Part shown: positions 1 to 46,227 of the stretch, piece after piece
Layout of the letters: every line of letters begins with the position of its first letter
How positions within the stretch are numbered: the first letter of the stretch is position 1
DNA from: a bacterium
GTDB taxonomy: Bacteria; Zhuqueibacterota; Zhuqueibacteria; Oceanimicrobiales; Oceanimicrobiaceae
Length of the DNA stretch: 46,227 bases
Assembly: GCA_046757165.1 (NCBI GenBank)
Contig: JBHHXT010000019.1
Location: forward strand, 1 to 46,227
Direction of reading: 5' to 3'
The notes under the pieces: generated by a model
The model's database searches: none
Told to the model about the DNA's origin: nothing
What the model saw: the letters and a program-made list of their open reading frames with translations, nothing else
Program-made: the position numbers and the translations under genes

Positions 1-1
1 C

Positions 2-550
2 TGGCACATTTCGGACCTGCAAGGCGGCGTCGACTTTGAAGTCACGCTTTCAGAAAAAGCCGTGTTAACAGCGGGATTGAGTCATAGCAAGCTACAGGGC
101 GAAACCCGTTGGAGCCCAAGCGTGGGCATCGGTTTTTACGGCGAGGGGACCACCTTCGGCCAGCGCATTGATCTGGTGCTGAAAGGCACGACCAGCAGTT
201 ATGACGCCGAGGTGTCGGAGAGCGAGTTCTTGTCATCGCGCAGCCTGACAGAAAACGGCAAGAAAACTTACGGCAACCTGGCTGTCATTTATTCGCTCAA
301 CACCAGACGGCCCGATTTCCCGGTCAATCTTTTTGCCAACGCAGCGATTGGCGGGCAAACGCTGTACAGGCACGAGGACTTTTCGGCCATGCAGCTCTAC
401 ATCTCTCTCTCTGGCGGCCTGTTCAAGACCATCGGTAAAAACGCTCGGCTGGTTATCGGCGGGCGGATAACCAATTTCGAGGATGAGGGCAAAAGCGACG
501 ACCTTGTGGTGCCAGACGCATTTGTGCAGTTGGATTTTATTTTGAACTGA
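2..550 (+). CDS. Outer-membrane beta-barrel-like protein, 5' end outside the window
   Basis: Frame is open from position 2 (WHISDLQGGVDFEVTL...). Alternating hydrophobic beta-strand pattern; C-terminus AFVQLDFILN resembles an OMP terminal strand. Confidence 0.55.
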   Translation, partial: WHISDLQGGVDFEVTLSEKAVLTAGLSHSKLQGETRWSPSVGIGFYGEGTTFGQRIDLVLKGTTSSYDAEVSESEFLSSRSLTENGKKTYGNLAVIYSLNTRRPDFPVNLFANAAIGGQTLYRHEDFSAMQLYISLSGGLFKTIGKNARLVIGGRITNFEDEGKSDDLVVPDAFVQLDFILN

Positions 551-706
551 ATGGACTGGCTCAACAAGAATATGAACGGTTAGCCAGTTCCCGGAGCTGG
601 TTTTCGGTTTCTTGCTTGTCCTTGGGGGGTTGCGCAGAAATAACTTGGTAACCTTCAGTCGTCCTGTTTGGGCTAATGGTGTTCAGCGACGTCGGGTAGA
701 AAAGCC

Positions 707-866
707 ATTGACATGTCACCCCTAACGGGGTTTGATAGTTCGTTCAACCGGACACACTATAAACATGTCACCGCTCCGCGGTTGTTGCATCTGTTGGCTG
801 TCCTGACTGACGGTCACATCGCGTGACACAATGAACGTCAACCCCGCTAGGGGTAACAGTTAATAG
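707..866. repeat. REP-like short palindromes (two direct copies, one inverted)
   Basis: ACATGTCACCCCTAACGGGGTT (711-732), ACATGTCACCGCTCCGCGGTT (763-783) and inverted AACCCCGCTAGGGGTAACAGTTAATAG (840-866). Confidence 0.6.
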
Positions 867-898
867 AAATCCCCCAGACCATCCCGCTCAACCAATAG

Positions 899-1128
899 AC
901 CGCAACGCGGTCGAACATCACAGCCCAGGGTTCATCCCGTCGGGATGAACCCTGGGACACCGTGTCCTCAAAAGATGAGACCCCAACGGGGTCTGACAGG
1001 CTGGACTTCGCCTTTTCCCGTTTGTGGAACCCCGACCCCTTTCGGGGTTCAGGTGGTATTGCCCGGATGACCCAGGGCTGCCGCGCATGCGGCACCCCTG
1101 GGCTGTGTTGTCCGACGCTTTCAGCGTT
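899..1128. repeat. Nested-hairpin REP/MITE-like element
   Basis: Perfect 16-bp inverted repeat 924-939/941-956; hairpins at 978-994, 1027-1050 and 1071-1102; outer arms CACAGCCCAGGG (919-930) and CCCTGGGCTGTG (1096-1107). Confidence 0.7.
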
Positions 1129-1371
1129 AAAACCGTCTCACATGTGCCTCCTGTAGGATCCCTATTTCTCCATTCTTGAATTATCGTGAGATGATTACGT
1201 CTCAAAAAGCCCCACAACCTGCAGCCTCGAGCGCCCGGAATAAACCCCTCGAAATCTTGTAGTCTATTCGAGCTGCCAGCAGACCACCCGCCGCCAGATG
1301 CGACAAGTGCACCACGCTCGCGCTCACAATACCGCCCCGACCCTGGTTACTCATTTCAAAACAGCGTTCCC

Positions 1372-2119
1372 ATGAACCGCAATTTTCCACTGTTGATTGC
1401 GGGGCTTTTCATTTCAATCGTTTGCTGCACTCGAGGGTTTGCCCAGAATGGTGCGGGTCTGGTTCAGCAGGCGGGTCCGGTGACCGCAAAACTGACTCCG
1501 GACGAGTATGTCCTGAACGACACCACGCTGCAGGCGCTGCCGTTCAGAGACTCACCCGAAACCACTTACCAATTGCTTCCCGGTAGCGCGACGCAGGAGT
1601 ATCGGGGCGACAACCTGCTGCACGTCAGAGGCAGCAGGCACGATGAGCTGTCGTACTCCTTCGAGGGCTCTGATATTCGCAGCGATTTCACCGGGCACCC
1701 CTTGTTCAGATTCATCCCGGAAGTCCTCGCGGCCGTCCGCTTGCAAAGCACGCCGGGCATTGAACAACATGGCGCCGCTGTGTTCGGGCAAACCCTGCGC
1801 CGGCCAGCGGGCACCCTTTGCTGTCACCCTGAGGGCTGAAAGCGACCGCCACGCGCCCGGACACGAGCACCGTTACGGGGCCTTCTCTTACGGCTACAGC
1901 AACCTGCTTCTCATCGCCGAAGGCAGGGCCGGCGCAAACTTTTCCTATCTCGTGGCTGGCGAAAGAGAGCATTTCAGCGACCGCCACCGCAAGTTCTGGC
2001 CTGGCTTCCGCTTTGGCGGGCCGGATAACCTCGCCGACGCAACCGGACTCACTCTGCGGGGAGATAATCGCCACCCACAAGGGGTGGCGGCTACGAGTGG
2101 CGAATCAACACCCACTTGA
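1372..2119 (+). pseudogene. TonB-dependent receptor fragment (signal peptide and plug), frameshifted and truncated
   Basis: Signal peptide, then plug-like LLPG...LHVRGSRHDELSYSFEG. Coding sense continues in another frame near 1815 (FAVTLRAESD...FSYLVAGERE) and ends in a REP pair near 2070, far short of a full barrel. Confidence 0.65.
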
Positions 2120-2178
2120 GAAATACGCAAAACGCATGGCGACCACCGAGGACGTAGCCATGCCCCCTTGTGGGGCAT
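2069..2178. repeat. Pair of GTAG-type REP palindromes in opposite orientation
   Basis: CGCCACCCACAAGGGGTGGCGGCTAC (2069-2094) and GTAGCCATGCCCCCTTGTGGGGCAT (2154-2178). Confidence 0.65.
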
Positions 2179-2188
2179 CTAAGTCACA

Positions 2189-2260
2189 AACCGCGAATGA
2201 ACGAGAATAAACGCCAATTTTTCGTCATCCTAATTCTTCCATTCGCGTGCATTAGCGGTT
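2189..2260. repeat. Imperfect inverted repeat AACCGCGAATGAACG... / ...ATTCGCGTGCATTAGCGGTT
   Basis: Complementary arms visible in the sequence; resembles intergenic repeats I associate with GxxExxY-type loci (from memory). Confidence 0.45.
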
Positions 2261-2325
2261 ACGGGTTCGCTTGCGGCTTCATCGCGCCAGGCTATCAACA
2301 GGAATCACCGCGCCGGGACAGAAGG

Positions 2326-3525
2326 TCACCTGACAATCTCCAGAATCTTCAATCCTCCCAGGCCGTTGGCGACAAACACCACCTCCCCATCCGCTGCCAC
2401 AAAGTTCGTCGACCCTTCGAATCTTGCGCTGCCCAGGATGTCACAGCCAGAGTCTGTCATCTGCGCCACCTGAAGACCATCGGTTCCATTGGCAAGAAAG
2501 ACAAACCCGTTTGTGACCGACACGCCATTGGTCACGCCATTGTCAGGAGCCGGAATGGTGGTCACGACGGTTTCGCTTGCCAGGTCGAGGGCCAGCATGC
2601 CACAGCTCCCCGCAGAGATGTAGACCCTGTCGCCGTCGACATCCATTTCAGCTTTTCCCTGAAAGTCGTTTGTACAGCCCAGATCTATGGTCTTAACAAA
2701 GGCGCAGGTTGTGCGGTTGACCAGATGGAGCCGGGTGCCGGTCCCTTCGAGCACCAGAACATAGTCCCGGTGTTTTTTGACGGCTTTGGCGCCGGGAATG
2801 GCAATGGTCTTCGAAATGTTTGTGCCGTGATTCTGGAAGATGATCAGACGTCCATCCGTGGTTCCGGCAGTGACGAAGACAGTCTCGTCAAAACAGGCGA
2901 CGTCATTGGCATTGAAACTCGGCAGGTCCACCCGCGTGGTTTTCCTGGTGATCACGCCGCTGCGGAGGTGGATGACCTCCAGACACGCGGGCGTGGCAAA
3001 ATCGTCGTTTTGGTCACTGTCTGTCGCTTCTCCCAGAAAGAGCCTGTTTTCATTTTGCCGGGCGATCGTGATATCCGTGTCCAGGAACAGGGCCTGTGAT
3101 CGCAGTTTGGGTCGCCTGATGTGGTTGATGTCGAAAATCTCCACTCCCCCCCGGTAGGCGTCGTTTTTTGTACTGTAAGAGACATAAGCGTGCTTCTTGT
3201 CGAAGGTCACATGTGTGGCGTAGAGGCGGTGACCCTCCAGGGTCGGCGGGGGAACCTCTGCGCGCAACATGAGTCTCATCTTGCCGGCTGCCAGTTTCGT
3301 TGCCTGTTGGATGGTGTGTTTTGGTGATGGTTTTATCGTGGAGGTTGAATTGGAACGGCTCAGCTCCACGCTTACATTCTCCAAAACCTGTACGCGCTGA
3401 TTCAGGATGGACTCGTCGTTTTCAATGACAATCCTGTCGGTCTCGACCGGCGCCATGGTTTGGTTGCCGCAAGCTGCAAGGAAGAAAGGTAGGGATAAGA
3501 AGAGAGATCGATTTGTCGTGAGCAT
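2326..3525 (-). CDS. LVIVD-repeat beta-propeller lipoprotein (399 aa)
   Basis: Start reassigned to ATG 3525 (AAGGAGG RBS upstream). Lipobox FLAA-C. Repeats AYVSY..GGVEIFDI, VYISAG..GMLALDL, VFLANG..GLQV, VFVANG..GLKILEI. Confidence 0.75.
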   Translation of the reverse strand: MLTTNRSLFLSLPFFLAACGNQTMAPVETDRIVIENDESILNQRVQVLENVSVELSRSNSTSTIKPSPKHTIQQATKLAAGKMRLMLRAEVPPPTLEGHRLYATHVTFDKKHAYVSYSTKNDAYRGGVEIFDINHIRRPKLRSQALFLDTDITIARQNENRLFLGEATDSDQNDDFATPACLEVIHLRSGVITRKTTRVDLPSFNANDVACFDETVFVTAGTTDGRLIIFQNHGTNISKTIAIPGAKAVKKHRDYVLVLEGTGTRLHLVNRTTCAFVKTIDLGCTNDFQGKAEMDVDGDRVYISAGSCGMLALDLASETVVTTIPAPDNGVTNGVSVTNGFVFLANGTDGLQVAQMTDSGCDILGSARFEGSTNFVAADGEVVFVANGLGGLKILEIVR

Positions 3526-3694
3526 GCGAAACCTCCTTGTTTGCTGCTTATGATTTTCGATATTAAAGTATCGGCTTCCCAAACGAATGATTTTAGTTAG
3601 ATACAAACTGCCGCAGTTGCCAACAGGGCGCACCAGGAACGCGCTCGGAAAGTGCCGCCACCCGCGTTTGGCAGGAAGGTGCGAGCGGACACTC

Positions 3695-4717
3695 TTAGAA
3701 CCACTGTCTGCGCACAAACACCGCTGCCTGTGTTTCAAGAATGCGATCCCAGGCAGGTGCTTTCTTCGGCACAATCTCCACGATGATATAGCGCTGTACC
3801 TTGCCAAATCGATGGCGCAGCTCCGCTGGCTGTGGGTTGGTTGTGGGATAGATTTTCCGGATGAGGCCCCGCGTTTGGTCTCCATTGGCAAAATCGATCC
3901 TGGCCTCATCTCCTTCGCGAATTGAATTCTCTGCAGACCCGGGGAAGTACGCTTTGATGTAATTCCGTTCTCGATTCACGATTTTCAGGATGGACTCGCC
4001 AGTAGTCACGCCTTCGCCTTTTTGCTTGTAGACGGCAGCTACCACCCCCTCTGTCACCGCCGACAGGGTGAGCATGGGCATGAGCGGTGCTTGGCTGCTA
4101 CCGCCAGCGAGAATCATTTTTTGCTTTTCATAACTCCTGAGCGCGCGCAACGCCGTTGCTAACTCAGTTCGAGCTGCCTCCAGGTCGAAGCGGGCATTTT
4201 GCACTTGTCGTGCCAGGTTGGTGAATTGAGCGCGCGTGATGGAGTTTATGGCCAGCAGCCGTTGTGCGCGGGCGTATTCGTCCTCGAGCTCCCTGACCTG
4301 TGTATTGTGGCGATTGACTTTTTGTTGCAAGAGGTCGATTCGACCTCGCAGGTCAATGATTCTGCGCTCGGTGGTGTAATAAGCACCGCTCCGTGGGGAA
4401 TCTGAACCTGGTTGGCCCCTCAGAGCTGTGTCCAGAAACACCAGCACTTGACCGGCGGCGACCGTGTCGTTGACACTGCACGTTATGGCGGTGATGGTAC
4501 CCGCGGAGGTGGCCGCCACAAAGAATGTCTCGGCTTCCAGGAATCCAGTCCCCTCGAAGAGGAAGATGGAGCGATAGAGCCAGCCCAGGAGCTTGAGCGC
4601 GATCAAACACAGGCTAGCCACGTAAAGATATTTGCCCCACGGTCGCTTCTTTTTGCCGGTGCTGTCACTGGCTCTTGTAAACGTCTGTCCACGATTCCGT
4701 AACCGTTTCGAGCGCAT
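3695..4717 (-). CDS. HlyD/membrane-fusion-protein family periplasmic adaptor
   Basis: N-terminal TM; lipoyl half-motifs (AGTITAITCSVNDTVAAGQVL; EGVVAAVYKQKGEGVTTGESIL) flank a long coiled coil; beta-barrel C-terminus. Confidence 0.8.
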   Translation of the reverse strand: MRSKRLRNRGQTFTRASDSTGKKKRPWGKYLYVASLCLIALKLLGWLYRSIFLFEGTGFLEAETFFVAATSAGTITAITCSVNDTVAAGQVLVFLDTALRGQPGSDSPRSGAYYTTERRIIDLRGRIDLLQQKVNRHNTQVRELEDEYARAQRLLAINSITRAQFTNLARQVQNARFDLEAARTELATALRALRSYEKQKMILAGGSSQAPLMPMLTLSAVTEGVVAAVYKQKGEGVTTGESILKIVNRERNYIKAYFPGSAENSIREGDEARIDFANGDQTRGLIRKIYPTTNPQPAELRHRFGKVQRYIIVEIVPKKAPAWDRILETQAAVFVRRQWF

Positions 4718-4720
4718 TGT

Positions 4721-6826
4721 TTACCTTTCAGCCAACGTCTGATAGCGGTGGTAATCATGCACGGCGAAGCCGGCAAAGTCAGGTCTGGCTCTCAGCTTGC
4801 TCGCTAGTTGTTGTTTGAGCTTGTTTAGATTCTTCTCTGCCGGAAAGTCAGTTGTGTTTATGCCCACGACAAAGGGTCTGCCCTGTTCGGCCATGAGTGC
4901 GAGCGTCCCCTGAAGGATGGCCAGCACCCGTTCAGAGGTTTTGTGATGATAAGCCATCAATGTCACGACATCAACCGCGCGGATGATTTCTTTCAGCGCC
5001 GAAACATCTACTTTGTGGTAAAACGTGGGGAGATCGATCTCCAGAGGCAGGGTCGCGTTGTTTTGTGACAGCAGGAGGCGCGCGGCGTGCACCGTCTCAG
5101 CCAGGCGTTGCAGGAGGTTCCGTTTTGCGCCCGGCCACTCGCGCAGAGCATGGGGCTCGATGTCGAGGTGAACACCATCAAAGCGTGCCTCCGCTGTGGC
5201 GTTTTCGTTGTACGTCAGAATAAAATTGATGCGCTGGAACAAAGGTTGGCGGTTTTTGGGATGCACCCACCGGGGGTCTCCGAACAGCGCGGAGACTTTG
5301 ATGCCGGAGGCATGCAGCCGTCTGATCAACCCTTGCATTTGTAAGAGGCGCTGCCCTGATGCGATCAAATCGCGACTGACGGAGAGGTAGACCTGATTGA
5401 TCGCTTTCGACCTGCAGAACTCGACAAACGCTTGCCGCGAGGCCTTTTCTGCGAGCAACGGCGAGACCTTCCACAACCAGACACCATTTATGCGCGCCGG
5501 CGCGGCTTCGGTCGCTGCCGAGGATGGGACGACCGGCATCTCGCGGGGCCAGTGCAGACCCGCAAGGTAAAGCAAGCGGTAGTAAACTCGATCGCGCTCA
5601 TAAAGATTCAACTGGTATTGCAACTGATTCTTGACCACTTCCGCTTGCTGCAAGAGCAGGTTTGCCCGGTCGAGCCCGCCGGCATCGACTATCTTGTACA
5701 AATTCGAATGCTCGACGCGTTGTTTTTCCTGGTTCCACTCGATCAATTTTCGCATGTCCTCGATCTGGGCGGTGAGAAGGAGGTACTGGTCGCAGGTTTG
5801 TTGCACCTGCTTCTCGAGTTCAGTTCTGGCTATCTCAGCCTCGATCTCCCAGGCGTGGGCGCGGGTGGTGAAGCGTTCGCTCTTGCGAGCACTGAGAAAG
5901 GGAAAGAGGAGCGGAAACGAAAGGCGGAGACCAAACTCCGTGCCTGACCCGTTCACCCCGCCGGCGCTTTGGCTCTGGCCTCTGAAATTGAGGCCGACGT
6001 AAGGCGCAAAGCGCAAATCCTGATAGCGCGCGACCGTCGCCTGACCCGCAGCCACGCGGGCACGCGCCTCGCTGACGTGCGCTCGAGGGCTGTTGGCCAG
6101 CGCCATTTCCAGCATGCGCGCTTCGTCGAGACTCGGATGGGCGAGCTCCAGGTCGTGCACGCGAATTTGGTTGTCTTTGAGCTCAAAAGAAGCAGCCAGC
6201 AGCGTTTTCTGTTTTTCATACCGCCTTTGATAATGGTCATGAAGAATGCTGAAATGAATGTACTGTTTCTCCACATCCAGGTAGCTGTTGAGCAGGCCTT
6301 CCTGGTAGCGATAGCGTGTCTTTTGCATCGCCATCAACGATAAGTAGATATCCGTAAGCTTGCTGTAGTGGTCCACCCTGGCACGGCTGGTGAGCAGGTC
6401 GAGGTAGTCGGTGCGAAATTGCAGCAGAGCCTGGCTTTTTGCATCCCCGAGCTGTGCATTCGCGATGTCGAGGTCTGCCTGCGCCTCATCGAGTCTGCCG
6501 GCGCGGACTTTCCACAACTGCAGCAGATCCTGGCTCAACCGCACCGACAGGGCGGTTGTGGCGTTGAGCTCGTCGTCGCTCAGGTCGATGGCGTCGGTGC
6601 GGATGCGGTAGCTGGCGCTGATCTCCGGCCAGTATTGCCAGCGGGCGGCGGACAATCTGAGGTGCAGCGCGCGTTTTCTTTGCCAGGCGGCAGCCACCGG
6701 CCGGGATTGCCGCCAGAGGCGCTGTTCCAGGTCATGGAAGCCGTACGGCTGCTGAGCCAACGCATCTGAAATATTTACCACAATCAAGCTGCCGACCAGC
6801 GCCAGGTATTTGCATCTGTTTCGCAT
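4721..6826 (-). CDS. TolC/OEP-like outer-membrane protein fused to a C-terminal GH18-like TIM-barrel domain
   Basis: Signal peptide; ~430 aa of helical OEP-like repeats with beta segments (YWPEISASY, FGLRLSFPL); PSSAATEAAPA linker; then GVWLW...INQVYLSV...LHASGIKVSALFGDP...FDGVHLDIEP. Alternative start 6841. Confidence 0.65.
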   Translation of the reverse strand: MRNRCKYLALVGSLIVVNISDALAQQPYGFHDLEQRLWRQSRPVAAAWQRKRALHLRLSAARWQYWPEISASYRIRTDAIDLSDDELNATTALSVRLSQDLLQLWKVRAGRLDEAQADLDIANAQLGDAKSQALLQFRTDYLDLLTSRARVDHYSKLTDIYLSLMAMQKTRYRYQEGLLNSYLDVEKQYIHFSILHDHYQRRYEKQKTLLAASFELKDNQIRVHDLELAHPSLDEARMLEMALANSPRAHVSEARARVAAGQATVARYQDLRFAPYVGLNFRGQSQSAGGVNGSGTEFGLRLSFPLLFPFLSARKSERFTTRAHAWEIEAEIARTELEKQVQQTCDQYLLLTAQIEDMRKLIEWNQEKQRVEHSNLYKIVDAGGLDRANLLLQQAEVVKNQLQYQLNLYERDRVYYRLLYLAGLHWPREMPVVPSSAATEAAPARINGVWLWKVSPLLAEKASRQAFVEFCRSKAINQVYLSVSRDLIASGQRLLQMQGLIRRLHASGIKVSALFGDPRWVHPKNRQPLFQRINFILTYNENATAEARFDGVHLDIEPHALREWPGAKRNLLQRLAETVHAARLLLSQNNATLPLEIDLPTFYHKVDVSALKEIIRAVDVVTLMAYHHKTSERVLAILQGTLALMAEQGRPFVVGINTTDFPAEKNLNKLKQQLASKLRARPDFAGFAVHDYHRYQTLAER

Positions 6827-6834
6827 TTGCCCAT

Positions 6835-8136
6835 CTACCATTGTATGTACCTCTGTCTGACTTTCACCGGTGCAAACGGATCGCGATTGGAGCTCCTCAA
6901 AAAGAGCTCCTGAAAGTAAGCTTTTAGGCGGACGAGTTTGAGAATGATCTTGAACGGATTGACGAGCGGCAGAAAAGGCAAGAGTTTGGCAAACTCTTTT
7001 TCGTTCTTATCCAGAATCAGAATGAGCACCAGCTCCAGCAGCTCCGAGCAAAAATAGAGAAAGAAATTGACACACATGATCGGGCCAACGTAGTCCGGAT
7101 AGTTCCACGCGAGATCGAGCAAATAACAAGCCGTAATCACAGCGAGTACGAGGTGGAAAAAAAGAGAATCTACGAAGGCCACAACGTCGATGAACCTGAA
7201 GCCTTTGGAGAACGGGTTGAAAACATCTTTGTGTTTTCGGATCCGGTTCTTGATCATATTGCGGTCCCACCGTGACCGTTGCTTCATCAATCGAAACATC
7301 TCGGTCGGCGCGTTCGTCAGGCAGAATGCCCGTGGCTGAAACTTGATCTTGTAGCCCTTTTTACGGACTCGAATCGCCAGGTCCGAGTCGTTGCCCGGGC
7401 CCGGTTCGTGGCCGCCAAGTCGCTCGAGACCGATCAGCTCGCGCCGGAACGCGCCAAACGCGCCCGAGATAATCGGCAGGGTTCCGAACAGCGACCGTAC
7501 GCGGCGCCCCATCGAGATCGTGAACATGTATTCGATTTTTTGTAATGTGGTCAGCAAATTCTCATCGCCATTTCGAACGCTCAGATTTCCCGAAACGCCG
7601 CCGACCTTCGGGTCTGCGAAGGTTGAGATGATCAGAAAAATCGCATCGCGGTCGAACGTGGTGTCAGAATCCACGAACACCACGAACTCGCCTGTGGCGA
7701 ATTTGAGACCGTAGTTTAGAACCGCGGATTTGCCGGCGCGCTCGGAGAAGCGCAAGTACTTCAGGTCGGCGAACATGCTCGCCATTTCGCGGCAAATCGT
7801 GGGCGTGCGGTCCTCCGAGCCATCATCGACGATGATGATCTCGAGATTTTTGTACGTCTGCTCATGCAGCGAGCGAATCGTCCACGCGATGGTGTCTTGC
7901 TCATTCAGGGCCGGAATGATAATCGACACGCGCGGCGGGTGCTCGGTCAGTTTACGCATGAAAGCGATCTCTCTGTGAGACTGAGGCCGCGGCCACAGCT
8001 CATATACGAAAATGATGAGGTCCGTCAGAACAAAGCGCGGAAAATCAAATACCAGGTAGAACCAGAAAATGCGCAGCAGCGTTGCCGGCGGCATACTCAG
8101 CAAAAAGTTCCAGGTGTCAACTACGACCTCCATCAT
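6835..8136 (-). CDS. Processive family-2 glycosyltransferase (PgaC/IcaA/hyaluronan-synthase-like)
   Basis: IIPALNE, DDGSED, GKS, FVDSD, SGAFGAFR, GNDSD and QRSRW (QxxRW) motifs; N- and C-terminal TM helices. Start taken at ATGATG 8136. Confidence 0.9.
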   Translation of the reverse strand: MMEVVVDTWNFLLSMPPATLLRIFWFYLVFDFPRFVLTDLIIFVYELWPRPQSHREIAFMRKLTEHPPRVSIIIPALNEQDTIAWTIRSLHEQTYKNLEIIIVDDGSEDRTPTICREMASMFADLKYLRFSERAGKSAVLNYGLKFATGEFVVFVDSDTTFDRDAIFLIISTFADPKVGGVSGNLSVRNGDENLLTTLQKIEYMFTISMGRRVRSLFGTLPIISGAFGAFRRELIGLERLGGHEPGPGNDSDLAIRVRKKGYKIKFQPRAFCLTNAPTEMFRLMKQRSRWDRNMIKNRIRKHKDVFNPFSKGFRFIDVVAFVDSLFFHLVLAVITACYLLDLAWNYPDYVGPIMCVNFFLYFCSELLELVLILILDKNEKEFAKLLPFLPLVNPFKIILKLVRLKAYFQELFLRSSNRDPFAPVKVRQRYIQW

Positions 8137-9613
8137 CTTGCAGCCTCTCCCACAATATTTGCGTATCCTCAACTTTGGTCAGATCGTAGAGCGCGAACCG
8201 CAAGGGGACGCGCACCCGGAATGTCTTTTCGAGCCGTTCTGCCAGACGTTTATAGGCAATTTGGGTTCGCTCGGGACTGGTATTCAAGAAAAGGATCAAA
8301 ATGTCCCCGTTGGGCAAATCGGTAAACAGATCCGTCTTGCGGTAAGTTTGCCTTACCACATCCGCAAACGCCCTGCGAAACTGCCGGGAGTGGATCACGA
8401 GGGTTTCTCCCAGGCTGTCGCGTATACTCTGTAATTCAAATTTGGACAGCGTGGATGGCACCCGGTACCGCTTGCATCTGGCGACCTCCAGCTGCAGATA
8501 GTCCAGGAAGACCTCCCTCTTATAGAATCCCAACTCCTTTTTCAGGATATTGATGAGGCCGAATCCGGGAAGCACACCCTCTTCAGCAGCGCGATAACCT
8601 TCCTGCGCGAGGGTGTAGGCGCTAATCTGTTTGACCAACGCCTCCTCTGGCGCAAAAGTAGTGGCGCACGCCAGGCAAAAGCAAGAGAGCCGCGGGTCAG
8701 AAAAGTTGTGACCGCAGTCTCCACACCACAACACCTCTGAAGGTTTGTCATAATCCACCCCGATGTGCCGCAGCTCATTGTGACACTTCGGGCAGATGAG
8801 TTTTTCGCCACGGGCAAATTCAGACTCCCGACCCACGAAGGCACAGCGAAAATGGTGCACCGTCGCCTCCTCGTTGATGTTCAACGAGTTACAGTGCGGA
8901 CACAGCTCGCGAAAGTTGATCTGTGTATGCTCACAATGGGGGCAGACGTTCACGCGGTCGACCAGTTTTGCGCTCAACACCGTCGCCTCTTGCAGACTTT
9001 CCAGGTGCTCCAACTCCACGCCCGCGCGCACCTGAAACAACAACCGCACCAGGGGATAAGAATACCCAACCTTGGCACAACGGTCCCGGACTGGCTCCAA
9101 AACTGAGTTGGGCCGTGAATAGAGAAAGCGCAGAACGAGAACTTTCTTCAATCCGAGCTCACCGAGCGACTTTGGCAGCTCGACCAGGGAGTCGAGCTTT
9201 TCGGTCATGTGGGCAAATTTGTTGTGCACGATCTCTTCAAACAGTGTGTAGGAAACCGGCCATGGCAACGCTTCGTCAACCACGCCTGCCAGCGACGTCG
9301 CTTCGCACTCGTGGAGCAACAAGATGGGTTTGAGGAACAGTGCGGGGCGTGACTTGATGGCGCGCATGGCCTTCCATCCCCACGCCTCGCTAAGGACATG
9401 CAAAATGAGATAATGTGCGGCGCTCAAACTCCGCGTCAACCGCACGTTCCTGAAGTATGGCATGTCCTCACGCAGCCTTTTCAGCAAACCATAAACTGCC
9501 TCGTTTTTCCCCTCAGCCAGCAACCCGATTCTGATGCGCGGCTCAGCCCGCTCCTCCTCCTGAGAAATGATCCTGACCACCCCGGACCCGGGCCTTTCCG
9601 AAATCACCGTCAC
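8117..9613 (-). CDS. Signalling protein: degenerate REC-like region, TackOD1 Zn-ribbon domain, degenerate GGDEF domain with RxxD
   Basis: CPHC..CPHC..HFRC..CPKC..GVDY..CGDC..CLAC pattern. C-terminal REVFLDYLQLEVARCKRY...YRKTDLFTDLPNGDILILF has PNGDI at the GGDEF position and RKTD at the I-site position. Confidence 0.75.
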   Translation of the reverse strand: MTVISERPGSGVVRIISQEEERAEPRIRIGLLAEGKNEAVYGLLKRLREDMPYFRNVRLTRSLSAAHYLILHVLSEAWGWKAMRAIKSRPALFLKPILLLHECEATSLAGVVDEALPWPVSYTLFEEIVHNKFAHMTEKLDSLVELPKSLGELGLKKVLVLRFLYSRPNSVLEPVRDRCAKVGYSYPLVRLLFQVRAGVELEHLESLQEATVLSAKLVDRVNVCPHCEHTQINFRELCPHCNSLNINEEATVHHFRCAFVGRESEFARGEKLICPKCHNELRHIGVDYDKPSEVLWCGDCGHNFSDPRLSCFCLACATTFAPEEALVKQISAYTLAQEGYRAAEEGVLPGFGLINILKKELGFYKREVFLDYLQLEVARCKRYRVPSTLSKFELQSIRDSLGETLVIHSRQFRRAFADVVRQTYRKTDLFTDLPNGDILILFLNTSPERTQIAYKRLAERLEKTFRVRVPLRFALYDLTKVEDTQILWERLQDDGGRS

Positions 9614-9790
9614 GTTCGCCGCCTGGTAATCCTTTGATAATTCAAAACTTCACCGCTACAAGATAGAATACTGGTTATCCATACTTTCGACGTTCTTGTT
9701 ATCCTAGTTAACTCAAAACCCGATTGTTGCACTTATTTAAAATCAGCATAATAAGGAACTTAGATGAGTGTCACAGGCGGGATCTGACTT

Positions 9791-10392
9791 TTGCAGGTTA
9801 GTGATTACGGGGATCTCAGGATGGGAGATAACGACACTACTTGGGAGGCACCGCCAGAGCTGCTCAAATTTCTGAAAGATGGTCCTGCGCCTGTCTATGT
9901 GGGATTCGGCAGTATGTCGGGTGGAGAGGCGCATGAAGTCACACACACTGTCGTTGGAGCCTTGATCGGATCGAAACAGCGAGGGATAATCGTTACCGGC
10001 TGGGGAGGACTCTCAAAAGTCGAGGTTCCGAAAACCATTTATGTTGCCGAGCATATTCCTTTTGATTGGCTTTTTCCACAGGTGGCTGCAGTTGTGCATC
10101 ATGGCGGCGCTGGAACACTTGCTGAAGGGCTGAGAGCAGGGAAACCACCGTCGTATGCCCATTGGCGGGTGATCAACCCTTTTGGGGAGAAGTTGTTGCA
10201 GGATTGGGGGCGGGTCCGAAACCTGTTTCTTTGTACCGGCTCACGAAAAAGAATTTGGCCAGAGCAATACAAATTGCTGTTGAAAATGAAAGGATGCGTG
10301 ACTGTGCAGTGAAAATAGGTAAGAAGGTAAGATCCGAGAACGGGGTTGAGAGAGCGGTGAAGCTAATTGATGAATATTTGTCAGCCCAATAA
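9791..10392 (+). pseudogene. GT1 (sterol/UDP-glucosyltransferase-like) C-terminal fragment, frameshifted
   Basis: PVYVGFGSM and HHGGAGT..GLRAGKP, then a 1-nt loss near 10148; continues TVVCPLAGDQPFWG in the other frame. The N-terminal domain is absent. Confidence 0.75.
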
Positions 10393-10599
10393 TTGCATAA
10401 AGCTCAAAAAAGTGGTCGCAGGCTACGTTCTGAGGGAATTCAACTACTTCGACCGGTTTCAACTAACCGGCGATATTTGGGATATCCCGGTTTCGGATGC
10501 AAGATTCTAAAAAACGAAAGAGGAAACGCCGGGACTTTTGACAATCAGTTGACAGTGTTTTCACAAAGATGTACAAAGATAAGACAACTCATTAAGTGG

Positions 10600-11040
10600 T
10601 CAGCTATTCAACATTTTGATCAGTGTTCCTTCAAAATCATCACATTCGTTTATGAGAGCTCGTACCACTTTCGTAAAATAGCTGACATTGATAAGTTCTA
10701 ATTCAGCATTATGCATATGAGAGTATGTTTGCTTTTCGCCTATCTTCTCAATACACCAAAAGCCAATTTTCCTCTCAGAACTTCGTTGCAGTAACAAAGT
10801 AGATAGATAATGTGGAATATCATCAACCGATGAAAAGCTGGCCATACTTGGCACTGAAAACTCGAGAGTTGATTCAAACCTGATAATATACAGAGTTTGC
10901 TTACGTCCAGACTCCATGTTGAACTGTAATATCACTCGCTTGTCATTCGAGTCATATATCTTCCACCCGACTTCGTTACAATACTTCTGGATGGTGTTCC
11001 TAAAATTGACACCAGAGAAAAGCGAAGCGAAACTAGACAT
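10600..11040 (-). CDS. Hypothetical protein, YbjN/CesT-chaperone-like fold
   Basis: 146 aa; GRKQTLYI, LLLQRS..KIGFWCI and a C-terminal helix ending ECDDFEG; AT-rich coding sequence. Confidence 0.55.
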   Translation of the reverse strand: MSSFASLFSGVNFRNTIQKYCNEVGWKIYDSNDKRVILQFNMESGRKQTLYIIRFESTLEFSVPSMASFSSVDDIPHYLSTLLLQRSSERKIGFWCIEKIGEKQTYSHMHNAELELINVSYFTKVVRALINECDDFEGTLIKMLNS

Positions 11041-11345
11041 TTGACATTCCTTGATATTGGATTAATGTGGTTCCTCCCTTCCGGAAAATCACTGGTCGTC
11101 GCCGGAGATGGATTTGATCGAGACTGGAACTCGCAGTTGGAGATTGGAACTGATGAAAAATAGCCAAATGTGACGAAAATGTCAACAAGAAATGAGTGTA
11201 TCTCAAATTACGGGCATCGCTAAGCCGTTTGTTTAGGTAGTGATAGTCATCAGTGTATAATTTTTTGACTTGCTAAGATGAACTCCGCGGTCGTATATTG
11301 TGCTCATGAGAAGCCTCCTTTGGCACTAAACAAGATAAACAAGAC

Positions 11346-12383
11346 ATGAAAAAAGCACGGATCATTGAAATTACCCGGTTTGGCCCGCCGGAGGTTTTGA
11401 AGATTAAAGAAGAGACACTCCCGCAGGCAGGGCCCTCTGACGTCGTCATCGAAGTGAAAGCCATAGGATTGAACTTTGCGGATATCTTTGAACGGTTGGG
11501 CTTGTACGAAGCCGCGCCAAAAGCGCCGTTTGTGCCCGGGTTTGAGGTAGCCGGAGTCATCGAGGAAGTCGGCCCAAAGGTGCCGGGATTGGAGCTCGGG
11601 CAGGCCGTCCTGGGCATCACCCGATTTGGGGGCTACAAATCGCGGCTCCGGCTCGATCACAATTTCGTGCGGCCACTGCCGCAGGATTTTACCTTTGCAG
11701 AAGGCGCTGGCTTCCCGACAACTTACCTGACGGCTTATCACGGCATGATCAATTTGGGCCATCTTAAAAAGGGCGAGAAAATTCTGATTCATGCAGCGGC
11801 TGGCGGCGTTGGCACGGCGGCGATTCAAATCGCTCAGATTTTTGAGGCCGAAATCTTCGCCACTTGCGGCTCCGAGGAAAAGGTCGAGTTTCTCAAAACC
11901 CTGGGCGACTTTCACATCATCAATTACACGCGCAACGACTTTGAGAAGGAAATCCGCACACTCAATCAAAACGGCGGTGTCGATGTGATCATGGATTCGA
12001 TCGGTGGCGCCACGTTTCGCAAAGGCTATCGCCTCCTCAATCCCATGGGACGGCTGGTGATCTTCGGCCTGGGCAGCCTGATGCCTTCTGGCAAAAGGCC
12101 TAATTGGCTCAAGCTCGCCTACCAGGTTCTCACGCTGCCGAGGTTCAGCCCATTCAAGATGATGCCGGAGAACAAGACCATTGCCGCGTTTCACCTGGCA
12201 TACATGTTTGACCACATCCGTGAGTTTTCCTCTGCCTTTGACCAGTTGTTAACCTGGGCGAACGAAGGCAGATTGCGCACTGTCGTTGGAAAGACGTTTC
12301 CCTTTGAACAAGCGGCAGCCGCGCAGACCTATCTACAGAGCAGAAAAAGTATCGGCAAGGTCATTTTAAGCGTTGATGAGTGA
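11346..12383 (+). CDS. MDR-family NADPH:quinone oxidoreductase (zeta-crystallin/VAT-1-like)
   Basis: FGPPEVL, GLNFAD, PFVPGFEVAG, LIHAAAGGVGTAAIQIA, RKSIGKVIL. Confidence 0.9.
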   Translation: MKKARIIEITRFGPPEVLKIKEETLPQAGPSDVVIEVKAIGLNFADIFERLGLYEAAPKAPFVPGFEVAGVIEEVGPKVPGLELGQAVLGITRFGGYKSRLRLDHNFVRPLPQDFTFAEGAGFPTTYLTAYHGMINLGHLKKGEKILIHAAAGGVGTAAIQIAQIFEAEIFATCGSEEKVEFLKTLGDFHIINYTRNDFEKEIRTLNQNGGVDVIMDSIGGATFRKGYRLLNPMGRLVIFGLGSLMPSGKRPNWLKLAYQVLTLPRFSPFKMMPENKTIAAFHLAYMFDHIREFSSAFDQLLTWANEGRLRTVVGKTFPFEQAAAAQTYLQSRKSIGKVILSVDE

Positions 12384-12429
12384 GTGCCAGGTAAATTTGC
12401 AGATCGAAAATCGCGCGCGGTGACCAACG

Positions 12430-12508
12430 CTATGTTCTATTGTTCTATTGTTTTATTGTTTCATTGTTAATCAGGAGCAGCAATAGAACAATAGAACAAT
12501 GGAACACT
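12430..12508. repeat. Inverted arrays of 8-bp repeats between convergent genes
   Basis: About four TATTGTTC-like units, then about three CAATAGAA-like complementary units. Confidence 0.65.
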
Positions 12509-12511
12509 GGC

Positions 12512-13132
12512 CTACTTCTTCGGAAACGTCGTCTTGAAGACATAATCCCACAAAGGCGAGCTCACACCATAGCCCAGCTCCTCATCCTGATAATGATGCC
12601 GGATATGATGGCGCTTCAACCACTGCCCGATACGGCTCTTCATGGGAAAGTGGTGGGTGGCATAATGTATGGTATCATAGCACACATAGCCAAACAGGAA
12701 ACCCGGGAAAAAAGCAAACAGATACGTTTGCTCCAACAGCAACCCAAAGACGCCGTAGAAGAAAAGAGCGAGCGGGATGCTGATGACCGGCGGCATGACC
12801 AGGCGGCGCGAGTCGTTAGGATAGTCATGATGAACGCCATGCATCAGGTGCAGAATGTACCTGGCCACAGCGCTCGAGCCTTCAAGGTGGAACACGAAGC
12901 GATGGATAACATATTCAGTAAACGTCCACGCAAGTATCCCGCCCAGGAACAGGCTGAGCAGCGCCAGAACAGATAGCGTGGGGTGCGCGAGGGCGCGATA
13001 GACCAGAAACGCAATCACCGGTAAATAGAGAACGACAGGAACACTTGGATGCACATACGAAAGCCGGTCCAGAAATCGATTCTCGAATAATGGAACAGAT
13101 TCATCTTTGTTGGAAACGTATCGCTGGGCCAT
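12512..13132 (-). CDS. Sterol desaturase/fatty-acid 2-hydroxylase family protein
   Basis: His boxes EYVIHRFVFH, HGVHH, YDTIHYATHH and HHIRHH; RLVMPP; YGVSSPLWD. Confidence 0.9.
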   Translation of the reverse strand: MAQRYVSNKDESVPLFENRFLDRLSYVHPSVPVVLYLPVIAFLVYRALAHPTLSVLALLSLFLGGILAWTFTEYVIHRFVFHLEGSSAVARYILHLMHGVHHDYPNDSRRLVMPPVISIPLALFFYGVFGLLLEQTYLFAFFPGFLFGYVCYDTIHYATHHFPMKSRIGQWLKRHHIRHHYQDEELGYGVSSPLWDYVFKTTFPKK

Positions 13133-13267
13133 TTTTTCCTCCTACCTTGCAAAACCGGGGATCCACAACCCGGAAGTCATTGATTATTCATCTAAAAGAC
13201 ACGATTCAATTCTAAGGGCATTGACATCTTTATAACCGCACTTTCGCACGAATTATTTCACACCGTT

Positions 13268-13489
13268 TTATTTTCGTCTTTTTGAATTCAGCCAGAAGGC
13301 GATGAACGCGACAACGCTGAAAGGAAGGAGAGAGAGGAATGCAGCGCTAAGATAGTAGGTATTCAGCACTTTTGTGACAGAGGAGCCAAAACAACTGGGA
13401 CACCCCTGAACACTTTCAGAAGTCAGCAACAAGAAAGACAAAACGTAGATGGCGCTCAAACTTCTGACGAAGCGCTTCAAAACGGACAC
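13268..13489 (-). CDS. Small membrane protein with CPxC motif, last gene of the oxidase operon
   Basis: GTG start with GAGG RBS; signal/TM segment, CPSCFG, second TM, basic tail. Confidence 0.65.
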   Translation of the reverse strand: MSVLKRFVRSLSAIYVLSFLLLTSESVQGCPSCFGSSVTKVLNTYYLSAAFLSLLPFSVVAFIAFWLNSKRRK

Positions 13490-13506
13490 CGTATCAACCT
13501 CATGAG

Positions 13507-14220
13507 TTAGCTCAAATAAACCAGGACAAACAACACTGGCCAGATGGCGACGACAAAGTACCAGTACAAACCACAGAGTTCAGCCAGCGTGTCGCTGCGG
13601 GTGGAATAGGTCCTGGCTAAAGATTTCTTCAGGACGATGAGCAGGAACACCATCGCACCCGCCACATGCAGGCCATGACATCCGATCAGGGCATAAAATA
13701 TTCCGCCATAGGTGCTGGAGGTCAAAGTCAAACCGAACCGGATCAGGCGAACCCATTCGGAGCCTTGAATCAAGAGAAACGTGGCCCCTAAGCCGGCGGT
13801 CGCAATCAACCATTTGGTCATGGTCATGGACAGGTCTGCCCGGCTGGCCCGCATCGCTCGATTCATCGTGAAACCGCTGGCAAGCAGAAAAACCGTATTG
13901 ACCAGGGTCACCACGAGGGGAAGCATGGGTTGACCCGCAGGGGGCCATGTTTGGCTGTTGGCCCGCAGGATGAGAAAAACGCTGATCAGCCCGCCAAAAA
14001 ACATCACTTCCGCGCCGATGAACATGAGCAGCCCCAGAACCCCCTTGTTGACCGGCGCTTGCTGTACCGAAGCGAAACCGGGGTCTGCCGCGCCCTTCAA
14101 ACCATCGCTCTCGAGGCCGGAACTATGGCCATCATTTATCTCGGGCGTTGTCATTCTGGTCGCCATCGCTGCTGCCAATATTTGGGTTGATGTGTTTTCA
14201 TGTTTAGCGATTGTAGACAA
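13507..14220 (-). CDS. ctaE: Heme-copper oxidase subunit III (second paralog)
   Basis: GLLMFIGAEVMFFGGL, NTVFLLASG, FYALIGCHGLHV, LYWYFVVAIW. Confidence 0.88.
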   Translation of the reverse strand: MSTIAKHENTSTQILAAAMATRMTTPEINDGHSSGLESDGLKGAADPGFASVQQAPVNKGVLGLLMFIGAEVMFFGGLISVFLILRANSQTWPPAGQPMLPLVVTLVNTVFLLASGFTMNRAMRASRADLSMTMTKWLIATAGLGATFLLIQGSEWVRLIRFGLTLTSSTYGGIFYALIGCHGLHVAGAMVFLLIVLKKSLARTYSTRSDTLAELCGLYWYFVVAIWPVLFVLVYLS

Positions 14221-14485
14221 TATCTGGTATGAGCGAAATGGTCATCCCGATGAAGAGCAAGACCGGAATGATGGCAATGTAACGAATCAGTCGCTGCTCG
14301 AATTTTAGATGCATGAAATAGACGGCCACCAGTCCCGCTTTGACGGCAGCGACGAAAAAAATAAATGCCACTGTCAGTGGCGGTGAAAATGGCAAAAGAA
14401 CCGCTCCGACGCTGACAAACAGCAAAAGAAGCAGCCACGCCCAGACAGCGACATAGTTCGGATGCTCATGTTGAGTGTGTGACAT
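14204..14485 (-). CDS. ctaF: Cytochrome c oxidase subunit IV (CtaF/CyoD-like)
   Basis: Three TM helices; KAGLVAVYFMHLKFE signature. Confidence 0.85.
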   Translation of the reverse strand: MSHTQHEHPNYVAVWAWLLLLLFVSVGAVLLPFSPPLTVAFIFFVAAVKAGLVAVYFMHLKFEQRLIRYIAIIPVLLFIGMTISLIPDIVYNR

Positions 14486-14594
14486 ATTCTAACTCCTTTC
14501 GGGTAAACTTCGGCAGTTGGCTGTTGGCCTCGAGCTTGCTGATAAGGTTATTTGTCATCTCTTATTTTTTGTTCAACTGCTCAACAGCGGCCCC

Positions 14595-15185
14595 TCAATA
14601 CGAAAGATAAAGCAACGGAAACAGGAAAATCCAAACGACGTCAACGAAATGCCAGTACAGCCCTGCGTATTCCACCCGCTGCTGCGTTCTCGGCCAGAGC
14701 GTGCCTCTGACGGCCATAACGAAGAGCGCAAAGTTTGCGATAATGCCTGCCAGGACATGCAGGCCATGCAGCCCGGTCAAGGCGTAATAAAAGGCCCAAA
14801 ACATGCCGGACAGCGGCGTGAATCCCTGAGAGATTTCTATCGAGTATTCAACCGCTTTGACGCCCAGGAATGTCACTCCGAGTAAGACCGTGAACAAAAG
14901 GTAGGTCCGGGCCGACTTCCTATCTTCTTCGTCAATCGCCTGAAAGGCTTTTACCATGGTCAAGCTGCTGGTGAGCAGAATGACGGTATTGAAGGTGCCA
15001 ATTGCTGTGCTAACATGCTGAGCCATGTCAGCCCACGTGCCGGCACTGGCCATGCGGTAGAGAATATAGATCGCCAGGAAGCCGCCAAATACCATGATTT
15101 CAGAGGCTAAGAACCACCAGAGCGCGATTTTGCCTGACGGCGCTTGAGTTTGCGGATATTCCTCAACGGCGGAAACGGTGCCCAT
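14595..15185 (-). CDS. ctaE: Heme-copper oxidase subunit III (first paralog)
   Basis: WWFLASEIMVFGG, NTVILLTSS, TGLHGLHV, GLYWHFVDVVW. Confidence 0.92.
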   Translation of the reverse strand: MGTVSAVEEYPQTQAPSGKIALWWFLASEIMVFGGFLAIYILYRMASAGTWADMAQHVSTAIGTFNTVILLTSSLTMVKAFQAIDEEDRKSARTYLLFTVLLGVTFLGVKAVEYSIEISQGFTPLSGMFWAFYYALTGLHGLHVLAGIIANFALFVMAVRGTLWPRTQQRVEYAGLYWHFVDVVWIFLFPLLYLSY

Positions 15186-15243
15186 TCTGCTATCTCCCTT
15201 GTCTTAACATTAACGGTTCGGGTTTATTCTTCTTCAAGCTATG

Positions 15244-15322
15244 TCTGGTTCCAACGCTCTGCGTCCCTTTACTTGACGCGGAGCGTCAAATACTGGTTCC
15301 CACGCGGAGCGTGGGAACCAGA
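15244..15322. repeat. REP-like palindrome cluster between oxidase subunits I and III
   Basis: CTGGTTCCCACGC-GGA-GCGTGGGAACCAG (15293-15321), TTGACGC-GGA-GCGTCAA (15273-15289) and a partial copy at 15244. Confidence 0.7.
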
Positions 15323-15368
15323 CCGTGTAGGTGCGTGATCATCATACACCAAATCCTGCACCGAAGGA

Positions 15369-17102
15369 CTAGGCCGCGGCCGCGGTTTTCTTCGGTTCAT
15401 TCTGCGGCTGCCAATCCCGGCCATTGCCAGGCGAACTGTACTCGTACGGGCCATGATAAACCCTGGGCAGGGTAGCAAAATTGCCATGAGGGGGCGGCGA
15501 AGGCGCAGCAGCCCACTCCAGCGTGTTCGCCTGCCAGGGATTATCCTCCGCTCGTTTCCCTTTGAACAGGCTCCAGAAGAAATTGATCACAAAGGGAATC
15601 TGCCCGATGAAAAGCAGAATCGCGGCGATGGTGATGAGCTGATTGATCGGGCCAAAGGGCTTGAGAAAGTCATATTGCAACGGGTTGTAAATACGGCGCA
15701 TGTGGCCACCCATGCCCAGCACGAACATCGGGATAAACGTCAGGTTGAAAAAGATGATCGTAAACCAAAAATGGATTTTCCCGAGCCCCTCGTTCATCAT
15801 GCGGCCAAACATTTTCGGGAACCAGAAGTAGAGCCCGGCGAAGCCAGCCAGAAGGGCTGACGGAAAAAGGGTAAAATGAAAGTGAGCGACGACAAAATAA
15901 GTATCGTGAATGTAGATATCCACCGGCGCCGAGCCATTGAATATGCCTGTCACCCCACCGACGATGAACGTCAGAATCGTGCCGAGCGCAAAGAGCATCG
16001 GTGTGGGAAAACGCAGTGAACCGCCCCATAGCGTTGCCATGAAAGCAAAGATTACGATGGCAAATGGAACCGAGATCAGGATGGTGGTAATGCTGAAGGG
16101 CATCACCAACCGTGGGTCTATGCCGCTGACGAACATGTGATGCGCCCAGACCACGAAGCTGAGAACCCCGGCCACCAGGACTGAGTAGATAATGGTTTTG
16201 TACCCGAAAATCGGCTTGCGAGCAAATACTGGCAAGATTTCGAACAAAGCGCCCAGGCCGGGCAACAGGATCACATAAACCTCCGGATGCCCAAAAAACC
16301 AAAACAGATGCTGCCACAACAACGGGTCCCCGCCTCGATCAGCGATGAAGAACCCGGTGCCAACTGTACGGTCCAGCAGGAGCAAAATCGCCCCCGCGAT
16401 AAGCGGGCCGACGGACAGCATAAAAAGAACCGATGCAGTGATCTGCATCCAGACCATCAGGGGCAACCGGTACATCGTGAGGCCGGGGGCCCGCATGGTG
16501 ATGGTGGTAGTGAGGAAATTGATGCCGCCCATCAGGAAGGAGGTAAATTCCAACGCCAGTCCCAGTATCCAGAGATTCAGGCCCCAATTCACTCCCGTGA
16601 GCACGGGGTCTGCTGATAAGGGTGCGTAGCCCGTCCAACCAGCGGCCGCCGCACCCCCCGGGACGAAAAAGGAGGCGATCATCAACACCGAGCCGAGAAA
16701 GATAGTCCAGAAAGACATCATGTTTAGCCTCGGAAAGGCCATATCCGGTGCGCCAACCATCAACGGCAGCAGAAAGTTACCGAAGGCGCCCAGCAACAAT
16801 GGCATGGCGACGAAAAACACCATCAGGGTACCGTGCATCGTCACCAGTGCGTCATAGAATTCCGGCGGAATGATGCCGTTGACCACCGTCGGTTCCGGAA
16901 TCCAACCGGCACCGGGGACCGCAGTTTCAGGCCACGCGAGCTGCCAGCGCATGTAGTAGGCCAGCAGACCGCCAACGACAGCCATAAACAGGCCGAGAAA
17001 CATGTACTGCTTGGCAATGACTTTGTGGTCGATCGAAAAAATGTACGTGCGAAAAAAACTCAGCTCCTTGTGCTCAGCCGCGTGACGGACCTCGTCAGCC
17101 AT
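15369..17102 (-). CDS. ctaD: Heme-copper oxidase subunit I, A1 type, with atypical K-channel
   Basis: TMHG, PDMAFPRLN, WFFGHPEVY, WAHHM, AHFH and MRR: all six His ligands and the active-site Tyr are present. Confidence 0.96.
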   Translation of the reverse strand: MADEVRHAAEHKELSFFRTYIFSIDHKVIAKQYMFLGLFMAVVGGLLAYYMRWQLAWPETAVPGAGWIPEPTVVNGIIPPEFYDALVTMHGTLMVFFVAMPLLLGAFGNFLLPLMVGAPDMAFPRLNMMSFWTIFLGSVLMIASFFVPGGAAAAGWTGYAPLSADPVLTGVNWGLNLWILGLALEFTSFLMGGINFLTTTITMRAPGLTMYRLPLMVWMQITASVLFMLSVGPLIAGAILLLLDRTVGTGFFIADRGGDPLLWQHLFWFFGHPEVYVILLPGLGALFEILPVFARKPIFGYKTIIYSVLVAGVLSFVVWAHHMFVSGIDPRLVMPFSITTILISVPFAIVIFAFMATLWGGSLRFPTPMLFALGTILTFIVGGVTGIFNGSAPVDIYIHDTYFVVAHFHFTLFPSALLAGFAGLYFWFPKMFGRMMNEGLGKIHFWFTIIFFNLTFIPMFVLGMGGHMRRIYNPLQYDFLKPFGPINQLITIAAILLFIGQIPFVINFFWSLFKGKRAEDNPWQANTLEWAAAPSPPPHGNFATLPRVYHGPYEYSSPGNGRDWQPQNEPKKTAAAA

Positions 17103-17116
17103 ACTCTCCTCCTCAT

Positions 17117-17800
17117 TTAGTTGTCATTATCTGCAGGTTGCCAGTTCTCCTGCACCCAACTGGCGTAGGCTTGCTCAGAATGAACATAAAGAAAGCCGCG
17201 CATGGTGTAATGGCCATATCCACACAACTCGGCGCAAGCGATCTCATACTTGTCGGTTTCGGTCGCCTGGAACCAGGCTTCGATTTCACGGCCAGGCACC
17301 AGGTCCTGCTTCAGGCGCAGAACCGGGACAAAAAAACTGTGGATAACATCCTGGGAAGTGAGAATAAGCTTCACCACTTTGTTGGCCGGCACGTGAAGGT
17401 CGTTCTCCAGCGTGAGATCGTCGTCGCTACCAAACATGCCGTCCGGCCCGGGGTAGGTCATGATCCAGTTGAACTGCTTGCCCTCCACTTGAATGGTCAC
17501 CGCGCTGACTGGCATGTCCCCTTTGATTTGGTCATAGGCTTTCGCGCCGGCAAAATCAATCCACAGGTCGAACACGAGCACGATGGCAGCTGGAATCAAG
17601 ATCCAGCCCGTTTGTGGCCACGCCCTGCCGTGCACAAATTTCGCCCGCTGCCCCTCTCGACGACGGTACCGAAACAGAAAATAGAAAATCAATCCCTCGC
17701 CTAGCAGAAATCCGATTCCGACGATCCAGAAGATCAGATAGAACACCGAGTCAATCTCACCGCCAAAGGTCGAGATGTTCTGCGGGAACAAATCAAACAT
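17117..17800 (-). CDS. ctaC: Cytochrome c oxidase subunit II (CuA), no fused cytochrome c
   Basis: Two TM helices; DVIHSF and CAELCGYGHYTM CuA motif. Confidence 0.95.
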   Translation of the reverse strand: MFDLFPQNISTFGGEIDSVFYLIFWIVGIGFLLGEGLIFYFLFRYRRREGQRAKFVHGRAWPQTGWILIPAAIVLVFDLWIDFAGAKAYDQIKGDMPVSAVTIQVEGKQFNWIMTYPGPDGMFGSDDDLTLENDLHVPANKVVKLILTSQDVIHSFFVPVLRLKQDLVPGREIEAWFQATETDKYEIACAELCGYGHYTMRGFLYVHSEQAYASWVQENWQPADNDN

Positions 17801-18103
17801 GGTCTCACACCTCCAGGTTTATTCGTATCTTGCTCGAGCCAATGCACCAAACGCGATTCCGCCCCTGGCGATTATATTACATCTTCAATGCAAACAAATA
17901 CTTGCTTTATAGAAAGTCGATGGGACGATCTTGGCTCCTAAAGTGGCAAACCGTGTCAAAGGAACCAGATGGACAAATTCGGACTGCGTTATCTGCTTTA
18001 AATGGTGAATAAGATAAGCGAATTGCGGATGAATGTCAAGTATTTTTTGACGATAATGTCATCTTATAGTCACATGAAGCTTGATGGCCACCCTGCAAAC
18101 GGC

Positions 18104-19285
18104 CTATTGGGCCTCATGACAGTAGCCGCAGAACCCTGCGCCCGCCTGGCGTGTGTTGGTATGACAGGAGTAGCACAGGGCATTGTCATCATCATGCAGA
18201 GACGCGTCATCCCCGATCTGGTCTGCGAAGCCCGTCTCGTGGGTTTTGGGGTTGGTCCCCTGCACGCCGTCAAAATCGGTGTGGCAGAGTAAACAGGTGG
18301 GATCATCCCCCTCGGTGCTATGGCAGGCCGCGCAATTTTCAATGTCTCGCCTGGCGAGCTCAGCATGGCGGCCGCCGCCGGTGCCGACGACCCCTGCAAG
18401 TGCCCCCCAATCGGGCCCGCCATGCCAGACAGGTTTGCCCGCCACGTCCACGCCTTCGGCTTCGTGGCACGTCTGGCAAAAATTCTGAGTTTCGTGACAG
18501 ACGGCACACTCCTGCGACCGGCCCTGCGCTTCAAGAGGATGAGTGAGTCTAAAATTGAGATCGTGCACGCGGGAGATAAGCAGACCCTTTGTGCCCCCGC
18601 CAAGCGAGGGGAACATCGGTGTTTGTGTATCGAGCACGGGCGCCGAGGCCGTCATGAACAAAGACGCCCCCTGATGACACTCTGCGCAATCGTTTCGCGT
18701 GTGACAAACGCTGCACGCCTCCTGATCGATACGGGCCAGATTTTTGTGTGTCACAAGATAATCCGAGCTATGGTCAACCGGCCTGAGGGTGAGGGTATTG
18801 GTGTGGCAGTTCACGCACTCGAGTGTCGCCTGCTGGTTGTTGTGACACCTGGCGCAGTCTGGCATCTGTGCCTTACTGTGATCGTCAGCGTAGTCTACCC
18901 TGTCCAAATTCTTGTGGCAGGTTTCGCAGGCCACTTTCTGCTCGAGAACATGAAATTCATGGTTGAACAGAAGCGTGTTTTCGACAGCGGGCAGCGGCTG
19001 CCGGGTCTCCTCGTCCTCGAAATGGCAGAGCGTGCACGCTTCTTCATCCTCGACCTCATGGCATCCCTGACACTCTTCCTTTGCAGGCAGCAAATTATCG
19101 CTGGCCAGCGTGCTCTGCTCAGCACGGGTATGACAATCCGCACAAGCTGTCTCTACCTCCTTCTGGTGAAACTTGTGCGAAAATTTGATCACTTCTTTTG
19201 ATTGCTTCAGCGGACTTTGGGATAAAACGTGCCAGCTAAGTGCCAATGTGATGGTTATCACTCCCAACCAGAACTTGTTCAGCAT
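18104..19285 (-). CDS. Periplasmic 14-heme cytochrome c (c3/c7-like repeats)
   Basis: Signal peptide; 14 CxxCH counted; FSHKFH and FNHEFH distal-His motifs. Confidence 0.9.
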   Translation of the reverse strand: MLNKFWLGVITITLALSWHVLSQSPLKQSKEVIKFSHKFHQKEVETACADCHTRAEQSTLASDNLLPAKEECQGCHEVEDEEACTLCHFEDEETRQPLPAVENTLLFNHEFHVLEQKVACETCHKNLDRVDYADDHSKAQMPDCARCHNNQQATLECVNCHTNTLTLRPVDHSSDYLVTHKNLARIDQEACSVCHTRNDCAECHQGASLFMTASAPVLDTQTPMFPSLGGGTKGLLISRVHDLNFRLTHPLEAQGRSQECAVCHETQNFCQTCHEAEGVDVAGKPVWHGGPDWGALAGVVGTGGGRHAELARRDIENCAACHSTEGDDPTCLLCHTDFDGVQGTNPKTHETGFADQIGDDASLHDDDNALCYSCHTNTRQAGAGFCGYCHEAQ

Positions 19286-19345
19286 AATCCCTCACCGGTT
19301 TGCCTCAGATTCGTTTTCTTCCTCATCATGTCCCTGCTCGACAGC

Positions 19346-20614
19346 TTATAAGCTGCGCTTGAAAAACCAATAGCTTGCTTTGACAAAGATTCGAAAATCG
19401 CTGCTCGAGAACCGATTGCGGATGCCCTGGCCGAGGATGTCGATGGCAAGCTGCTTGCGCGGACGGTAGTTGAGACCGACACTCCCGGTCAGGGAGGTGT
19501 GGGTCTCGAGGTCGTCATCGAACAGCGTGTAACGAGCCAGCCCGGTCGTGGCTACCAGTCCCAGTTTCGGTGTCACGGGATAATTCAAGGCGGCGTATGC
19601 GCCGTTGTTTTGGCCGCCATACCCTTTTCTGAAATTGTAGCCGAGCGAGCCGTACTTTCCTCTAACGCCCAAACCAAAACGAACCGTTTCGTCGCCGTCA
19701 TATTTTTGAACGGCGAGATTTCCGTTCAGGAACCAGCGCTGGCCGAACCGGTAACTGCCGCGCACGCCGAACTCCTGTGTGGTGTTTTGCTCAAACACCG
19801 TGAAGATGGAATTTGCTTCGATGAGTGGTGCACGGTGGATAAATTCACCACTCAATGTCAGTTTATCAGAAGCTGCCAGCCGGAGTTCAACCTGCCCGCG
19901 GCGAACACGCTCTTGCTCGAGGTCATAATCGAGCCGGCCATAGAGGTTCAACTTGCGCGCGAAACGCCGGTGGAGGTCCAGGCCAAGCAGCCGTTGCTCC
20001 AAACTCTCGAAGGTGATTTTTCTGCCGGTATACCGACCGGGCGCTGAGTAAGCAGCAGGCGCCCGGTTTCTTTGCATGAAACTAACCAGGACCTTCGTAC
20101 CGGCCAGCTTCGTGGTACTCACCCGGAAGCCGAACGCATGTCGGTCATCCCAGTTGCCGATTTCGATTTCATTCGAAAACGGCACCAGGATGCCTGCGAA
20201 GCCTCCTATCTTGACACTCTCTCCGATGCGGAAGTTGAGATCGATGCCGTCAACGGTGCCGTATGCAACGCCAGAATAGACCCGCTGCCGACCCAGGCGA
20301 ACACGCTGGACCAGGCCCTTGCGTGCGTGCCACTGAAGGTAAGTGTGATAGATTCGCGGAATGGGATCGTCCTCCGCGGACTTTGCCAAATCTTGTGACA
20401 GCAGGCCATAAAAGTGAAAAGACACGCGCCTGGAAGCAAGATTCCCAATGGTGACCTGTGCTGTTTGGTACACCCGTGCGTGCGTCTCGGAAAGCGAGTC
20501 TGCCGGGTTTCTCTCCCAGGAGTAGACCGTGGTGGAGAAGCGACCACTCACCGACTGCCCATAGACCTGCGTGGTCAGAGCTAACGCGAGCAAAATGTAG
20601 ATCAATCTCTTCAA
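19346..20614 (-). CDS. Outer-membrane beta-barrel (porin of a porin-cytochrome complex)
   Basis: Signal peptide; amphipathic strands throughout; RVRLGRQ..VDG motif; terminal strand RIFVKASYWF; flanked by two multiheme cytochrome genes. Confidence 0.8.
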   Translation of the reverse strand: MKRLIYILLALALTTQVYGQSVSGRFSTTVYSWERNPADSLSETHARVYQTAQVTIGNLASRRVSFHFYGLLSQDLAKSAEDDPIPRIYHTYLQWHARKGLVQRVRLGRQRVYSGVAYGTVDGIDLNFRIGESVKIGGFAGILVPFSNEIEIGNWDDRHAFGFRVSTTKLAGTKVLVSFMQRNRAPAAYSAPGRYTGRKITFESLEQRLLGLDLHRRFARKLNLYGRLDYDLEQERVRRGQVELRLAASDKLTLSGEFIHRAPLIEANSIFTVFEQNTTQEFGVRGSYRFGQRWFLNGNLAVQKYDGDETVRFGLGVRGKYGSLGYNFRKGYGGQNNGAYAALNYPVTPKLGLVATTGLARYTLFDDDLETHTSLTGSVGLNYRPRKQLAIDILGQGIRNRFSSSDFRIFVKASYWFFKRSL

Positions 20615-20671
20615 GACCCTGGTCCCCTTTCTTATGTGTGAAGTGCGTCGTACGTCCGACTCACCTTATTT

Positions 20672-20826
20672 CTTGCGCCTCCTGGCTGCAAAGGGAGGCG
20701 CAAGGTCGTCAAGGAGGTAGATAATGAATTGAGCAGCATTGAGCTTCACTCGTCATTTGTTGTCACTTGCCTTGCGGGCGTCATTGAGCAGGCAAGGACC
20801 AAATGACGCCCGCAGGGCAAATGACG
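20672..20826. repeat. Two strong intergenic hairpins
   Basis: 11-bp perfect stem 20672-20682/20694-20704; 19-bp stem with one mismatch 20767-20785/20802-20820. Confidence 0.65.
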
Positions 20827-20901
20827 GCGCGAAGCGCTAAATGACTTTTTTCGCAGCAAAGTCTGCAAAAAAACCCAGGCTCTCTCTGGTCAGGACGCCC
20901 G

Positions 20902-21771
20902 TCAAAACATGGGGAATTCCTGACCAAAAACATTGACCAACCCGTTTGCGTGTTTGCTTTTGTCACTGATGTTTCCTTGTGAATCCATCACCAGGTTGTG
21001 ACAATTGACACAGGCGGTCAGCTCAAACGGGTTGTGCCCGGTGGGTGGCAAGTCATGGCACGTGCCACAGGTGACCGTTTCAGGGTTGGTCCACTCCGGT
21101 GAGGCCTGATTGCCTACGATGGAGTCAGCCGAGTAAATAAAGGCAAAGCTTGACTGTTCCTTTGCTAAACTCCAATTGCCATGACAGTAGACATTTTCAC
21201 AGGACAAGCTATTATCGTTCCACCGTGGCTCTGCCTCGTCGAGCAGCGCATTTTTGCTGAACACCACCTCAGCGGGTAATGGTGAATCGATGTGCTCGGG
21301 AGCGTCAAACGTCCCCGGAACGACGTGACAAGTCGAACAGTCGAAGCCATTGCTGAAAGATGCGCCAGAGAGATGAGGTGTATGGGCCCCCACGCCTCGG
21401 ACACCGCTGCTGAAGTTGTCTGCCAGATCTGTTGGGGGAGCGCCGGTTTGATTGTCGACACCGCCATGGCAGACCGTGCAATCCTCCGGCGTAGACGGAT
21501 GACAGGTCAAGCATGAACGATTAGCGATCCCCCCGCTGTAATCGACACCGTGACACTGCTGACAGTTTGCCAGATCCCATCCTGAGCTTTGCAAGAATAC
21601 GCCGTGAAATTCCGGTGCGCCATCGCTTATCCAGTCCCGGGGGTGAACGGACAGTTCTGGTTCCAGATTAGCCGGGACGGGTTCTCTCAGTTCGCTGCAT
21701 CGGTTGAGAAAAAGAGCCAGAAAGAACCATGGGAAAATGAGCCGCAAATCCATTCTGATGTGCATGGTCAT
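20902..21771 (-). CDS. Multiheme cytochrome c, probable lipoprotein, CxxxxCH/CxxCH (Geobacter-type) domain
   Basis: Six CxxCH plus CENVYCH; hydrophobic stretch ending FLNR-C. Start uncertain (21810, 21771 or 21753). Confidence 0.85.
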   Translation of the reverse strand: MTMHIRMDLRLIFPWFFLALFLNRCSELREPVPANLEPELSVHPRDWISDGAPEFHGVFLQSSGWDLANCQQCHGVDYSGGIANRSCLTCHPSTPEDCTVCHGGVDNQTGAPPTDLADNFSSGVRGVGAHTPHLSGASFSNGFDCSTCHVVPGTFDAPEHIDSPLPAEVVFSKNALLDEAEPRWNDNSLSCENVYCHGNWSLAKEQSSFAFIYSADSIVGNQASPEWTNPETVTCGTCHDLPPTGHNPFELTACVNCHNLVMDSQGNISDKSKHANGLVNVFGQEFPMF

Positions 21772-21899
21772 TCTATAAGTTATGTTCGAGTCACATTCCT
21801 GGCGCAACAAAGTCGCTCAGGCATCTTCTTGCAAGAAATCAAAAAGCAATAACATAGCAGCAATGTACAAGCGTTTCACCTCGATGTTCGGCATTCAAA

Positions 21900-22376
21900 T
21901 CACGGCTCTTTGTCCTTTAGATTTTCGCGAATGACATCGATCAACATCCTTTGAAGGGCGACGAAACGTTCAGCAATGATTTCAGAAATATTCCTCATCA
22001 GGATGTGGCCAAGATGACTGGCTGATGCGGACAATCGCTTGACGTCACTCGCTTTGAACTTCAACAATTCTGAATCTTGCATGGCTACCGCTGCGAGCGT
22101 ATAGACGTAGGGCTCGGTCAGAGCGGACCACCCAAAAGCATCGCTCTTGAACTTTCGCTCCAGCGTAACCTCTTTCGAAACATGATAATAAGTTACCTTG
22201 AACCGCAGTTCTATCGCGCCACGGCTCACGATGTACAAATGCTCGGCAGAACTTTCAGCCTCAAAGATACGATCTCCCTGATTGACAGAAATCCTCTCAC
22301 AGATCCCGGAAAAATCTTCCAGCTCCTTATCTGAGAATTCAGCAAATACACCCGTCTCTCTAAGTAAGTCGATCAT
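21900..22376 (-). CDS. Stand-alone cyclic-nucleotide-binding (Crp-like sensor) domain protein
   Basis: GDRIFEAES.AEHLYIVSRGAIEL...FGWSAL...AVAMQDSELL; no HTH domain follows. Confidence 0.85.
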   Translation of the reverse strand: MIDLLRETGVFAEFSDKELEDFSGICERISVNQGDRIFEAESSAEHLYIVSRGAIELRFKVTYYHVSKEVTLERKFKSDAFGWSALTEPYVYTLAAVAMQDSELLKFKASDVKRLSASASHLGHILMRNISEIIAERFVALQRMLIDVIRENLKDKEP

Positions 22377-22393
22377 TTCTCATCCCCTGGGGT

Positions 22394-22984
22394 TTAGTCA
22401 TGCTTGTATTTCAACGGGTAGTGCTTGTGGGTGCCATCATCTTTTCTTTTCTCAAAGTCGAACGGCTCATCCTTGTTGAAAAATGGACTCTTTTCATTGT
22501 GGCACACCTCCGTGCACGATTTGCCGGTAACAGGGCTGTTGAGACCCACTTTCACCACCTCGGAGCGCTTGTAGTTTTTGTTTTTCAAATGCATATATTG
22601 CTCCTTGACGTACTCACTCCCCGCACCATGGCACATTTCGCAGCTTACGCCGGCAAGTTGTGGCGTCTCCTCGAGACTGACAAAGCCGCCGGACTTGCCA
22701 TACCCCGTTGTATGACAGGGCAGGCACTCTGTGTCCTGAGTATAATCCTTTGCAGGGTCCAGACCCGCTTGCTTCTTGGCCTCAGCCCGCTCACCGGCTT
22801 TCAAAATGTCGAAGGCTTTGGCCATATTCGTCGTTTTCCAGGACTTGAACTGTTTGAGATGGCACTTCTTGCAGCCCTTGGTTCCGACGAAACTGTATTC
22901 ATGCCCGGCCTGGTCCTTTTGTGCCAGCAGCACAGGCGGCAGAATAAGAACGTATGCAAGCACAGCTCTCAAAATCACGTTCAT
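22394..22984 (-). CDS. Tetraheme cytochrome c554/c552-family protein
   Basis: Signal peptide; FVGTKGCKKCH, CLPCHTTG, GVSCEMCHG and CTEVCH (CX3CH). Confidence 0.85.
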   Translation of the reverse strand: MNVILRAVLAYVLILPPVLLAQKDQAGHEYSFVGTKGCKKCHLKQFKSWKTTNMAKAFDILKAGERAEAKKQAGLDPAKDYTQDTECLPCHTTGYGKSGGFVSLEETPQLAGVSCEMCHGAGSEYVKEQYMHLKNKNYKRSEVVKVGLNSPVTGKSCTEVCHNEKSPFFNKDEPFDFEKRKDDGTHKHYPLKYKHD

Positions 22985-23005
22985 GATCGACCTCCGAATT
23001 GATTG

Positions 23006-24268
23006 TTAGTTTAACTGAGAGTTGTTCGTCCTCAAGAGCGCGTGGAGAAACGCGTACATATTCCTCATCTCATCCCCGCTAAATTGAGGCCATCGCATCA
23101 CTTTTTCGGTGATCCTTGCCTCCATAACGGGTGCATGATTCCACATGATTTGCGCCATATCGATAGGAGATGCGACGCCTCTCGACCGGGAGAGGTCCGG
23201 GGCAAAGTCACCTCCTTTGGCATCGGAGCCATGACAGTTGACGCACCCCTTTTCTGCGAAGACCGCTCGCCCGAGCTCAGAATCGCCGGGCTTGTCCCTG
23301 AACTTCAGAAAGTAGAGGTAGGCAATTAAATCAGCCATTTCTTTTCCGCCAAACCTTGGCCAATTGATCTGTTGTTCTTCCATGATCGATGCCATTTCAG
23401 AGCCATGATTCCACATCACTCCAGCGATTTCCGTTACGCTGTAATCCCATTCCAAATCCCCGAGATCCGTACCGATGTCCTGACCTTCACCATGCAGGGC
23501 ATGGCAGTCCAGACAGCTCTTGTTTTTGAAGACTTGTTGGCCGCGATTGGGATTCCCCGGAGACATATAAACGCGCTCCCTTTCTGTACCCTGGCTCGCC
23601 TCTCGGATATACGCACTCAGGTCGACAATTTCGCCCCTTTCGAATCTGGGGCGCTGCAAACCCATTTTCAGGATTTTCTTTTCCATTTCAGGGCCGTGAT
23701 TCCACAAAGCCTGCGCCATATACAGCGGTGAAATGTACTTCGCCAGCTTGTCAAAGGCGGGAGCCAGATCGCCGCCTTTGCCGGCGATGGAATGACAAAC
23801 CAGACAACTCTTTTCTTTCACCAGGATTTTTCCACGATACAGATCGCCGGGCTCACCCAGGTAGCGCAAATAATACAAGTATGCGATCAACTCGACCATT
23901 TCGGTGCGGGAGAATTCAGGATAGGACAAATCCAGTTCTTGCATGCGCCTGAGCATTTCAGGAGCGTGATTCAACATGATGCCGGCAAGCTGGAGGAAGC
24001 TGCCGTAGAAGTGTTTTTGCGCCAGATCCGGGCCGATATCCCCGCCATCGCCTTTGATGGCGTGACAGTTTACGCATCCTTTTTGTTCAAAAACAAACCG
24101 CCCTTTCAGCGGATTTTCGACCATGAACAGCTCCTGGGCTGAGAGGCTCAAAGGCATGGCAAGAAAAGAACATAGCAGAACCATCAAGCCACGCTCTGGA
24201 AGGGATTCCCCCTGTCCGACCTTATTCTTCTGGGTGTATTTCATTTTTTCCTGCTCCAAAGTGATCAT
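23006..24268 (-). CDS. Cytochrome c with four tandem monoheme domains
   Basis: Four repeats of G..(V/L)F..K.CxxCH...G.(I/L)(G/A)P..L...(M/L)(W/L)NH..(E/V)M. Start uncertain (24268, 24244 or 24184). Confidence 0.85.
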   Translation of the reverse strand: MITLEQEKMKYTQKNKVGQGESLPERGLMVLLCSFLAMPLSLSAQELFMVENPLKGRFVFEQKGCVNCHAIKGDGGDIGPDLAQKHFYGSFLQLAGIMLNHAPEMLRRMQELDLSYPEFSRTEMVELIAYLYYLRYLGEPGDLYRGKILVKEKSCLVCHSIAGKGGDLAPAFDKLAKYISPLYMAQALWNHGPEMEKKILKMGLQRPRFERGEIVDLSAYIREASQGTERERVYMSPGNPNRGQQVFKNKSCLDCHALHGEGQDIGTDLGDLEWDYSVTEIAGVMWNHGSEMASIMEEQQINWPRFGGKEMADLIAYLYFLKFRDKPGDSELGRAVFAEKGCVNCHGSDAKGGDFAPDLSRSRGVASPIDMAQIMWNHAPVMEARITEKVMRWPQFSGDEMRNMYAFLHALLRTNNSQLN

Positions 24269-24497
24269 GTTTCTCGCCTCTTTGCAGTCCGACGAACACA
24301 TAAGTCAGGATGGCTGCCAGGGTAAAAAAAACCGGGATGGCGACGATGCTGATGCCAACAGAAGCGTTGAGCGCATCGTTGAGTCTGTGCGCCACACGAA
24401 TCAGGTTGAAAATCCAAACAGCCACGCTCGAGACAAAAACCCAGATCAAGGACACAGAGGCAAGTTGGAGAAAATAAATTGTGTTTGACCGTTTCAT
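24222..24497 (-). CDS. Small 2-TM membrane protein, possible accessory subunit
   Basis: ATGA overlap with the NrfD-family stop; two hydrophobic helices. Confidence 0.65.
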   Translation of the reverse strand: MKRSNTIYFLQLASVSLIWVFVSSVAVWIFNLIRVAHRLNDALNASVGISIVAIPVFFTLAAILTYVFVGLQRGEKHDHFGAGKNEIHPEE

Positions 24498-25861
24498 TGC
24501 TCCACTCCTGCTCGTTTGCTCGCGGACTCCGGCAAAGGCTGCTCAGGCAAATACGATTGCAACCGGCTGGCAACTTCTCGCACACTGTGTTGCCGGCCTT
24601 CCTGAATTTCCCAAATTGAAACCAACGGAAAGTACTTGGAGAATAAAACATAGCCCAGAACAAACACCGCAAGGCCCCAGGCAAAGAGACTCCACTCGGT
24701 GAGCGAGGGGATGTACATTCCGGTCGGATAGGGTAATCTTGGATTCGCCAGAGACGGCACGACAATGATGAGGCGCTCCAGCCACATGCCGATCACAACG
24801 GCAATCGAGGCCACCAGAATCCCCGGAATCTTCTGTGTTTTCGGGTTGGCGAGAATGGTTATCGGAACCACGAAATTGCAAAAGATCATCAGCCAGAAAA
24901 ACGGCGACATCTTTCCGACGAACTTGTAGAGGAACACTCTCATCTCGTTAGGCTCGTGCCCGTAATATCCCGTCAGATATTCAGAGAAAGTAAAATAGCC
25001 CCACAACATCGACATGATCAGCAGCAGCAGCCCCAAATACTTGAAATGAATCTCTTTCAGGTAGGGCTCCAGCTTGAATGCCTTGCGAAACGCAATCATG
25101 GCAATCAACAAGGCCGCGATACCGGAGAAAATGGCGCCGACCACAAAATAGGGACCGAAAATCGTGCTGTGCCAACCGGGCTGAATGGTCATAGAAAAGA
25201 TGAACGAAATGACTGTGTGAACAGAAACGGCAATCGGAATCACCATGACCATCAGGATGTTGATGGCTCTTTCGAGCACTTTCTTCTGGTGTTCCGTGCC
25301 CTGCCAGCCCCAGGCCAGGAATTCGTACAGCCAGCGGGGCCGCGTGCCGCGATCCCGCAGGATGGCGATATCCGGAATCATGGGAAGATACAAATAGACC
25401 GTACTGGCGCCAAAATAAGCGGTGATACTGGTCACATCCCAGAGCAGGGGGGACTGCAGCCGCCCATCGGTGAAAAGATGCATCATGCGGTCAGGCCGGC
25501 CCAGATCGAGGATGGGATGCAGGCCTCCGATCGCCAAAACGATGGCCGTGATGACCTCTGCCATCCGGGTGATCGGACGCCGCCATTCCGCTTTCGAGAG
25601 TCTCAGAATCGCCGAAATCAGGGTTCCAGCATGGCTGATACCAATGAAGAAGACGAAGTTGATAATATAAAACCCCCAGGAGACGGGCTGATTGAGCCCG
25701 GTGACGCCGAGGCCAAGCACAACTTGCCTGATGTAAGTATAGACAGAGAAAGCGATGATGGCTAACAGGACACAAACCGTGATGTAAAACCCCTTGCCCG
25801 TGTGCTCGATGGGACGTATCAGCACTTCATCTTCGAATGAATCCTTGCGCAGTTCAGACAT
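24494..25861 (-). CDS. nrfD: NrfD/PsrC-family quinone-interacting membrane subunit (ActC/QrcD-like)
   Basis: WGFYIINFVFFIGISHAGTLISAIL, WRRPITRMAE, DLGRP, SPLLWD, SVHT, GMWLER. Confidence 0.92.
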   Translation of the reverse strand: MSELRKDSFEDEVLIRPIEHTGKGFYITVCVLLAIIAFSVYTYIRQVVLGLGVTGLNQPVSWGFYIINFVFFIGISHAGTLISAILRLSKAEWRRPITRMAEVITAIVLAIGGLHPILDLGRPDRMMHLFTDGRLQSPLLWDVTSITAYFGASTVYLYLPMIPDIAILRDRGTRPRWLYEFLAWGWQGTEHQKKVLERAINILMVMVIPIAVSVHTVISFIFSMTIQPGWHSTIFGPYFVVGAIFSGIAALLIAMIAFRKAFKLEPYLKEIHFKYLGLLLLIMSMLWGYFTFSEYLTGYYGHEPNEMRVFLYKFVGKMSPFFWLMIFCNFVVPITILANPKTQKIPGILVASIAVVIGMWLERLIIVVPSLANPRLPYPTGMYIPSLTEWSLFAWGLAVFVLGYVLFSKYFPLVSIWEIQEGRQHSVREVASRLQSYLPEQPLPESASKRAGVEQ

Positions 25862-26545
25862 TTATTCCACCTCTGACAGATAAAAAACTTTCGGTTCGGT
25901 GCCCAAATCTTCCAGCAATTGAAAGGCGCGCGGGTTTCTCCTGAGCTTGCTGACCTGGCTTTTGGGATCGTCGAGATCGCCAAAGTAAATCGCTCCGGTC
26001 GGGCAGCTTTCCATACAGGCCGGGATGTAATCTCCCTCTCGCAGCTCGCGGCCTTCAACAGCAGCCTGCTCTTTGGCTATCTGCAACCGGTGAATACAAA
26101 AGGTACATTTTTCCACCACGCCGGCCGGGCGCAGCGACACATCCGGATTGCAGGCCGCTCGCATTTCCTCCGGCCATTCGGGTCGGCTCCAGTTAAATGA
26201 TTTCACCGTGTAGGGACAGGCGACCTGGCAGTATCGACAGCCGATGCATTGCGGAAAAATCTGCGTGACGAGGCCCTCATCATTGAGATAGGTCGCACGA
26301 ACCGGACACACTTTGGTACACGGCGGGTTATCACATTGAAAACAGGGCCGAGGCATGTAGCGGACTTTCACATCAGGAAATTCCCCCTCGTAAGTCGTGA
26401 GGATATCCATCCAAAGCATGGTGCGCCCGCGGTCCGATTCATCCGGCCCGACGATGGCGACGTTGTTTTCGATCTTGCAGGCCGCGACACATTCCCCGCA
26501 GCCGGTGCACTTGTTCAAATCGATGACCATACCCCATCTTGGCAT
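25862..26545 (-). CDS. 4x[4Fe-4S] ferredoxin subunit (NrfC/PsrB/QrcC-like)
   Basis: Start MPRWGMVIDL at 26545; CTGCGECVAAC, CFQCDNPPCTKVCP, CIGCRYCQVACP, CTFC...CMESCP. Confidence 0.93.
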   Translation of the reverse strand: MPRWGMVIDLNKCTGCGECVAACKIENNVAIVGPDESDRGRTMLWMDILTTYEGEFPDVKVRYMPRPCFQCDNPPCTKVCPVRATYLNDEGLVTQIFPQCIGCRYCQVACPYTVKSFNWSRPEWPEEMRAACNPDVSLRPAGVVEKCTFCIHRLQIAKEQAAVEGRELREGDYIPACMESCPTGAIYFGDLDDPKSQVSKLRRNPRAFQLLEDLGTEPKVFYLSEVE

Positions 26546-26546
26546 A

Positions 26547-29030
26547 CTAGGCTCTCTCCTTTCCGGTGACTTTTTCGATCGCAATCTTCGTACTGATCAG
26601 CGAAGGAGCGCCACGCAAGTAATCATAGTCCTCCACAACAATCTCATAGGGATTGACACCGATGCCTCTGGCATATCGCCCATAAGCTGAATGACCCAGC
26701 CCGAAAGGAATATAGGCGACCTCAGGCATGACCCCGGGGAGTATCTTTGCCTGGACCAGTAGACTGCCTTCCGAAGAAGTCACTTTGACCATGTCACCGT
26801 CGTGAATCCCATAGCTGTGGGCGGTTTCCGGATTGAGCTCAATCCAGGACTGCCAGTACTCGCGCGTGAGCAATCCAAACAATTCTTGCACCAAAGGCAG
26901 GTTGCTCCCCATGCCATTGACGTTGGTAATCAAATGATAGGTGAGCAAATGCAGATCAAATCGCGCGCCATTTTTTGAGGCCGCAGGGGGTTCATAGTGC
27001 GGCAGGTAGACAAGATCGCCACGCGCATCTATTTGCCAGCGCTGCAACAGCGAATCAAGGGCGCTCTCGAACCCATCCGACTGCCGGATTTTCGATTCGA
27101 TCTCGTGTTTCAAAACCTGCGAATAGAATTCAAACCTCCTGGAAGGTGTCGCAAAGACCTTGTCAAAGTCCGGCTCCTGCGGAAAGGGATCGAGCCATCC
27201 CCCTTTTTCAAGCAGAACCTCCCAGAACTCTTCAAAGCCGGTATAGTCAAACAACTGCCACCCCCGTTCTTTCAGGAATGTCAGCCAGGCCTCGTCCATA
27301 CGCTCGGTGAAAACGGTGCCTGCGCCGGTCTTGTATACGCCCTCTAAGCGCGTTTGGAGATACGCTTTGTAGTCCGGCCAGGGCAACGCAGAGGCCAGCG
27401 TCCCGCCCAGACGCTTGGCCATGCCCAGTATAGAGTCTCCCAGGTGACGGCTGTCGTACAAAGGCTCGATCACCGGTTGTTGCATGCCAAAATGGGAGAA
27501 CTCCACCAGGGGAATATTATCGATGACGTCAAACTTCTCCAGGAAGGTATGGTCGGGCAGAATCAGGTCCGCGTACAGGGTGGTCTCATCCACAAAGGGC
27601 GAAAAGCTTACGATGAACGGAATGTTGTGTAGCGCCTCAACCACGCCACCCTGATTGGTAGAATGAAACACTGGATTAGCCTCTGCCAGAAGCAGAACAT
27701 CCACAGGCACCTGCTGTTTTTCGGAGATGAACTTCGGTAGATTGACCGGTGTCTCGCCCGAAAAACAGAATCGATCATCCAGCTCGGTGAGCCCGGGTCT
27801 GGCCAGACCCGACCGCGCTACTTTGTCCGGCTCGAGTTTCGACAATTCTGCAAACGGCGGGGGCTTCTGCAGAGAGATAGGCTTTCCATTCGCGAAATTG
27901 CCTTTCAGGGCATTCAAACACTCGACAGCCCAGGCCGTGTAAAGGCCCTTGTTGCTGCTGTGGGCCTGTCCGCCGGACAAAGCCAGAGCAGAGCCCTCAG
28001 CGCCAAACTCCCTGGCCAGCTCAACGATTCTCTCTGCCGAAACGGATGTTATTTCGGCCACCTTCTCCGGATAATACTCTTGCGTGACCAGAGACTTGAA
28101 CCCCCGGTATGAATTCCCGGCATCATCCTGCCAGTCATAAAACCCAAAGCACCTGTCTTGCACGAAGTTCTTGTCGTACCGGCCATCCTTGATCAGGACG
28201 CTCGCGATGCCCAGAGCTAAAGCCGCCATGGTCCCGGGTTTGATGGCAACCCATTTATCAGAAATGCCGGCAGTGCGCGAAAGACGAGAGTCGATGTGGA
28301 CAATCTTTGTCCGCTGTCCATTTTCGCGATTTCTGAGCTCGGAATAGAGTTGATTGAAGCGAACCGGGGATGGGCCAACATCCAGCACATCCGCCCCAAA
28401 GTTGATCAACAGCCTGATGGTTTTGAAATTGTAACTGAGAGGCTTCTTATGACCTTGTGTGATATAGGTTGCCAGGGCTGAGATGTCCCCGGATTCAGAA
28501 ACAAATAAATTCGGCGACCCGAACCCGGACATGAATCTCGAGAGCAAGTCGGAGAGCAGGGTGTTCACATGACCGGACCAAAATGCGAGCTTGTGTGTTT
28601 CATCTTTCTGCTGTAGCGCCTGCAACCGGGAGACAACCATCTGCATGGCCTCCTCCCAGGAGATGCTCTGCCACTGTCCCTCGCCACGACTGCCAACGCG
28701 TTTCAGCGGTGCTTTGATGCGGTCCGGATTGAATAACGCTTCGATGCCGGCTTCGGCCATCGGACAGATGCTGCCCCGGTTCACCGGATGAATTGGATTG
28801 CCCAGAATCCGCACTGGAATCCCGTCGATGAGACGGACCTTGATCCCGCAGCCGCCCGGACAAAGTGTGCAGACACTGGTTTTCCAGGTTTCAAGGCGGG
28901 GGGCGCCTCCAACTTTTTCGTACAGCTCATCCGGCACCGACCATATCGAATCGCAGCCCAGTCCTGCCATCGCAGCGCCGGCAGTGGTGAGGCCGAGGTA
29001 TTGCAAGAACTCTCTACGAGTGATCTCCAT
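26547..29030 (-). CDS. Tat-exported molybdopterin-oxidoreductase-family subunit (QrcB/ActB1/PsrA-like)
   Basis: TRREFL Tat motif; CX2CX3CX27C FS0 motif; PDRIKAPLKR; ADLILPDHTFLE; C-terminal ELNPETA..GIHDGD domain. Confidence 0.9.
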   Translation of the reverse strand: MEITRREFLQYLGLTTAGAAMAGLGCDSIWSVPDELYEKVGGAPRLETWKTSVCTLCPGGCGIKVRLIDGIPVRILGNPIHPVNRGSICPMAEAGIEALFNPDRIKAPLKRVGSRGEGQWQSISWEEAMQMVVSRLQALQQKDETHKLAFWSGHVNTLLSDLLSRFMSGFGSPNLFVSESGDISALATYITQGHKKPLSYNFKTIRLLINFGADVLDVGPSPVRFNQLYSELRNRENGQRTKIVHIDSRLSRTAGISDKWVAIKPGTMAALALGIASVLIKDGRYDKNFVQDRCFGFYDWQDDAGNSYRGFKSLVTQEYYPEKVAEITSVSAERIVELAREFGAEGSALALSGGQAHSSNKGLYTAWAVECLNALKGNFANGKPISLQKPPPFAELSKLEPDKVARSGLARPGLTELDDRFCFSGETPVNLPKFISEKQQVPVDVLLLAEANPVFHSTNQGGVVEALHNIPFIVSFSPFVDETTLYADLILPDHTFLEKFDVIDNIPLVEFSHFGMQQPVIEPLYDSRHLGDSILGMAKRLGGTLASALPWPDYKAYLQTRLEGVYKTGAGTVFTERMDEAWLTFLKERGWQLFDYTGFEEFWEVLLEKGGWLDPFPQEPDFDKVFATPSRRFEFYSQVLKHEIESKIRQSDGFESALDSLLQRWQIDARGDLVYLPHYEPPAASKNGARFDLHLLTYHLITNVNGMGSNLPLVQELFGLLTREYWQSWIELNPETAHSYGIHDGDMVKVTSSEGSLLVQAKILPGVMPEVAYIPFGLGHSAYGRYARGIGVNPYEIVVEDYDYLRGAPSLISTKIAIEKVTGKERA

Positions 29031-29090
29031 ACAATCGCTCCTGAATCTGGCTCTTATTCGTCATGGTCTAATCCACCACCTGTCCTCAAG

Positions 29091-29585
29091 TCAACGGTGA
29101 CACGCATAACAATCATTGGAAACCTCGCGCGTTTCATGACAATCCATGCACCATGCCATCGTTATTTCCTGAACGGGTGCGCCCACCGGCGTTGTCAGGG
29201 TTCCGACGTCGCCATGGCAGACCGTACACTCCAACTCGCCAAGCCTGACGTGCCGGCGATGAGAGAAGTAGGCGTAGTCCGCCACGCGATAGATTTGCCG
29301 CCAGGGGATTTTCGTCTTTTCGGTAACAAATTGAAGTAACGCCAGTTCTGCCTCGCTTTCGGTCATGGCTTCCTCATGGCACTCGGCGCAAAGATCGATA
29401 TTCGGGATAGAAGCCCGTGGATTCTCTTCGGCGTATTGATGGCAGTCCAGGCACTCCATGTCATTCTCTTCTACATGTATGCTGTGGCTGTAGGCAATGG
29501 GCTGCTTCGTGTCCTGCCTTTTGAGGAACCCGGCTACCATGAATGTCAACACAACGGCGAGAACAATGGATAGGGTCTTTTTCAT
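29091..29585 (-). CDS. Membrane-anchored pentaheme cytochrome c (ActA/QrcA-like)
   Basis: N-terminal TM; QPIAYSHSIH; five CxxCH; FSHRRH; TMAWCMDCH; NDCYACH. Confidence 0.92.
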   Translation of the reverse strand: MKKTLSIVLAVVLTFMVAGFLKRQDTKQPIAYSHSIHVEENDMECLDCHQYAEENPRASIPNIDLCAECHEEAMTESEAELALLQFVTEKTKIPWRQIYRVADYAYFSHRRHVRLGELECTVCHGDVGTLTTPVGAPVQEITMAWCMDCHETREVSNDCYACHR

Positions 29586-29696
29586 GTCTCAACGGTCCGT
29601 AACGTAGGTTGTTAGGCTGTTAGCCTACAGTCTGTCTACCTGAATAATGTGCAAGAGACCGAAGACGAGCCTCGATCTCTTGCGTCGTGGCGGCCC

Positions 29697-32600
29697 CTAC
29701 TTGACCAGGGCCATTTTCTTTATCTCGCTAAAGCCATTGACTGACAGCTTGTACAGGTAGATGCCGGAGCTCAGGTTGGCCGCCCCAAAATCGATCGTGT
29801 GCGCACCAGCGTCCAGGTTCTCATCCACCAGTGTTGCGACCTCCTGACCCAGCAGGTTGTAGATTTTCAGAACCGTGTGACCCGCATCGGGAAGACTGAA
29901 CGTAATCGTTGTCCTCGGATTGAACGGATTGGGATAGTTCTGATTCAACGCGTAGGTCCCGGGGATCTGCGGGCCCGTTTCAGACACGCTGCTGATCAGG
30001 GGGAAGTTCAACGTGTAGACGGTAGCATCGAAGCCATCCCCCGGGTGCCCGGAGCCTTCGTTGTCAAATATCTCAGTCGCAAACTGGACTGAACCCTCTG
30101 AAACGACGCTAAAATCATCGCCATCGCTGGTCAAGGCTCTCTTGAATTCAACCGTCCAGACGCCATTATCATATTTCCCGGCAGCATGAACAGAAGCGCG
30201 ATTTCCGGTAGGCAGGGCCAGGATTCTACCCGGAATAACCGCACCGGTGGCAAATGCGGCCGTGCTGTCAAATTCAACTGCCAGCTCGGTGGTGCCGGGC
30301 GAGACGCCAAAAGGATCGAATGCGTTGAGCGCATCCTGGTCCGCCATCAGGAACGTAACATTCGCGCCCGGGTCTGTAGCGGCCATGAAGCTGGGAAATC
30401 CGGAGCCGACCGGCAGATTCTTCGAATCAATGCCGCTGCCCGCGTCGCCGTGGCGGCCGGTGGTGTCCCAGAATTTGTCATCCGCGAACCCCAGCGGATT
30501 GGTGCGCGCGGCCTTCCAGTGCCAGACATCAACCTTCCCGACCTGCGTCTGCATGGCGATTCCCTGATGGCACATGGTTGTGCAATTCGCGCCATCGTCG
30601 CCGTTCTGGCCCATATCCCAAATAATGCCGACCCGGTCTTCATCGCCGGCCTGACTCCAGCTCGTCCCGTCGAAACTCCACTGGGCCTTGTTCACATTTT
30701 CTGTCGAACTCTTGTCCGGCCATTTCGCCAATACATAAAGATAATCCGAGTCCACCATGGACTTGATCGTCAAGCCTTTGGCGGTCGTGATCATGTCCGA
30801 GGTCCACTCGCCGTTCGCCTCGACACCATCCAGAGTGGGGGTGCCGATTGTGGCGGTGAGGGAATTATCAGAGGGCAACTGCGGAAAATTCATGGTGAAA
30901 ACCGTGGCGTCAAAGCCATCTCCAGGATGGCCAGAGCCCTCATTGTCAAAAATCTCGGTAGAAAAATCTACCGACCCGCCCGGAACAACTTCGAAGTCGT
31001 CGCCATCGCTGACCAACGGTCTGGAGAATTCGACGGTCCACTTGCCATTGTCATACTTGCCAGCCACGCGAACAGATGCACGATTTCCTGTTGGCAAACT
31101 CAGGATTCTGCCCGGGATGACCGCTCCTGCGGAAAATGCCGCCGTGCTGTCAAACGCCACCGCCACCTCAGCCGTACCCGGCCCAACGTTGAAAGGATCG
31201 AACGCGTTCAACGCCTCCTGATCGCCCATCAAGAAATCTACATTCCCGCCCGGGTCGGAGGTCGCCATGAAGCTCGGGAATCCGGACCCGACCGGCAAAT
31301 TCTTTGTATCGATACCGGAGCCCGTATCGCCGTGGCGACCCGTCGTGTCCCAGAATTTGTCGTCAGAATAACCTAATGGATTCGTGCGGGCAGATTTCCA
31401 GTGCCAAACATCCACCTTGCCGATTTGTGTCTGCATGGCAATCCCCTGATGGCACATGGTCGTACACGTCGCGCCATCGTCGCCGTTCTGCCCCATGTCC
31501 CAGATGATGCCAACGCGGTCCTCATCGCCTGCCTGACTCCAGCTCGTGCCGTCAAAGCTCCACTGACTCTTGGCAATGTTTTCGGTCGAGCTCTTGTCCA
31601 TCCACTGAGCAAGGACATACAGATTGTCCTGGTCGATCATCGCCTTGATGGTCAACCCCTTCTCGGTCGTAATCATATCGGAAGTCCACTCGCCCGGAGA
31701 GTCAACCCCGTCCAAATTCGGAGATCCGATTGCGGCCGTCAGGGAGGTTTTGGGCGTAGAGGGCGTCGGGAATTGCATGGTGTAAACCGTGGCATCAAAC
31801 CCATCACCCGGGTGACCAGAGCCCTCATTGTCAAATATCTCGGTAGAAAAATCTACCGACCCGCCCATGACCACGTCGAAATCATCTTCATCCCCATCCA
31901 GCACCCGGCGGAATTCCACGGTCCAGATGCCATTGTCGTACTTCCCGGCCGCGTGCACCGAAGCGCGATTGCCGGTGGGCAAGCTCAGAATTCTGCCGGG
32001 AATGACGGCTCCGGCGGAAAATGTCGCGGTGCTGTCAAACGCCACCGCCACCTCAGCCGTACCCGGCCCAACGTTAAAAGGATCGAACGCATTCAACGCA
32101 TCCTGGTCACCCATCAAAAAATCTACATTCGCGCCCGGGTCGGAGCCCGCCATAAAGCTCGGGAATCCCGACCCGACCGGCAAGTTCTTTGTATCGATAC
32201 CGGTGCCCGTGTCGCCATGACGGCCAGTCGTATCCCAGAATTTATCGTCCGAGTATCCCAAGGGATTCGTGCGGGCGGATTTCCAATGCCAAACGTCTAC
32301 CTTGCCGATTTGTGTCTGCATGGCAATCCCCTGATGGCACATCGTCGTACACGTCGGGCCGTCGTCGCCGTTCTGCCCCATGTCCCAGATAATGCCAACG
32401 CGGTCCTCATTCCCCGTCTGACTCCAGGCGGTTCCATCAAAGCTCCATTGGTTCTTGGCAGTGCTTTCGGATGAGGACTTATCAGCCCAGCTTGTCAGAA
32501 CGTAAAAATACGTCTCATCCACCATGGCCTGGATGGTCAACCCCGCTTGCGTGGTAATCGCATTCGAGGTCCACTCGCCCGCGGAGGCGACGCCATCCAA

Positions 32601-32702
32601 AACGGGTGTCCCCTCTGTGACATTGACCGTGGTTTGTGCCAAGAGACCGTAAGCCGATAGCAGCACGGCCACGACACTCAACAGTACCAGTTGCTTCTTC
32701 AT
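29697..32702 (-). CDS. Secreted protein: three ethylbenzene-dehydrogenase-gamma-like (DOMON) domains, each with CTTMCH, plus T9SS/FlgD-type C-terminal domain
   Basis: Three ~295-aa repeats (EDRVGIIW, CTTMCH, DVWHWK, WTVEF.R.L); tail ALNQNYPNPFNPRTTITF...SGIYLYKL...KKMALVK. Confidence 0.85.
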   Translation of the reverse strand: MKKQLVLLSVVAVLLSAYGLLAQTTVNVTEGTPVLDGVASAGEWTSNAITTQAGLTIQAMVDETYFYVLTSWADKSSSESTAKNQWSFDGTAWSQTGNEDRVGIIWDMGQNGDDGPTCTTMCHQGIAMQTQIGKVDVWHWKSARTNPLGYSDDKFWDTTGRHGDTGTGIDTKNLPVGSGFPSFMAGSDPGANVDFLMGDQDALNAFDPFNVGPGTAEVAVAFDSTATFSAGAVIPGRILSLPTGNRASVHAAGKYDNGIWTVEFRRVLDGDEDDFDVVMGGSVDFSTEIFDNEGSGHPGDGFDATVYTMQFPTPSTPKTSLTAAIGSPNLDGVDSPGEWTSDMITTEKGLTIKAMIDQDNLYVLAQWMDKSSTENIAKSQWSFDGTSWSQAGDEDRVGIIWDMGQNGDDGATCTTMCHQGIAMQTQIGKVDVWHWKSARTNPLGYSDDKFWDTTGRHGDTGSGIDTKNLPVGSGFPSFMATSDPGGNVDFLMGDQEALNAFDPFNVGPGTAEVAVAFDSTAAFSAGAVIPGRILSLPTGNRASVRVAGKYDNGKWTVEFSRPLVSDGDDFEVVPGGSVDFSTEIFDNEGSGHPGDGFDATVFTMNFPQLPSDNSLTATIGTPTLDGVEANGEWTSDMITTAKGLTIKSMVDSDYLYVLAKWPDKSSTENVNKAQWSFDGTSWSQAGDEDRVGIIWDMGQNGDDGANCTTMCHQGIAMQTQVGKVDVWHWKAARTNPLGFADDKFWDTTGRHGDAGSGIDSKNLPVGSGFPSFMAATDPGANVTFLMADQDALNAFDPFGVSPGTTELAVEFDSTAAFATGAVIPGRILALPTGNRASVHAAGKYDNGVWTVEFKRALTSDGDDFSVVSEGSVQFATEIFDNEGSGHPGDGFDATVYTLNFPLISSVSETGPQIPGTYALNQNYPNPFNPRTTITFSLPDAGHTVLKIYNLLGQEVATLVDENLDAGAHTIDFGAANLSSGIYLYKLSVNGFSEIKKMALVK

Positions 32703-32790
32703 AATAGCCTCCTAATAAATGATTAGCAGCAGATTATTTCGTTTTGCTTTGGCTTTGGCCAAATCTCCTACCCCATAGATAGCCCCGAAT

Positions 32791-33156
32791 TCAGGCTAGA
32801 GCTCTGATGATGGTTTCTCTTAGCGTAAGCAGATTCACCGGCTTCATTGCATAGTAGATGACCCCTTCCTGCAATACTCTCCCCCCCAGTTCCGTTGACG
32901 GATCATTGGAAATCACAACAAGCGGTATCTTTGGCCTGATTCTGCGAATGATCTTTACCATTTTGAGGCCGTCCAGCTGCGAACTTTCCAGGCTGTAGAT
33001 GACCACACCATAATCGTGCTCCAGGAGTTCGAGAAGCAAATCAGCTTCATTATCGACTCTGCAAAAGCCGATGTCACGGTCCGCCAGCGAGGCCACAAGG
33101 GTGTTGCAAAGGTCTTGGTCCTCGCAAAAAGCCAGAATTCTTGCCTCCACAATCAA
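32791..33156 (-). CDS. Single-domain response regulator, atypical (pseudo-receiver)
   Basis: REC pattern with LDGLKMVK, VVIS and YAMKP, but the phosphoacceptor position reads VVIYS rather than D. Confidence 0.75.
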   Translation of the reverse strand: MIVEARILAFCEDQDLCNTLVASLADRDIGFCRVDNEADLLLELLEHDYGVVIYSLESSQLDGLKMVKIIRRIRPKIPLVVISNDPSTELGGRVLQEGVIYYAMKPVNLLTLRETIIRALA

Positions 33157-33524
33157 CGTTCCTAGGGTTCACGGCGGTCGTAGACAAGAACCATACCAGC
33201 AGGATTAACCATGTTTTGAATGATTGCCAACCAATTATTCATTCGACACTTACGCCATGCACAGAACTGGGTAAGGTGACAAAAAAACAGCCGCTTGCCA
33301 CGCCGGGAATGGGGTATCGATGTCCCATGCCCGCCAGGCGATCTCGATATCTAATTGTTTTTGCGCAACTTATAGCATGAGATCGTTCTGAGCGCCCGGT
33401 GTGGCAGCCGTGTCCCGCTTCCTGAGATGACCGGGAGTGGTTCCACCATGAGCGCAAATGCTGGAGGGAAAATGAGGGTGAGAGGGGCGTTGCGCAGACT
33501 TGCTGATGGAGAGGCTTCTTCAAG

Positions 33525-33560
33525 AAACAAAAAAACCGGGTGAAGTCAGACTCCACCCGG
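33525..33560 (-). terminator. Rho-independent terminator after the DUF5666-repeat gene
   Basis: Minus strand CCGGGTGGAGTCTGACTTCACCCGG followed by TTTTTTTGTTT. Confidence 0.8.
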
Positions 33561-33584
33561 CCAGGTTAGTTGGAGGGGTTTTTC

Positions 33585-36356
33585 TTATTTGAGCAAAACC
33601 ATGCGGCGCGTTTGAGAAGCAGACCCGACTTCGAGTCTGTACAGGTAGACGCCGCTGGGCACAAGATTCCCATTGGCGTTCCGTCCGTCCCATTGCACCG
33701 TGTGATTGCCGGAGGCCAGGGGCTGGTCCACCAAAACTCTGACAGTCTGCCCCAGCAAATTGAACACTGTGAGCTTCGTTCCTGCCAAAGCACCATTTGG
33801 ACTCCGGATTTCGAAACGAATAGTGGTACCGGGATTGAATGGGTTTGGATAGTTTTGTTTGAGCGTGAACGCCTCCGGGATAACGGTGGCGGCACCGGAC
33901 GCGGTCGGCACACTGGTCACCAAACCACTGCCTCGCACTTTCACTTTCGTGGCAAAGAAGCCACTGCTATTTAGCTTCTGAGCCCGTACTTCGACGAGCT
34001 GTCCCGTGGACAAATCCTCGATCGACAGGAAGACGTTCAGTCTGCCGAGAATCATCGTATTCGCGTCGAAGAGAACTTCCTGTCCAGCCACTCTCACGCC
34101 GTTGACGACAACATCTTGCAGAACCCCGGCGATCAAGAGCACCTCTTCCAGTTTGATGCGGGTTGCCAGGAGCGTGCCGTCTGGCTGTCGCAGGCCGCGA
34201 ACCTCCGCCGTCTGGTCAACTCTCAATTCGCTAAAGGCGATGGGATTCTTCCTGTCATCCAGAACCTCGGTCGCGTTGTCCACCACGAAGCTAATCCCGA
34301 GCAGTCGAATGGTATCGGCCGCCAATGCTTCAATCGCGCCACGCACTTCGACCTCATTGCTACTCCGGTCTTCAATCTTGACGCGAATCGCGACCAATGT
34401 TCCGTCGGGTTGCAGGTCACCGCGAATCTCGACGATGAGACCGGCTGCCAAATCATTAAGGGTTATCTGAACGTTGTCGTTATCGAAGAACACCGTGTTT
34501 TCCGTGATGCCAAAAGTTTGGCCCTGGACGGTAATGGAGCTGCTGGTGAGATTGTCGATGACACCGGTAATTTCAACCTCGTCTTCAATTCTGTCTTCAA
34601 CCTTGATCCGGGTGGCGAGCAGCCTGCCATCTGCTTGCAGGATGCCTTTCACTTCAACGAGCTCGCCGACCTGCAGTGTTGAAAACGGAATGGGGGTGTT
34701 GTTGTCCAGAACCTGTGTGGTCGCATCGACAAAGAACGTGATCCCGGCTAACACCAGACTGTCCGGGCCGATGGACTCAATCGTCGCGGTCAACTCGACT
34801 TCATCTTTGAACACGTCTTCAACTTTGATCTTGGTGGCGACCAGAGTGCCATCCACCTGCAGCTCCGCGTGGATTTCCACCACCTGCCCGACGCGCAAAT
34901 CACCAAAGGCAATGGCGTTGTTGTCGTCATCCAGGATGAGCGTCGTGTCGGTCACGACAAATTCAAACGTGGCCACCACCAGCGAGTTATCACCCAGGCT
35001 TTCGATAGCACCGGTGATCTCCAGCTCATCCTTAAAAAAGTCTTCGATTTTTATCCGGGTCGCTAATAGGGAGCCATCTGCCGAAACATCGGCCCGGATT
35101 TCAACGACAAAGCCAACTTTGATATCTGACAGGGCGATTGGATTCTTCTTGTCATCCTGAATCAGGGTGTGGTCGTCAACCTGGAATAAGAAGCCAGCAG
35201 CGACAATGAAATCCGCGCCGATCTCCGTGACGGTACCGGTCACCTCCAACTCATCATCACGCCGAATTCTGTCTTCCACCTTGATGCTTGTTGCACGGAG
35301 CAGGCCATCGGCAGTCACAACGCCCCGGATTTCGACTACCTGGCCAACGGCTAAATCTGACAGCGTGATGGTCTCGCCATCGTGATCAACGATTTCAGTT
35401 GCGTCTGTCACAAGAAACGTGGTGCTGTTGACAACGATACTGGTCTCGGTCAGGGCATCGATGGTGCCCTTGAACTCGACTTCACCGTCTTCATCCTCTA
35501 TCTTGATTCGGATGGCCAGGAGTGACCCGTCTCCGAGCAGGCGTGCTTTGACCTGCACAGTTTGGCCCTCGACCAGATCCTCGAACGAAATCGCGTTGCC
35601 GTCGTGGTCCAGAATCTCAGTGTTGGCATCGACAAGAAAGGTTTTACCAAGCACCTCCAGGCTATTGTCTGTAAGGCCTTGAATCTTTCCCTTCACCTCA
35701 ACTTCGTCGCTCGAGAGGTCCTCCAGCTTGATGCGGATCGCCACGAAGTTGCCCTCGGCATCCTTGCGGGCACGAACTTTGACCAAATCACCTTCTGACA
35801 AATCCTCAAAAGCAATTGCCTGATTGCGGTCGTCGATGATTTCAGTTTGGGCGTTGACGAAAAAGGTCGTCGCATTCACAACTAGAATATCCGCTCCCAA
35901 TGTCGTGATGGTTCCCTTGACTTGAACTTCTTCCCCCTCATCTGTGCCGCCGGTGATCTTGATGTCCACGCGGGCTCGGAATTCATTGCCACTTTCGTCC
36001 CGAATCCGGCCACGCCACTCCCAGTCTGAAACCGAGGCGTCGACCGTACTCAAATCAATGCTGGCCTCATACGTCCCATCCAGGGAATTGTCGAATCGGC
36101 CTTCAACATCATGGCCCCCACTCGCTGGTTTGAGCCGGAATTCATTCTTATCGATATCCGTGAAATCGATGTCCGGTGCGATGACTTGCATGTACAAGAC
36201 ATCTTCTCTGGCAAAAACCCGGTCATCCGACGAAAAGTCTGCATTCTTCGAAAGCGTGAACCTTTGCTGAGCAAAGACCCCATTGGAACAAAAGCAAACG
36301 AGCAAAGCAATAAAAACAAAAACAATGCGTTCGGTAAACCTCCTATTCATTTTCAA
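33585..36356 (-). CDS. Secreted DUF5666-like repeat protein (9 repeats) with T9SS/FlgD-type C-terminal domain
   Basis: Signal peptide; nine ~75-aa repeats EVE.xG.I..L....V.G..F.V...T.I.D....I....L..G..VEV....DG.L.A..IK.ED; tail LKQNYPNPFNP...WDG...SGVYLYRL. Confidence 0.85.
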   Translation of the reverse strand: MKMNRRFTERIVFVFIALLVCFCSNGVFAQQRFTLSKNADFSSDDRVFAREDVLYMQVIAPDIDFTDIDKNEFRLKPASGGHDVEGRFDNSLDGTYEASIDLSTVDASVSDWEWRGRIRDESGNEFRARVDIKITGGTDEGEEVQVKGTITTLGADILVVNATTFFVNAQTEIIDDRNQAIAFEDLSEGDLVKVRARKDAEGNFVAIRIKLEDLSSDEVEVKGKIQGLTDNSLEVLGKTFLVDANTEILDHDGNAISFEDLVEGQTVQVKARLLGDGSLLAIRIKIEDEDGEVEFKGTIDALTETSIVVNSTTFLVTDATEIVDHDGETITLSDLAVGQVVEIRGVVTADGLLRATSIKVEDRIRRDDELEVTGTVTEIGADFIVAAGFLFQVDDHTLIQDDKKNPIALSDIKVGFVVEIRADVSADGSLLATRIKIEDFFKDELEITGAIESLGDNSLVVATFEFVVTDTTLILDDDNNAIAFGDLRVGQVVEIHAELQVDGTLVATKIKVEDVFKDEVELTATIESIGPDSLVLAGITFFVDATTQVLDNNTPIPFSTLQVGELVEVKGILQADGRLLATRIKVEDRIEDEVEITGVIDNLTSSSITVQGQTFGITENTVFFDNDNVQITLNDLAAGLIVEIRGDLQPDGTLVAIRVKIEDRSSNEVEVRGAIEALAADTIRLLGISFVVDNATEVLDDRKNPIAFSELRVDQTAEVRGLRQPDGTLLATRIKLEEVLLIAGVLQDVVVNGVRVAGQEVLFDANTMILGRLNVFLSIEDLSTGQLVEVRAQKLNSSGFFATKVKVRGSGLVTSVPTASGAATVIPEAFTLKQNYPNPFNPGTTIRFEIRSPNGALAGTKLTVFNLLGQTVRVLVDQPLASGNHTVQWDGRNANGNLVPSGVYLYRLEVGSASQTRRMVLLK

Positions 36357-36770
36357 CTCTCCTCAAGTTAGTATGAGTCATCATCATAAGTTAGTCATCG
36401 GGTCTATGTCATTCTGGAGTCGACCCAAGCTAAGCAAGAGCAGTGCCAGCGCGGGAAAGCCCAGGACCTGTTGACATTTCAAGTTCATAATTACATTAAA
36501 TTTATCTTGTAACAAAATTGACAGAATAGAACAAACCGCCTCGCTCCGGAGCTTCCGGGTTTGTGCAAATCGTGCAAAGAGCTGTGAAAATCTTGCGCAC
36601 ATCCTAATCGTCTGAAAAAAGAGAAATACAATCATAATCATCGCTAAACTGCTCATTTCCCGCGGGCAAAAATGGAACGGCGGAGAAAGCAAGCACATCG
36701 GTTCCAAAACATGCCACAGGAGACGCTTTCTCCGCCGTTATATTTTCGTGAGATCAGACCGGCTGCAGAA

Positions 36771-37181
36771 TCACTCGTCAGATGAAACCACGTCCGGGTA
36801 GAGTCTATCCAGACATCTCGGGCAGATGGAGTGCGTAAACTCTGCCTCGCTGTGATGCCTGATATAATGCTCAACTTGATGCCATCTTCCTCCATCATCG
36901 CGGATGCATTTGCATCCCGCGCAAATTGATAAAAGACGCTCGACTCTCCTGGGTTCAACCGGCTCTGTCGTTGCTAGATGCCGTCTTTTCCATTCACGCA
37001 AGGCCACGACTTTTCGGTACAGGAAAAAGATTGCGCCGGACATAAAAGAAAACAGTGCTGACACGATAAACTCACTCCCATCAGAAATCTTGTTGAAAAC
37101 ATCGAAATGAATTAATAAAACGCACAGACCCAGGGCCAGGATGGATGCGAAGATGGCCTCCCTGACACGCTTTGATTTCAT
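36771..37181 (-). CDS. 2-TM protein with C-terminal Zn-ribbon (ICxxCKxIRD...HSICPxC)
   Basis: Motif typical of output tails on sensor and response-regulator proteins. Start MKSKR at 37181 preferred over 37307. Confidence 0.75.
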   Translation of the reverse strand: MKSKRVREAIFASILALGLCVLLIHFDVFNKISDGSEFIVSALFSFMSGAIFFLYRKVVALREWKRRHLATTEPVEPRRVERLLSICAGCKCIRDDGGRWHQVEHYIRHHSEAEFTHSICPRCLDRLYPDVVSSDE

Positions 37182-37431
37182 ACACTTCAGCAAGTACTCA
37201 CGGATATGATTTTGCAAGAGGTCCCCTCGCTGTCTATCCCTTCTTTTTATGCTTGCCGGAAGACTAAAGCTTGGCCAAAAAAGATATGGCCTGACCTGAG
37301 CAATCACTGTGCCAGAAGAAGTATGGTCGACTCAAGCGATAGGCTCGGCCGCAATGCGCAATTCGTGCGCTACCTGCGCATATTTTACACAGACGCGTTA
37401 AGGAAAGGAGATTTAATTAAAGATGCCACCG

Positions 37432-38274
37432 TCAAAGATTTAGAGTCAATTGCAAGGTCGCCCGCGTGTCAGAGAATGACGGGACGAGCTCGATTCGGTT
37501 GATATGATTGTGGGCCTCAAATCGCTGTGGGCTTTTTCTAAGGATGGCGTCAATATAACTATAAATCCAGACTGTTGCAGAAAAGAGAATCAAATTGTTT
37601 CTAATCTTGTGTAACCTGTTGAAGGTATCAAACCGAGCACCAACTTTGGCCGGGTCAATCTCAGATAAGTATTTATTCTCTGCGTTATCACGCGCTAAGT
37701 GGGCGGCGAGCGAGCCGGCGACTCCTATCCCCCACAGGGTGGTGAGAAGCACGCCCTTCTTTTTTTCACCCTTGTAGCGCTGCCCCCAGCCGGGCAGGAC
37801 CACGGAACGAATGGCTGCGGCTGGACGCGGATCGGCGACCAGGACATAGCGCACCTCCATTTTGCTATCCCTGATATCATTGCGACTCTGTTGTCTCCGC
37901 ACCCAGGCGGTTTTGAGCTGTTCATAATAGTCCAGGATTTTCGGCGAAACCAGCAAGGGATCGAGCTCCAGAGTCGGGTCTAGAGAAAGCGCCAGCTCAA
38001 ATTCTTGTCGCGCTTTTGGCTCCTTGTTTTGAGAATAATACACCAGAGCCAGGATCTTGTGAATCTCGGTCAACTGCTCCTGGGTGAATCTCTGGTACTC
38101 CTTTAAGGCAGAGGTCGCTTTGATTTCCGCCTCCGTGAAGTGCAGCTCAGTATATGCCCGCTGAATTTCATCCAGGAGCAAAGACTGCCTATCCTGCGCC
38201 AACAACCCCGCAGATGGCGCCAGTGCAAAACCGGCTAAAGACAAGAATAATGTGACCAGACAAGGCTTTATCAT
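37432..38274 (-). CDS. Exported TPR protein with DUF5683-like C-terminal domain
   Basis: Signal peptide; TPR-like helices (LALVYY..ARQEFELALSLDP); AAIRSVVLPGWGQRYKG...WIYSYIDA. Confidence 0.75.
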   Translation of the reverse strand: MIKPCLVTLFLSLAGFALAPSAGLLAQDRQSLLLDEIQRAYTELHFTEAEIKATSALKEYQRFTQEQLTEIHKILALVYYSQNKEPKARQEFELALSLDPTLELDPLLVSPKILDYYEQLKTAWVRRQQSRNDIRDSKMEVRYVLVADPRPAAAIRSVVLPGWGQRYKGEKKKGVLLTTLWGIGVAGSLAAHLARDNAENKYLSEIDPAKVGARFDTFNRLHKIRNNLILFSATVWIYSYIDAILRKSPQRFEAHNHINRIELVPSFSDTRATLQLTLNL

Positions 38275-39563
38275 CGAACGAGCACCATTTTGCGGGATTC
38301 ACTCCTGAAACCACTCTGCAACCTGCTGAAATAGATGCCGCTTGCAACAGCTTCGCCGTATCGATCGGTTCCATCCCAGACAACCTGGTAGTCTCCCGGG
38401 CTGAACTGATCATCGACCAACGTCTTGACTAACCCCCCCTGTACATTGTAGACCTTCAATGTCACCCGGTCGCGACCCGATGAAACTCTAAACTCCATCC
38501 GGGTTTCAGGGTTAAACGGATTCGGGTAGTTCTGTTCGAGGCCAAACCGTGCCGGCTGCAGAGGCCCCCGAACCAGGACAGAGGTCACGATGTCCGATGT
38601 TTTGGCAACTTCCATAGACGCCAGGACATGACCATCGGCATCCTGCCCTCCCATAACGTAAATCTTGTCCCCGACCGCTAACGCCGCAAACCCTTCCCGA
38701 GCCTGGTTCAAAGGCGCGCCGACATCCCATGTGTTTTCTGCCGGCCGAAAGAACTCAACAGAACCGATCACCTGGTCGCCAGGATTGCGGCCACCGATGA
38801 CAAATATCTCGTTTGCGCTCGCCGCCGCTGCCAGGCCGCCACGCGCCGTCAACAAATCGTTGCGGTTGCTCGTCCCAACCGCCGGGTGATAGCGCTGGAC
38901 CGCGGCCAATGGCCCCAGGGAGCTAAACCCTGCGATCGAGAATGCCGTGTCCTCGAAGGCAACCGTTGCAAAAGAAGCTCTGGCAAACTCCAACCGCCAG
39001 TCAGAAACGGTCCGCCACCTCCCACGAGCCTCATCATAATACTCGACATTGTCGAGAAATCTCTCCCCATCGTCGTCCGAATCGTCATCCGAATCGTCAT
39101 CCGACCCGCCAAATCCTCCGACGGCGAACAACTGACCCTGCAGGACCACGGCAGTCAACCCTTCGCGCTCCTCCTTCAATTCACGAAACTTTTGCCACTC
39201 ATTGCCCGAGGTATTGAAGAACTCGACCTTCTTCAATACCTCGCCTTCGTCATCGCGACCTCCGAGAACAAAGATCTTTTCCTGAAACACGACGGCAGCG
39301 GCATTTTCTCTTTCCTTCCTGAGCCGAGGCAAGCCGGTTTCCCAGGTATCGGTTATCGGGCTGTAGCTTTCAACCACACTCACAATTCTACCGTTGCCAG
39401 ACCGCCCACCGATGACATAGATTTTTCCGTCCATAACAGCGGCACAAATGCTGGTGCGCGCCGTCGGCATCGGAGATCTGACCGTCCACACTGCCTGCCC
39501 GACCACCGGACTTGTCTTGTGCCCCCAAAGAATAACGAACAAAACCAAAAACCACCTTCTCAT
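38271..39563 (-). CDS. Kelch-repeat beta-propeller protein with T9SS/FlgD-type C-terminal domain
   Basis: Start MRRWFLV at 39563; six Kelch blades (GKIYVIGG...VESY..W); tail LEQNYPNPFNP...WDG...SGIYFSRL. Confidence 0.88.
   Translation of the reverse strand: MRRWFLVLFVILWGHKTSPVVGQAVWTVRSPMPTARTSICAAVMDGKIYVIGGRSGNGRIVSVVESYSPITDTWETGLPRLRKERENAAAVVFQEKIFVLGGRDDEGEVLKKVEFFNTSGNEWQKFRELKEEREGLTAVVLQGQLFAVGGFGGSDDDSDDDSDDDGERFLDNVEYYDEARGRWRTVSDWRLEFARASFATVAFEDTAFSIAGFSSLGPLAAVQRYHPAVGTSNRNDLLTARGGLAAAASANEIFVIGGRNPGDQVIGSVEFFRPAENTWDVGAPLNQAREGFAALAVGDKIYVMGGQDADGHVLASMEVAKTSDIVTSVLVRGPLQPARFGLEQNYPNPFNPETRMEFRVSSGRDRVTLKVYNVQGGLVKTLVDDQFSPGDYQVVWDGTDRYGEAVASGIYFSRLQSGFRSESRKMVLVR
39069..39104. 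repeat. In-frame 12-bp tandem repeat x3 encoding SDDD
   Basis: ATCGTCGTCCGA ATCGTCATCCGA ATCGTCATCCGA. Confidence 0.85.
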
Positions 39564-39640
39564 ATACTTTCCCCGCTTGCGGTTCCACCATGGCTCTCTT
39601 GGCGCTGGCGAACCCTTCAAATTGCTATACCGCCAACGTG

Positions 39641-40630
39641 CTACTGGAGCCGGAATGACGCCTCCTTGGAACGGCTGCAATTTTCAAATTCATCCACAAA
39701 TGCGATCGTCCAGAAATAAGTCCCGTCAGGTAACGAGTCCGGAACGGTGACGGAGAGGGAGGTATCCGGGATGCCGCCCTGCTGCCATATCAAGGTATTG
39801 AGACCAAAATTGACCCGAAAAAGTTCGACCTCCTGGGTATAGTCAAAGCTCAACTCCGTCGGCAGCCACACCAATTCCGGTGTTCTGGAATCGAGGAGGT
39901 CAAATCCCTGGGGAGAATCAGGCAGAGGCGTCTTTTCAATGATCCTGACCAGGAAAATAGGCGCTGATTGCGTGTGGAAGCCGGCGCGATCTGTTGCCGT
40001 CAAGATGATTTGACGACCAAAAACATCGTGCAGGTTCTTTCCAGGCAATCGGGATTCCGAGATGCTCTTTCTGAACACACCCACCGTCTCTGTCACGTTC
40101 AAGGTATCGCGATAACCAAGCTCTGGAATCTCGAGCTCGACCATCACAACATCTCCGACACCATCAGAGTCGTCGAGCTCAGCCTGAACCTGCAACAAAA
40201 AGAGGTCGTGCAGGGGAAACCAGCGACCAACGTGGCACGTGCTCAGCTCGGTGGTGACAAAAAAGGGCAAACCGTCCAGATTGAACTGCATGGATGCCAC
40301 CTTACCCGCAACGACCTCGACAGAATCCGCCGCCCCGGCAAAGCCGTCTTTTTCAACCAACACCGAATAGCTTCCGGCCGGGATATCATCGAATTGGAAT
40401 TGTCCGCTGGCGTTCGTGGTGACCATCCTCCCGGCTTGCCCCAGGAAAATCCGCACATCGGCTATCGGTCTGAACGGAGAAAAGAGTGTCAAGACCTGGC
40501 CGGTAATGGTTCCGACATCACGAAAACTGCTCGCCTGCTGATCCAGAGGGTTGTTTCTGTCGGCATCACTCAAGCAGCCAGACAATGAGACGAACCATGC
40601 GAGAGACAAGGTGACAAGAAGAAATCTCAT
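39641..40630 (-). CDS. Lipoprotein with carboxypeptidase-regulatory-like and Ig/Fn3-like domains
   Basis: Start MRFLLV at 40630; lipobox LSG-C; RNNPLD; TTNASGQFQFDDIPAGSYSVLVEKDGF. Confidence 0.8.
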   Translation of the reverse strand: MRFLLVTLSLAWFVSLSGCLSDADRNNPLDQQASSFRDVGTITGQVLTLFSPFRPIADVRIFLGQAGRMVTTNASGQFQFDDIPAGSYSVLVEKDGFAGAADSVEVVAGKVASMQFNLDGLPFFVTTELSTCHVGRWFPLHDLFLLQVQAELDDSDGVGDVVMVELEIPELGYRDTLNVTETVGVFRKSISESRLPGKNLHDVFGRQIILTATDRAGFHTQSAPIFLVRIIEKTPLPDSPQGFDLLDSRTPELVWLPTELSFDYTQEVELFRVNFGLNTLIWQQGGIPDTSLSVTVPDSLPDGTYFWTIAFVDEFENCSRSKEASFRLQ

Positions 40631-40846
40631 GTAAACGTCCCGTGCATACGACATAAGTCAAGTTGACCACGGCGTTAAGACAGTCGCGTCCGGTGGAGTT
40701 TCAGATCTCATGTTTTCTTGGCTTAAGAACGAACCAACATCCCGATAAGTATAAGTCGGGAGAACAGTCGAAACACAGTCGGAGTCTGTGTTGGATCGTT
40801 AACCGGACATTAATAATGTTAAGACAATAATGACAGAAATGCAAAC

Positions 40847-40880
40847 AAAAAAAGCCGAGGGCAAAACCTTCGGCTTTTTT
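40847..40880. terminator. Bidirectional intrinsic terminator downstream of the NtrC-type gene
   Basis: A7-GCCGAGGG-CAAAA-CCTTCGGC-T6. Confidence 0.85.
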
Positions 40881-40904
40881 CTGCGGCACAGATTGCGCGA
40901 TTCT

Positions 40905-42299
40905 TTATTCTTCGCGCCTGCCGACTTCGATGTGGTAGCGGTTTATCAGACGATGCAGGGTGCGCCGGTCCATGTCACTCTCCTTCGCGGCGCGTGAAAT
41001 ATTGCCGTGGTGGCGGCGCAGCATTTTGGTCAAGTATTCTTTTTCAAAGCGCGCGATGAGCGCTTTCTTGGCTTCCTTCAAAGACGTATCCAGGGAAATT
41101 GAAACAAATTCGGTGCTGTTATGAGGGTGGTCGATGTTTTCCGGCAAATCGCTTGCTCGAATCCACTCATCCCGGGCAAGGGTTATCGCGCGCTCAATCA
41201 CGTTCTCGAGTTCTCGGACATTCCCTGGCCATCCATAATTCTGCAGACAATGAAGGGCCTCATCAGAGATTCCTCTGATCACTTTCGATGTGGCCTTTGA
41301 GAACTTGTCGATGAAGTGTCTGGCCAGAATGGGGATGTCTTCTTTTCTTTGCCGCAGCGGTGGCACGTGGATGGAAATCACGTTGAGCCGGTAATACAAA
41401 TCTTCACGCAACGTGCCATCCCTGAGCGCCACCTCCAATTTGCGGTTGCTGGCAGAAATGATGCGCACGTTGACGTCGATCAGCTTGGTGCCGCCCACGC
41501 GCCGAATCTGCCTGTCCTGCAACACGCGCAGAAGCTTGACCTGCAACGCCGGACTGAGCTCGCAGATCTCATCCAAAAAAAATGTCCCGTCGTTGGCGTA
41601 TTCCAGAAGTCCCGGTTTTTGCCGGATTGCGCCTGTGAAGGCCCCCTTTTCATACCCAAAAAGCTCGCTCTCAAATAGATTTTCCGGAAATGCGCCGCAG
41701 TTAACCGGAACAAAGGCGCCCTCCCGACGGGGACTAGTGCCGTGGATACTCCTGGCGACCAGCTCTTTGCCCGTTCCGCTCTCGCCACTGATGGTGATAT
41801 TGGCATCGCCAACGGCAACTTGCCGGATCCGGTCAAAGACCTTCTGCATCGCTACGCTCTTGCCAATAAGATTATGGAATCGCCACTTTTCATGCAGTTT
41901 GTTTTGCAGCTCACGCGTTTCCTTGTGCAGCGTCCTGAGCGATTTTTCAACCACACCGCGCAAGCGTTCTGCTCTAAACGGTTTCTCAATGAAATCAAAG
42001 GCCCCTTCCCGCATCGCCCGGACTGCATTTTCGATGCTCCCATATGCGCTGAAGATGACGAATGGCACATCGGGCACAGCAGCTTTCGCCTTCTGCAGCA
42101 GTTCAAAGCCGCTCATACCAGGCATGGAAAGGTCGCATATTATGACATCGTAGCTTCCCGACTCAATCTCCGCCGCTGCGGCGGCACCACTCTCCTGCAA
42201 CGTCTTGACGTGATAACCGCTCTTTGCAAGAAACTTCATGCAGCTCTTCAACAGCTCCGGATCATCGTCAATGACAAGTATCTTGCCCCTGCCTTTCAT
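40905..42299 (-). CDS. Sigma-54-dependent response regulator (NtrC/AtoC family)
   Basis: REC (IDDD, ICDLSMPG, KP); AAA+ (GESGTGKE, GAFTGA, FLDEI, WPGNVRELEN); Fis-type HTH. Confidence 0.95.
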   Translation of the reverse strand: MKGRGKILVIDDDPELLKSCMKFLAKSGYHVKTLQESGAAAAAEIESGSYDVIICDLSMPGMSGFELLQKAKAAVPDVPFVIFSAYGSIENAVRAMREGAFDFIEKPFRAERLRGVVEKSLRTLHKETRELQNKLHEKWRFHNLIGKSVAMQKVFDRIRQVAVGDANITISGESGTGKELVARSIHGTSPRREGAFVPVNCGAFPENLFESELFGYEKGAFTGAIRQKPGLLEYANDGTFFLDEICELSPALQVKLLRVLQDRQIRRVGGTKLIDVNVRIISASNRKLEVALRDGTLREDLYYRLNVISIHVPPLRQRKEDIPILARHFIDKFSKATSKVIRGISDEALHCLQNYGWPGNVRELENVIERAITLARDEWIRASDLPENIDHPHNSTEFVSISLDTSLKEAKKALIARFEKEYLTKMLRRHHGNISRAAKESDMDRRTLHRLINRYHIEVGRREE

Positions 42300-42729
42300 G
42301 ATTCCTCACTTCCTCTCAGGTATCTTCGTTGGAGCATCGCACCCTGCCGCGAGATACCAGGTTATGTAGTAGGGAAAGCCGATGACACCACCACCAAAAC
42401 TTGACTGACCTCCCGAACGTGTTTGCGACTGATTTTCCTGAGCATCATATTCGAGACCGACTTCCGCGACAATAGCTGACACCAAAAAACGTACCAGGAT
42501 GGAAACGGAGGTCTGGCCGGACAAATCAGAGCCATAAAGTTATAATTTATCAATATCTTGCTTCACGATCACCTTCAGCATGAGAATCTCTCAGCACAAT
42601 TCTTCATCTTGAAAGTGAAAACAAATCAGGGAGAATTCTCAATTTTCGGAAGGCCGTCATCCGAGCCATGCCATAACGCCAGACGTCAAATTCCTCGCAC
42701 ATCATGGCAAACGGTGATGCATAAAACTC

Positions 42730-42758
42730 TTGACAAAGTTACAAGACTGTTGTATTCT
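42730..42758 (+). promoter_or_regulatory. Sigma-70-type promoter for the TonB-dependent receptor
   Basis: TTGACA (42730-42735), 17-nt spacer, TATTCT (42753-42758). Confidence 0.6.
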
Positions 42759-42823
42759 TTATTCGATCAAATCAACTCCTTTCAAATCATCACGTGTTCA
42801 AAACCTTGTAAAGGAGGGCAATC

Positions 42824-42865
42824 ATGAAAGAAAAGACGTTCCTGCATCTTAACGATTTCCACTGA
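42824..42865 (+). other. 13-codon upstream ORF (MKEKTFLHLNDFH) with strong RBS
   Basis: AAGGAGG at 42811-42817, ATG at 42824, TGA at 42863-42865. Confidence 0.35.
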
Positions 42866-42977
42866 AGATGCGCGCACACTCCCAGAAGAACGAGCAGTAT
42901 CAGGCCATCCTTGGTTCGAAGCGAAGCATCATTCAAAAGCACATTTTAATCTCGGCATCAAGAGGAGGAGTGATATC

Positions 42978-45900
42978 ATGCCAACTACTGTTCAACACTT
43001 AGTCGAAAAGGGGACAAACTCAATTGTCGTCATACTGGTTGTTCTGTTGGCTGCAAGCGGGCTTTATGCCCAGGGGGTCACAACCGCTGGCATGAGCGGT
43101 ATCGTCAGCGATGATAAGGGCGAGGCTTTGCCGGGTGCAAACGTGATGGCGATTCATGAGCCCAGCGGGACTCAGTATGGAACAGCCGTGAGAAGCGGAG
43201 GCGCGTTCACCATCCCGAACATGCGCATTGGCGGTCCTTATTCTGTGTCTGTTTCCTTCATTGGCTTCAAGACGCAGAAAGAGGAAAACGTCTACCTCAG
43301 CCTGGGCCAGACCTTACGTCTCAATTTCACCCTTTCGCAGGAAGCGATCGCCATGGAGGCGATTCAAGTCACGGCCGAGCTGGATGAAGTTCTCAATGCC
43401 GACAGAACCGGTGCGGCCACTTACATCAACTCACAGCAGGTGGCGCAGCTCCCGTCGGTGAAACGCAGTACGCGAGACCTGATCCGACTGGACCCGCGCA
43501 GTGACGGAAACTACAGTTTCGGCGGCAGAAACTGGCTCTTCAATAATATCTCCGTGGACGGCTCCTACTTCAACAACCCGTTTGGCCTGGATGACCCGGC
43601 GCCCGGCGGTCAAACCAGCGCCGAGCCCGTTCCCTATGATGCCGTTGAGCAGGTGCAAGTATCCATCGCACCCTTTGATGTACGGCAGGGTGGGTTTACC
43701 GGCGCCAATGTCAATACCGTGACCAAGAGCGGAACAAACGAATTCAGGGCCTCCGCGTACAGTTTTGTCCGCAACGAAGACCTCCTGGGTAACGACGTCA
43801 GGGGCACAGAAGTCATTGCGAATCCGGACCTGACGTTCAACCAGTCGGGATTCACCTTGAGCGGCCCGCTCATCCGAAACAAGCTGTTTTTCTTCGTCAA
43901 TGGGGAGGTCGAACGGCGAGACGATCCGGGGACGAACTTCGTGGCCAACCGCGGTGGCGAGGTCGAATTCGGAGAATCGCGCGTTGATGCAGAGACCATG
44001 AATGCGATCAGGCAACGAATGAGAGACGTGTTTAATTATGATCCGGGCCCCTTCGAGGGCTTTGTTCACGAAACCAACAACGACAAGCTGCTGCTCAAGC
44101 TGGATTGGAACATCAATGACAACCACAACCTCACATTCCGGTACAACTTTCTCGATGCCCGGCGCGACCTGCCGCCACATCCGTTTGTGCTCAGCTTCAA
44201 CAACACAGGCCGCGGACCGAACGAGAGCAGCATGCCATTCAAGAACTCCGGCTACAGAATCAACAATGAGCTGAATTCTTTTGCGCTCGAAGTCAACAGC
44301 CGGGGCGGTAAATGGGCCAACCGGTTCTTTGCCAGCTACAACCGGTTTCGAGATTTCCGCGAGCCGTTCAGCGAAGACTTCCCAACCGTTGAAATTGGTG
44401 AAAATGGCCTGACGTTTACCACCGTGGGCCATGAGCCGTTCTCCATCCACAACATCCTGGACCAGGATGTGTGGCAATTCACCAATAATTTCAGCCTCTT
44501 TTCCGGAAAGCATGTCTTCACCTTCGGAACCAACTTCGAGGTGTTTGGTTTCTTCAATTCATTTAACATCTTCAGGCATGGCGTCTTCTTCCTGCCGGAA
44601 GAAACCGGCATCGGCTCGACGTTCGAGTCCGTCGAGGAGTTCTTCCGCAAAACCGATCCGAACAGTCCGGATTTCGTCGACCTGCGCGCGCTGATCACGC
44701 CGAGCTCCGCGCCCTTCAAGGGCGAGAACATCGACGTGGGACAGCTGGCGCTCTACGTCCAGGATGAATATCTGGTGTCGCAGAATTTCAACCTGATCTA
44801 CGGCGTGCGGGTCGATTTTCCGCTCTATTTTACCGATCCCGTGGACAACCCGTTTTCCCGCTCGCTGACCGCGCTGGACGAAGATGACAATCCGGAAACC
44901 GTGGATCAGAGCGATCTGCCGGGCGCGACCCCGTTGTTCTCTCCGCGCATCGGCTTTAACTGGGATGTCAACGGCGACCGCTCGACGCAAGTGCGTGGCG
45001 GCACGGGCATCTTCACCGGACGGGTGCCGTTTGTCTGGATCGGCAACGTGATTTCGAACCCGGGCGCCAACCCCAACCTGTTCTCACCTTTCGGCCCTGA
45101 CGTCGAATTGATACACACCTCCGATGATGCGGTGCTGCAGCAGTCATTCGACCTGAACGCGATGGAGACCGATTTCAAATGGCCACAGGTCTGGAACACG
45201 AACATCGCCATCGACCAAAAACTACCCTGGAATATGCTGGGAACGTTTGAATTCCTCTATGGCAAAGACATCAACGCGGTTTTCATGCGCAATGCCGACC
45301 TGGTGAAACCCGTGCGCAATCTCCCGGGACCGGATGGCAGGCCCTTCTACGGTGGCTTCGGCAGCAATGAGCTGAACCCGGATGGCGGCGCCGGCATCTA
45401 TGTGATCGACAACACCAGCTCCGGATACAACGTCAATGTCACGGCTCAACTGCGTAAAACCTTCGATTTCGGCCTCAATGCCAGCCTGTCGTACAGCTTC
45501 AATGAGGCCAAGAACAAGCTGAAGTCGACGGAAATCGCCAGCGTTCTGTGGCAAAACCAGCCGGTGAAAGGGGACCCGAACAACCCGGCCCTGAGCTTCT
45601 CCGAATTCGGTCACAGACACCGTATTGTTGGCGGCGGGACGTACAGCAAACGCTGGTCAGAGAGTCTTGCCACGCATTTCGGCTTGTTCTTCGAAGCTGC
45701 CGAGGGAAACAGATTTGCCGGAGCCGGTGGCAACCGCTATTCGTTCATCTATTCCGGTGATGTCAACGGCGATGGCCAGGCGGGCAATGACTTGATCTAC
45801 ATTCCAAGAGATCAGAACGAGATCCTCCTGGAGGACTTCGTCGACGCCGGCGGCAACACCGTCACCGCGGCTGATCAGTGGCGAAGACTGGACGCCTTTA

Positions 45901-46227
45901 TCAGACAGGATGATTATCTCAGCTCCCATCGCGGCGAGATCGCCGAGAGATTCGGCGCAACAAATCCCTGGTTCAGCAGCATTGATTTGAGAATCCTGCA
46001 GGACTTCTCACTCAGAGCGGGCACGAAAAGACACACCTTCCAGGTCAACCTGGACATTCTCAATGTCGCCAATCTGCTCAACTCTGACTGGGGGGTCCGG
46101 AAAGTCGCCAGTGCTGCCGCAACCTCACCCTTGCGCTTGACGAGATTCAACGACCAGGGGGCTCCTGTCTTCAACTTCACAGGACCGGACAAGACATTTG
46201 TTGATGATCCCGGTCTGCTCTCGCGCT
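42978..46227 (+). CDS. Oar-like TonB-dependent receptor with N-terminal carboxypeptidase-regulatory-like domain; 3' end outside the window
   Basis: Absent from the ORF track. AGGAGGAG RBS; MPTTVQ...LYAQGVTTAGMSGIVSDDKGEALPGANV; plug PFDVRQGGFTGANVNTVTKSGTN; FSPRIGFNWD; same frame at the window end (...VDDPGLLSR). Confidence 0.92.
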   Translation, partial: MPTTVQHLVEKGTNSIVVILVVLLAASGLYAQGVTTAGMSGIVSDDKGEALPGANVMAIHEPSGTQYGTAVRSGGAFTIPNMRIGGPYSVSVSFIGFKTQKEENVYLSLGQTLRLNFTLSQEAIAMEAIQVTAELDEVLNADRTGAATYINSQQVAQLPSVKRSTRDLIRLDPRSDGNYSFGGRNWLFNNISVDGSYFNNPFGLDDPAPGGQTSAEPVPYDAVEQVQVSIAPFDVRQGGFTGANVNTVTKSGTNEFRASAYSFVRNEDLLGNDVRGTEVIANPDLTFNQSGFTLSGPLIRNKLFFFVNGEVERRDDPGTNFVANRGGEVEFGESRVDAETMNAIRQRMRDVFNYDPGPFEGFVHETNNDKLLLKLDWNINDNHNLTFRYNFLDARRDLPPHPFVLSFNNTGRGPNESSMPFKNSGYRINNELNSFALEVNSRGGKWANRFFASYNRFRDFREPFSEDFPTVEIGENGLTFTTVGHEPFSIHNILDQDVWQFTNNFSLFSGKHVFTFGTNFEVFGFFNSFNIFRHGVFFLPEETGIGSTFESVEEFFRKTDPNSPDFVDLRALITPSSAPFKGENIDVGQLALYVQDEYLVSQNFNLIYGVRVDFPLYFTDPVDNPFSRSLTALDEDDNPETVDQSDLPGATPLFSPRIGFNWDVNGDRSTQVRGGTGIFTGRVPFVWIGNVISNPGANPNLFSPFGPDVELIHTSDDAVLQQSFDLNAMETDFKWPQVWNTNIAIDQKLPWNMLGTFEFLYGKDINAVFMRNADLVKPVRNLPGPDGRPFYGGFGSNELNPDGGAGIYVIDNTSSGYNVNVTAQLRKTFDFGLNASLSYSFNEAKNKLKSTEIASVLWQNQPVKGDPNNPALSFSEFGHRHRIVGGGTYSKRWSESLATHFGLFFEAAEGNRFAGAGGNRYSFIYSGDVNGDGQAGNDLIYIPRDQNEILLEDFVDAGGNTVTAADQWRRLDAFIRQDDYLSSHRGEIAERFGATNPWFSSIDLRILQDFSLRAGTKRHTFQVNLDILNVANLLNSDWGVRKVASAAATSPLRLTRFNDQGAPVFNFTGPDKTFVDDPGLLSR

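Follow-up and report, generated by a model that had tools for sequence, protein, structure and literature searches.

The whole stretch of DNA analyzed here, termed the window (46,227 nucleotides), carries a compact four-gene cluster on its minus strand. Gene A (9613-8117) encodes a 498-aa MxdA-family protein, a predicted c-di-GMP receptor. Gene B (8133-6835, start ATG) encodes a 432-aa MxdB-like processive GT2 synthase, gene T (6841-4721, start ATG) a 706-aa fusion of an outer-membrane efflux protein (OEP) with a TIM barrel, and gene C (4717-3695) a 340-aa MxdC-like membrane-fusion protein (MFP), or periplasmic adaptor. A and B overlap by 17 bp (20 bp if the in-frame ATG at 8136 is used) and B and T by 7 bp, while 3 bp separate T from C. 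The tight coupling of four genes described in the initial annotation is thus borne out, and its domain calls (TackOD1/degenerate GGDEF, QxxRW GT2, OEP::hydrolase, and HlyD-like) were upheld by Pfam and structure models. Predicted promoters (6 vs 3.4 ± 1.8 in shuffles) and terminators (8 vs 9.4 ± 3.4) were at shuffle level. A possible accessory gene (2326..3525, minus strand), 169 bp downstream of C, encodes a 399-aa predicted lipoprotein with a LAAC lipobox judged by eye and no Pfam match. Its homologues adjoin or lie within the cluster in 11 of the 80 genome loci compared.

Sequence comparison identifies A as a homologue of Shewanella oneidensis MxdA (AAN57153.1) across the whole domain string (26% identity over 401 aa, E 6e-34), and both proteins carry PF18551. 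The architecture of this family is a pseudo-receiver, a TackOD1 zinc ribbon, and a degenerate GGDEF domain. The receiver-like fold of A spans 9194..9535 (minus strand, about residues 27-140), with VIA Z 11-12 to many receiver domains. With His72 at the position of Asp in many homologues, this domain is likely not phosphorylated. The multi-CxxC zinc ribbon follows at 8609..9136 (minus strand, residues 160-335; PF18551 E 3.8e-56), and its Cys/His and RHIGxDYD columns are 95-100% conserved. In the degenerate GGDEF domain, the I-site R425-K-T-D428 lies at 8330..8341 (minus strand) with R382 upstream. A Pfam search of A returned no GGDEF match for the window copy, but the AlphaFold model (pLDDT 90.7) matches the GGDEF domains of WspR, PleD, and PelD, and residues 354-498 match the FimX GGDEF domain at Z 11.0 (VIA). 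RxxD is kept in 133 of 151 aligned rows. An active diguanylate cyclase was rejected, since the GGDEF position of A reads PNGDI and an intact GG(D/E)EF-type motif occurs in 0 of these 151 rows. TackOD1 by itself is not diagnostic of the system; five other TackOD1 loci of related genomes have no adjoining GT2 or adaptor gene.

Binding of c-di-GMP has been reported for MxdA, as has the inability of mxd mutants to form three-dimensional biofilms (PMC7666153, PMC3691769, PMC13713693). R382, R425, and D428 are common to A and MxdA. All three residues persist in 20 of 21 genomes with GGDEF domains and in 0 of 29 in which none was found, although RxxD is nonetheless retained in 10 of the 29. The contrast between the two groups is a single lineage split. 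The source genome has eight GGDEF matches, six of them with an intact motif. I-site conservation, the cyclase census, and homology to MxdA support the proposed c-di-GMP control of the window copy as likely, with binding by A predicted.

B shows the motifs DDGS, DxD, QxxEY, SGAFGAF, GND-SD, and QRSRW (residues 285-289). It has few membrane helices, and no more than three hydrophobic segments stand out clearly. In NCBIfam, B matches PgaC/IcaA (TIGR03937) best, at 163.9 bits against a cut-off of 422.3, and it also matches NodC (E 3.2e-29), with PgaC/IcaA scoring higher. B was rejected as the PNAG synthase PgaC/IcaA because it falls far below the TIGR03937 cut-off and pgaA/pgaB/pgaD or icaD/icaB neighbors are not recurrent. 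Likeness to MxdB was tested by proxy, using in place of S. oneidensis MxdB itself the GT2 that follows a 76%-identical MxdA (locus L109). B is 32% identical to this GT2 over 377 aa (E 1e-49) and scores 168 bits to it, vs 134-136 bits to PgaC or IcaA. A 42%-identical homologue bears the name MxdB in its source. Sampling of 300 gammaproteobacterial genomes gave seven GT2 homologues, none leading to MxdB. A single clade of A-linked synthases apart from PgaC/IcaA was rejected (p-AU 0.033) when L130 was placed outside it; one clade (SH-aLRT 94, unstarred) was obtained with L130 moved inside after tree inspection. The assignment of the cluster as a synthase-dependent polysaccharide locus is supported, with B a processive GT2 having mxd relatives.

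The repeats and modeled fold of T place its N-terminal part in the TolC/OEP family. Pfam found two OEP repeats (E 1.7e-17), and a signal peptide is apparent by eye. In the monomer model (pLDDT 89), the part within 4721-6826 that had been expected to be an OEP models as a TolC fold. This fold spans 5549..6745 (minus strand, residues 28-426 counted from ATG 6826). The T model matches TolC with a Foldseek E of 1.9e-13 and VceC with Z 24.7, rmsd 4.6, and 378 aligned residues (VIA), and the TolC-fold part gives VIA Z 23.5-24.7 to VceC, CusC, OprN, CmeC, TolC, and MtrE.

The TIM-barrel part of T (4724..5500, minus strand, residues 443-701) contains H553-L-D555-I-E557-P and M624-A-Y626, and D555xE557 is present in 35 of 41 barrel sequences. 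Its Pfam match to GH18 is weak (E 7.8e-5, 22.9 bits vs a cut-off of 29.6). GH18 membership was rejected because of this sub-threshold score and because DxxDxDxE reads D-G-V-H-L-D-I-E; His occupies the middle Asp position of the GH18-type motif in 39 of the 41 barrels. We therefore file the barrel as GH18-like only. The closest solved sequence is PDB 10yv (E 9.3e-13), labeled merely "putative GH97" and absent among the barrel fold matches listed. The top fold match is Clostridioides difficile Cwp19 (Z 20.5, rmsd 3.5, 250 aligned), with GH5, GH18, and the PgaB hydrolase domain at Z 17-19 and the spore cortex-lytic enzyme SleL at Z 17.8. Stand-alone look-alikes of the barrel occur in Bacillota and Actinomycetota.

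C matches HlyD_D23 (Pfam, E 6e-9) and has one predicted N-terminal membrane helix. Direct BLAST of C to the three-gene loci L109-L121 was weak (E 1e-6 to 2e-4, 6 of 13 loci), and a C-family profile recovers the third gene of these loci with E values from 1e-17 to 6e-29 (1.4e-17 for the MFP of L109, an mxd-type locus). The same profile finds the presumed BgsB with a probability of 97.9%.

The expected synteny elsewhere was found. A/B/T/C-type genes recur together in most of the 80 genome loci, across many phyla, and the identical four-gene order occurs on an Aeromonas caviae plasmid; this linkage is thus not due to chance. B and C are found linked in 69 of the 80 loci. An OEP gene is found in 62 of the 67 loci showing A and C, and the barrel is fused to 39 of 66 OEPs, the other 27 being barrel-less. 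Among 41 related genomes, the full T fusion is present in exactly the 14 with a strong TackOD1 match, on the same contig. The linked OEP is missing in all 13 three-gene loci L109-L121 and also in L098-L101, so the channel gene is not required in cis. As initially described, the cluster has no pump: none adjoins it in the window, and no pump family recurs across the 80 loci. A Pfam search of 28 flanking genes gave one ABC ATPase, at L068, and no gene called RND, MFS, or MacB. An ABC-motif regex gave matches in 0 of 80 loci, a weak result, as it missed the L068 ATPase found by Pfam. No porin or TPR gene is recurrent in the loci. A TviB-like UDP-GlcNAc dehydrogenase is present in 19 of the 80 loci; none of these 19 has the barrel, although 17 of them are one clade.

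The initial annotation regarded this system as a candidate undescribed one, a view that does not hold for three of its genes: A, B, and C are of the same kind as mxdABC of S. oneidensis, and the cluster thus matches a described exopolysaccharide locus in part. Like A, MxdA combines TackOD1 with a degenerate GGDEF domain and shares R382 and RxxD, and in close MxdA loci it is followed by a GT2 and an MFP, matching B and C at the mxdB and mxdC positions. In contrast, the mxd-type loci examined are without a linked OEP or barrel, whereas the window has T between B and C. Identity of A, B, and C to their mxd-type counterparts is only about 20-32%, and B sits in a different subclade from the mxd-type synthases. 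The 129-aa fourth gene of L109, taken as mxdD by position only, has no tblastn match in the source genome and none in the other loci compared, and mxdD is therefore treated as accessory. A published mxd promoter primer gave 0 matches to metagenome contigs.

The proposal that the synthase-MFP-TolC conduit is an unrecognized architecture also stands only in part. In Sinorhizobium meliloti, BgsBA likewise pairs a GT2 synthase with a HlyD-type adaptor homologous to C; it makes a c-di-GMP-activated mixed-linkage glucan, needs tolC, and a tripartite BgsA-BgsB-TolC complex has been proposed (PMC13438883). BgsA differs in having seven predicted membrane helices and a C-terminus that itself binds c-di-GMP, tolC lies outside the bgsBA operon (PMC13438883), and B shares just 21% identity with the presumed BgsA. 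The cyanobacterial XcsABC-TolC cellulose model (Maeda 2018, per PMC12430437 and PMC8892547) unites a synthase, a HlyD-like adaptor, a glycoside hydrolase, and a TolC-like channel, like the window, but has a PilZ-bearing cellulose synthase, a separate endoglucanase, and a tolC that is not in the operon. A review describes the Xcs model as lacking experimental validation (PMC12430437, PMC8892547), and PMC13438883 and PMC12430437 state that direct polymer passage via TolC is unproven for BgsBA and Xcs. At the gene level, the window has the content of the Bgs/Xcs type, namely a synthase, an adaptor, and an OEP without a pump gene. The PNAG systems PgaABCD/IcaADBC also have a short GT2 of similar size and a periplasmic hydrolase domain, but B branches apart from PgaC/IcaA and the cluster is without a PgaA-type porin, PgaD, or a deacetylase gene. 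Pel has the degenerate-GGDEF receptor PelD, which is fold-matched by A. A possible link to named Vibrio fischeri genes was dropped, as no paper was found. Our literature searches found no published operon-encoded dedicated OEP with a glycosidase-like fusion. What is new here is this dedicated TolC-fold channel within the operon, often with a glycosidase-like barrel and with no conserved pump nearby.

The presence of three mxd relatives and a TolC-like::barrel gene suggests that the set likely makes a c-di-GMP-controlled surface polysaccharide with likely export through its own channel. We thus consider it probable, with some reservation, that the cluster is a four-gene mxd relative for a c-di-GMP-switched surface or biofilm polysaccharide, exported via an adaptor and a TolC-like channel of its own. 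Cyclase-made c-di-GMP would bind the I-site of A, and A would turn on B; this is the well-supported step. B would then polymerize a beta-linked chain, most probably with N-acetylhexosamine among its sugars, and thread it across the inner membrane. With its few membrane helices, B may need the helix of adaptor C as a partner. C would bridge B to the trimeric channel T, and export would be driven by the growing chain itself instead of ATP or proton force. For Bgs, Xcs, and the window alike, we infer that the synthase takes over the role of the inner-membrane pump. In the weakest step, the periplasmic C-terminal barrel of T might trim escaped chain or set chain length, against which counts that a sealed tunnel would keep the chain out of reach of a barrel on its outside.

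Export as described could hold with a barrel that remodels peptidoglycan so that channel and adaptor meet across the wall. The fold matches point this way, led by Cwp19, which we take to act on peptidoglycan, and including SleL, as do the stand-alone look-alikes in Bacillota and Actinomycetota. Peptidoglycan has also been located at the AcrA-TolC junction (PMC8892547). However, GH5, GH18, and the PgaB hydrolase domain lie within about 3 Z units of Cwp19, many OEPs lack the barrel, and its absence where the UDP-sugar dehydrogenase is present points to polymer chemistry, with the one-clade caveat given above. We regard wall remodeling as unlikely.

The cargo and its driving force could also differ from those of our preferred reading. 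Adaptors and OEPs do not normally work without a pump, and the source genome has further OEP genes. C and T might accordingly serve an unlinked ABC, RND, or MFS transporter exporting a protein or small product that the polymer needs, the chain itself exiting otherwise; an indirect role of TolC is kept open in PMC13438883. This seems improbable given that C stays linked to B and is retained in the three-gene forms, that no pump or cargo gene accompanies the cluster, including the Aeromonas plasmid copy, and that the loci offer no recurrent porin or TPR gene. It is still less probable that B makes a short NodC-like oligosaccharide or glycolipid, freed via adaptor and channel, with no long exopolysaccharide. 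TolC channels are suited to small cargo, and the NodC match and few hydrophobic segments of B are consistent with such a product, but PgaC/IcaA outscores NodC, no acyltransferase or deacetylase is widely recurrent (a weak deacetylase-like family occurs in five loci), and strains mutated in mxdA or mxdB no longer aggregate or build structured biofilms (PMC3691769).

Extending the preferred reading of export through a dedicated channel, we tentatively envisage, as a possibility rather than an expectation, a self-contained, pump-free machine for secretion across many phyla. It would combine an Mxd-family synthase making an uncharacterized polymer that contains N-acetylhexosamine, its own adaptor, a TolC-like trimer with three barrels of an unnamed family as editors, and a TackOD1-GGDEF switch. 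The three-gene operons of Shewanella and Vibrionaceae would be reduced forms borrowing a general TolC, and Bacteroidota copies would respond to another signal. The Bgs and Xcs papers leave open whether TolC conducts polysaccharide, since tolC there is unlinked and has many roles; the channel here is dedicated and co-inherited, making the question testable with four genes. The locus suggests a possible exit route for the long-known Mxd biofilm polymer and connects TackOD1, whose function is unknown, with a protein reported to be a c-di-GMP receptor. It also hints at a polymer that may be new, and it delimits a glycosidase-like family, so far without a name, whose candidate substrate lies nearby.

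The four ORFs A-B-T-C lie on the minus strand at 3695-9613, in a contig belonging to a 6.1-Mb genome. Gene A (9613-8117, 498 aa) carries the Pfam domain TackOD1. It overlaps by 17 bp gene B (8133-6835, 432 aa; Pfam GT2), which in turn overlaps gene T (6841-4721, 706 aa; two Pfam outer-membrane efflux protein, OEP, repeats and a sub-threshold GH18 match) by 7 bp. Gene C (4717-3695, 340 aa; Pfam HlyD families) starts 3 bp past T. This established gene content bears out the tight four-gene cluster of the initial annotation. Downstream of C lies a predicted lipoprotein gene (3525-2326, minus, 399 aa) with no Pfam match; homologues occur in 11 of the best 80 of 563 genome loci compared with the cluster, and longer ones with DUF4114 are found in Bacteroidota/Balneolota operon copies. 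Divergent from A, 9791-10312 (plus) encodes a 173-aa EryCIII-like GT1 glycosyltransferase fragment, probably a remnant. By eye, short overlapping ORFs at 1372-2119 (plus) resemble fragments of a disrupted gene for a TonB-dependent receptor, the first fragment giving no Pfam match, and 13507-17800 (minus) encodes cytochrome c oxidase subunits I, two III-like and IV-like, unrelated to the cluster.

Judged from its sequence, A is a homologue of MxdA. Gammaproteobacteria members of the A family led to AAN57153.1, MxdA of S. oneidensis MR-1, which is 26% identical to A over 401 aa (E 6e-34) and has Pfam matches to TackOD1 (E 4.7e-71) and, weakly, to GGDEF. The A model (pLDDT 90.7, pTM 0.83) contains a receiver-like domain, zinc ribbons, and a GGDEF fold similar to WspR, PleD, PelD, and FimX. 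Its catalytic motif is intact in 0 of 151 A-family rows, confirming the proposed degenerate GGDEF. RxxD of the I-site, the predicted c-di-GMP site (R425-K-T-D428), is kept in 133 of the 151 rows with letters there (152 aligned). Published studies cover Mxd genetics and describe MxdA as a c-di-GMP receptor (PMC3691769, PMC7666153, PMC13713693), liken its NVDEF to GGDEF (PMC13713693), and call the function of TackOD1 obscure (PMC5847659). In our alignment, NVDEF (residues 358-362) falls just past the first GGDEF-fold strand, well upstream of the RVTD I-site, and the actual GGDEF position lies after RVTD, where the sequence is TRDGL. NVDEF may be the decayed DxDxF motif of the GGDEF fold. A second TackOD1 class, whose N-terminus looks receiver-like and which lacks a neighboring GT2 or adaptor gene, occurs at five loci in related genomes (L131-L135); by eye, an HDOD-like gene is nearby at L131 and L135.

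Gene B has the motifs of a processive GT2 synthase, and D104, D155, D157, D249, and Q285-R-x-R-W289 are invariant across 74 rows. Three hydrophobic segments are clear. As a candidate PgaC/IcaA, B scored far under the family cut-off. A homologue at 42% identity is named MxdB in its source record, and the closest synthases, at most 74% identical, carry the record titles Calditrichaceae or KSB1. In quick trees, B groups with Calditrichota, Nitrospinota, and Thermodesulfobacteriota copies, on a branch separate from both the mxd-type clade and PgaC/IcaA. The mxd-type locus L109 opens with a homologue sharing 76% identity with MxdA, and its order of A (462 aa), GT2 (444 aa), MFP (351 aa), and a 129 aa gene is the layout described for mxdABCD. 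The L109 GT2, a proxy for S. oneidensis MxdB, shares 32% identity with B over 377 aa. Monophyly of the A-linked synthases was rejected in one test (p-AU 0.033) with the Sinorhizobium medicae GT2-MFP set L130 outside; together with L130 they formed one branch with support 94, in a post-hoc regrouping using fewer rows and a simpler model. The L130 pair (NZ_CP149879.1, 4839-7147) clusters with alphaproteobacterial family members, and no TackOD1 gene was found within the fetched stretch.

In the T model (mean pLDDT 89.3; numbering from the ATG at 6826, 701 aa), the N-terminal part is an OEP, as anticipated, with a TolC fold at residues 28-426. A low-confidence linker (434-442) leads into a modeled TIM barrel (443-701) with conserved residues H553, D555, E557, P600, Y626, and H690-D691. 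Of 41 barrel sequences, 35 retain D555xE557. Among solved structures, PDB 10yv is the nearest by sequence (E 9.3e-13). Because fold matches spread over Cwp19 (Z 20.5) and GH5, GH18, and the PgaB hydrolase domain (Z 17-19), no single family can be assigned. Unnamed stand-alone look-alikes exist in Atlas. TolC C-termini are periplasmic, so the barrel would lie outside the tunnel. There it would trim escaped chain or, as a rival reading, open peptidoglycan instead.

The cluster is co-inherited. Among the best 80 of 563 loci, a selection that biases the sample to close relatives, A occurs in 74, C in 69, and an OEP in 66, including 62 of the 67 loci showing both A and C. Of the five loci first scored without an OEP, L032 does have one, L045 is rearranged, and the other three sit close to the end of a contig. 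Within the same best 80, the order is T-C-A-B in 47 loci and A-B-T-C in 15, and the barrel is fused to 39 of the 66 OEPs. The window's order also occurs on a 29 kb mobilizable Aeromonas caviae plasmid (NZ_AP024139.1, 6647-12469), supporting the predicted synteny; near-identical proteins in Stutzerimonas point to recent horizontal spread. TackOD1 was found in 25 of 41 related genomes, and the 14 with the strongest hits are exactly those that carry an OEP-barrel fusion on the TackOD1 contig; a stop codon interrupts one copy, and another is divided between two contigs. Plesiomonas, Photobacterium, Roseibium, and Aminobacter, like loci L109-L121, carry three-gene forms. The four-gene set may be the ancestral state, since barrel-fused copies are found next to the mxd-type clade as well as in the clade of the window, but the root of the tree is unsure. 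No pump family recurs among the best 80 of 563 loci, in line with the claimed pump-free cluster; 29 selected flanking same-strand genes (28 + 1) yielded one ABC ATPase.

A TviB-like UDP-GlcNAc dehydrogenase (assigned from one scanned member) lies inside or beside the operon in 19 of the best 80 of 563 loci (e.g., L038, L041, L044, L046, and L049), none with a fused barrel. Seventeen of those tagged in the synthase tree form one clade. The dehydrogenase hints at a uronic-acid polymer in this branch. In 4 loci from Bacteroidota, the gene after the synthase encodes a CotH-kinase/lamin-tail protein, and 5 loci have a weak deacetylase-like gene near it (L058, L084, and L094 among the loci concerned).

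Control by c-di-GMP was surveyed in 50 of the best 80 of 563 loci, sorted by record title. At E <= 1e-25, GGDEF domains were present in 21/21 genomes outside Bacteroidota/Balneolota and in 0/29 inside, where genomes may be incomplete. The R382+R425+D428 triad of A follows this single lineage split, at 20/21 versus 0/29, and RxxD by itself persists in 10/29 Bacteroidota/Balneolota copies. Because these 29 genomes retain the operon with an eroded I-site and no detectable cyclase, their operons may be under a signal other than c-di-GMP. Among alphaproteobacterial copies of A, two lack RxxD and one has a Pfam-recognized receiver domain. GGDEF matches number 8 in the genome that holds the window; by pattern, the motif is intact in 6 of them.

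In the proposed mechanism, c-di-GMP would bind A and activate B, which would make a beta-linked, probably HexNAc-containing chain. C would couple B to T, polymerization would drive export, and the T barrel would trim escaped chain. The initial annotation put the system forward as a candidate undescribed one and did not recognize its architecture among characterized systems. Its synthase-adaptor-channel scheme stands as a proposal, by analogy with the tripartite Bgs and Xcs models; the label undescribed is not supported, as such models are in print and the cluster, by homology, belongs with the Mxd kind. The work on Sinorhizobium meliloti BgsBA reports that its glucan requires tolC and proposes a tripartite complex, still allowing an indirect tolC role (PMC13438883). 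The cyanobacterial XcsAB-TolC cellulose model is an unvalidated one, with tolC outside the operon (PMC12430437, PMC8892547). Our searches showed no publication that describes, for an mxd-type locus, a linked OEP or a fusion of an OEP to a hydrolase, although subscription journals or supplements might contain one. Relative to Mxd, Bgs, and Xcs, what is new is the dedicated channel in the operon and its fused barrel.

Follow-up and report, generated by a model that had tools for sequence, protein, structure and literature searches.

Can a bacterium exchange electrons between its surface, its quinone pool and a terminal oxidase through the products of one gene cluster, and if so, in which direction? 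The question was raised by positions 13268..33156 of a 46,227-nucleotide stretch of DNA (GCA_046757165.1 JBHHXT010000019.1:1-46227, hereafter the window), which a first-pass annotation had read as a complete chain for extracellular electron uptake, or for transfer in both directions, in a lineage of the FCB group. The closest relatives of the host are labelled as candidate division KSB1, which fits this placement, as do a T9SS C-terminal domain and a PorU homologue that both scored over their cut-offs. KSB1, an uncultured group, is common in sediments, at vents and in Fe/Mn-rich biofilms, and so far only marker-gene matches speak to its part in metal cycling; the cluster offers a concrete and testable wiring diagram for it. 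The window DNA, that of an uncultured vent bacterium, was present in hydrothermal vent metagenome runs, and the bacterium's own genome (99.98% complete) contained no RuBisCO and only a marginal, partial match to an ATP-citrate-lyase domain.

Gene content and heme motifs

All of the modules named by the first-pass annotation (a secreted heme protein, a Qrc/ACIII-like quinone module, carriers, a porin-cytochrome triad and an oxidase) were present and had been typed correctly, as judged by family searches. The proposed run of 18 consecutive minus-strand genes was also borne out: 17 open reading frames (ORFs; 13507-33156) had family matches, and the 18th, a small hydrophobic ORF that closes the oxidase operon (13268..13489, up to 73 aa; stop at 13268, GTG/TTG start at 13489 or 13480), had none in the profile search. 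This small ORF is kept right after the second subunit III gene in six relatives, and was therefore counted as a real gene. The same-strand run extends beyond the cluster, from 12512 to at least 42299. All features described below lie on the minus strand unless noted. The cluster starts with a 121-aa receiver-only response regulator (32791..33156; PF00072, 38.6 bits), a homologue of which stands at the head of EB_dh or cytochrome clusters in several relatives.

An exact recount of the heme-binding motifs gave 37 (32 CxxCH, 4 CX3CH and 1 CX4CH), in agreement with the earlier number. They are distributed over a 14-heme protein (14 CxxCH), a lipoprotein (6 CxxCH and 1 CX4CH), a four-domain cytochrome (4 CxxCH), a c554-like cytochrome (3 CxxCH and 1 CX3CH), a QrcA-like subunit (5 CxxCH) and an EB_dh protein (3 CX3CH). 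Judged by their conservation, the motifs are not chance matches, because CxxCH is invariant among the homologues of the 14-heme protein and CX3CH is conserved among the EB_dh copies.

A predicted Pcc-type outer-membrane conduit

The conduit (unit B) is encoded by three genes, for a heptaheme lipoprotein (20902..21810; TIGR01904, 47.1 bits, cut-off 27), a 422-aa outer-membrane beta-barrel without a curated family (19346..20614) and a periplasmic 393-aa 14-heme cytochrome c with a Sec signal (18104..19285). The lipoprotein, a candidate outer-face cytochrome, has a Cys in a lipobox-like context in 10 of 12 distinct homologues, and its gene is present in 35 of 48 conduit loci. The barrel and 14-heme genes are adjacent in all 13 relatives fetched and in 46 of the 48 loci, across several phyla, and all 14 CxxCH motifs of the cytochrome are invariant in 16 aligned homologues.

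The barrel gave only a sub-threshold OMP_b-brl match in the family search, and MtrB_PioB (PF11854) was matched at E <= 0.01 neither by the barrel nor elsewhere in the host genome. Similarly, the 14-heme protein did not match the DmsE/MtrA-family decaheme profile (TIGR03508), for which the c554-like (16.7 bits) and QrcA-like (23.4 bits) proteins gave sub-threshold matches only. The AF2 model of the barrel had 22 strands (pLDDT 86.3). The model of the barrel in complex with the 14-heme cytochrome scored 0.68, compared with 0.00 for the best of three controls; the mark applied to this score is cleared by 116 of 157 solved complexes and by 2 of 215 mismatched pairs, and a pair of this kind may profit from the existence of solved Mtr-type complexes. 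The runs agreed in at least 68% of contacts with a partner pLDDT of at least 67, and the approximately 300 contacts involved the whole barrel sequence and cytochrome residues 150-374. The 14-heme cytochrome is thus predicted to sit inside the barrel, and the possible refutation, a barrel unable to accommodate it, was not borne out in the models.

The conduit shares with MtrCAB, MtoAB and PioAB the principle of a multiheme cytochrome insulated in a barrel and accompanied by an outer-face cytochrome, but the families differ, since neither an MtrB_PioB barrel nor a DmsE/MtrA-family cytochrome is found here, and the modelled barrel has 22 strands, whereas MtrB has 26. The same triad type in Ignavibacterium album has been described as a Pcc cluster (Shi et al. 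2014, PMC4245776), and our assignment follows that published description rather than a sequence comparison with OmaB/OmbB/OmcB or IALB_1837-1838. As far as described there for Geobacter and I. album, the shared features are a porin-like barrel gene and, next to it, genes for a multiheme cytochrome exported by Sec and for an outer-membrane cytochrome whose CXnCH motif is atypical, and the periplasmic member of I. album (IALB_1838) has 400 aa and 14 heme motifs, compared with 393 aa and 14 motifs here (PMC4245776). Compared with that description, the present conduit differs in having a Qrc-like unit and an oxidase on its flanks and in its association with T9SS-sorted heme proteins. Across the 48 loci, its neighbors included NapC/NirT-like genes in 18, Rieske and cytochrome b genes in 9 and 8, Cox genes in one and a Qrc-like unit in one, and T9SS multiheme cytochromes also flank loci of this family.

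A Qrc-like quinone complex with periplasmic cytochromes

Unit A contains four subunit genes resembling QrcABCD. The QrcA-like pentaheme cytochrome c (29091..29585; NF041781, 104.9 bits, cut-off 180) has an N-terminal membrane anchor, its only hydrophobic segment (residues 3-21). The QrcB-like molybdopterin-family subunit, with a TAT signal (26547..29030), scored 310.7 bits for QrcB (cut-off 440), 256 for PhsA and 249 for ArrA, and the QrcC-like four-cluster Fe-S subunit (25862..26584) scored 304.2 bits for NF041782 (cut-off 400) and 182 for DsrO. The 455-aa NrfD/QrcD/DsrP-like integral membrane protein (24494..25861; PF03916, 129.6 bits), the putative quinone-interacting subunit, reached 118 bits for DsrP and 44.5 for QrcD (cut-off 570), and shows 8 strongly hydrophobic segments and 2 weaker ones, as counted by eye. 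Downstream lie a periplasmic cytochrome with four class-I cytochrome c domains (23006..24301; PF00034, 99 bits in 4 stretches), a cytochrome c554-like tetraheme protein (22394..22984; PF13435, 93.4 bits; NF043010, 111.9 bits, cut-off 400) and a 158-aa stand-alone cyclic-nucleotide-binding protein (21900..22376; PF00027, 37.8 bits). The four-domain cytochrome probably starts at the Met at residue 40, and weakly resembles QcrC, CcoP, SoxX and c550/c551. The order of the QrcA-, B-, C- and D-like genes and the four-domain cytochrome, followed by the c554-like gene where the stretch reaches it, is kept in 10 relatives, and the cyclic-nucleotide-binding protein occupies the same place in the unit in five relatives.

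The best PDB matches of the QrcB-like subunit were ArrA (6cz7, 5.6e-72, full-length) and PsrA (2.9e-37), with ActB of ACIII reaching only 1e-14 to 1e-16. Its FS0 Cys motif is intact (C54, C57, C61 and C89), and both pterin-binding Pfam domains are present. In ArrA and PsrA, the Mo ligand is a Cys; pairwise alignment puts the ArrA Cys opposite a 2-residue gap that follows residue 180 of the QrcB-like subunit, and the PsrA Cys opposite Ile183. The subunit therefore appears to have no Cys at the Mo-ligand position, where Ser or Asp could still serve as ligand.

As in QrcABCD, the menaquinone reductase of sulfate reducers, the complex would consist of four separate subunits, an anchored multiheme cytochrome c, a MopB-like subunit, a four-cluster Fe-S protein and an NrfD-like protein, and the Mo-ligand Cys is likewise absent (Duarte et al. 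2018, PMC6303296). Qrc was the best NCBIfam match for subunits A, B and C, whereas all four scores stayed under the equivalog cut-offs, which counts against the branched chain favored below. Unlike Qrc, as far as it is described in PMC6303296, the present complex has 5 rather than 6 hemes, retains the FS0 motif and has class-I and c554-like cytochromes as partners in an FCB bacterium capable of aerobic life, rather than cytochrome c3 in a sulfate reducer. With ACIII (ActABCDEF) it shares the pentaheme subunit, the MopB-like/Fe-S/NrfD module and a nearby oxidase, and by analogy a quinol:cytochrome c role is plausible. However, B is unfused here, with C encoded by a gene of its own, only a single NrfD-like subunit stands in place of two (ActC and ActF), and ActD, ActE and ActF are missing. 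A true ACIII, with a fused 992-aa ActB in an ACIII-caa3 cluster, is encoded elsewhere in the genome (contig C76).

A putative T9SS-sorted EB_dh heme protein

Between the regulator and the Qrc-like genes lies the gene for a secreted 1001-aa EB_dh protein (29697..32702; PF09459, 254.3 bits in 3 stretches), with a signal peptide and a T9SS C-terminal sorting domain. Both tail profiles were above cut-off (Por_Secre_tail, 36.8 bits; TIGR04183, 38.8 bits, cut-off 23), and the PorU homologue on contig C13 scored 843.8 bits against a cut-off of 420, indicating that the T9SS machinery is present. The protein consists of three repeats of approximately 295 aa with 82-83% mutual identity and one CX3CH apiece. 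The model of a single repeat (pLDDT 62) best matched NxrC (7b04_C, 6.2e-08) and EbdC (2ivf_C, 2.5e-05) in Foldseek. CX3CH, W116, H117 and K119 were invariant in all 20 aligned domain copies, and CX3CH occurred in 144 of the best 150 representatives of the domain profile, a subfamily that comprises 1104 representatives at E <= 1e-10. The heme b ligands of EB_dh are Met and Lys; a Met 7 residues past CX3CH and a Lys are conserved only in a close group of copies. We infer that the EB_dh domains carry heme, and the invariance of CX3CH suggests covalent attachment at the three motifs, in a Pfam family that is itself a heme-b domain. The EB_dh gene lies within 2.5 kb upstream of the Qrc-like unit in 6 of the 11 relatives that have this unit.

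FoxC and CbsA of Sulfolobales, proposed to act in Fe(II) oxidation, likewise place an EB_dh-type heme domain outside the cytoplasmic membrane, with the gene near a heme-copper oxidase (PMC13741234); the match of the present protein to CbsA is weak (2.6e-06). Compared with that description, the protein here is bacterial and T9SS-sorted, has three tandem domains with invariant CX3CH and would reach the oxidase only via the outer-membrane conduit. EB_dh-type hemes are of high potential where measured (+400 mV in CbsA; PMC13741234), and these potentials, like the Fe(II) proposal, fit better with inward than with outward electron flow.

Oxidase operon and linkage of the three units

Unit C is, by its sequence signatures, an A-family CuA-type aa3 cytochrome c oxidase operon. 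It encodes subunit II (17117..17800; TIGR02866, 152.6 bits, cut-off 147.7), with a visible CuA His/Cys/Cys/His/Met pattern and without a fused cytochrome c domain, subunit I (15369..17102; PF00115, 474.7 bits; TIGR02891, 607.3 bits, cut-off 670.75), a first subunit III (14595..15185; PF00510, 83.9 bits), a caa3-type subunit IV (14204..14485; TIGR02229, 49.9 bits, cut-off 37.25) and a second subunit III-like protein (13507..14220; PF00510, 86 bits). In all seven relatives for which flanks were fetched, the operon is a free-standing six-gene unit, and none of the seven stretches contained a member of unit A or B. It follows the 14-heme gene here and in one relative (G004). Ordinary respiration does not depend on this oxidase, since the genome also encodes the ACIII-caa3 on C76 and, on C227, a third oxidase; the other two oxidases also count against the branched chain discussed below.

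The idea of one complete chain held in part. All modules are present, but the oxidase and the barrel share a contig in only one of seven relatives having both, and the Qrc-like unit and the barrel in 3 of 10 (G002, G012 and G021, within 16-29 kb), among fragmented assemblies. The synteny comparison thus partly separated the modules, with A and B linked in those three. In addition, a Fidelibacterota locus (L068) carries the c554-like, QrcA-D-like and four-domain cytochrome genes, an EB_dh lipoprotein, the barrel and the 14-heme gene, in that order and with gaps of tens of bases, and this fusion in another phylum supports a coupling of the Qrc-like unit to the conduit. The NapC-like, DUF2339 and 723-aa cytochrome genes found beside the conduit in relatives have no homologue in the host genome, leaving the adjacent Qrc-like complex as the nearest inner-membrane partner.

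At the A-B join, the lipoprotein/barrel gap contains a 135-bp interspersed repeat (20739..20873, no strand assigned) with dozens of copies at 87-96% identity on other contigs and a read depth of 560-640x, compared with a background of approximately 23x. In all four runs, the listed contigs break off at 20809 and 20832, and none of those listed bridges this join, whereas one contig of run X4 (16884-18137) spans the Cox2/14-heme junction. In relatives, the gene order differs at the A-B spot, with another gene set there. On this comparative evidence, the cluster is a juxtaposition of three units, each conserved on its own; the mostly separate units and the unbridged, repeat-bearing join count against a single chain.

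Direction of electron flow and alternative explanations

We tentatively favor, at something short of an even chance, a branched chain of the three units centered on a periplasmic cytochrome c pool. Unit A would provide the T9SS-displayed EB_dh heme protein, a QrcABCD-like menaquinone-interacting complex and the four-domain and c554-like periplasmic cytochromes, and unit B a conduit in which the 14-heme cytochrome is threaded through the 22-strand barrel, with the heptaheme lipoprotein on the outer face. The Qrc-like complex would link menaquinol and the periplasmic cytochromes by electron exchange, in the manner of ACIII. With O2 present, these cytochromes would pass electrons to the aa3 oxidase of unit C; with O2 absent, the conduit would carry electrons to the surface heme proteins, which would hand them to acceptors outside the cell, for example Mn(IV)/Fe(III) oxides or humics. 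The electron exchange between the units and its direction are inferred; we lean slightly towards outward flow, with inward flow equally possible. This lean follows from the absence of RuBisCO in a nearly complete genome, the description of KSB1 bacteria as facultatively anaerobic heterotrophs, the quinol-oxidizing character of the usual neighbors of the conduit family and the weak resemblance of the four-domain cytochrome to donors to oxidases (QcrC and CcoP). Nothing computed favored uptake over the outward direction.

Inward flow through the same parts is somewhat unlikely in our estimate, although several lines point to it. Fe(II), Mn(II), a reduced mineral or a cathode would be oxidized by the EB_dh protein or the heptaheme lipoprotein, and electrons would pass via the conduit and periplasmic cytochromes to the adjacent aa3 oxidase, with a side branch via the Qrc-like complex into the menaquinone pool. 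The oxidase operon directly after the conduit, here and in G004, recalls the rus operon of Acidithiobacillus ferrooxidans, which combines an outer-membrane cytochrome, a periplasmic cytochrome and coxBACD. Qrc and c554, the closest named families in unit A, both feed periplasmic electrons to quinone, and ACIII has been proposed for uphill flow in Mariprofundus. The vent origin of the DNA and the FoxC/CbsA precedent fit as well, and four named close KSB1 relatives were reported from an Fe- and Mn-oxidizing tunnel biofilm, which also counts against the outward lean. On the other hand, with no RuBisCO and the marginal ATP-citrate-lyase match, a reverse-flow branch has no obvious use, and the free-standing oxidase operon, at 75-87% identity across families, looks more like a housekeeping unit passed on vertically than like a dedicated one. 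Furthermore, the conduit is otherwise flanked by NapC-like, Rieske/cytochrome b and T9SS multiheme genes, as in metal reducers, and Ignavibacteria that carry this type of Pcc have been reported from anodes and as reducers of metals. It is distinctly unlikely, in our judgment, that the units are uncoupled, that is, three self-sufficient respiratory units joined by rearrangement at a mobile repeat, with unit A, including the EB_dh protein, serving another periplasmic or surface redox task and the conduit and oxidase using partners encoded elsewhere. The separate conservation of each unit, mostly on different contigs, the repeat and variable gene set at the A-B join and the other bc-type and ACIII complexes in the genome would all agree with this. 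Nevertheless, L068 tightly fuses A and B, three more genomes hold them close together, the barrel also occurs in 9 of the 11 relatives that have unit A, and a surface heme protein whose gene lies with those of a periplasmic/inner-membrane complex requires a route across the outer membrane. Very improbable is a reading with the QrcB-like subunit as an active Mo/W enzyme like Arr, Psr or Phs, and with unit A as a periplasmic reductase or oxidase for a soluble substrate (an arsenic or sulfur compound, for example) instead of a Qrc/ACIII-like relay. Such an enzyme would account for the ArrA match far exceeding that to ActB, the TAT signal, the FS0 motif and the pterin-binding domains, and arsenite oxidase genes have been reported in KSB1 MAGs; in contrast, neither pairwise alignment shows the Mo-ligand Cys of ArrA and PsrA in this subunit, QrcB is the top NCBIfam match, and the extra pentaheme subunit and large NrfD subunit follow the Qrc/ACIII pattern.

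The branched chain also raises a broader proposal, which we consider speculative and unlikely as a whole. EB_dh-fold domains may form a distinct class of cell-surface cytochromes, with covalent heme attached via CX3CH and export by T9SS or as lipoproteins, acting as the outer redox terminal of a Pcc conduit that connects to a Qrc-like quinone complex. This would amount to a T9SS-dependent extracellular electron transfer in FCB bacteria (KSB1 and Fidelibacterota), to which the Mtr and Geobacter models offer no counterpart. If true, these bacteria have their own route for electron exchange with minerals, part of which is missed by marker sets such as those of iron-gene surveys. A literature search returned no paper linking T9SS to multiheme cytochromes or to extracellular electron transfer; T9SS-sorted heme proteins, EB_dh-type and multiheme, encoded with an outer-membrane conduit appear to be new in print, as does the large EB_dh subfamily with conserved CX3CH. 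The target of such surface cytochromes could be Fe/Mn minerals or, more speculatively, secreted oxidative enzymes, by analogy with the cytochrome domain of cellobiose dehydrogenase that serves LPMOs.

Gene content and integrity of the cluster

Every gene between 13268 and 33156 lies on the minus strand, the uninterrupted run described in the first-pass annotation, and a motif recount reproduced its heme-binding motifs exactly (32 CxxCH, 4 CX3CH and 1 CX4CH). According to Pfam and NCBIfam, the run opens, in transcription order, with a receiver-only response regulator and a 1001-aa protein in which three EB_dh domains (254 bits) precede a T9SS sorting domain at the C-terminus, the latter scoring above the cut-off, followed by a QrcA-like pentaheme, a molybdopterin-family subunit with a TAT signal, a four-cluster Fe-S subunit, an NrfD-like membrane subunit, a four-domain class-I cytochrome c, a c554-like tetraheme and a cNMP-binding protein. 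The conduit genes come next, encoding a heptaheme protein that contains TIGR01904 (a CX4CH/CxxCH domain), a 422-aa barrel belonging to no curated family and a 14-heme cytochrome. Oxidase subunits II, I, III, IV and III follow in this order, and a small ORF, recognized by its conservation in relatives, ends the run. The cNMP-binding protein has two paralogues in the same genome (C45:11947-12417 and C455:163-633; 59% and 58% identity).

A scan of 13100-33090 found 14 promoter-like sites (12.7 ± 3.4 expected) and 27 terminator-like sites (21.8 ± 4.9 expected); since none of the intergenic gaps in this interval contains a minus-strand terminator-like site, the scan gives no operon information.

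The window is a complete contig (C19) of a genome that comprises 6.09 Mb in 531 contigs, with an estimated completeness of 99.98%. The runs listed as containing the stretch are four, all of DNA and none of RNA; they come from a single study and are labelled hydrothermal vent metagenome. The 287-bp gap between the lipoprotein and barrel genes is occupied by an interspersed repeat of 135 bp (20739-20873) that includes a palindrome and looks like a MITE/REP-type element; dozens of copies (87-96% identity) occur on other contigs. The depth over the repeat is 560-640 versus about 23, about 25 times that of the flanks. Among the contigs listed, those from all four runs end at 20809 and 20832, and none of the listed pieces bridges these positions. 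Many copies are internal to other contigs, indicating that the assembler does cross them, but the join between the quinone unit and the conduit is without independent support. The junction between the subunit II and 14-heme genes is bridged by one contig from a single run (X4), and the same arrangement is found in a relative (G004). A misjoin with a contig bearing a NapC-like gene was considered and rejected, since this genome contains no homologue of that gene. Raised depth (70-90 versus about 24) and several loose ends mark the intergenic stretch 15254-15321, which separates the genes for subunits III and I and in which run X4 has a variant skipping 50 bases; this is either another short repeat or a variable hairpin.

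A 14-heme cytochrome predicted to lie within the barrel

The barrel and 14-heme genes adjoin in all 13 relatives fetched and in 46 of 48 loci, the remaining two of which start at a contig end. The barrel model (pLDDT 86.3) has 22 strands. No match to the MtrB_PioB profile was obtained; Foldseek returned generic large barrels alone (FimD usher, AlgE and porins; TM 0.3-0.55), which do not help to assign a family, and the clusters found in the ESM Atlas, from Ignavibacteriota and Bacteroidota, all lack names. In the cytochrome, the 14 CxxCH motifs and 11 further histidines are invariant across 16 aligned sequences.

The first-pass annotation had made its proposal depend on a barrel that accommodates the cytochrome in models, and a complex of the two scored 0.68, versus 0.00 for the best of three controls. 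Among solved complexes, 116 of 157 reach this mark, as do 2 of 215 mismatched pairs; these counts are rough because our own alignments were used, and the score may have profited from solved Mtr-type complexes. Contact agreement between runs was at least 68%, and the partner pLDDT at least 67. As a prediction, the model supports binding of the 14-heme cytochrome by the barrel. The modelled contacts join strands all round the barrel to cytochrome residues 150-374, including contacts of the invariant barrel segment 261-274 with the conserved cytochrome residues 313-316; the predicted pattern is that of a cytochrome within the barrel lumen.

The heptaheme protein has a lipobox-like cysteine, common to 10 of 12 homologues, which makes it the likely outer-face partner of the conduit. 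In the Pcc cluster reported for Ignavibacterium album (PMC4245776), the periplasmic member has 400 aa and 14 motifs, and the outer-membrane one carries an atypical motif; our conduit fits this published description and probably belongs to the already known Pcc kind.

One relative (G011, L031:16697-19621) has the heptaheme module four times in a single 974-aa frame, and three other KSB1-titled loci (L060-L062) show five tandem module matches; such arrays would yield surface cytochromes of about 28-35 hemes. In another relative (G009), T9SS-sorted multiheme cytochromes of 931 aa (L025:1200-3995) and 559 aa (L025:17431-19110) stand on either side of the conduit, and the former has homologues in 11 of the 48 conduit loci, from several phyla.

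The Qrc-like unit and its EB_dh protein

The quinone unit shares the QrcABCD architecture (PMC6303296), although all four NCBIfam scores are below the cut-off; it is a Qrc/ACIII relative. The gene order of subunits A, B, C and D, the four-domain cytochrome, the c554-like protein and the cNMP protein is kept in 10 relatives, often with a second four-domain cytochrome after the cNMP protein; one of the contigs (G017) stops after the first four-domain cytochrome, short of the c554-like position. Of 11 relatives, 6 have an EB_dh gene no more than 2.5 kb upstream of the QrcA-like gene, and 8 have one at up to 7 kb.

The three EB_dh repeats are 82-83% identical to one another. Comparison of 20 domain copies, taken from the window and from relatives, shows that C96, C100, H101, W116, H117 and K119 are invariant, and that the residues within the CX3CH are variable. 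A profile built from these copies recovered 1714 representatives at E ≤ 0.001 and, at the stricter limit of 1e-10, 1104; among the best 150, 144 have the CX3CH and 15 additionally at least three CxxCH. The closest structures to a model of one repeat (pLDDT 62) are NxrC and EbdC, which are heme-b subunits. A sequence search of the PDB with one repeat was near-blank (NxrC at 0.051), so that ligand mapping from it is unreliable. Conserved Cys-Cys-His residues with variable spacers have the look of a covalent heme site, putative here, and covalent heme would be better retained by a secreted protein than free heme. The InterPro name of the domain also refers to a cytochrome c-552, so that c-type members may already be known. 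The EB_dh-like FoxC and CbsA (+400 mV) have a proposed role in Fe(II) oxidation in Sulfolobales (PMC13741234).

Literal string searches of open-access text returned neither T9SS-sorted heme proteins associated with such a conduit nor a paper linking type IX secretion to multiheme or c-type cytochromes or extracellular electron transfer; the few papers returned were unrelated, for c-type cytochromes as judged by title and opening of the abstract. The conduit and the quinone unit are of known kinds (Pcc and Qrc/ACIII); the element that these searches did not turn up is their link to T9SS-sorted heme proteins. The genome encodes PorU, far above the cut-off, and many T9SS tails. A 923-aa T9SS-sorted protein with nine DUF5666 repeats is encoded at 33585-36356, immediately upstream of the cluster and in its orientation.

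Linkage of the units in relatives

Orthologues of the Qrc-like B subunit occur in 12 of 40 relatives, ten of which also have the barrel; the two share a contig, 16-29 kb apart, in three of the ten (G002, G012 and G021), the relatives' assemblies being fragmented and separate contigs no proof of distance. In three others (G003, G004 and G008), the fetched flanks of the Qrc-like unit and of the conduit hold no member of each other. Across the 48 conduit loci, the neighbours are c554-like (21), NapC/NirT-like (18), 723-aa multiheme (16) and T9SS multiheme (11) genes and, more rarely, Rieske (9), cytochrome b (8), Cox (1) and a full Qrc-like unit (1). The window's own genome lacks homologues of the NapC-like, DUF2339 and 723-aa genes. 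The one locus with the full Qrc-like unit, L068 of a Fidelibacterota MAG, is informative: nine same-strand genes follow each other in the order c554-like, QrcA-D-like, four-domain cytochrome, EB_dh lipoprotein, barrel and 14-heme. Its 340-aa EB_dh lipoprotein with a CX3CH (L068:7601-8623) is encoded 47 bases from the barrel gene and replaces the outer cytochrome, in the position of the heptaheme lipoprotein of other genomes.

Oxidase subunit II shows the CuA pattern and lacks a fused cytochrome domain, indicating a cytochrome c oxidase that depends on a separate cytochrome c donor. Close orthologues of subunit I (75-87% identity) occur in nine relatives, seven of which also have the barrel. 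The single complete chain proposed in the first-pass annotation is supported only in part: quinone unit and conduit are contiguous in L068 and share contigs as described, but oxidase and barrel are on one contig in G004 alone of these seven. In all seven oxidase loci fetched, the operon stands alone, with the small ORF included where the stretch extends to it. We dropped an oxidase dedicated to the conduit, the operon being free-standing and 75-87% identical in other genera. The genome also encodes a canonical ACIII on C76 (L093:2844-15815), with a fused 992-aa ActB bearing a TAT-variant signature, followed by a caa3-type oxidase operon, and C227 carries a third A-family oxidase together with genes for heme O and heme A synthases, so the window's chain is an additional one.

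Direction of electron flow

The closest loci in a 14-heme alignment search are titled candidate division KSB1, and more distant ones Calditrichota, Ignavibacteriales, Bacteroidota, Gemmatimonadota, Fidelibacterota and Acidobacteriota. Four named KSB1 relatives belong to MAGs from an Fe- and Mn-oxidising tunnel biofilm, which were reported to carry genes assigned as reductases of nitrate, oxygen and iron and as oxidases of arsenite and iron (PMC10732223). KSB1 (Zhuqueibacterota) is described as consisting mostly of facultative anaerobes, one order of which has CBB autotrophy (PMC11683472). A search of the 99.98%-complete genome found no RuBisCO match, and its single partial ATP-citrate-lyase domain match (28.8 bits, positions 30-85 of 177) supports no conclusion on autotrophy.

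We lean, tentatively and slightly, to outward or branched flow, at slightly short of an even chance: the organism would be a heterotroph without RuBisCO, quinol-oxidising neighbours are typical of the conduit family, which is reported in metal reducers and on anodes, and the four-domain cytochrome weakly resembles oxidase donors. Inward flow is somewhat less likely and has its own points, as the oxidase comes directly after the conduit, EB_dh hemes have high-potential precedents, Qrc and c554 are quinone-feeding systems, and the relatives' habitats are Fe/Mn-oxidising. That the units have no specific coupling is improbable. Least of all do we expect a catalytic molybdenum enzyme, a very slim prospect. 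The B subunit matches ArrA (5.6e-72) and also PsrA, and far more weakly ACIII ActB (1e-14 to 1e-16), and keeps the FS0 motif. The cysteine that ligates molybdenum in ArrA and PsrA is missing, its position corresponding to a gap after residue 180 (versus ArrA) or to Ile183 (versus PsrA).

Apart from the cluster, 8117-9613 encodes a protein of 498 aa that matches TackOD1 (Thaumarchaeal output domain 1) at 190 bits, here in a bacterial genome, and adjoins genes for a GT2 glycosyltransferase and a TolC/HlyD-like pair.

What the first reader, a model, noticed from the sequence alone, without database searches (positions are those of the whole stretch)
15369..17800. A1-type heme-copper oxidase that appears to have lost the whole K proton channel
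Seen, by manual alignment with R. sphaeroides numbering: the D-channel is intact (Y33, N121, D132, N139, N207, E286), as are Y288 and all His ligands. Helix VIII reads ISVPFAIVIFAF instead of IAVPTGIKIFSW (T359F, K362V, S365A). Helix VI gives S299F (PGLGALFE), and the subunit II entry Glu101 aligns to Gln (PQTGW). Known: K362 mutants of A-family oxidases lose almost all O2 turnover but keep peroxidase-type activity. Five concerted changes across two genes argue against sequencing error. Inference: a D-channel-only enzyme, or one using another oxidant (H2O2, NO, N2O) or very high-potential donors from the adjacent conduit.
Basis: partly seen in the sequence, partly recalled or inferred. Interest (0 to 1): 0.88.

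Follow-up and report, generated by a model that had tools for sequence, protein, structure and literature searches.

The report
Cytochrome oxidase lacking the K proton channel
This is an intact, well-conserved cytochrome c oxidase that belongs to a large group of bacterial enzymes which have lost one of the two standard proton-supply channels and rebuilt the top of the other, so it is a natural test of whether that channel is really needed.

Summary
coxA (15369-17102, minus strand) and coxB (17117-17800, minus strand) encode an A-family heme-copper oxidase. All heme and CuB histidines, the cross-link Tyr, Glu286, the CuA site and the listed D-channel residues are present. The K-channel positions read S299F, T359F, K362V and S365A in subunit I, and E101Q in subunit II (HMMER alignments to R. 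sphaeroides and Mycobacterium structures).

It is not an error or a pseudogene. The same losses occur in all 240 listed database relatives from two searches. Orthologues in 9 of 40 related genomes keep a five-gene operon. dN/dS is about 0.05-0.10.

The K-less enzymes form one clade nested among K-bearing A1 oxidases, so the loss is secondary. This Glu is found in 55 of 60 clade members and 0 of 113 K-bearing sequences.

It is most likely still an O2 reductase fed through a remodelled D-channel. H2O2 or NO as the oxidant is not excluded. The adjacent porin-cytochrome cluster is not a conserved partner. K-less A-family oxidases have been noted in print for other lineages, so this is a new variant of a known kind.

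The parts
17117..17800 (-). coxB, subunit II (227 aa, P0002). It has two N-terminal TM helices and a CuA cupredoxin domain, with no fused cytochrome c. The K-channel entry Glu (R. sphaeroides E101) is Gln63 (codon 17612-17614).
   Evidence: PF00116; TIGR02866 CoxB, 152.6 bits, above the 147.7 cut-off.
15369..17102 (-). coxA, subunit I (577 aa, P0001). It is A1-like, with the GHPEVY motif.
   Evidence: E 1.8e-132 to solved A-family subunit I chains; PF00115, 474.7 bits; TIGR02891, 607.3 bits, below its 670.75 cut-off.
16044..16073 (-). Helix VIII stretch holding the lost K-channel positions: S344 (R. sphaeroides A356), F347 (T359), V350 (K362) and A353 (S365).
16242..16244 (-). F287, the equivalent of K-channel S299 in helix VI.
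   Evidence: (0 of 120 close relatives have Ser here: L 102, M 11, F 7).
16536..16550 (-). Helix IV 'LEFTSF' stretch. E185 replaces R. sphaeroides S197 and F189 replaces D-channel S201. This is a clade-specific remodelling of the top of the D-channel.
   Evidence: direct alignment; E in 55 of 60 clade members and 0 of 113 K-bearing; LEF/MEF motif in 119 of 120 close relatives.
14595..15185 (-). coxC-a, a short subunit III-like protein (196 aa).
   Evidence: PF00510; (conserved in all 8 orthologous loci).
14204..14485 (-). Small subunit IV (93 aa).
   Evidence: TIGR02229 caa3_sub_IV, 49.9 bits, above the 37.25 cut-off.
13507..14220 (-). coxC-b, a second subunit III-like protein (237 aa as listed; the true start may lie further in).
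18104..21810 (-). Context only. A 14-heme cytochrome (18104-19285), an outer-membrane beta-barrel (19346-20614) and a 6-7-heme cytochrome (20902-21810), together a porin-cytochrome-like cluster. A 303-bp gap separates it from coxB.
   Evidence: (conserved next to the oxidase only in G004).
22394..29585 (-). Context only. A Qrc/ACIII-like quinol:cytochrome c module: a QrcA-like c7 cytochrome, a molybdopterin-like subunit, an FeS subunit and an NrfD subunit, plus a four-domain class I cytochrome c and a c554-like cytochrome.
   Evidence: (QrcA/B/C/D-like matches, all below the equivalog cut-offs).

Best explanation
The five genes at 13507-17800 (coxB-coxA-coxC-coxIV-coxC') encode a functional A-family cytochrome c oxidase. 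It belongs to a large, multi-phylum, monophyletic clade that secondarily lost the canonical K proton pathway: K362, T359 and S299, the conserved S/N at 365, W366, and in most members subunit II E101. Most likely it still reduces O2 to water at an unchanged heme a3-CuB-Tyr site.

All substrate protons, including those of the reductive half-cycle that normally come through the K-pathway, would be delivered through a remodelled D-pathway (D120...E274). The upper part of that pathway has changed: S201 became Phe, and a new buried Glu (E185, at the S197 position) appeared one helical turn below. This would make it a single-input-channel A-type oxidase, just as B- and C-family oxidases work with one channel.

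Shown: the residue losses, their clade-wide conservation, the coupled helix IV change, purifying selection, and the derived position in the tree. Inferred: O2 as the substrate, the D-pathway as the sole route, and a compensating role for E185.
For: 1.

2. The K-less state is universal among relatives. Of the 120 closest clusters, 116 read S-F-[I/M/V/L] at 356/359/362; the other 4 were regex misses. None of the 120 has Ser at 299. All 120 relatives of the second subclade lack K362, and none has Ser at 299 (A 119, C 1).

3. It is one clade. 60 of 187 leaves group with FastTree support 0.91. 27 of 72 rows group with IQ-TREE SH-aLRT 95, inside a 45-row group (support 100) that includes K-bearing lineages and the genome's own K-bearing paralogue.

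4. There is a coupled change. E at the S197 position occurs in 55 of 60 clade members and 0 of 113 K-bearing sequences. F at S201 occurs in 55 of 55 of the inner clade. The 5 basal K-less members lack the Glu and keep S/T at 201 and Ser at 359, so the Lys was lost first.

5. dN/dS is 0.047-0.102 in the 4 of 8 orthologue pairs where dS was not saturated. pN is 0.09-0.16 in all 8.

6. In 3 of 5 other genomes carrying a clade member (G041 from an isolate, G042, G044) it is the only A-family oxidase. It sits beside cbb3 in G041 and G042 and a distant HCO in G044.

7. Heme A synthase is present in the genome.

8. There is precedent. K-less COX in acidophilic Fe(II) oxidisers keeps the D-channel (preprint 10.1101/2020.03.01.968255, section 7 read). 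The A. ferrooxidans aa3 oxidase is described as the O2-reducing end of the chain (PMC2754497, passages read).
Against: In R. sphaeroides, K362M abolishes oxidase activity while leaving peroxidase activity (PMC7601700, passage citing Vygodina 1998). Simple loss of the Lys is therefore not tolerated in a canonical enzyme, and nothing here shows that this enzyme turns over O2. No structure or coordinates were available, so I could not check that E185 faces the D-channel water chain, or that the K region is really dry. Replacing S201 with Phe might hinder the D-pathway rather than help it. In this genome's own family the K-less enzyme is accessory. It always occurs with another, K-bearing A-family oxidase, except in one genome that is only 76% complete. 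A specialised, non-standard role is therefore possible. Two orthologous loci carry an Rrf2-family regulator, and two carry a PilJ-type sensor-domain ORF inside the operon. Either could point to a signal other than O2. No RNA run holding the stretch was listed.
Confidence: 0.58

Rival explanations
1. It is an O2 reductase, but the K-pathway has been replaced rather than lost. In this reading a water chain held by new hydroxyl residues next to the old route carries the reductive-phase protons. The candidate residues are S344 (at A356), T339 (at 351) and T340 (T352) on helix VIII, and S307 (at 319) and S315 (at 327) on helix VII. This would resemble the K-analogue of B-family oxidases, which is Ser/Thr/Tyr based.
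For: S at 356 occurs in 60 of 60 clade members and 0 of 113 K-bearing sequences (A 73, G 40). T at 351 occurs in 60 of 60, against 19 of 113. S or T at 319 occurs in 52 of 55 inner-clade members, against A in 92 of 113. S at 327 occurs in 55 of 55, against G 79 and S 33 of 113. B-type enzymes have an alternative K-channel without Lys (PMC3084760, Table 2 passage).
Against: The lower half of the route is hydrophobic (F287, F347, V350, A353, and F/M at 366). The entry Glu of subunit II is replaced in 15 of 18 K-less loci. No new ionisable residue is conserved there in the window's subclade. No model coordinates were available to test whether the residues connect.
Confidence: 0.2
2. The enzyme no longer serves mainly as an O2 reductase. 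It uses an oxidant that does not need the K-dependent reductive steps, acting for example as a membrane-bound, D-channel-fed cytochrome c peroxidase (H2O2), or acting on NO.
For: K362M keeps peroxidase activity while losing oxidase activity, and the peroxidase half-cycle uses only the D-channel (PMC7601700, passage read). In this genome family the enzyme is a third, accessory A-family oxidase. An Rrf2 regulator lies beside coxB in G003 and G032, and a PilJ-type sensor-domain ORF lies inside the operon in G032 and G037.
Against: The cross-link Tyr and the CuB site are retained. The HCO-derived NO reductases described so far lack the Tyr and derive from the B or C families (PMC11214002, passages read). 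The NOR sequence motifs given in PMC3084760 are not present in P0001 (read). In G041, G042 and G044 it is the only A-family oxidase. The Rrf2 regulator next to the A. ferrooxidans aa3 biogenesis genes is predicted to be iron-responsive, not NO-responsive (PMC2754497 abstract).
Confidence: 0.12
3. It is a slow or poorly coupled oxidase kept for O2 scavenging or as an electron sink for the neighbouring extracellular-electron-transfer cytochromes. The missing K-pathway would simply limit the rate.
For: It lies beside a porin plus 14-heme cytochrome and a Qrc/ACIII-like module in the window and in G004. Its status in this family is accessory.
Against: The neighbourhood is not conserved: only 1 of 6 informative orthologous loci shares it, and the porin/multiheme genes were found in 0 of 15 subclade-2 loci, of which one (L063) had FeS/NrfD genes upstream. 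Strong purifying selection and clade-wide co-variation suggest an optimised rather than a crippled enzyme.
Confidence: 0.08
4. It is an assembly or sequencing artefact, or a decaying gene.
For: None was found.
Against: The frames are open. Four DNA runs hold 98-100% of the sampled words, though these may be the source samples and are not independent. Nine other genomes carry orthologues with the same substitutions. dN/dS is far below 1.
Confidence: 0.01

Closest known systems
Canonical A1-type aa3 cytochrome c oxidases (R. sphaeroides, P. denitrificans; PDB 1M56, 1AR1)
   Same: The fold and all redox-centre ligands are the same, as are E286, Y288, the D132/N139/N121/N207/Y33 entry of the D-channel, the CuA subunit II and the subunit III/IV partners. 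Identity to A-family representatives is about 43-47%, and E is about 1e-127 to the solved chains.
   Different: K362V, T359F, S299F and S365A in subunit I, and E101Q in subunit II. W366 and I323 are also changed. S201F and S197E alter the top of the D-channel. There are two short subunit III-like genes.
The genome's own K-bearing A1 paralogue (contig C227, L001)
   Same: It is 56% identical. It has similar N- and C-termini and the same type of subunit II. It falls in the same 45-row group of the tree.
   Different: It keeps K362, a Ser at 359, S299 and the subunit II Glu. It also has the heme A synthase gene beside it.
R. sphaeroides K362M mutant (PDB 3OM3/3OMA appear with 'vptgimifsw')
   Same: A hydrophobic residue sits at 362, and the D-channel entry is intact.
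   Different: The mutant is an engineered single change that fully inhibits oxidase activity (PMC7601700 passage). The natural enzyme carries at least ten clade-specific co-substitutions.
K-less COX of acidophilic Fe(II) oxidisers and relatives (Degli Esposti et al., bioRxiv 10.1101/2020.03.01.968255) and COX of Ferrigenium straubiae (bioRxiv 10.64898/2026.01.22.701106)
   Same: The Lys is replaced by a hydrophobic residue, the subunit II entry Glu is replaced, and the D-channel is retained. The function of the loss is unexplained in both papers (section 7 of the first and passages of the second were read).
   Different: Those enzymes are described as A2-classified and deepest-branching. F. 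straubiae has a coxBA11C operon. The window enzyme has Glu286 (A1) and is nested among K-bearing A1 lineages, with a coxB-A-C-IV-C' operon. I could not fetch their sequences, so relatedness is untested. The supplements of the preprints, which may list more K-less taxa, were not available.
B-family (ba3) oxidases
   Same: They work with a single proton input channel.
   Different: B-family enzymes keep a K-analogue and lack the D-channel (PMC3084760 passage). Here it is the reverse. The sequence match is also remote (E about 1e-12).

Membership tests
Heme-copper oxygen reductase superfamily, subunit I | Six conserved His ligands of the low-spin heme, the high-spin heme and CuB | tested here: met
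   H90, H272, H321, H322, H407 and H409 align with R. sphaeroides H102, H284, H333, H334, H419 and H421. PF00115 scores 474.7 bits.
Heme-copper oxygen reductase (as opposed to NOR) | Cross-link tyrosine in helix VI (Tyr-I); absence of the NOR motifs | tested here: met
   Y276 lies in GHPEVY. The NOR motifs quoted in PMC3084760 do not fit the sequence. The covalent cross-link itself cannot be tested from sequence.
A-type HCO (Pereira/Sousa definition) | D-channel residues (P. denitrificans D124, N199, N113, N131, Y35, S134, S193, E278) | tested here: inconclusive
   Seven of the eight are present. The S193 equivalent (R. sphaeroides S201) is Phe189.
A-type HCO (Pereira/Sousa definition) | K-channel residues (P. 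denitrificans K354, T351, S291, Y280) | tested here: not met
   The residues are V350, F347 and F287. Only the Tyr is kept.
A1 subtype | Glu in helix VI (GHPEVY), rather than the Tyr-Ser motif of A2 | tested here: met
   E274. The genome's A2 enzyme on contig C76 reads YSHPAVY instead.
Cytochrome c oxidase (not quinol oxidase) | Complete CuA site in subunit II | tested here: met
   H..C.E.C...H..M is present. TIGR02866 CoxB scores above its cut-off.
NCBIfam CtaD_CoxA equivalog (TIGR02891) | Score at or above the curated cut-off of 670.75 bits | tested here: not met
   The score is 607.3 bits. Sources name its relatives only generically.
K-less COX group of acidophilic Fe(II) oxidisers (Degli Esposti et al. 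preprint) | Lys replaced by a hydrophobic residue and subunit II Glu replaced, with the D-channel kept | tested here: met
K-less COX group of acidophilic Fe(II) oxidisers (Degli Esposti et al. preprint) | A2 classification and deepest-branching position in the A family; sequence relatedness to Acidithiobacillus CoxA | tested here: not met
   The window enzyme has E286 and is nested among K-bearing A1 groups. Direct comparison with Acidithiobacillus sequences was not possible with these tools.
aa3 heme type | Heme A in both sites | not testable with these tools
   The genome holds one CtaA (heme A synthase) match, on contig C227. This allows heme A but does not show it.

The most novel reading that the evidence does not exclude
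The clade is not a dedicated O2 reductase at all. Under this reading it is a natural, membrane-bound, D-channel-fed cytochrome c peroxidase, or an enzyme using another oxidant that bypasses the K-dependent reductive steps. The new buried Glu (E185) would tune the single remaining channel. The enzyme would then be a proton-motive H2O2 (or NO) reductase derived from an A1 oxidase.
Probability: 0.1. Interest if true: 0.9.

Novelty: new variant of a known kind. Interest (0 to 1): 0.6.

Why it matters
The K-pathway is part of the textbook definition of A-family oxidases, and mutating its Lys abolishes O2 turnover in the model enzymes. Here is a large, strongly conserved, multi-phylum clade of A1-type enzymes that lacks it and carries a specific co-substitution in the D-pathway (S197E with S201F). 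That gives a concrete, testable case for how one channel can supply all the protons. It also bears on whether proton pumping survives, and on how the single-channel B and C families may have arisen. In addition, genome annotations that count any 'COX1' as a standard low-affinity proton-pumping oxidase may mis-estimate the energetics of many uncultured bacteria. The claim is only moderately new. K-less A-family enzymes have been noted in two preprints for other lineages, without a mechanism.

Tried and rejected

These served as outgroups and revealed the second K-less subclade, but gave no close named orthologues.

3. New NOR families (eNOR, sNOR, gNOR, nNOR) were considered and rejected. [quoted passage not shown]

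4. The conserved-neighbourhood idea (oxidase plus porin-cytochrome or Qrc/ACIII) was tested and not supported beyond G004.

5. Promoter and terminator scan of 13000-19500: the 4 promoter-like sites did not exceed the shuffle mean of 4.5. One of them lies in the gap upstream of coxB, but it is not used as evidence.

6. Expression: no RNA holder was listed, and read laying was not run.

7. I could not name the independent K-less lineages beyond one archaeal label. I could not obtain Acidithiobacillus or Ferrigenium sequences.

8. Structure prediction was not run, because the tool returns no coordinates and the fold is not in doubt.

9. Literature searches for a description of this clade found only the papers cited. 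Subscription journals and preprint supplements were not searchable.

10. In the trees, the K-less group was first defined from the FastTree clade and then re-tested on a subsample with IQ-TREE. The trait columns were not removed from the alignment. Five gappy rows were dropped before the FastTree run.
Full report
**What is at the coordinates**

The minus strand holds coxB (17117-17800, 227 aa) and, 14 nt downstream, coxA (15369-17102, 577 aa). Three more genes follow:
- a 196-aa subunit III-like gene (14595-15185);
- a 93-aa gene matching caa3 subunit IV (14204-14485; 49.9 bits, above the 37.25 cut-off);
- a second subunit III-like gene (13507-14220).

CoxA matches solved A-family subunit I chains at E about 1e-127 to 1e-132. 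CoxB has a complete CuA site and no fused cytochrome c.

**Checking the observation**

HMMER alignments to Mycobacterium CtaD and to R. sphaeroides aa3 have no gaps over helices IV-VIII. The 1m56_A row fixes the offset between the two numberings at +12.

| R. sphaeroides position | Reference reads | Window reads | Change |
|---|---|---|---|
| Helix VIII | 'iavptgikifsw' | 'isvpfaivifaf' | T359F, K362V, S365A |
| Helix VI | 'lpafgivshviatf' | 'lpglgalfeilpvf' | S299F |
| Subunit II | 'spleiaw' | 'awpqtgw' | E101Q |

All His ligands, E286, Y288 and Y33/N121/D132/N139/N207 are in place.

One point was missed. In helix IV the window reads 'leftsf' against 'lsgass'. The S201 equivalent, a listed D-channel residue (P. 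denitrificans S193; PMC3084760, passage), is therefore Phe. The S197 equivalent is Glu (E185).

**Not an error, and not alone**

- Among the 120 closest protein clusters (70-86% identity), 116 read S-F-[I/M/V/L] at positions 356/359/362. These clusters carry labels including NC10, Binatia, KSB1, Acidobacteriota, Kryptonia and 'Deltaproteobacteria'. The other 4 were regex misses.
- None of the 120 has Ser at position 299 (L 102, M 11, F 7). 119 of 120 carry the LEF/MEF helix IV motif.
- A second search was seeded with a 54%-identical relative from a Bdellovibrionaceae MAG. It gave 120 further clusters, labelled Bdellovibrionales, Oligoflexia and Myxococcales. All lack K362, with Ala (119) or Cys (1) at 299. 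102 of 120 carry an E-[F/L]-x-x-F helix IV motif; the other 18 were regex misses.
- The subunit II Glu is present in 38 of 38 loci whose subunit I has the Lys. It is replaced (Q, H, L, I or V) in 15 of 18 K-less loci. The exceptions are L009, G032 and G037.
- dN/dS against orthologues is 0.047-0.102 in the 4 of 8 pairs where dS could be estimated. Synonymous sites were saturated in the other 4. pN is 0.09-0.16 in all 8.

**Phylogeny**

The first alignment held 192 sequences: the window protein, every third close homologue (40 of 120), the 50%-cluster representatives of 480-720 aa, and subunit I from 82 of 83 fetched loci. It gave a 187-leaf FastTree after five gappy rows were dropped.

In that tree the K-less relatives form one clade of 60 leaves, with support 0.91. 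At the K362 position they read I 25, M 22, V 7 and L 6.

A 72-row IQ-TREE run (quick search, LG+G4) recovers the group as one branch (27 rows, SH-aLRT 95). Within it are an inner clade of 22 rows (support 100) and a basal group of 5 rows (support 100). The whole group lies inside a 45-row group (support 100) that also holds K-bearing lineages, including this genome's own paralogue.

With the root outside that group, the loss is secondary. Fourteen other K-less leaves are scattered elsewhere in the tree, one cluster labelled as archaeal. This agrees with published statements that the K-channel was lost repeatedly (PMC8239418, passage read).

Two caveats apply. The group was first defined on the FastTree and then re-tested on a subsample. 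The trait columns were not removed from the alignment.

**Clade signature**

| Position (R. sphaeroides) | K-less clade | K-bearing sequences |
|---|---|---|
| S197 | E in 55 of 60 | E in 0 of 113 |
| S201 | F in 55 of 55 (inner clade) | S or T in 106 of 113 |
| A356 | S in 60 of 60 | A or G in 113 of 113 |
| T235 | A in 54 of 55 (inner clade) | T in 100 of 113 |
| H472 | F in 57 of 60 | H in 98 of 113 |
| W366 | M, Y or F (inner clade) | W in 110 of 113 |
| I323 | A or T (inner clade) | I in 112 of 113 |
| 327 | S in 55 of 55 (inner clade) | G 79, S 33 of 113 |

The five basal K-less members lack the new Glu, keep S/T at 201 and have Ser at 359. The Lys was therefore lost first, and the D-channel top was rebuilt afterwards.

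**Genomic setting**

The genome is 6.09 Mb and 99.98% complete. The runs that hold the stretch are labelled hydrothermal vent metagenome; they may be the source of the DNA and are not independent.

It encodes three A-family oxidases:
- the K-less one in the window;
- a 56%-identical A1 paralogue on C227, which keeps the Lys, S299 and the subunit II Glu, and lies beside the only heme A synthase match;
- an A2 caa3 enzyme on C76.

Orthologues of at least 75% identity occur in 7 of 20 other genomes of the same family and in 2 of 2 genomes of another family of the class. The two K-bearing types are more widespread.

The five-gene order coxB-coxA-coxC-coxIV-coxC' is conserved in the orthologous loci, as far as the contigs reach, and in the second subclade.

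In the window, the upstream genes are:
- a 14-heme cytochrome, an outer-membrane barrel and a 6-7-heme cytochrome;
- a cNMP-binding protein;
- a c554-like cytochrome and a four-domain cytochrome c;
- a Qrc/ACIII-like Mo/FeS/NrfD module.

This neighbourhood recurs only in G004, which is 1 of the 6 orthologous loci with at least 4 kb upstream. Elsewhere an Rrf2 regulator lies beside coxB (G003, G032), or a PilJ-domain ORF lies between coxB and coxA (G032, G037).

**Function**

Everything needed for O2 reduction is conserved, and the gene is under strong constraint. I checked five genomes carrying a member of the second subclade. In three of them the K-less enzyme is the only A-family oxidase:
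- G041, from a Puniceicoccaceae isolate, which also has a cbb3 CcoNO fusion;
- G042, which also has a cbb3 CcoNO fusion;
- G044, which also has a distant HCO.

The fourth genome, G045, has the K-less enzyme plus only a fragmented second A-type. The fifth, G043, has the K-less enzyme together with an intact K-bearing A1 oxidase and cbb3.

Literature gives a precedent and a warning.

- Precedent: COX1 of acidophilic Fe(II) oxidisers has a hydrophobic residue for the Lys and a replaced subunit II Glu, with the D-channel kept (preprint 10.1101/2020.03.01.968255, section 7 read). The A. ferrooxidans rus-operon aa3 oxidase is treated as the O2-reducing terminal enzyme (PMC2754497, passages read). 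Ferrigenium straubiae COX is also reported to lack the K-channel, with the significance unclear (preprint 10.64898/2026.01.22.701106, passages read).
- Warning: K362M in R. sphaeroides fully inhibits oxidase activity while sparing peroxidase activity, which uses only the D-channel (PMC7601700, passage read).

I therefore favour an O2 reductase that feeds all protons through the remodelled D-channel (0.58). The next most likely readings are a cryptic hydroxyl/water replacement route in the old K region (0.20), another oxidant such as H2O2 or NO (0.12), and a slow sink enzyme (0.08). The role of E185 is inference. No coordinates were available to test its geometry.

**Comparison with what is known, and novelty**

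By the published residue definition of A-type enzymes (D-channel plus the K-channel residues K354/T351/S291/Y280; PMC3084760), this protein fails the K-channel criterion and one of eight D-channel positions. It also scores below the NCBIfam CtaD_CoxA cut-off (607 against 670.75 bits). It nevertheless works like, and descends from, A1 oxidases.

[quoted passage not shown] It differs from the K-less group in the 2020 preprint, which is described as A2-classified and deepest-branching. The window enzyme has Glu286 and a nested position in the tree. Direct sequence comparison was not possible, and the preprints' supplements were closed.

Seven full-text searches found no description of this clade or of the S197E/S201F coupling. 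I rate it a new variant of a known kind, with interest 0.6.

Noticed in passing
window 22394-29585 (-): A Qrc/ACIII-like module: a 5-heme QrcA-like cytochrome, an 827-aa molybdopterin-like subunit with a twin-arginine-type N-terminus, a QrcC-like FeS subunit and an NrfD subunit. It is followed by a four-domain class I cytochrome c (431 aa) and a c554-like cytochrome. All NCBIfam matches fall below the equivalog cut-offs, so the module is a variant of unknown specificity.
   Followed up: partly
window 18104-21810 (-): A porin-cytochrome-like set: a 14-heme cytochrome, a 422-aa outer-membrane barrel, and a 6-7-heme cytochrome with a CxxxxCH motif. It is conserved next to the oxidase only in G004, where further multiheme cytochromes follow, one of them with a T9SS sorting tail.
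   Followed up: partly
window 29697-36356 (-): Two large secreted proteins with T9SS C-terminal sorting domains. One has an ethylbenzene-dehydrogenase-type heme-binding domain and three CxxxCH/CxxxxCH motifs (1001 aa). The other has nine DUF5666 repeats (923 aa).
   Followed up: no
window 15723-15725 (-), F460 of CoxA: The His at R. sphaeroides position 472 (H in 98 of 113 K-bearing sequences) is Phe in 57 of 60 clade members. It is also Phe in 5 of 14 unrelated K-less leaves. This is a possible second covariation with K loss, and it is unexplained.
   Followed up: partly
window 12512-13132 (-): A fatty-acid-hydroxylase-family membrane protein lies just downstream of the oxidase operon. It is found in the same place in G003 and G004.
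   Followed up: partly
L105 14116-14523; L109 14563-15090 and 15950-16843; L110 6357-7256: Rrf2-family regulators lie beside coxB in G003 and G032. A roughly 300-aa PilJ-domain protein is inserted between coxB and coxA in G032 and G037. A. ferrooxidans also has an Rrf2 regulator near its aa3 biogenesis genes (PMC2754497 abstract).
   Followed up: no
P0316 (relative of L013), helix VIII: In the one second-subclade sequence printed (P0316), helix VIII reads 'ipiaemcf', with a Glu directly before the position of the lost Lys. The window protein has Ile there. How widely the Glu is conserved was not counted.
   Followed up: no
G045:C1:2149660-2150876 (L126, L130-L134): The second, K-bearing A-type subunit I gene of this Gemmatimonadaceae MAG is split over several frames, with 2 TGA stops in one match. 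It is either a pseudogene or an assembly error.
   Followed up: no
window 8117-9613 (-): A 498-aa protein with a TackOD1 ('thaumarchaeal output domain 1') match of 190 bits, found in a bacterial genome.
   Followed up: no

Follow-up and report, generated by a model that had tools for sequence, protein, structure and literature searches.

The genes for a lipoprotein cytochrome, a β-barrel and a 14-heme cytochrome in the window, by which we mean the whole analysed stretch of 46,227 nucleotides, form a triad that, judged from its sequences, belongs to the porin-cytochrome (Pcc) family of the Ignavibacterium album type. The initial annotation regarded the triad as a non-Mtr, Pcc-like and distinct trans-outer-membrane conduit. 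The former part of this claim was supported, as no MtrB or MtrA family match was found, the barrel is predicted with 22 strands and no plug, and the barrel and the 14-heme gene are linked. The latter part did not hold: the triad is not a new conduit but the counterpart of the I. album Pcc cluster published in 2014. The features of the window are as follows.

13507..17800, minus strand: A-type heme-copper oxidase operon (coxB, coxA, coxC, subunit IV, second coxC), context
18011..18039, minus strand: promoter-like site TTGACA-17-TATCTT before coxB, between the 14-heme stop and coxB
18104..19285, minus strand: 14-heme cytochrome c with signal peptide and c7-like N-terminal half, counterpart of IALB_1838
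19346..20614, minus strand: predicted 22-strand outer-membrane β-barrel without plug, counterpart of IALB_1839
20739..20873, no strand: palindromic intergenic repeat, genome-wide, between lipoprotein and barrel, outside the system
20902..21771, minus strand: 7-heme lipoprotein cytochrome, counterpart of IALB_1837, likely the surface-facing subunit
21900-22376, minus strand: cNMP-binding protein, belongs to the Qrc-like module
22394-22984, minus strand: c554-like cytochrome, belongs to the Qrc-like module
23006-24301, minus strand: tetraheme cytochrome of four class I domains, belongs to the Qrc-like module
24494..29585, minus strand: Qrc/ACIII-like module (pentaheme, molybdopterin-family subunit, 4Fe-4S protein, NrfD), context

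The gene content proposed initially, a 7-heme lipoprotein with a CX4CH, a 422-aa barrel and a 14-heme cytochrome directly upstream of the oxidase, was borne out. On the minus strand the order is lipoprotein, barrel, 14-heme cytochrome and, as the next gene, coxB; the lipoprotein and barrel genes are 287 bp apart and the 14-heme gene lies 60 bp downstream of the barrel. The 21 heme motifs of the triad (14 + 7) are kept across dozens of homologs, well above chance expectation. The repeat between lipoprotein and barrel is 135 bp long and has 42 copies of at least 100 bp on 39 contigs; the stretch bearing it shows a folding z of -6.39, and the repeat stands out as a depth peak of about 30-fold in four runs. 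A contig of run X4 spans coxB to the end of the 14-heme gene, and no listed contig spans the lipoprotein-barrel repeat. Misassembly of this join is disfavoured by read depth, which is even across 13000-30000 except for two repeat peaks, and by gene order: the join is probably right because relatives (L032, L069, L071, L074, L078) share the order lipoprotein, barrel, 14-heme. No RNA runs containing the window DNA were found in the run listing.

The barrel is read from a TTG start and contains no Cys and no heme motif. For the strand count, a check proposed with the initial annotation, we used an AlphaFold2 model (pLDDT 90.4), in which 22 strands are predicted, the first of them following directly on the signal peptide, at residue 21; in the model the lumen is empty and the plug domain, a trait of TonB-dependent transporters, is absent. 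Pcc porins are reported to have 18-22 strands (PMC4245776). The best structural matches are 22-strand TonB-dependent transporters (Z 19.6, rmsd 3.6, 357 aligned), and these alignments span only the barrel part of those transporters. MtrB (6r2q_B) is matched with Z 16.4 and rmsd 4.5 over 340 aligned residues, a generic fold likeness, and Foldseek likewise returned generic barrels only, with TonB-dependent transporters, ushers and AlgE among the structural matches. OmbB or Ext porins are not among the listed structural matches, though the barrel may still be kin to them. A PDB sequence search with the barrel found no relative, the match to PF13505 falls narrowly below threshold (28.3 against a cut-off of 28.7), and neither Pfam nor NCBIfam (87 members searched) nor the Atlas gives the barrel a family name; its Atlas look-alikes are unnamed clusters, mainly of Ignavibacteriota and Bacteroidota. 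The barrel is single copy in the window genome. A single-protein barrel scan of the genome contigs gave 43 stretches, none confirmed, and the barrel alignment holds no stretch conserved enough to scan with. The missing N-terminal plug domain speaks against a TonB-dependent transporter. The barrel also differs from Cyc2 fused cytochrome-porins, whose hallmark is an N-terminal CxxCH with a PXFAR motif on the barrel chain (10.1101/228056), in having no Cys.

The 14-heme protein has 393 aa, 14 CxxCH motifs and a hydrophobic N-terminal helix with no lipobox Cys, and we infer that it is periplasmic. In homologs, 13 of its 14 CxxCH cysteine pairs show no or almost no variation. The family also keeps 12 invariant non-motif His and Met141 (80/87), which would provide 13 of the 14 distal ligands, in the manner of a closed-heme wire. 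The best solved sequence match of the family profile is PDB 3ov0 (E 4.9e-30, profile positions 35-173), a tandem c7-type multiheme cytochrome that we take to be Geobacter GSU1996; it covers only the N-terminal half, and no solved structure is clearly related to the C-terminal half. The AlphaFold2 model is poor (mean pLDDT 54.1, residues 150-285 under 50) and unfit for a fold search. The mature protein carries a net charge of -31 and the mature barrel one of +20, and the cytochrome likely fills the barrel.

The lipoprotein, whose start ATG at 21771 is real (additional ATGs lie at 21765 and 21753), carries six CxxCH motifs and one CENVYCH (CX4CH), the latter present in 82 of 92 homologs; typical motifs range from 4 to 24 per homolog. 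It passes TIGR01904 (47.1 bits, cut-off 27) and PF09698, and a PDB sequence search found no relative. Its lipobox is atypical (FLNR-C), with the Cys invariant in 16/16 aligned homologs, followed by Ser/Ala at +2 in 91/92 and Asp/Glu at +3 in 67/92. The N-terminal sequence C-SELRE departs from K-(D/E)2, the minimal Bacteroidetes export signal, and resembles S-D-D types only loosely, a comparison with no control set. The protein is likely exposed at the cell surface.

The family ranges over KSB1, Calditrichota, Ignavibacteria, Kryptonia and others: the 14-heme profile has at least 562 matches among one-per-species genomes, and the barrel was found in 41 of 61 relatives. We compared 111 homologous loci, which are kin chosen by similarity, so that counts from them are not independent. 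Wherever both genes are visible (103/103 loci), the barrel is followed by a 12-14-heme gene, with a gap of at most 300 bp in 96. A Spearman coefficient of 0.77 between barrel and 14-heme pairwise identities (87 rows) was dropped as co-evolution evidence because kin share both genes. In the published I. album cluster, IALB_1839 is the porin, IALB_1838 has 400 aa and 14 hemes, IALB_1837 has six typical heme motifs plus atypical ones, and IALB_1840 is a periplasmic cytochrome (PMC4245776; PMC4282303). The match to this cluster is by proxy, through loci of the L103 genus (the L103 record is labelled uncultured Ignavibacterium sp.) with the published sizes and heme counts instead of the IALB sequences themselves. 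In this genus 33 of 34 genomes have the 14-heme homolog, all 20 fetched loci show the order c554, barrel, 14-heme, lipoprotein, and in four loci (L172, L174, L176, L179) the 14-heme protein is exactly 400 aa long and the lipoprotein has a 6+1 set of motifs. Loci with the published sizes hold full-length homologs of all three window proteins at 28-38% identity. The 14-heme protein is 38% identical to its 400-aa counterparts in L172, L174 and L176 (E 3e-91 for L174), the barrel is 29% identical to L174:5021-6286 (429 columns, E 3e-50) and the lipoprotein 34% identical to L174:7500-8426 (312 columns, E 4e-50). L114, labelled I. album yet at 54.5% GC against 31-35% in the L103 genus, was not relied on as a proxy. 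The window c554 was rejected as the IALB_1840 counterpart: it is of the Qrc-module type, and a better match lies unlinked on contig C22.

We infer a physical complex of the triad as well as its flow direction and substrate, and we hold, with moderate confidence, that it works as an I. album-type Pcc. The 14-heme cytochrome would thread the predicted 22-strand barrel, the lipoprotein would cap it on the cell surface, and electrons would flow out of the cell, from the quinone pool to an external acceptor, likely partner cells, sulfur, or minerals of Fe(III) or Mn(IV). For I. album itself, however, an inability to reduce oxides of Fe(III) or Mn(IV) has been reported (PMC4245776). Among the conduit loci, 37/111 have an ImcH-like and 24/111 a CbcL-like neighbour, with either in 55/111 and, among loci of at least 19 kb, in 41/65. 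In Geobacter, ImcH is needed to reduce high-potential extracellular acceptors (PMC4251993). Such usual neighbours, ImcH- or CbcL-like quinol oxidases that would be the inner-membrane feeder in most relatives, point to outward electron flow. In the window genome (G000, assembly 99.98% complete), ImcH- and CbcL-like genes were not found by tblastn, so the Qrc-like module would act as feeder, through its pentaheme subunit and c554-type carriers, and is the likely quinone-pool partner of the conduit. The best NCBIfam matches of this module are QrcA, QrcB and QrcC, every one below cut-off. In four Ignavibacteria-type loci (L089, L096, L098, L184) the conduit is immediately preceded by a Qrc-type NrfD (71-75% identity). 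The link is sporadic: of 13 genomes of the relatives set having both, four carry them within 30 kb on one contig, and of 10 additional genomes in a class sample, one has them side by side.

The adjacent oxidase raises the alternative that the conduit runs inward: electrons taken from partner cells, Fe(II), Mn(II) or sulfide minerals would reach the oxidase CuA by way of the 14-heme or tetraheme protein, with the uphill branch run by the Qrc-like module. Conduit and oxidase directly adjoin, across a join bridged by the X4 contig. CoxB (17117-17800) has a CuA motif and no CxxCH, in agreement with the earlier statement that subunit II lacks a fused cytochrome c, and the outward feeders named above were not found. 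Mtr-type conduits are bidirectional (PMC4245776), one study of hydrothermal vent metagenomes accounts for all four runs containing the DNA, and the bacterium respires oxygen, so that with three A-type oxidase operons and three Cyc2-like proteins inward electron uptake is within the genome's repertoire. Those Cyc2-like proteins are, however, simpler candidates for iron oxidation, and the two carbon-fixation markers searched for, RuBisCO and CdhC, were not found in the genome. CoxA lies near the conduit in only 2/111 loci. The order of the window recurs in L021, and in L041 the oxidase lies about 5 kb upstream. The L021 barrel is the nearest relative and sister of the window barrel (quick tree, SH-aLRT 94), so the two are likely one event. 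In 8 of 10 other genomes having both, barrel and the same oxidase type are on different contigs, and of 21 conduit genomes tested, six, including four that are 96-100% complete, have no PF00115 match above cut-off. The promoter-like site before coxB matches the consensus at 10/12 positions, in a scan that overall did no better than shuffles (12 found, 12.8 expected); its spacing is equal in L021 and in the unlinked L158 and unmatched in L157, L159 and L160. This site, present with or without a conduit, suggests separate transcription of the oxidase. We give inward flow little credence, and the adjacency, rare among relatives, is probably incidental. An equally unlikely reading is that in this vent bacterium a Pcc was rewired to run inward, losing ImcH/CbcL and gaining the Qrc-like module upstream and the oxidase downstream, and so couples the oxidation of extracellular minerals or partner cells to oxygen. 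Of the oxidase donors initially suggested, the 14-heme protein is weakly supported at best, given this rarity, the promoter-like site and a second oxidase (contig C227) with neither a fused cytochrome c nor a conduit alongside; the tetraheme is still a plausible CuA donor, although it travels with the Qrc-like module and not with conduit or oxidase. Under outward flow, the oxidase, which lacks the K-channel lysine, would most likely be a branch of the same respiratory island with transcription of its own, supplied under oxygen by the tetraheme or other soluble cytochromes.

The role of the lipoprotein and of the barrel itself could also be read differently. Barrel and 14-heme protein alone might span the membrane, with the lipoprotein a periplasm-facing accessory or part of another pathway. 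A lipoprotein homolog was found in 94/111 loci, the 17 others including some cut by contig ends; its gene switches position (upstream in 16 loci, downstream in 77), its motif number varies widely, the repeat separates it from the barrel in the window, and two-gene pcc clusters with 12-14-heme cytochromes have been described (PMC4245776). Against this, it directly follows the 14-heme gene in all 20 L103-genus loci, its N-terminal Cys, Ser at +2 and acidic +3 are conserved, and atypical CXnCH motifs are reported in Pcc outer-membrane cytochromes, not in periplasmic ones (PMC4245776), which makes a two-component conduit unlikely. That the barrel passes solutes or exports surface cytochromes instead of serving as an electron conduit, and stands by chance among cytochrome genes, seems very improbable. 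Its generic structural matches and lack of a family name would fit such a role, as would multiheme proteins with a type IX secretion-type tail near 35/111 loci; yet it has no plug, pairs with one specific soluble cytochrome across several phyla, is opposite to that cytochrome in net charge, and shares its architecture with the tested OmbB/OmaB/OmcB complex (PMC4282303).

The triad type is already known as a genome prediction; what is new here is its range, the map of interchangeable inner-membrane partners (ImcH-like, CbcL-like and Qrc-like) and a cultured holder, Stygiobacter electus (L133), suited to testing. As neither Pfam nor NCBIfam models the barrel, routine annotation misses it; if the family does work as a conduit, KSB1, Calditrichota, Ignavibacteria and Kryptonia would be a large under-counted electroactive pool. 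Pcc conduits were stated as not found in oxidisers (PMC4245776), a view that would be overturned if the window copy ran inward to the oxidase; such rewiring, in a family spread across hundreds of genomes and several FCB-group phyla, would make it the first electron-uptake conduit of the Pcc family as well as the first wire leading from Qrc to a porin. In the literature searched we found no biochemical study of the I. album-type subfamily and no Pcc cluster reported beside a heme-copper oxidase or a Qrc-like module, though the Melioribacter/Stygiobacter literature may contain either; the terms PCC, porin-cytochrome, Ignavibacter and OmbB are absent from a 2026 review of iron-oxidation proteins (PMC13741234).

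Among known systems, the I. album cluster IALB_1837-1840 (Liu 2014, PMC4282303; Shi 2014, PMC4245776), itself known from genome prediction only, shares with the window a small porin, a periplasmic 14-heme cytochrome of about 400 aa and an outer-membrane cytochrome with six typical motifs plus atypical motifs. The window shows these traits of Pcc clusters as described in the two studies: a barrel predicted within the range of 18-22 strands, an adjacent 5-14-heme cytochrome, probably periplasmic, a lipoprotein cytochrome of the kind that often has atypical motifs and, by proxy, homology to a listed member. In contrast to I. album, the lipoprotein gene lies upstream instead of downstream, the conduit-type c554 is unlinked, the triad is flanked by a Qrc-like module and an oxidase operon, and the AlphaFold2 model gives the barrel 22 strands against 18 predicted by HMM for IALB_1839. 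The Geobacter sulfurreducens OmbB/OmaB/OmcB complex has been tested in proteoliposomes (PMC4282303); it shares with the window triad a three-part plan, a similar strand number (OmbB 20 predicted) and about 20 hemes (21 in the window), split 8+12 in Geobacter and 14+7 in the window. OmbB, compared here through IALB_1839, is only 19% identical to it; by published values IALB_1839 is 12-14% identical to Gsu_2644 and Gsu_2726. Function is thus carried over by architecture. In Shewanella MtrCAB, MtoAB and PioAB, a barrel and multiheme cytochromes likewise form a trans-outer-membrane wire. However, PF11854 (MtrB/PioB) matched neither the window barrel, the 87 members nor the genome, TIGR03508 (DmsE/MtrA) did not match the 14-heme protein at E 0.01, the barrel has 422 aa against 649 modelled residues in MtrB, and the cytochrome has 14 hemes against 10, with a c7-like N-terminal half. 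The Qrc-like module shares the pentaheme, molybdopterin-family, 4Fe-4S and NrfD-type membrane subunits with QrcABCD and alternative complex III; it differs in having no ActD/E/F in the operon and in carrying the four-domain class I tetraheme, and modules of this type adjoin a Pcc conduit in some genomes.

The window is contig C19 of a 6.09-Mb assembly (genome G000, 99.98% complete), and its minus strand carries the following genes, listed in order of transcription.

Upstream of the triad, minus strand: triple EB_dh protein, pentaheme cytochrome, molybdopterin-family subunit, 4Fe-4S protein, NrfD, tetraheme cytochrome, c554-like cytochrome, cNMP-binding protein
24494-29585, minus strand: Qrc-like module within this upstream stretch
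23006-24301, minus strand: tetraheme cytochrome
20902-21771, minus strand: lipoprotein cytochrome
19346-20614, minus strand: barrel
18104-19285, minus strand: 14-heme cytochrome
13507-17800, minus strand: oxidase operon, coxB (17117-17800), coxA, coxC, subunit IV, second coxC

The triad genes are as the initial annotation had described them, with seven heme motifs in the lipoprotein, a 422-aa barrel and a 14-heme cytochrome. The lipoprotein combines six CxxCH motifs with one CX4CH, passed TIGR01904, and has an N-terminal Cys that is invariant in 16/16 aligned homologs. The barrel, which contains zero Cys, was modeled with AlphaFold2 from an alignment with 60 homologs (pLDDT 90.4), and the strand count proposed as a check gave 22 predicted strands, the first at residue 21, with no plug. 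Against this model, a structural search of 48,161 solved chains ranked TonB-dependent transporter barrels first (Z 19.6, rmsd 3.6, 357 aligned) and gave MtrB Z 16.4; both matches are generic. In the 393-aa 14-heme protein, ten non-motif His are kept in all 87 rows of the paired homologs, two further ones in all 75 rows reaching them, and Met141 in 80 of the 87. These residues would supply 13 of the 14 distal ligands, an arrangement that would fit an electron wire better than an enzyme. The N-terminal half of the protein is similar to tandem c7 domains (3ov0, E 4.9e-30). The net charges of the mature barrel and 14-heme cytochrome are +20 and -31 (family medians +7 and -10), and these opposite charges are only suggestive. 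Lipoprotein homologs have S/A at +2 (91/92) and D/E at +3 (67/92), loosely resembling the S-D-D surface-export signals reported for Bacteroides and Flavobacterium, and C-SELRE in the window fails the minimal K-(D/E)2 rule (PMC5080379). A 135-bp intergenic palindrome repeat at 20739-20873 has 42 copies on 39 contigs of G000, and a second, different multicopy intergenic repeat, detected as a depth peak, lies between coxA and coxC at about 15254-15321. The window DNA occurs in four runs, all vent metagenomes of one study, two of which are possibly its source.

The barrel was found in 41/61 relatives and, at E 0.001, gave 1613 matches among representatives clustered at 50% identity, and the 14-heme profile confirmed at least 562 of 599 pattern matches in a one-per-species collection. 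The best 80 of these at least 562 bear the titles KSB1, Calditrichota, Ignavibacteria, Melioribacteraceae, Kryptonia, Latescibacterota and others; cluster members added Marinimicrobia and Handelsmanbacteria. Gene neighborhoods were compared in 111 loci, comprising one for each of 40 other barrel-holding relatives and the best 80 14-heme loci, minus nine duplicates (L062, L063, L065-L068, L072, L075, L076); these loci are kin chosen by similarity, and their counts are not independent. The barrel and a 12-14-heme gene are each present in 107/111, all eight misses falling at contig ends, and where both are visible (103 loci) the barrel always comes first, with a gap within 300 bp in 96. The lipoprotein is present in 94/111 loci, upstream in 16 and downstream in 77 of the 93 with scorable order. 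A shorter subtype in L044-L053 pairs a barrel of about 400 aa with a cytochrome of about 290 aa that has 11-12 hemes and is missing the last two, and eight of its barrels make up a separate branch of the tree. In some relatives the lipoprotein is expanded by repeats to 18-24 CxxCH and up to 10 CX4CH, and in others it is reduced to 4 hemes (L024:12897-15821, L038:6050-8218, L071:3692, L139:11180).

The linkage between conduit and oxidase is weak. CoxA lies near the conduit in 2/111 loci (also 2/65 loci of at least 19 kb), in the window's order in L021 and with the oxidase upstream in L041. Since the L021 barrel is the nearest relative of the window barrel (66%) and pairs with it as sister in a quick tree (SH-aLRT 94), L021 and the window likely represent one event. 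The window oxidase type occurs at 75% identity or more in twelve other relatives, ten of which hold the barrel, on the same contig only in G004 and G055; in L157-L160 the region ahead of coxB, over 4.6 kb or more, has no 14-heme gene. In the window, a TTGACA-17-TATCTT promoter-like site falls in the gap between the end of the 14-heme gene and coxB; the pattern recurs ahead of coxB in L021 and in the unlinked L158, and is unmatched there in L157, L159 and L160. In 21 genomes that hold the barrel but no close CoxA, PF00115 was above cut-off in 15 and not in six (G024, G029, G031, G036, G043 and G060, 85-100% complete). The window CoxA (15369-17102, minus strand) reads SVPFAIVIF, and two G000 paralogs read AVPSAIKTF and AIPSAIKVF; the Lys of the paralogs, which we take to be the K-channel Lys, is Val in the window CoxA. 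A fatty acid hydroxylase gene (12512-13132, minus strand) follows the oxidase operon, likewise in L021 and L157.

The initial annotation had named the 14-heme or the tetraheme protein as possible oxidase donors. Its premise holds, as CoxB carries a CuA motif without any heme motif, and a second G000 oxidase (contig C227) is also without a fused cytochrome c; the weak conduit-oxidase link counts against the 14-heme protein as donor. The tetraheme belongs to the Qrc-like module, because it follows the Qrc-type NrfD in 12/12 fetched relatives (12 of 14 holders), and by inference it is better suited than the 14-heme protein to feed CuA. The module lies 5 kb upstream of the conduit in G000. Qrc-type NrfD occurs in 15/61 relatives, 13 of which also hold the barrel, within 30 kb on the same contig in 4/13 (G000, G002, G012, G021); this NrfD directly precedes the conduit in L089, L096, L098 and L184. 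In a class sample around G064, this NrfD was present in 11/151 genomes and adjoined the conduit in 1/10 beyond the centre. The linkage is recurrent but sporadic. The operon itself (window 21900-29585, minus strand; L141-L154 and L181-L190) conserves the pentaheme, molybdopterin-family subunit, 4Fe-4S protein and NrfD, the last at 69-86% identity across phyla, and includes a tetraheme of four class I domains, in many cases together with c554 (three CxxCH and CX3CH) and the cNMP-binding protein. It is below every Qrc cut-off and misses ActD/E/F of alternative complex III, and may represent a so far undescribed quinol:cytochrome c oxidoreductase. A counterpart of the conduit-associated c554 stands alone on contig C22 of G000 (L198, 35086-35652); a 422-aa gene upstream of it has a signal-like N-terminus.

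Overall, the best explanation is probably that the conduit runs outward and the oxidase is a separate aerobic branch. Electrons would pass from quinol to the Qrc-like complex, through a c554-type carrier to the 14-heme cytochrome inside the barrel, and on to the putatively surface-exposed lipoprotein and an extracellular acceptor. For the family, outward flow is favoured mainly because of its neighbours: an ImcH-like protein (NrfH/NapC-like, about 500 aa long, with a membrane part at the N-terminus and 6+1 motifs) in 37/111 loci and a CbcL-like protein (multiheme with formate dehydrogenase gamma-type cytochrome b) in 24/111, one or the other in 55/111. These names were assigned by architecture; Geobacter ImcH works in reduction of high-potential extracellular acceptors (PMC4251993). 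Four ImcH-/CbcL-like queries had no match in G000 (tblastn, E 1e-6). Against the outward reading, I. album is reported to be incapable of Fe(III) or Mn(IV) oxide reduction (PMC4245776). In 35/111 loci the conduit has nearby multiheme cytochromes whose C-terminal tail is of the type IX secretion type (TIGR04183), with 7-9 typical motifs in those scanned (L062:6602-8554, L069:203-2809, L069:3677-6679 and others); they are candidates for secreted or surface cytochromes. Elsewhere in the window (33585-36356, minus strand), a 923-aa protein combines nine repeats of DUF5666 with a tail of the FlgD/type IX type.

Inward flow through the conduit to the adjacent oxidase is unlikely. The G000 organism may take up outside electrons, because the genome encodes three operons for A-type oxidases, two loci resembling alternative complex III and three Cyc2-like fused cytochrome-porins of 389-423 aa (L196:587-1858, L196:10665-11915 and L197:8917-10086, contigs C45 and C137); however, the Cyc2-like proteins would be a simpler route than the conduit. 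Each is one residue off the published filter PXFAR[Q/K][T/Y] (10.1101/228056), and RuBisCO and CdhC were not found in G000. A two-component conduit seems similarly improbable, and we give a non-conducting pore still less credence.

On family matches, the window triad failed the Mtr membership tests, so that the claim of a non-Mtr triad stands. A published counterpart exists in the I. album Pcc cluster catalogued by Shi et al. 2014, with 18-22 predicted strands in Pcc porins, IALB_1837 as an outer-membrane cytochrome with atypical motifs, IALB_1838 of 400 aa with 14 hemes and IALB_1840 as a periplasmic cytochrome (PMC4245776); in Liu et al. 2014, a supplementary entry reads IALB_1839(18), IALB_1838(14), IALB_1837(6) (PMC4282303). 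The 14-heme homolog occurs in 33/34 genomes of the genus to which L103 belongs (record title uncultured Ignavibacterium sp.), and all 20 loci fetched of the 33 have the order c554, barrel, 14-heme, lipoprotein. L172, L174, L176 and L179 carry a 400-aa, 14-heme protein and a 6+1 lipoprotein, and the window proteins match L174 at 29% (barrel, E 3e-50), 34% (lipoprotein, E 4e-50) and 38% (14-heme, E 3e-91). The set is also present in the cultured Stygiobacter electus (L133), with identities of 24, 41 and 42%. A record titled Ignavibacterium album (L114) has a locus GC of 54.5% and a barrel grouping away from the L103 genus, and its label looks doubtful. Clusters of this kind have since been reported from Ignavibacteria in metagenome studies (PMC7399161, PMC6137239), KSB1 genomes are mentioned in general terms as having iron reductase and iron oxidase genes (PMC10732223), and our literature search found no experimental test of the I. 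album-type subfamily. The triad very probably belongs to the I. album-type Pcc family, as compared through the L103-genus loci, which are close proxies and not the IALB sequences themselves. The initial idea of a distinct conduit is not supported, since loci with the published sizes and heme counts hold full-length homologs of all three window proteins; the triad is a new member of a known, genome-predicted kind of conduit, with unusual gene neighbours.

Follow-up and report, generated by a model that had tools for sequence, protein, structure and literature searches.

A protein of three CX3CH-bearing DOMON repeats with a type IX secretion tail: a candidate surface c-type cytochrome of an uncultured vent bacterium

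The window, which is the whole stretch of 46,227 nucleotides analysed here, contains a minus-strand open reading frame at 29697..32702, whose translation is a protein of 1001 amino acids composed of a leader, three CX3CH-DOMON (EB_dh) repeats and a T9SS type-A C-terminal domain. The leader was read by eye as a Sec-type signal peptide (aa 1-22, 32637..32702) without a lipobox Cys, and the mature part of the homologues began at the same Q. On the same strand, repeat 1 (aa 23-314, 31761..32636) carried its CX3CH at 32334-32351, Met128 at 32319-32321 and loop His297 at 31812-31814; repeat 2 (aa 318-609, 30876..31751) carried CX3CH at 31449-31466, Met423 at 31434-31436 and loop His592 at 30927-30929; and repeat 3 (aa 612-903, 29994..30869) carried CX3CH at 30567-30584, Met717 at 30552-30554 and loop His886 at 30045-30047. 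The sorting domain followed at aa 923-997 (29712..29936, minus strand). The first-pass annotation had described three near-identical repeats with evenly spaced CTTMCH motifs. The motifs started at aa 118, 413 and 707 (window positions 32351, 31466 and 30584), giving exactly the claimed spacings of 885 and 882 bp, and WHWK, GRHGD and GSGHP each occurred once per repeat. The three repeats were real, but "near-identical" was too strong, as protein identity was 77-82% and DNA identity 71-81%. In Pfam, the three EB_dh (PF09459) domains scored 254.3 bits against a gathering threshold of 33.3, and each single repeat also exceeded this cut-off. The claimed sorting domain was recognized by both Por_Secre_tail (PF18962; 36.8 against a cut-off of 27) and TIGR04183 (38.8 against 23). 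The repeat region was acidic (D+E 121 versus K+R 49, pI about 4.2). All cysteines of the protein were the six CX3CH cysteines, and no CxxCH was present in its whole sequence; a scan for CxxCH alone would miss it, as had been pointed out. Contigs from four runs (one study, one run of which may be the source) tiled all three repeats without joints, with no one piece covering the full repeat stretch, and independent three-repeat homologues were found (P0049/L014 and P0051/L017); thus the triple repeat is not an assembly artefact. Because the other 125 tail-bearing reading frames of the genome contained one CX3CH in total in about 128,000 residues, the motif, judged from these sequences, is not in this tailed protein by chance.

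The neighbouring genes lay on the same strand. A stand-alone receiver-domain gene (32791..33156) was located 88 bp upstream, and a homologue of it adjoined the DOMON gene in 8 of the 12 relatives fetched. Direct sigma-54 control was considered and rejected: no box with at most 2 mismatches occurred within 1 kb upstream, and of the upstream regions of 23 related genes just 3 had one. Downstream, at a distance of 111 bp, the pentaheme c gene (29091-29585, 5 CxxCH) adjoined the DOMON gene as the first-pass annotation had noted, and it opened a quartet (24494..29585) completed by a Tat-type MopB protein with FS0 cysteines and no Cys at the ArrA-aligned position (26547-29030), a 4Fe-4S protein (25862-26584) and an NrfD membrane subunit (24494-25861). 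The pentaheme-MopB-FeS-NrfD order resembled QrcABCD/ACIII, and the first three proteins matched QrcA, QrcB and QrcC best among NCBIfam models. However, the NrfD subunit matched DsrP best, the MopB protein kept the FS0 motif with ArrA as its nearest PDB relative, and all four scores were below the cut-offs (104.9/180, 310.7/440, 304.2/400 and 44.5/570); on sequence, the quartet is Qrc-like only. In the accessible part of PMC10732223, related five-heme/NrfD clusters that include actD/ccoP are noted in KSB1 and other MAGs, and its main text there does not contain the word "ethylbenzene". Further along, the segment 21900..24301 held a tetraheme class-I-type cytochrome (23006-24301), a c554-like cytochrome with three CxxCH and one CX3CH (22394-22984) and a cNMP-domain protein (21900-22376). 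A putative porin-cytochrome conduit (18104..21810) comprised a 6-CxxCH cytochrome that was lipoprotein-like in homologues (20902-21810), a predicted beta-barrel with a weak Pfam OMP_b-brl match below cut-off and no PDB relative by sequence (19346-20614), and a 14-CxxCH cytochrome (18104-19285). The same-strand run ended with heme-copper oxidase genes for subunit II, subunit I and two subunit-III-like proteins (13507..17800). Among the relatives examined, no oxidase genes were found beside the DOMON gene, except CoxC-like matches in one locus (L111).

The predicted model of repeat 2 had a pLDDT of 93.9 and placed the CX3CH on a helix (model residues 96-100). The top structural matches of the repeat model were EbdC, the gamma subunit of ethylbenzene dehydrogenase (2ivf_C; Z 18.6, rmsd 2.4 Å over 182 residues), and NXR-C (7b04_C; Z 18.2, rmsd 2.6 Å over 192 residues), and Foldseek agreed on this fold. 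The EbdC-type DOMON fold proposed earlier was therefore borne out, with Z about 18 to both proteins. Profiles were required to detect the relationship, since a phmmer search of the PDB with a single repeat returned no match. The models TIGR03477 (type II DMSO-reductase gamma subunit; 44.7 against 169.85) and TIGR03154 (Sulfolobus CbsA cytochrome b558/566; 26.5 against 468.4) did not reach their cut-offs. The full-length AlphaFold2 model was of low confidence (mean pLDDT 44, pTM 0.25), probably because two-repeat homologues were aligned out of register, and its best-confidence part was the T9SS type-A domain; it carries no information on how the repeats pack. A predicted complex of two repeats with two hemes scored 0.02, yielded no contacts and was set aside as evidence. 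The CBM9 sugar-binding domains had the same fold (Z 13.2). More distant was the cytochrome domain of fungal cellobiose dehydrogenase (PDB 1d7c; Z 9.7), which is likewise a DOMON-fold heme domain but is eukaryotic, binds heme b and has no CX3CH. The cellobiose dehydrogenase cytochrome is a secreted extracellular one-electron shuttle with Met/His ligation. With EbdC and NXR-C, the window protein shared the DOMON-like fold, the Met position, the WxWK strand and Pfam EB_dh. EbdC and NXR-C bind one non-covalent heme b via Met/Lys, whereas the window protein adds a CX3CH just before the Met; their distal loop carries a Lys, whereas all three repeats have a His and no Lys there; and they are subunits of type II Mo enzymes, whereas the window protein is triplicated, with its own leader and T9SS tail. 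Its domain was also about 80 residues longer than EbdC, and the adjacent MopB protein was not a type II alpha subunit (153 versus 985 on TIGR03479) but ArrA/QrcB-like.

That CX3CH can attach heme c had been suggested by the first-pass annotation, and the motif is among the known heme motifs (PMC11492766). Across the family, Cys417 and His418 were conserved in all 298 covered domains and Cys413 in 295 of them, and the spacer was exactly three residues in all 137 motifs upstream of 142 anchors. For the c554-like protein in the same cluster, 12 of 14 orthologues have a canonical CxxCH aligned with its CX3CH. In the genome, CcmF- and CcmC-like matches of Ccm system I exceeded their cut-offs, with CcmE, CcmA and CcmB read by eye next to them, and a search of 15 tail-bearing genomes found CcmF_C in 14. 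In addition, 11 of 12 relatives carry the domain in one chain with a 7-CxxCH module, so that it must pass through Ccm maturation. Taken from this near-invariance and gene content, CX3CH is a likely heme c site, with one heme probably attached covalently per repeat.

The Met, the WHWK Lys and the His residues of GRHGD and GSGHP had all been proposed as distal ligands. Of these, only the GSGHP His was retained as the favoured one. NXR-C has an identical WHWK at residues 165-168, yet its heme ligands are Met155 and Lys305 (PMC8387239), which speaks against the Lys; the GRHGD His was kept in only 120 of 301 domains (40%). In the profile alignment, Met423 aligned with EbdC Met108 and NXR-C Met155, and the loop that carries Lys305 in NXR-C also contained His592, about 4 residues before the Lys position. 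The Met was missing from 12/12 fusion domains and, with the loop His kept, from 25 of 227 other domains (a few of these being alignment shifts); CX3CH was retained in both groups. The Met would thus be an alternative or dispensable ligand, and therefore the high potential carried over from EbdC, whose heme b has a potential of +256 mV (PMC8840923), is not assured, the Met having been lost in several clades. Our best ligand model, read from these alignments and holding on about even terms, has one heme c per repeat coordinated by the CX3CH His and the GSGH-loop His. The main alternative is that each repeat binds two hemes, six in total, one of c type attached to CX3CH and the other an EbdC-type heme b coordinated by Met423 and His592. 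Of 227 domains, 186 had Met, His or Lys at the Met position (Lys in 11 by a position-based count), which looks like a real ligand and so favours two hemes or ligand switching. A ligand-type residue occupied the second site in all 186 of these domains (first-site/loop pairs M/H 157, K/H 11, H/H 7, M/M 7 and M/K 4), both residues sit at the EbdC/NXR-C ligand positions, and the additional length of the domain also agrees with a second heme. Both Met and loop His were lost in 16 domains, mostly of one Desulfobacterota clade, and 15 of the 16 still kept CX3CH. However, no conserved ligand was left for a separate c heme except WHWK, which is non-ligating in NXR-C, and the Met was lost while the loop His stayed in two separate groups. 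Provided that heme is bound at all, we regard two hemes per repeat as possible, if doubtful, and this reading would fit either cell location.

The EET-type setting that had been proposed recurred in the loci of relatives: within the tailed and lipoprotein clades, most of the long loci had redox genes around the DOMON gene. An OcwA-like multiheme-DOMON-tail fusion took a comparable place in the cluster of 11 relatives, mostly on contigs that also carried the porin-cytochrome genes, and a tail together with at least 4 CxxCH was found in 17 genes in 14 stretches from 12 relatives. The one fused module tested matched PDB 6i5b (OcwA) at 3e-18 over about 145 residues. As far as the accessible part of PMC6703420 goes, OcwA of Thermincola potens is a cell-surface reductase; OcwA and the window protein would both be cell-surface cytochromes, but OcwA is a Gram-positive nonaheme protein of the NrfA family, whereas the window protein has neither such a module nor CxxCH. 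A DOMON domain is also tied to a porin-cytochrome EET cluster in the mtrA-DOMON of Group 6 mtrCAB clusters (Baker et al. 2022), which is a predicted periplasmic nonaheme MtrA fusion; the relevant passage of PMC8805035 mentions neither CX3CH nor a T9SS tail nor any experiment, and the window protein has no MtrA module. The first-pass annotation further had the protein feeding the porin conduit. This is a plausible role, but the linkage is loose: the porin gene lay 9 kb from the DOMON gene in the window, and the closest relative with three repeats has the two on separate contigs. Among the 16 named-locus genomes, many with short contigs, the tailed DOMON gene shared a contig with the porin in 2 and with Qrc-like genes in 7. 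Porin homologues occurred in 15 of 16 tailed-gene genomes, but they were so common in the class (85 of 121 genomes) that co-occurrence at genome level says little, and we discarded it as evidence. The tighter Qrc-like linkage and the use of the domain in kinase sensors also count against direct feeding.

The family comprised 1,349 clusters at 50% identity (E <= 1e-10), of which part were checked for CX3CH, and an ESM Atlas search returned only EB_dh clusters. In 11 of the 67 homologues scanned, the domain was the N-terminal sensor of kinase, GGDEF or HD proteins (HisKA/HATPase, GGDEF, HD or PAS/GAF fusions: P0101, P0104, P0107, P0112, P0131, P0140, P0154, P0166, P0180, P0206 and P0207), and many Desulfobacterota copies had neither tail nor cytochrome neighbours; the domain alone thus does not imply EET. 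Eight pocket residues (E394, D395, D431, R439, D447, D448, D459 and N468) were 96-100% conserved, although the anchor motif used for selection accounts for part of this at D431 and R439. It is accordingly conceivable, though unlikely, that the exported heme c protein is a ligand-binding or catalytic surface protein and not the terminal of a wire, with the invariant acidic/Arg pocket binding a small molecule or metal near the heme, as presumed in the sensor kinases. The fold shared with CBM9 agrees with this, and the 16 domains without Met and loop His would leave an open heme site. Against it, most long tailed and lipoprotein loci have redox-gene neighbours and relatives fuse the domain to a multiheme wire; moreover, catalysis and electron transfer are not exclusive.

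For the export route, a profile search of the genome found SprA, PorU and 16 PorV above their cut-offs, which answered the suggestion that these genes be looked for, together with a PorP-like match and a PorZ-like match just under its cut-off (129+127 bits in one frame against 260). The tail motif occurred on 126 reading frames, many of adhesin- or hydrolase-like size. With leader and type-A tail, the protein resembled Bacteroidota type-A cargo, but no match to GldL, GldM or GldN was found in the 99.98%-complete genome by a profile search in which the built-in controls were also silent, and the GldM model matched in 1 of 14 other related genomes. A recognisable motor is thus absent or too divergent, which leaves a T9SS without the textbook motor and makes export outside Bacteroidota an extrapolation. 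According to the accessible part of a T9SS review (PMC7463736), the system is Bacteroidetes-specific, SprA admits folded cargo, and the cargo consists of proteases, adhesins, cellulases and S-layer proteins, with no cytochrome named there. The tail-bearing homologue loci were in SprA-positive genomes in 16/16 cases and in none of 37 SprA-negative genomes, counts that, like all comparative counts here, are not independent because the genomes are related by descent. Acidobacteriota members nested in the tailed clade had a different C-terminal domain and no SprA match, and the sister lipoprotein clade had acidic +2..+6 residues in 11/12 proteins versus 14/93 in the background, resembling the surface-export signal described in the accessible part of PMC5080379. 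Export of the 1001-aa protein via T9SS is supported by this comparison. The protein might instead stay in the periplasm and carry or buffer electrons for the Qrc-like complex encoded next to it, its tail unused for export in this lineage. The tightest linkage was indeed to the pentaheme/MopB/NrfD genes (111 bp in the window; 7 of 16 tailed loci), the motor was not found, and both EbdC and NXR-C act as soluble partners to Mo/FeS enzymes (PMC8840923, PMC8387239). However, the presence of SprA, PorU and PorV, the 126 tailed proteins that the genome encodes, the tracking of the tail with SprA, and its replacement by other envelope signals in other lineages make this rather improbable. That CX3C is a disulfide or metal site, with heme b only or no heme, is least probable: extracellular proteins often carry disulfides, two homologues (P0122 and P0205) have no first Cys, and 12 of 50 carrier genomes gave no CcmF_C match (several small, incomplete or perhaps with another system), but an invariant His follows the second Cys, the model puts the motif on a helix, and this motif coexists with canonical CxxCH chains in fusion proteins.

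Based on anatomy, fold, conservation, gene content and co-occurrence, the best explanation, to which we give about an even chance, is a c-type cytochrome with three hemes that is built from EbdC-fold domains, exported by the T9SS and active in EET at the outer face. The leader suggests that the protein would be exported by Sec. In the periplasm, Ccm system I would then very likely place one heme per repeat on CX3C. Within the EbdC pocket, the heme would be bound by the CX3CH His on the proximal side and the GSGH-loop His on the distal side, and Met423, at the EbdC ligand position, would be displaced or an alternative ligand; this step could as easily fail as hold. The folded holo-protein would pass through SprA/PorV, and PorU would cut the tail and anchor or release the protein, which is likewise highly probable by analogy with Bacteroidota. 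Outside, its electron partners would, with reasonable probability, be minerals or dissolved redox species together with the cytochrome-porin-14-heme conduit; periplasmic cytochromes would join this conduit to both the oxidase and the Qrc-like quinone complex. In the window organism, electron uptake is slightly favoured because the Qrc-like complex and the oxidase lie in one gene run and the habitat is a vent, whereas the OcwA-like modules of relatives favour reduction.

Our literature searches, in which subscription journals were largely uncovered and relevant papers can slip (the DOMON cytochrome of PMC8805035 was missed), found no paper joining ethylbenzene dehydrogenase, DOMON and heme c, none joining type IX secretion with multiheme cytochromes or with Ignavibacteri and Calditrich, and nothing on this CX3CH-DOMON family by title or abstract. 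The terms T9SS, type IX and DOMON do not occur in a 2026 review of iron oxidation (PMC13741234). More broadly, it is an evenly balanced proposition that KSB1 and other FCB-group bacteria export fully matured c-type cytochromes by a motor-divergent T9SS, building a redox-active surface layer that connects with a porin-cytochrome conduit; the cargo would include CX3CH-DOMON repeats, OcwA-like fusions, other multihemes and a di-heme peroxidase-like protein. If true, c-type cytochromes would join the T9SS cargo, and EET proteins would have a further route to the cell surface in KSB1, Ignavibacteriota, Calditrichota and Rhodothermota, phyla that are common in sediments and vents and for which we found no characterised EET machinery. 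CxxCH counts would have overlooked a large family of heme c domains, numbering over 1,000 clusters and annotated as "ethylbenzene dehydrogenase-related". A single 292-aa repeat offers a simple unit for the question of how a pocket for heme b turns into one for heme c, which also bears on the sensor kinases. For the host, an uncultured vent bacterium, the setting suggests surface cytochromes placed by T9SS for electron exchange.

The window gene (29697-32702, minus strand) was found to be a 1001-aa ORF, whose product begins with a leader of 22 residues (judged by eye), continues with three EB_dh domains and ends in a Por_Secre_tail domain. The CTTMCH motifs start at aa 118, 413 and 707, with spacings of 885 and 882 bp, and hold all the cysteines of the protein; no CxxCH occurs in the whole 1001-aa sequence. 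These results confirmed the first-pass annotation, which had described three CTTMCH-bearing DOMON repeats followed by a T9SS-type tail. The EB_dh Pfam family is already known, and the window gene is real. The repeats share 77-82% identity as protein and 71-81% as DNA. Contigs of four hydrothermal-vent runs (one study; one run possibly the source) tiled the three repeats joint-free, and no single contig piece among these runs covered all three. The closest named homologues were found in two KSB1 MAGs (L014 and L015, 72-74%), an unclassified MAG (L012) and a Nitrospinaceae-labelled MAG (L013), which makes KSB1 the probable host lineage. On the L013 contig lie a homologue of 75% identity, cut at its 3' end, and a further gene with the tail; SprA gave no match in the L013 MAG despite that tailed gene, and mis-binning or transfer is possible. 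In the tree, the repeats clustered by genome (window, 98; L014, 99; also L012, L024, L027 and L030), indicating that a copy number of one to three has arisen repeatedly or been homogenised by conversion. Triplication is read as a matter of dosage within a single-domain protein type, not as the mark of a separate family.

The predicted model of repeat 2 (pLDDT 93.9, 43-row alignment) best matched EbdC (Z 18.6) and NXR-C (Z 18.2), with CBM9 behind at 13.2; the Foldseek results were concordant. Profile alignments placed Met423 on EbdC Met108 and NXR-C Met155, showed WHWK in NXR-C as well, and located His592 in the loop bearing NXR-C Lys305, about 4 residues before it. The published NXR-C heme ligands are Met155/Lys305 (PMC8387239), and EbdC has Met/Lys ligation at +256 mV (PMC8840923). 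The Lys of WHWK had been proposed as a distal ligand; because NXR-C has WHWK yet uses Met155/Lys305, this motif is probably structural and not ligating. The His of GRHGD, also proposed, was not supported as a ligand, since His457 occurred in only 120/301 domains. Conservation was evaluated on 302 distinct domain segments, taken from 212 proteins and from ORFs in 77 loci and cut around a DxWxWKxxR anchor. This selection makes the anchor look more conserved than it is and omits 23/150 representatives. In this alignment, Cys413 was conserved in 295/298, Cys417 and His418 each in 298/298, Met423 in 232/301 and His592 in 197/249. Upstream of 142 anchors, 137 motifs were detected, each with CX3CH spacing; the remaining five anchors were three truncations and two single-Cys forms. 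Among the 227 segments spanning both the Met site and the loop (75 uncovered segments left out), 186 had M/H/K at the Met site, and every one of these had H/M/K in the loop. Another residue stood at the Met site with the loop His kept in 25, and both residues were lost in 16, mostly from one Desulfobacterota clade, with CX3CH present in 15 of them. Twelve further domains from relatives all lacked the Met and all had CX3CH and the loop His. Published work recognises CX3CH as a heme motif (PMC11492766, PMC6295460 and bioRxiv 2025.05.29.656830). The c554-like cytochrome of the window (22394-22984, minus strand) has CX3CH at its fourth heme site, where 12/14 orthologues have canonical CxxCH at the aligned position, and Ccm system I genes are present in the host genome. 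The simplest reading is that each repeat would bind one heme c with His418 and His592 as ligands, Met being dispensable or alternative. Met ligation with a displaced His is possible, with a precedent in the CXXCHXM of NrfH (PMC8840924), and two hemes per repeat are possible as well.

T9SS genes, for which the first-pass annotation had named sprA, porV and porU, were present in the host genome (99.98% complete): SprA, PorU and 16 PorV-family genes over the cut-off were detected, together with PorZ-like and PorP-like genes and the tail motif in at least 126 ORFs (regex count). GldL, GldM and GldN were not found in this genome, which is the main caveat on export; GldM was matched in 1/14 related genomes. 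The tail occurred in 16 of the 77 related loci (best 80 of 379 candidates), all 16 in SprA-positive genomes. The comparison covered 73 genomes in all, which are related and not independent trials. The tailed form was found in 0/37 SprA-negative genomes, three of which have 3'-cut genes only, and 20 SprA-positive genomes had lipoprotein, cut or other forms. Acidobacteriota members nested inside the tailed clade (quick ML tree, 105 rows); SprA had no match in 2/2 tested genomes of these members, and the single C-terminal tail examined was an Acidobacteria-type DUF5719-like domain. This unnamed domain of about 220 aa, in place of the T9SS tail in L020, L022, L023 and P0059 (aa 348-571), also ends other Acidobacteriota proteins and is possibly a lineage-specific sorting domain. 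In the lipoprotein clade, mostly Fidelibacterota, 11/12 members had at least two acidic residues at +2 to +6 (a 13th was frameshifted), compared with 14/93 crude lipobox ORFs of the host genome; this resembles the Bacteroidetes surface-export signal (PMC5080379). The DOMON lipoprotein gene L063:2-1483 appeared to be split by a frameshift. A C-terminal hydrophobic anchor was frequent in Chloroflexota and archaeal members (8 loci). The SprA pore of 7 nm admits folded cargo, and PorU exchanges the tail for an anchor (PMC7463736), so heme attachment before export would be feasible.

The DOMON gene is second in a same-strand run with gaps of at most 374 bp, in the order receiver, DOMON, pentaheme, MopB, FeS protein, NrfD, tetraheme cytochrome, c554-like, cNMP protein, 6-heme cytochrome, beta-barrel (porin, 19346-20614), 14-heme cytochrome and oxidase. 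MopB (26547-29030, minus strand) is Tat-type, has ArrA as its closest PDB relative and retains the FS0 cysteines. The segment aligned to ArrA HSSVC, whose Cys is the Mo ligand, contains no Cys and varies freely among orthologues; MopB is probably non-catalytic, like QrcB. Orthologous Qrc-like genes adjoined 7/16 tailed loci, an eighth having a distant NrfD complex only. The porin shared a contig with the tailed gene in only 2/16 tailed loci; the closest relative with three repeats has it on a different contig. For lipoprotein forms, the porin and 14-heme cytochrome were nearby in 7/18 loci; the DOMON gene immediately preceded the porin in L037, L059 and L063. A class sample of 121 genomes, overlapping the 77-locus set, contained the domain in 28 and the porin in 85. 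Elsewhere in the window, two perfect sigma-54 boxes (TGGCAC-N5-TTGC; 36434-36448 and 37300-37314, minus strand) were observed downstream of a sigma-54 activator gene (40905-42299), the former about 80 bp upstream of a gene encoding nine DUF5666 domains and a T9SS tail (33585-36356). A looser pattern was overall not above chance (6 vs 2.9 expected; 8/100 shuffles reached 6). The stretch 2326-9613 (minus strand) encodes a TackOD1-domain protein, a GT2 glycosyltransferase, an OEP/GH18-like fusion and an HlyD-like gene, possibly for exopolysaccharide synthesis and export.

The CX3CH-DOMON domain is modular, a point against taking it as a mark of extracellular electron transfer. Among 67 homologues scanned, which were picked as long or fused, 11 were signalling proteins with the domain as N-terminal sensor of histidine kinase/GGDEF/HD/PAS/GAF proteins (P0101, P0104, P0107, P0112, P0131, P0140, P0154, P0166, P0180, P0206 and P0207), and others carried PKD or fn3 domains. 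These sensors may form an undescribed heme c sensor class. Desulfobacterota had untagged tandem paralogues with cytochrome neighbours absent; in such pairs one copy was Met-less with the loop His, its partner lacked both Met and His, and both kept CX3CH (L057, L062, L064, L068, L070, L072, L074, L076, L077, L079, L080, L082, L086 and L088). The host genome encodes two other EB_dh proteins (C75:3690-5312, minus strand; C112:7423-9132, plus strand), both with di-heme c, EB_dh and a C-terminal membrane anchor, no CX3CH, and similar surrounding gene clusters.

Fourteen stretches from relatives were examined, with matches in ~1000-aa frames in 12 genomes. In 11 of these relatives, the ORF comprised a 7-CxxCH + CX3CH module, a divergent Met-less CX3CH-DOMON domain and the tail (L109:3774-6701(+), L111:4602-7577(+), L112:11546-14626(-), L113:2860-5865(+), L114:2557-5556(+), L115:8371-11250(-) and L118-L122); in the twelfth, the tail follows two CxxCH/CX3CH-DOMON units. 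Eight of the 12 ORFs adjoined a receiver gene, nine shared a contig with the porin, and the Qrc-like quartet was visible in four stretches. The multiheme module of the single fusion tested resembled PDB 6i5b, the cell-surface reductase OcwA (PMC6703420). Six additional tailed multiheme genes were found in these stretches; tailed multiheme cytochromes other than the fusions (4-16 CxxCH) were located at L110:5362-6930(+), L113:15431-17107(+), L113:1-1992(+), L114:1-1686(+), L115:4035-6836(-), L117:4211-5626(-) and L047:6662-9409(+), and three of these lay directly upstream of the porin gene. In the host genome, L102:908-6850(-) on contig C125 encodes a 1981-aa protein with CBM96/PKD, a di-heme peroxidase/MauG-like domain and a T9SS tail, and is thereby the second c-type cytochrome of this genome to bear such a tail. 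A DOMON domain on an MtrA has been mentioned once before (PMC8805035), and KSB1 respiratory clusters have been surveyed in a study whose supplementary table may list such genes (PMC10732223). The literature searched, which mostly excluded subscription journals, described neither a CX3CH-DOMON cytochrome nor the export of c-type cytochromes by a T9SS. On the preferred reading, to which we give an even chance, the window protein would be exported by the T9SS, carry three c hemes and stand at the outer end of an extracellular electron transfer (EET) chain. The fusions and the further tailed multihemes indicated that tail-tagged cytochromes recur in EET-type clusters, which extends the finding of the first-pass annotation and is the strongest support for heme c and surface function; for experiments, the multiheme-DOMON-tail fusions are arguably a better choice than the window gene.
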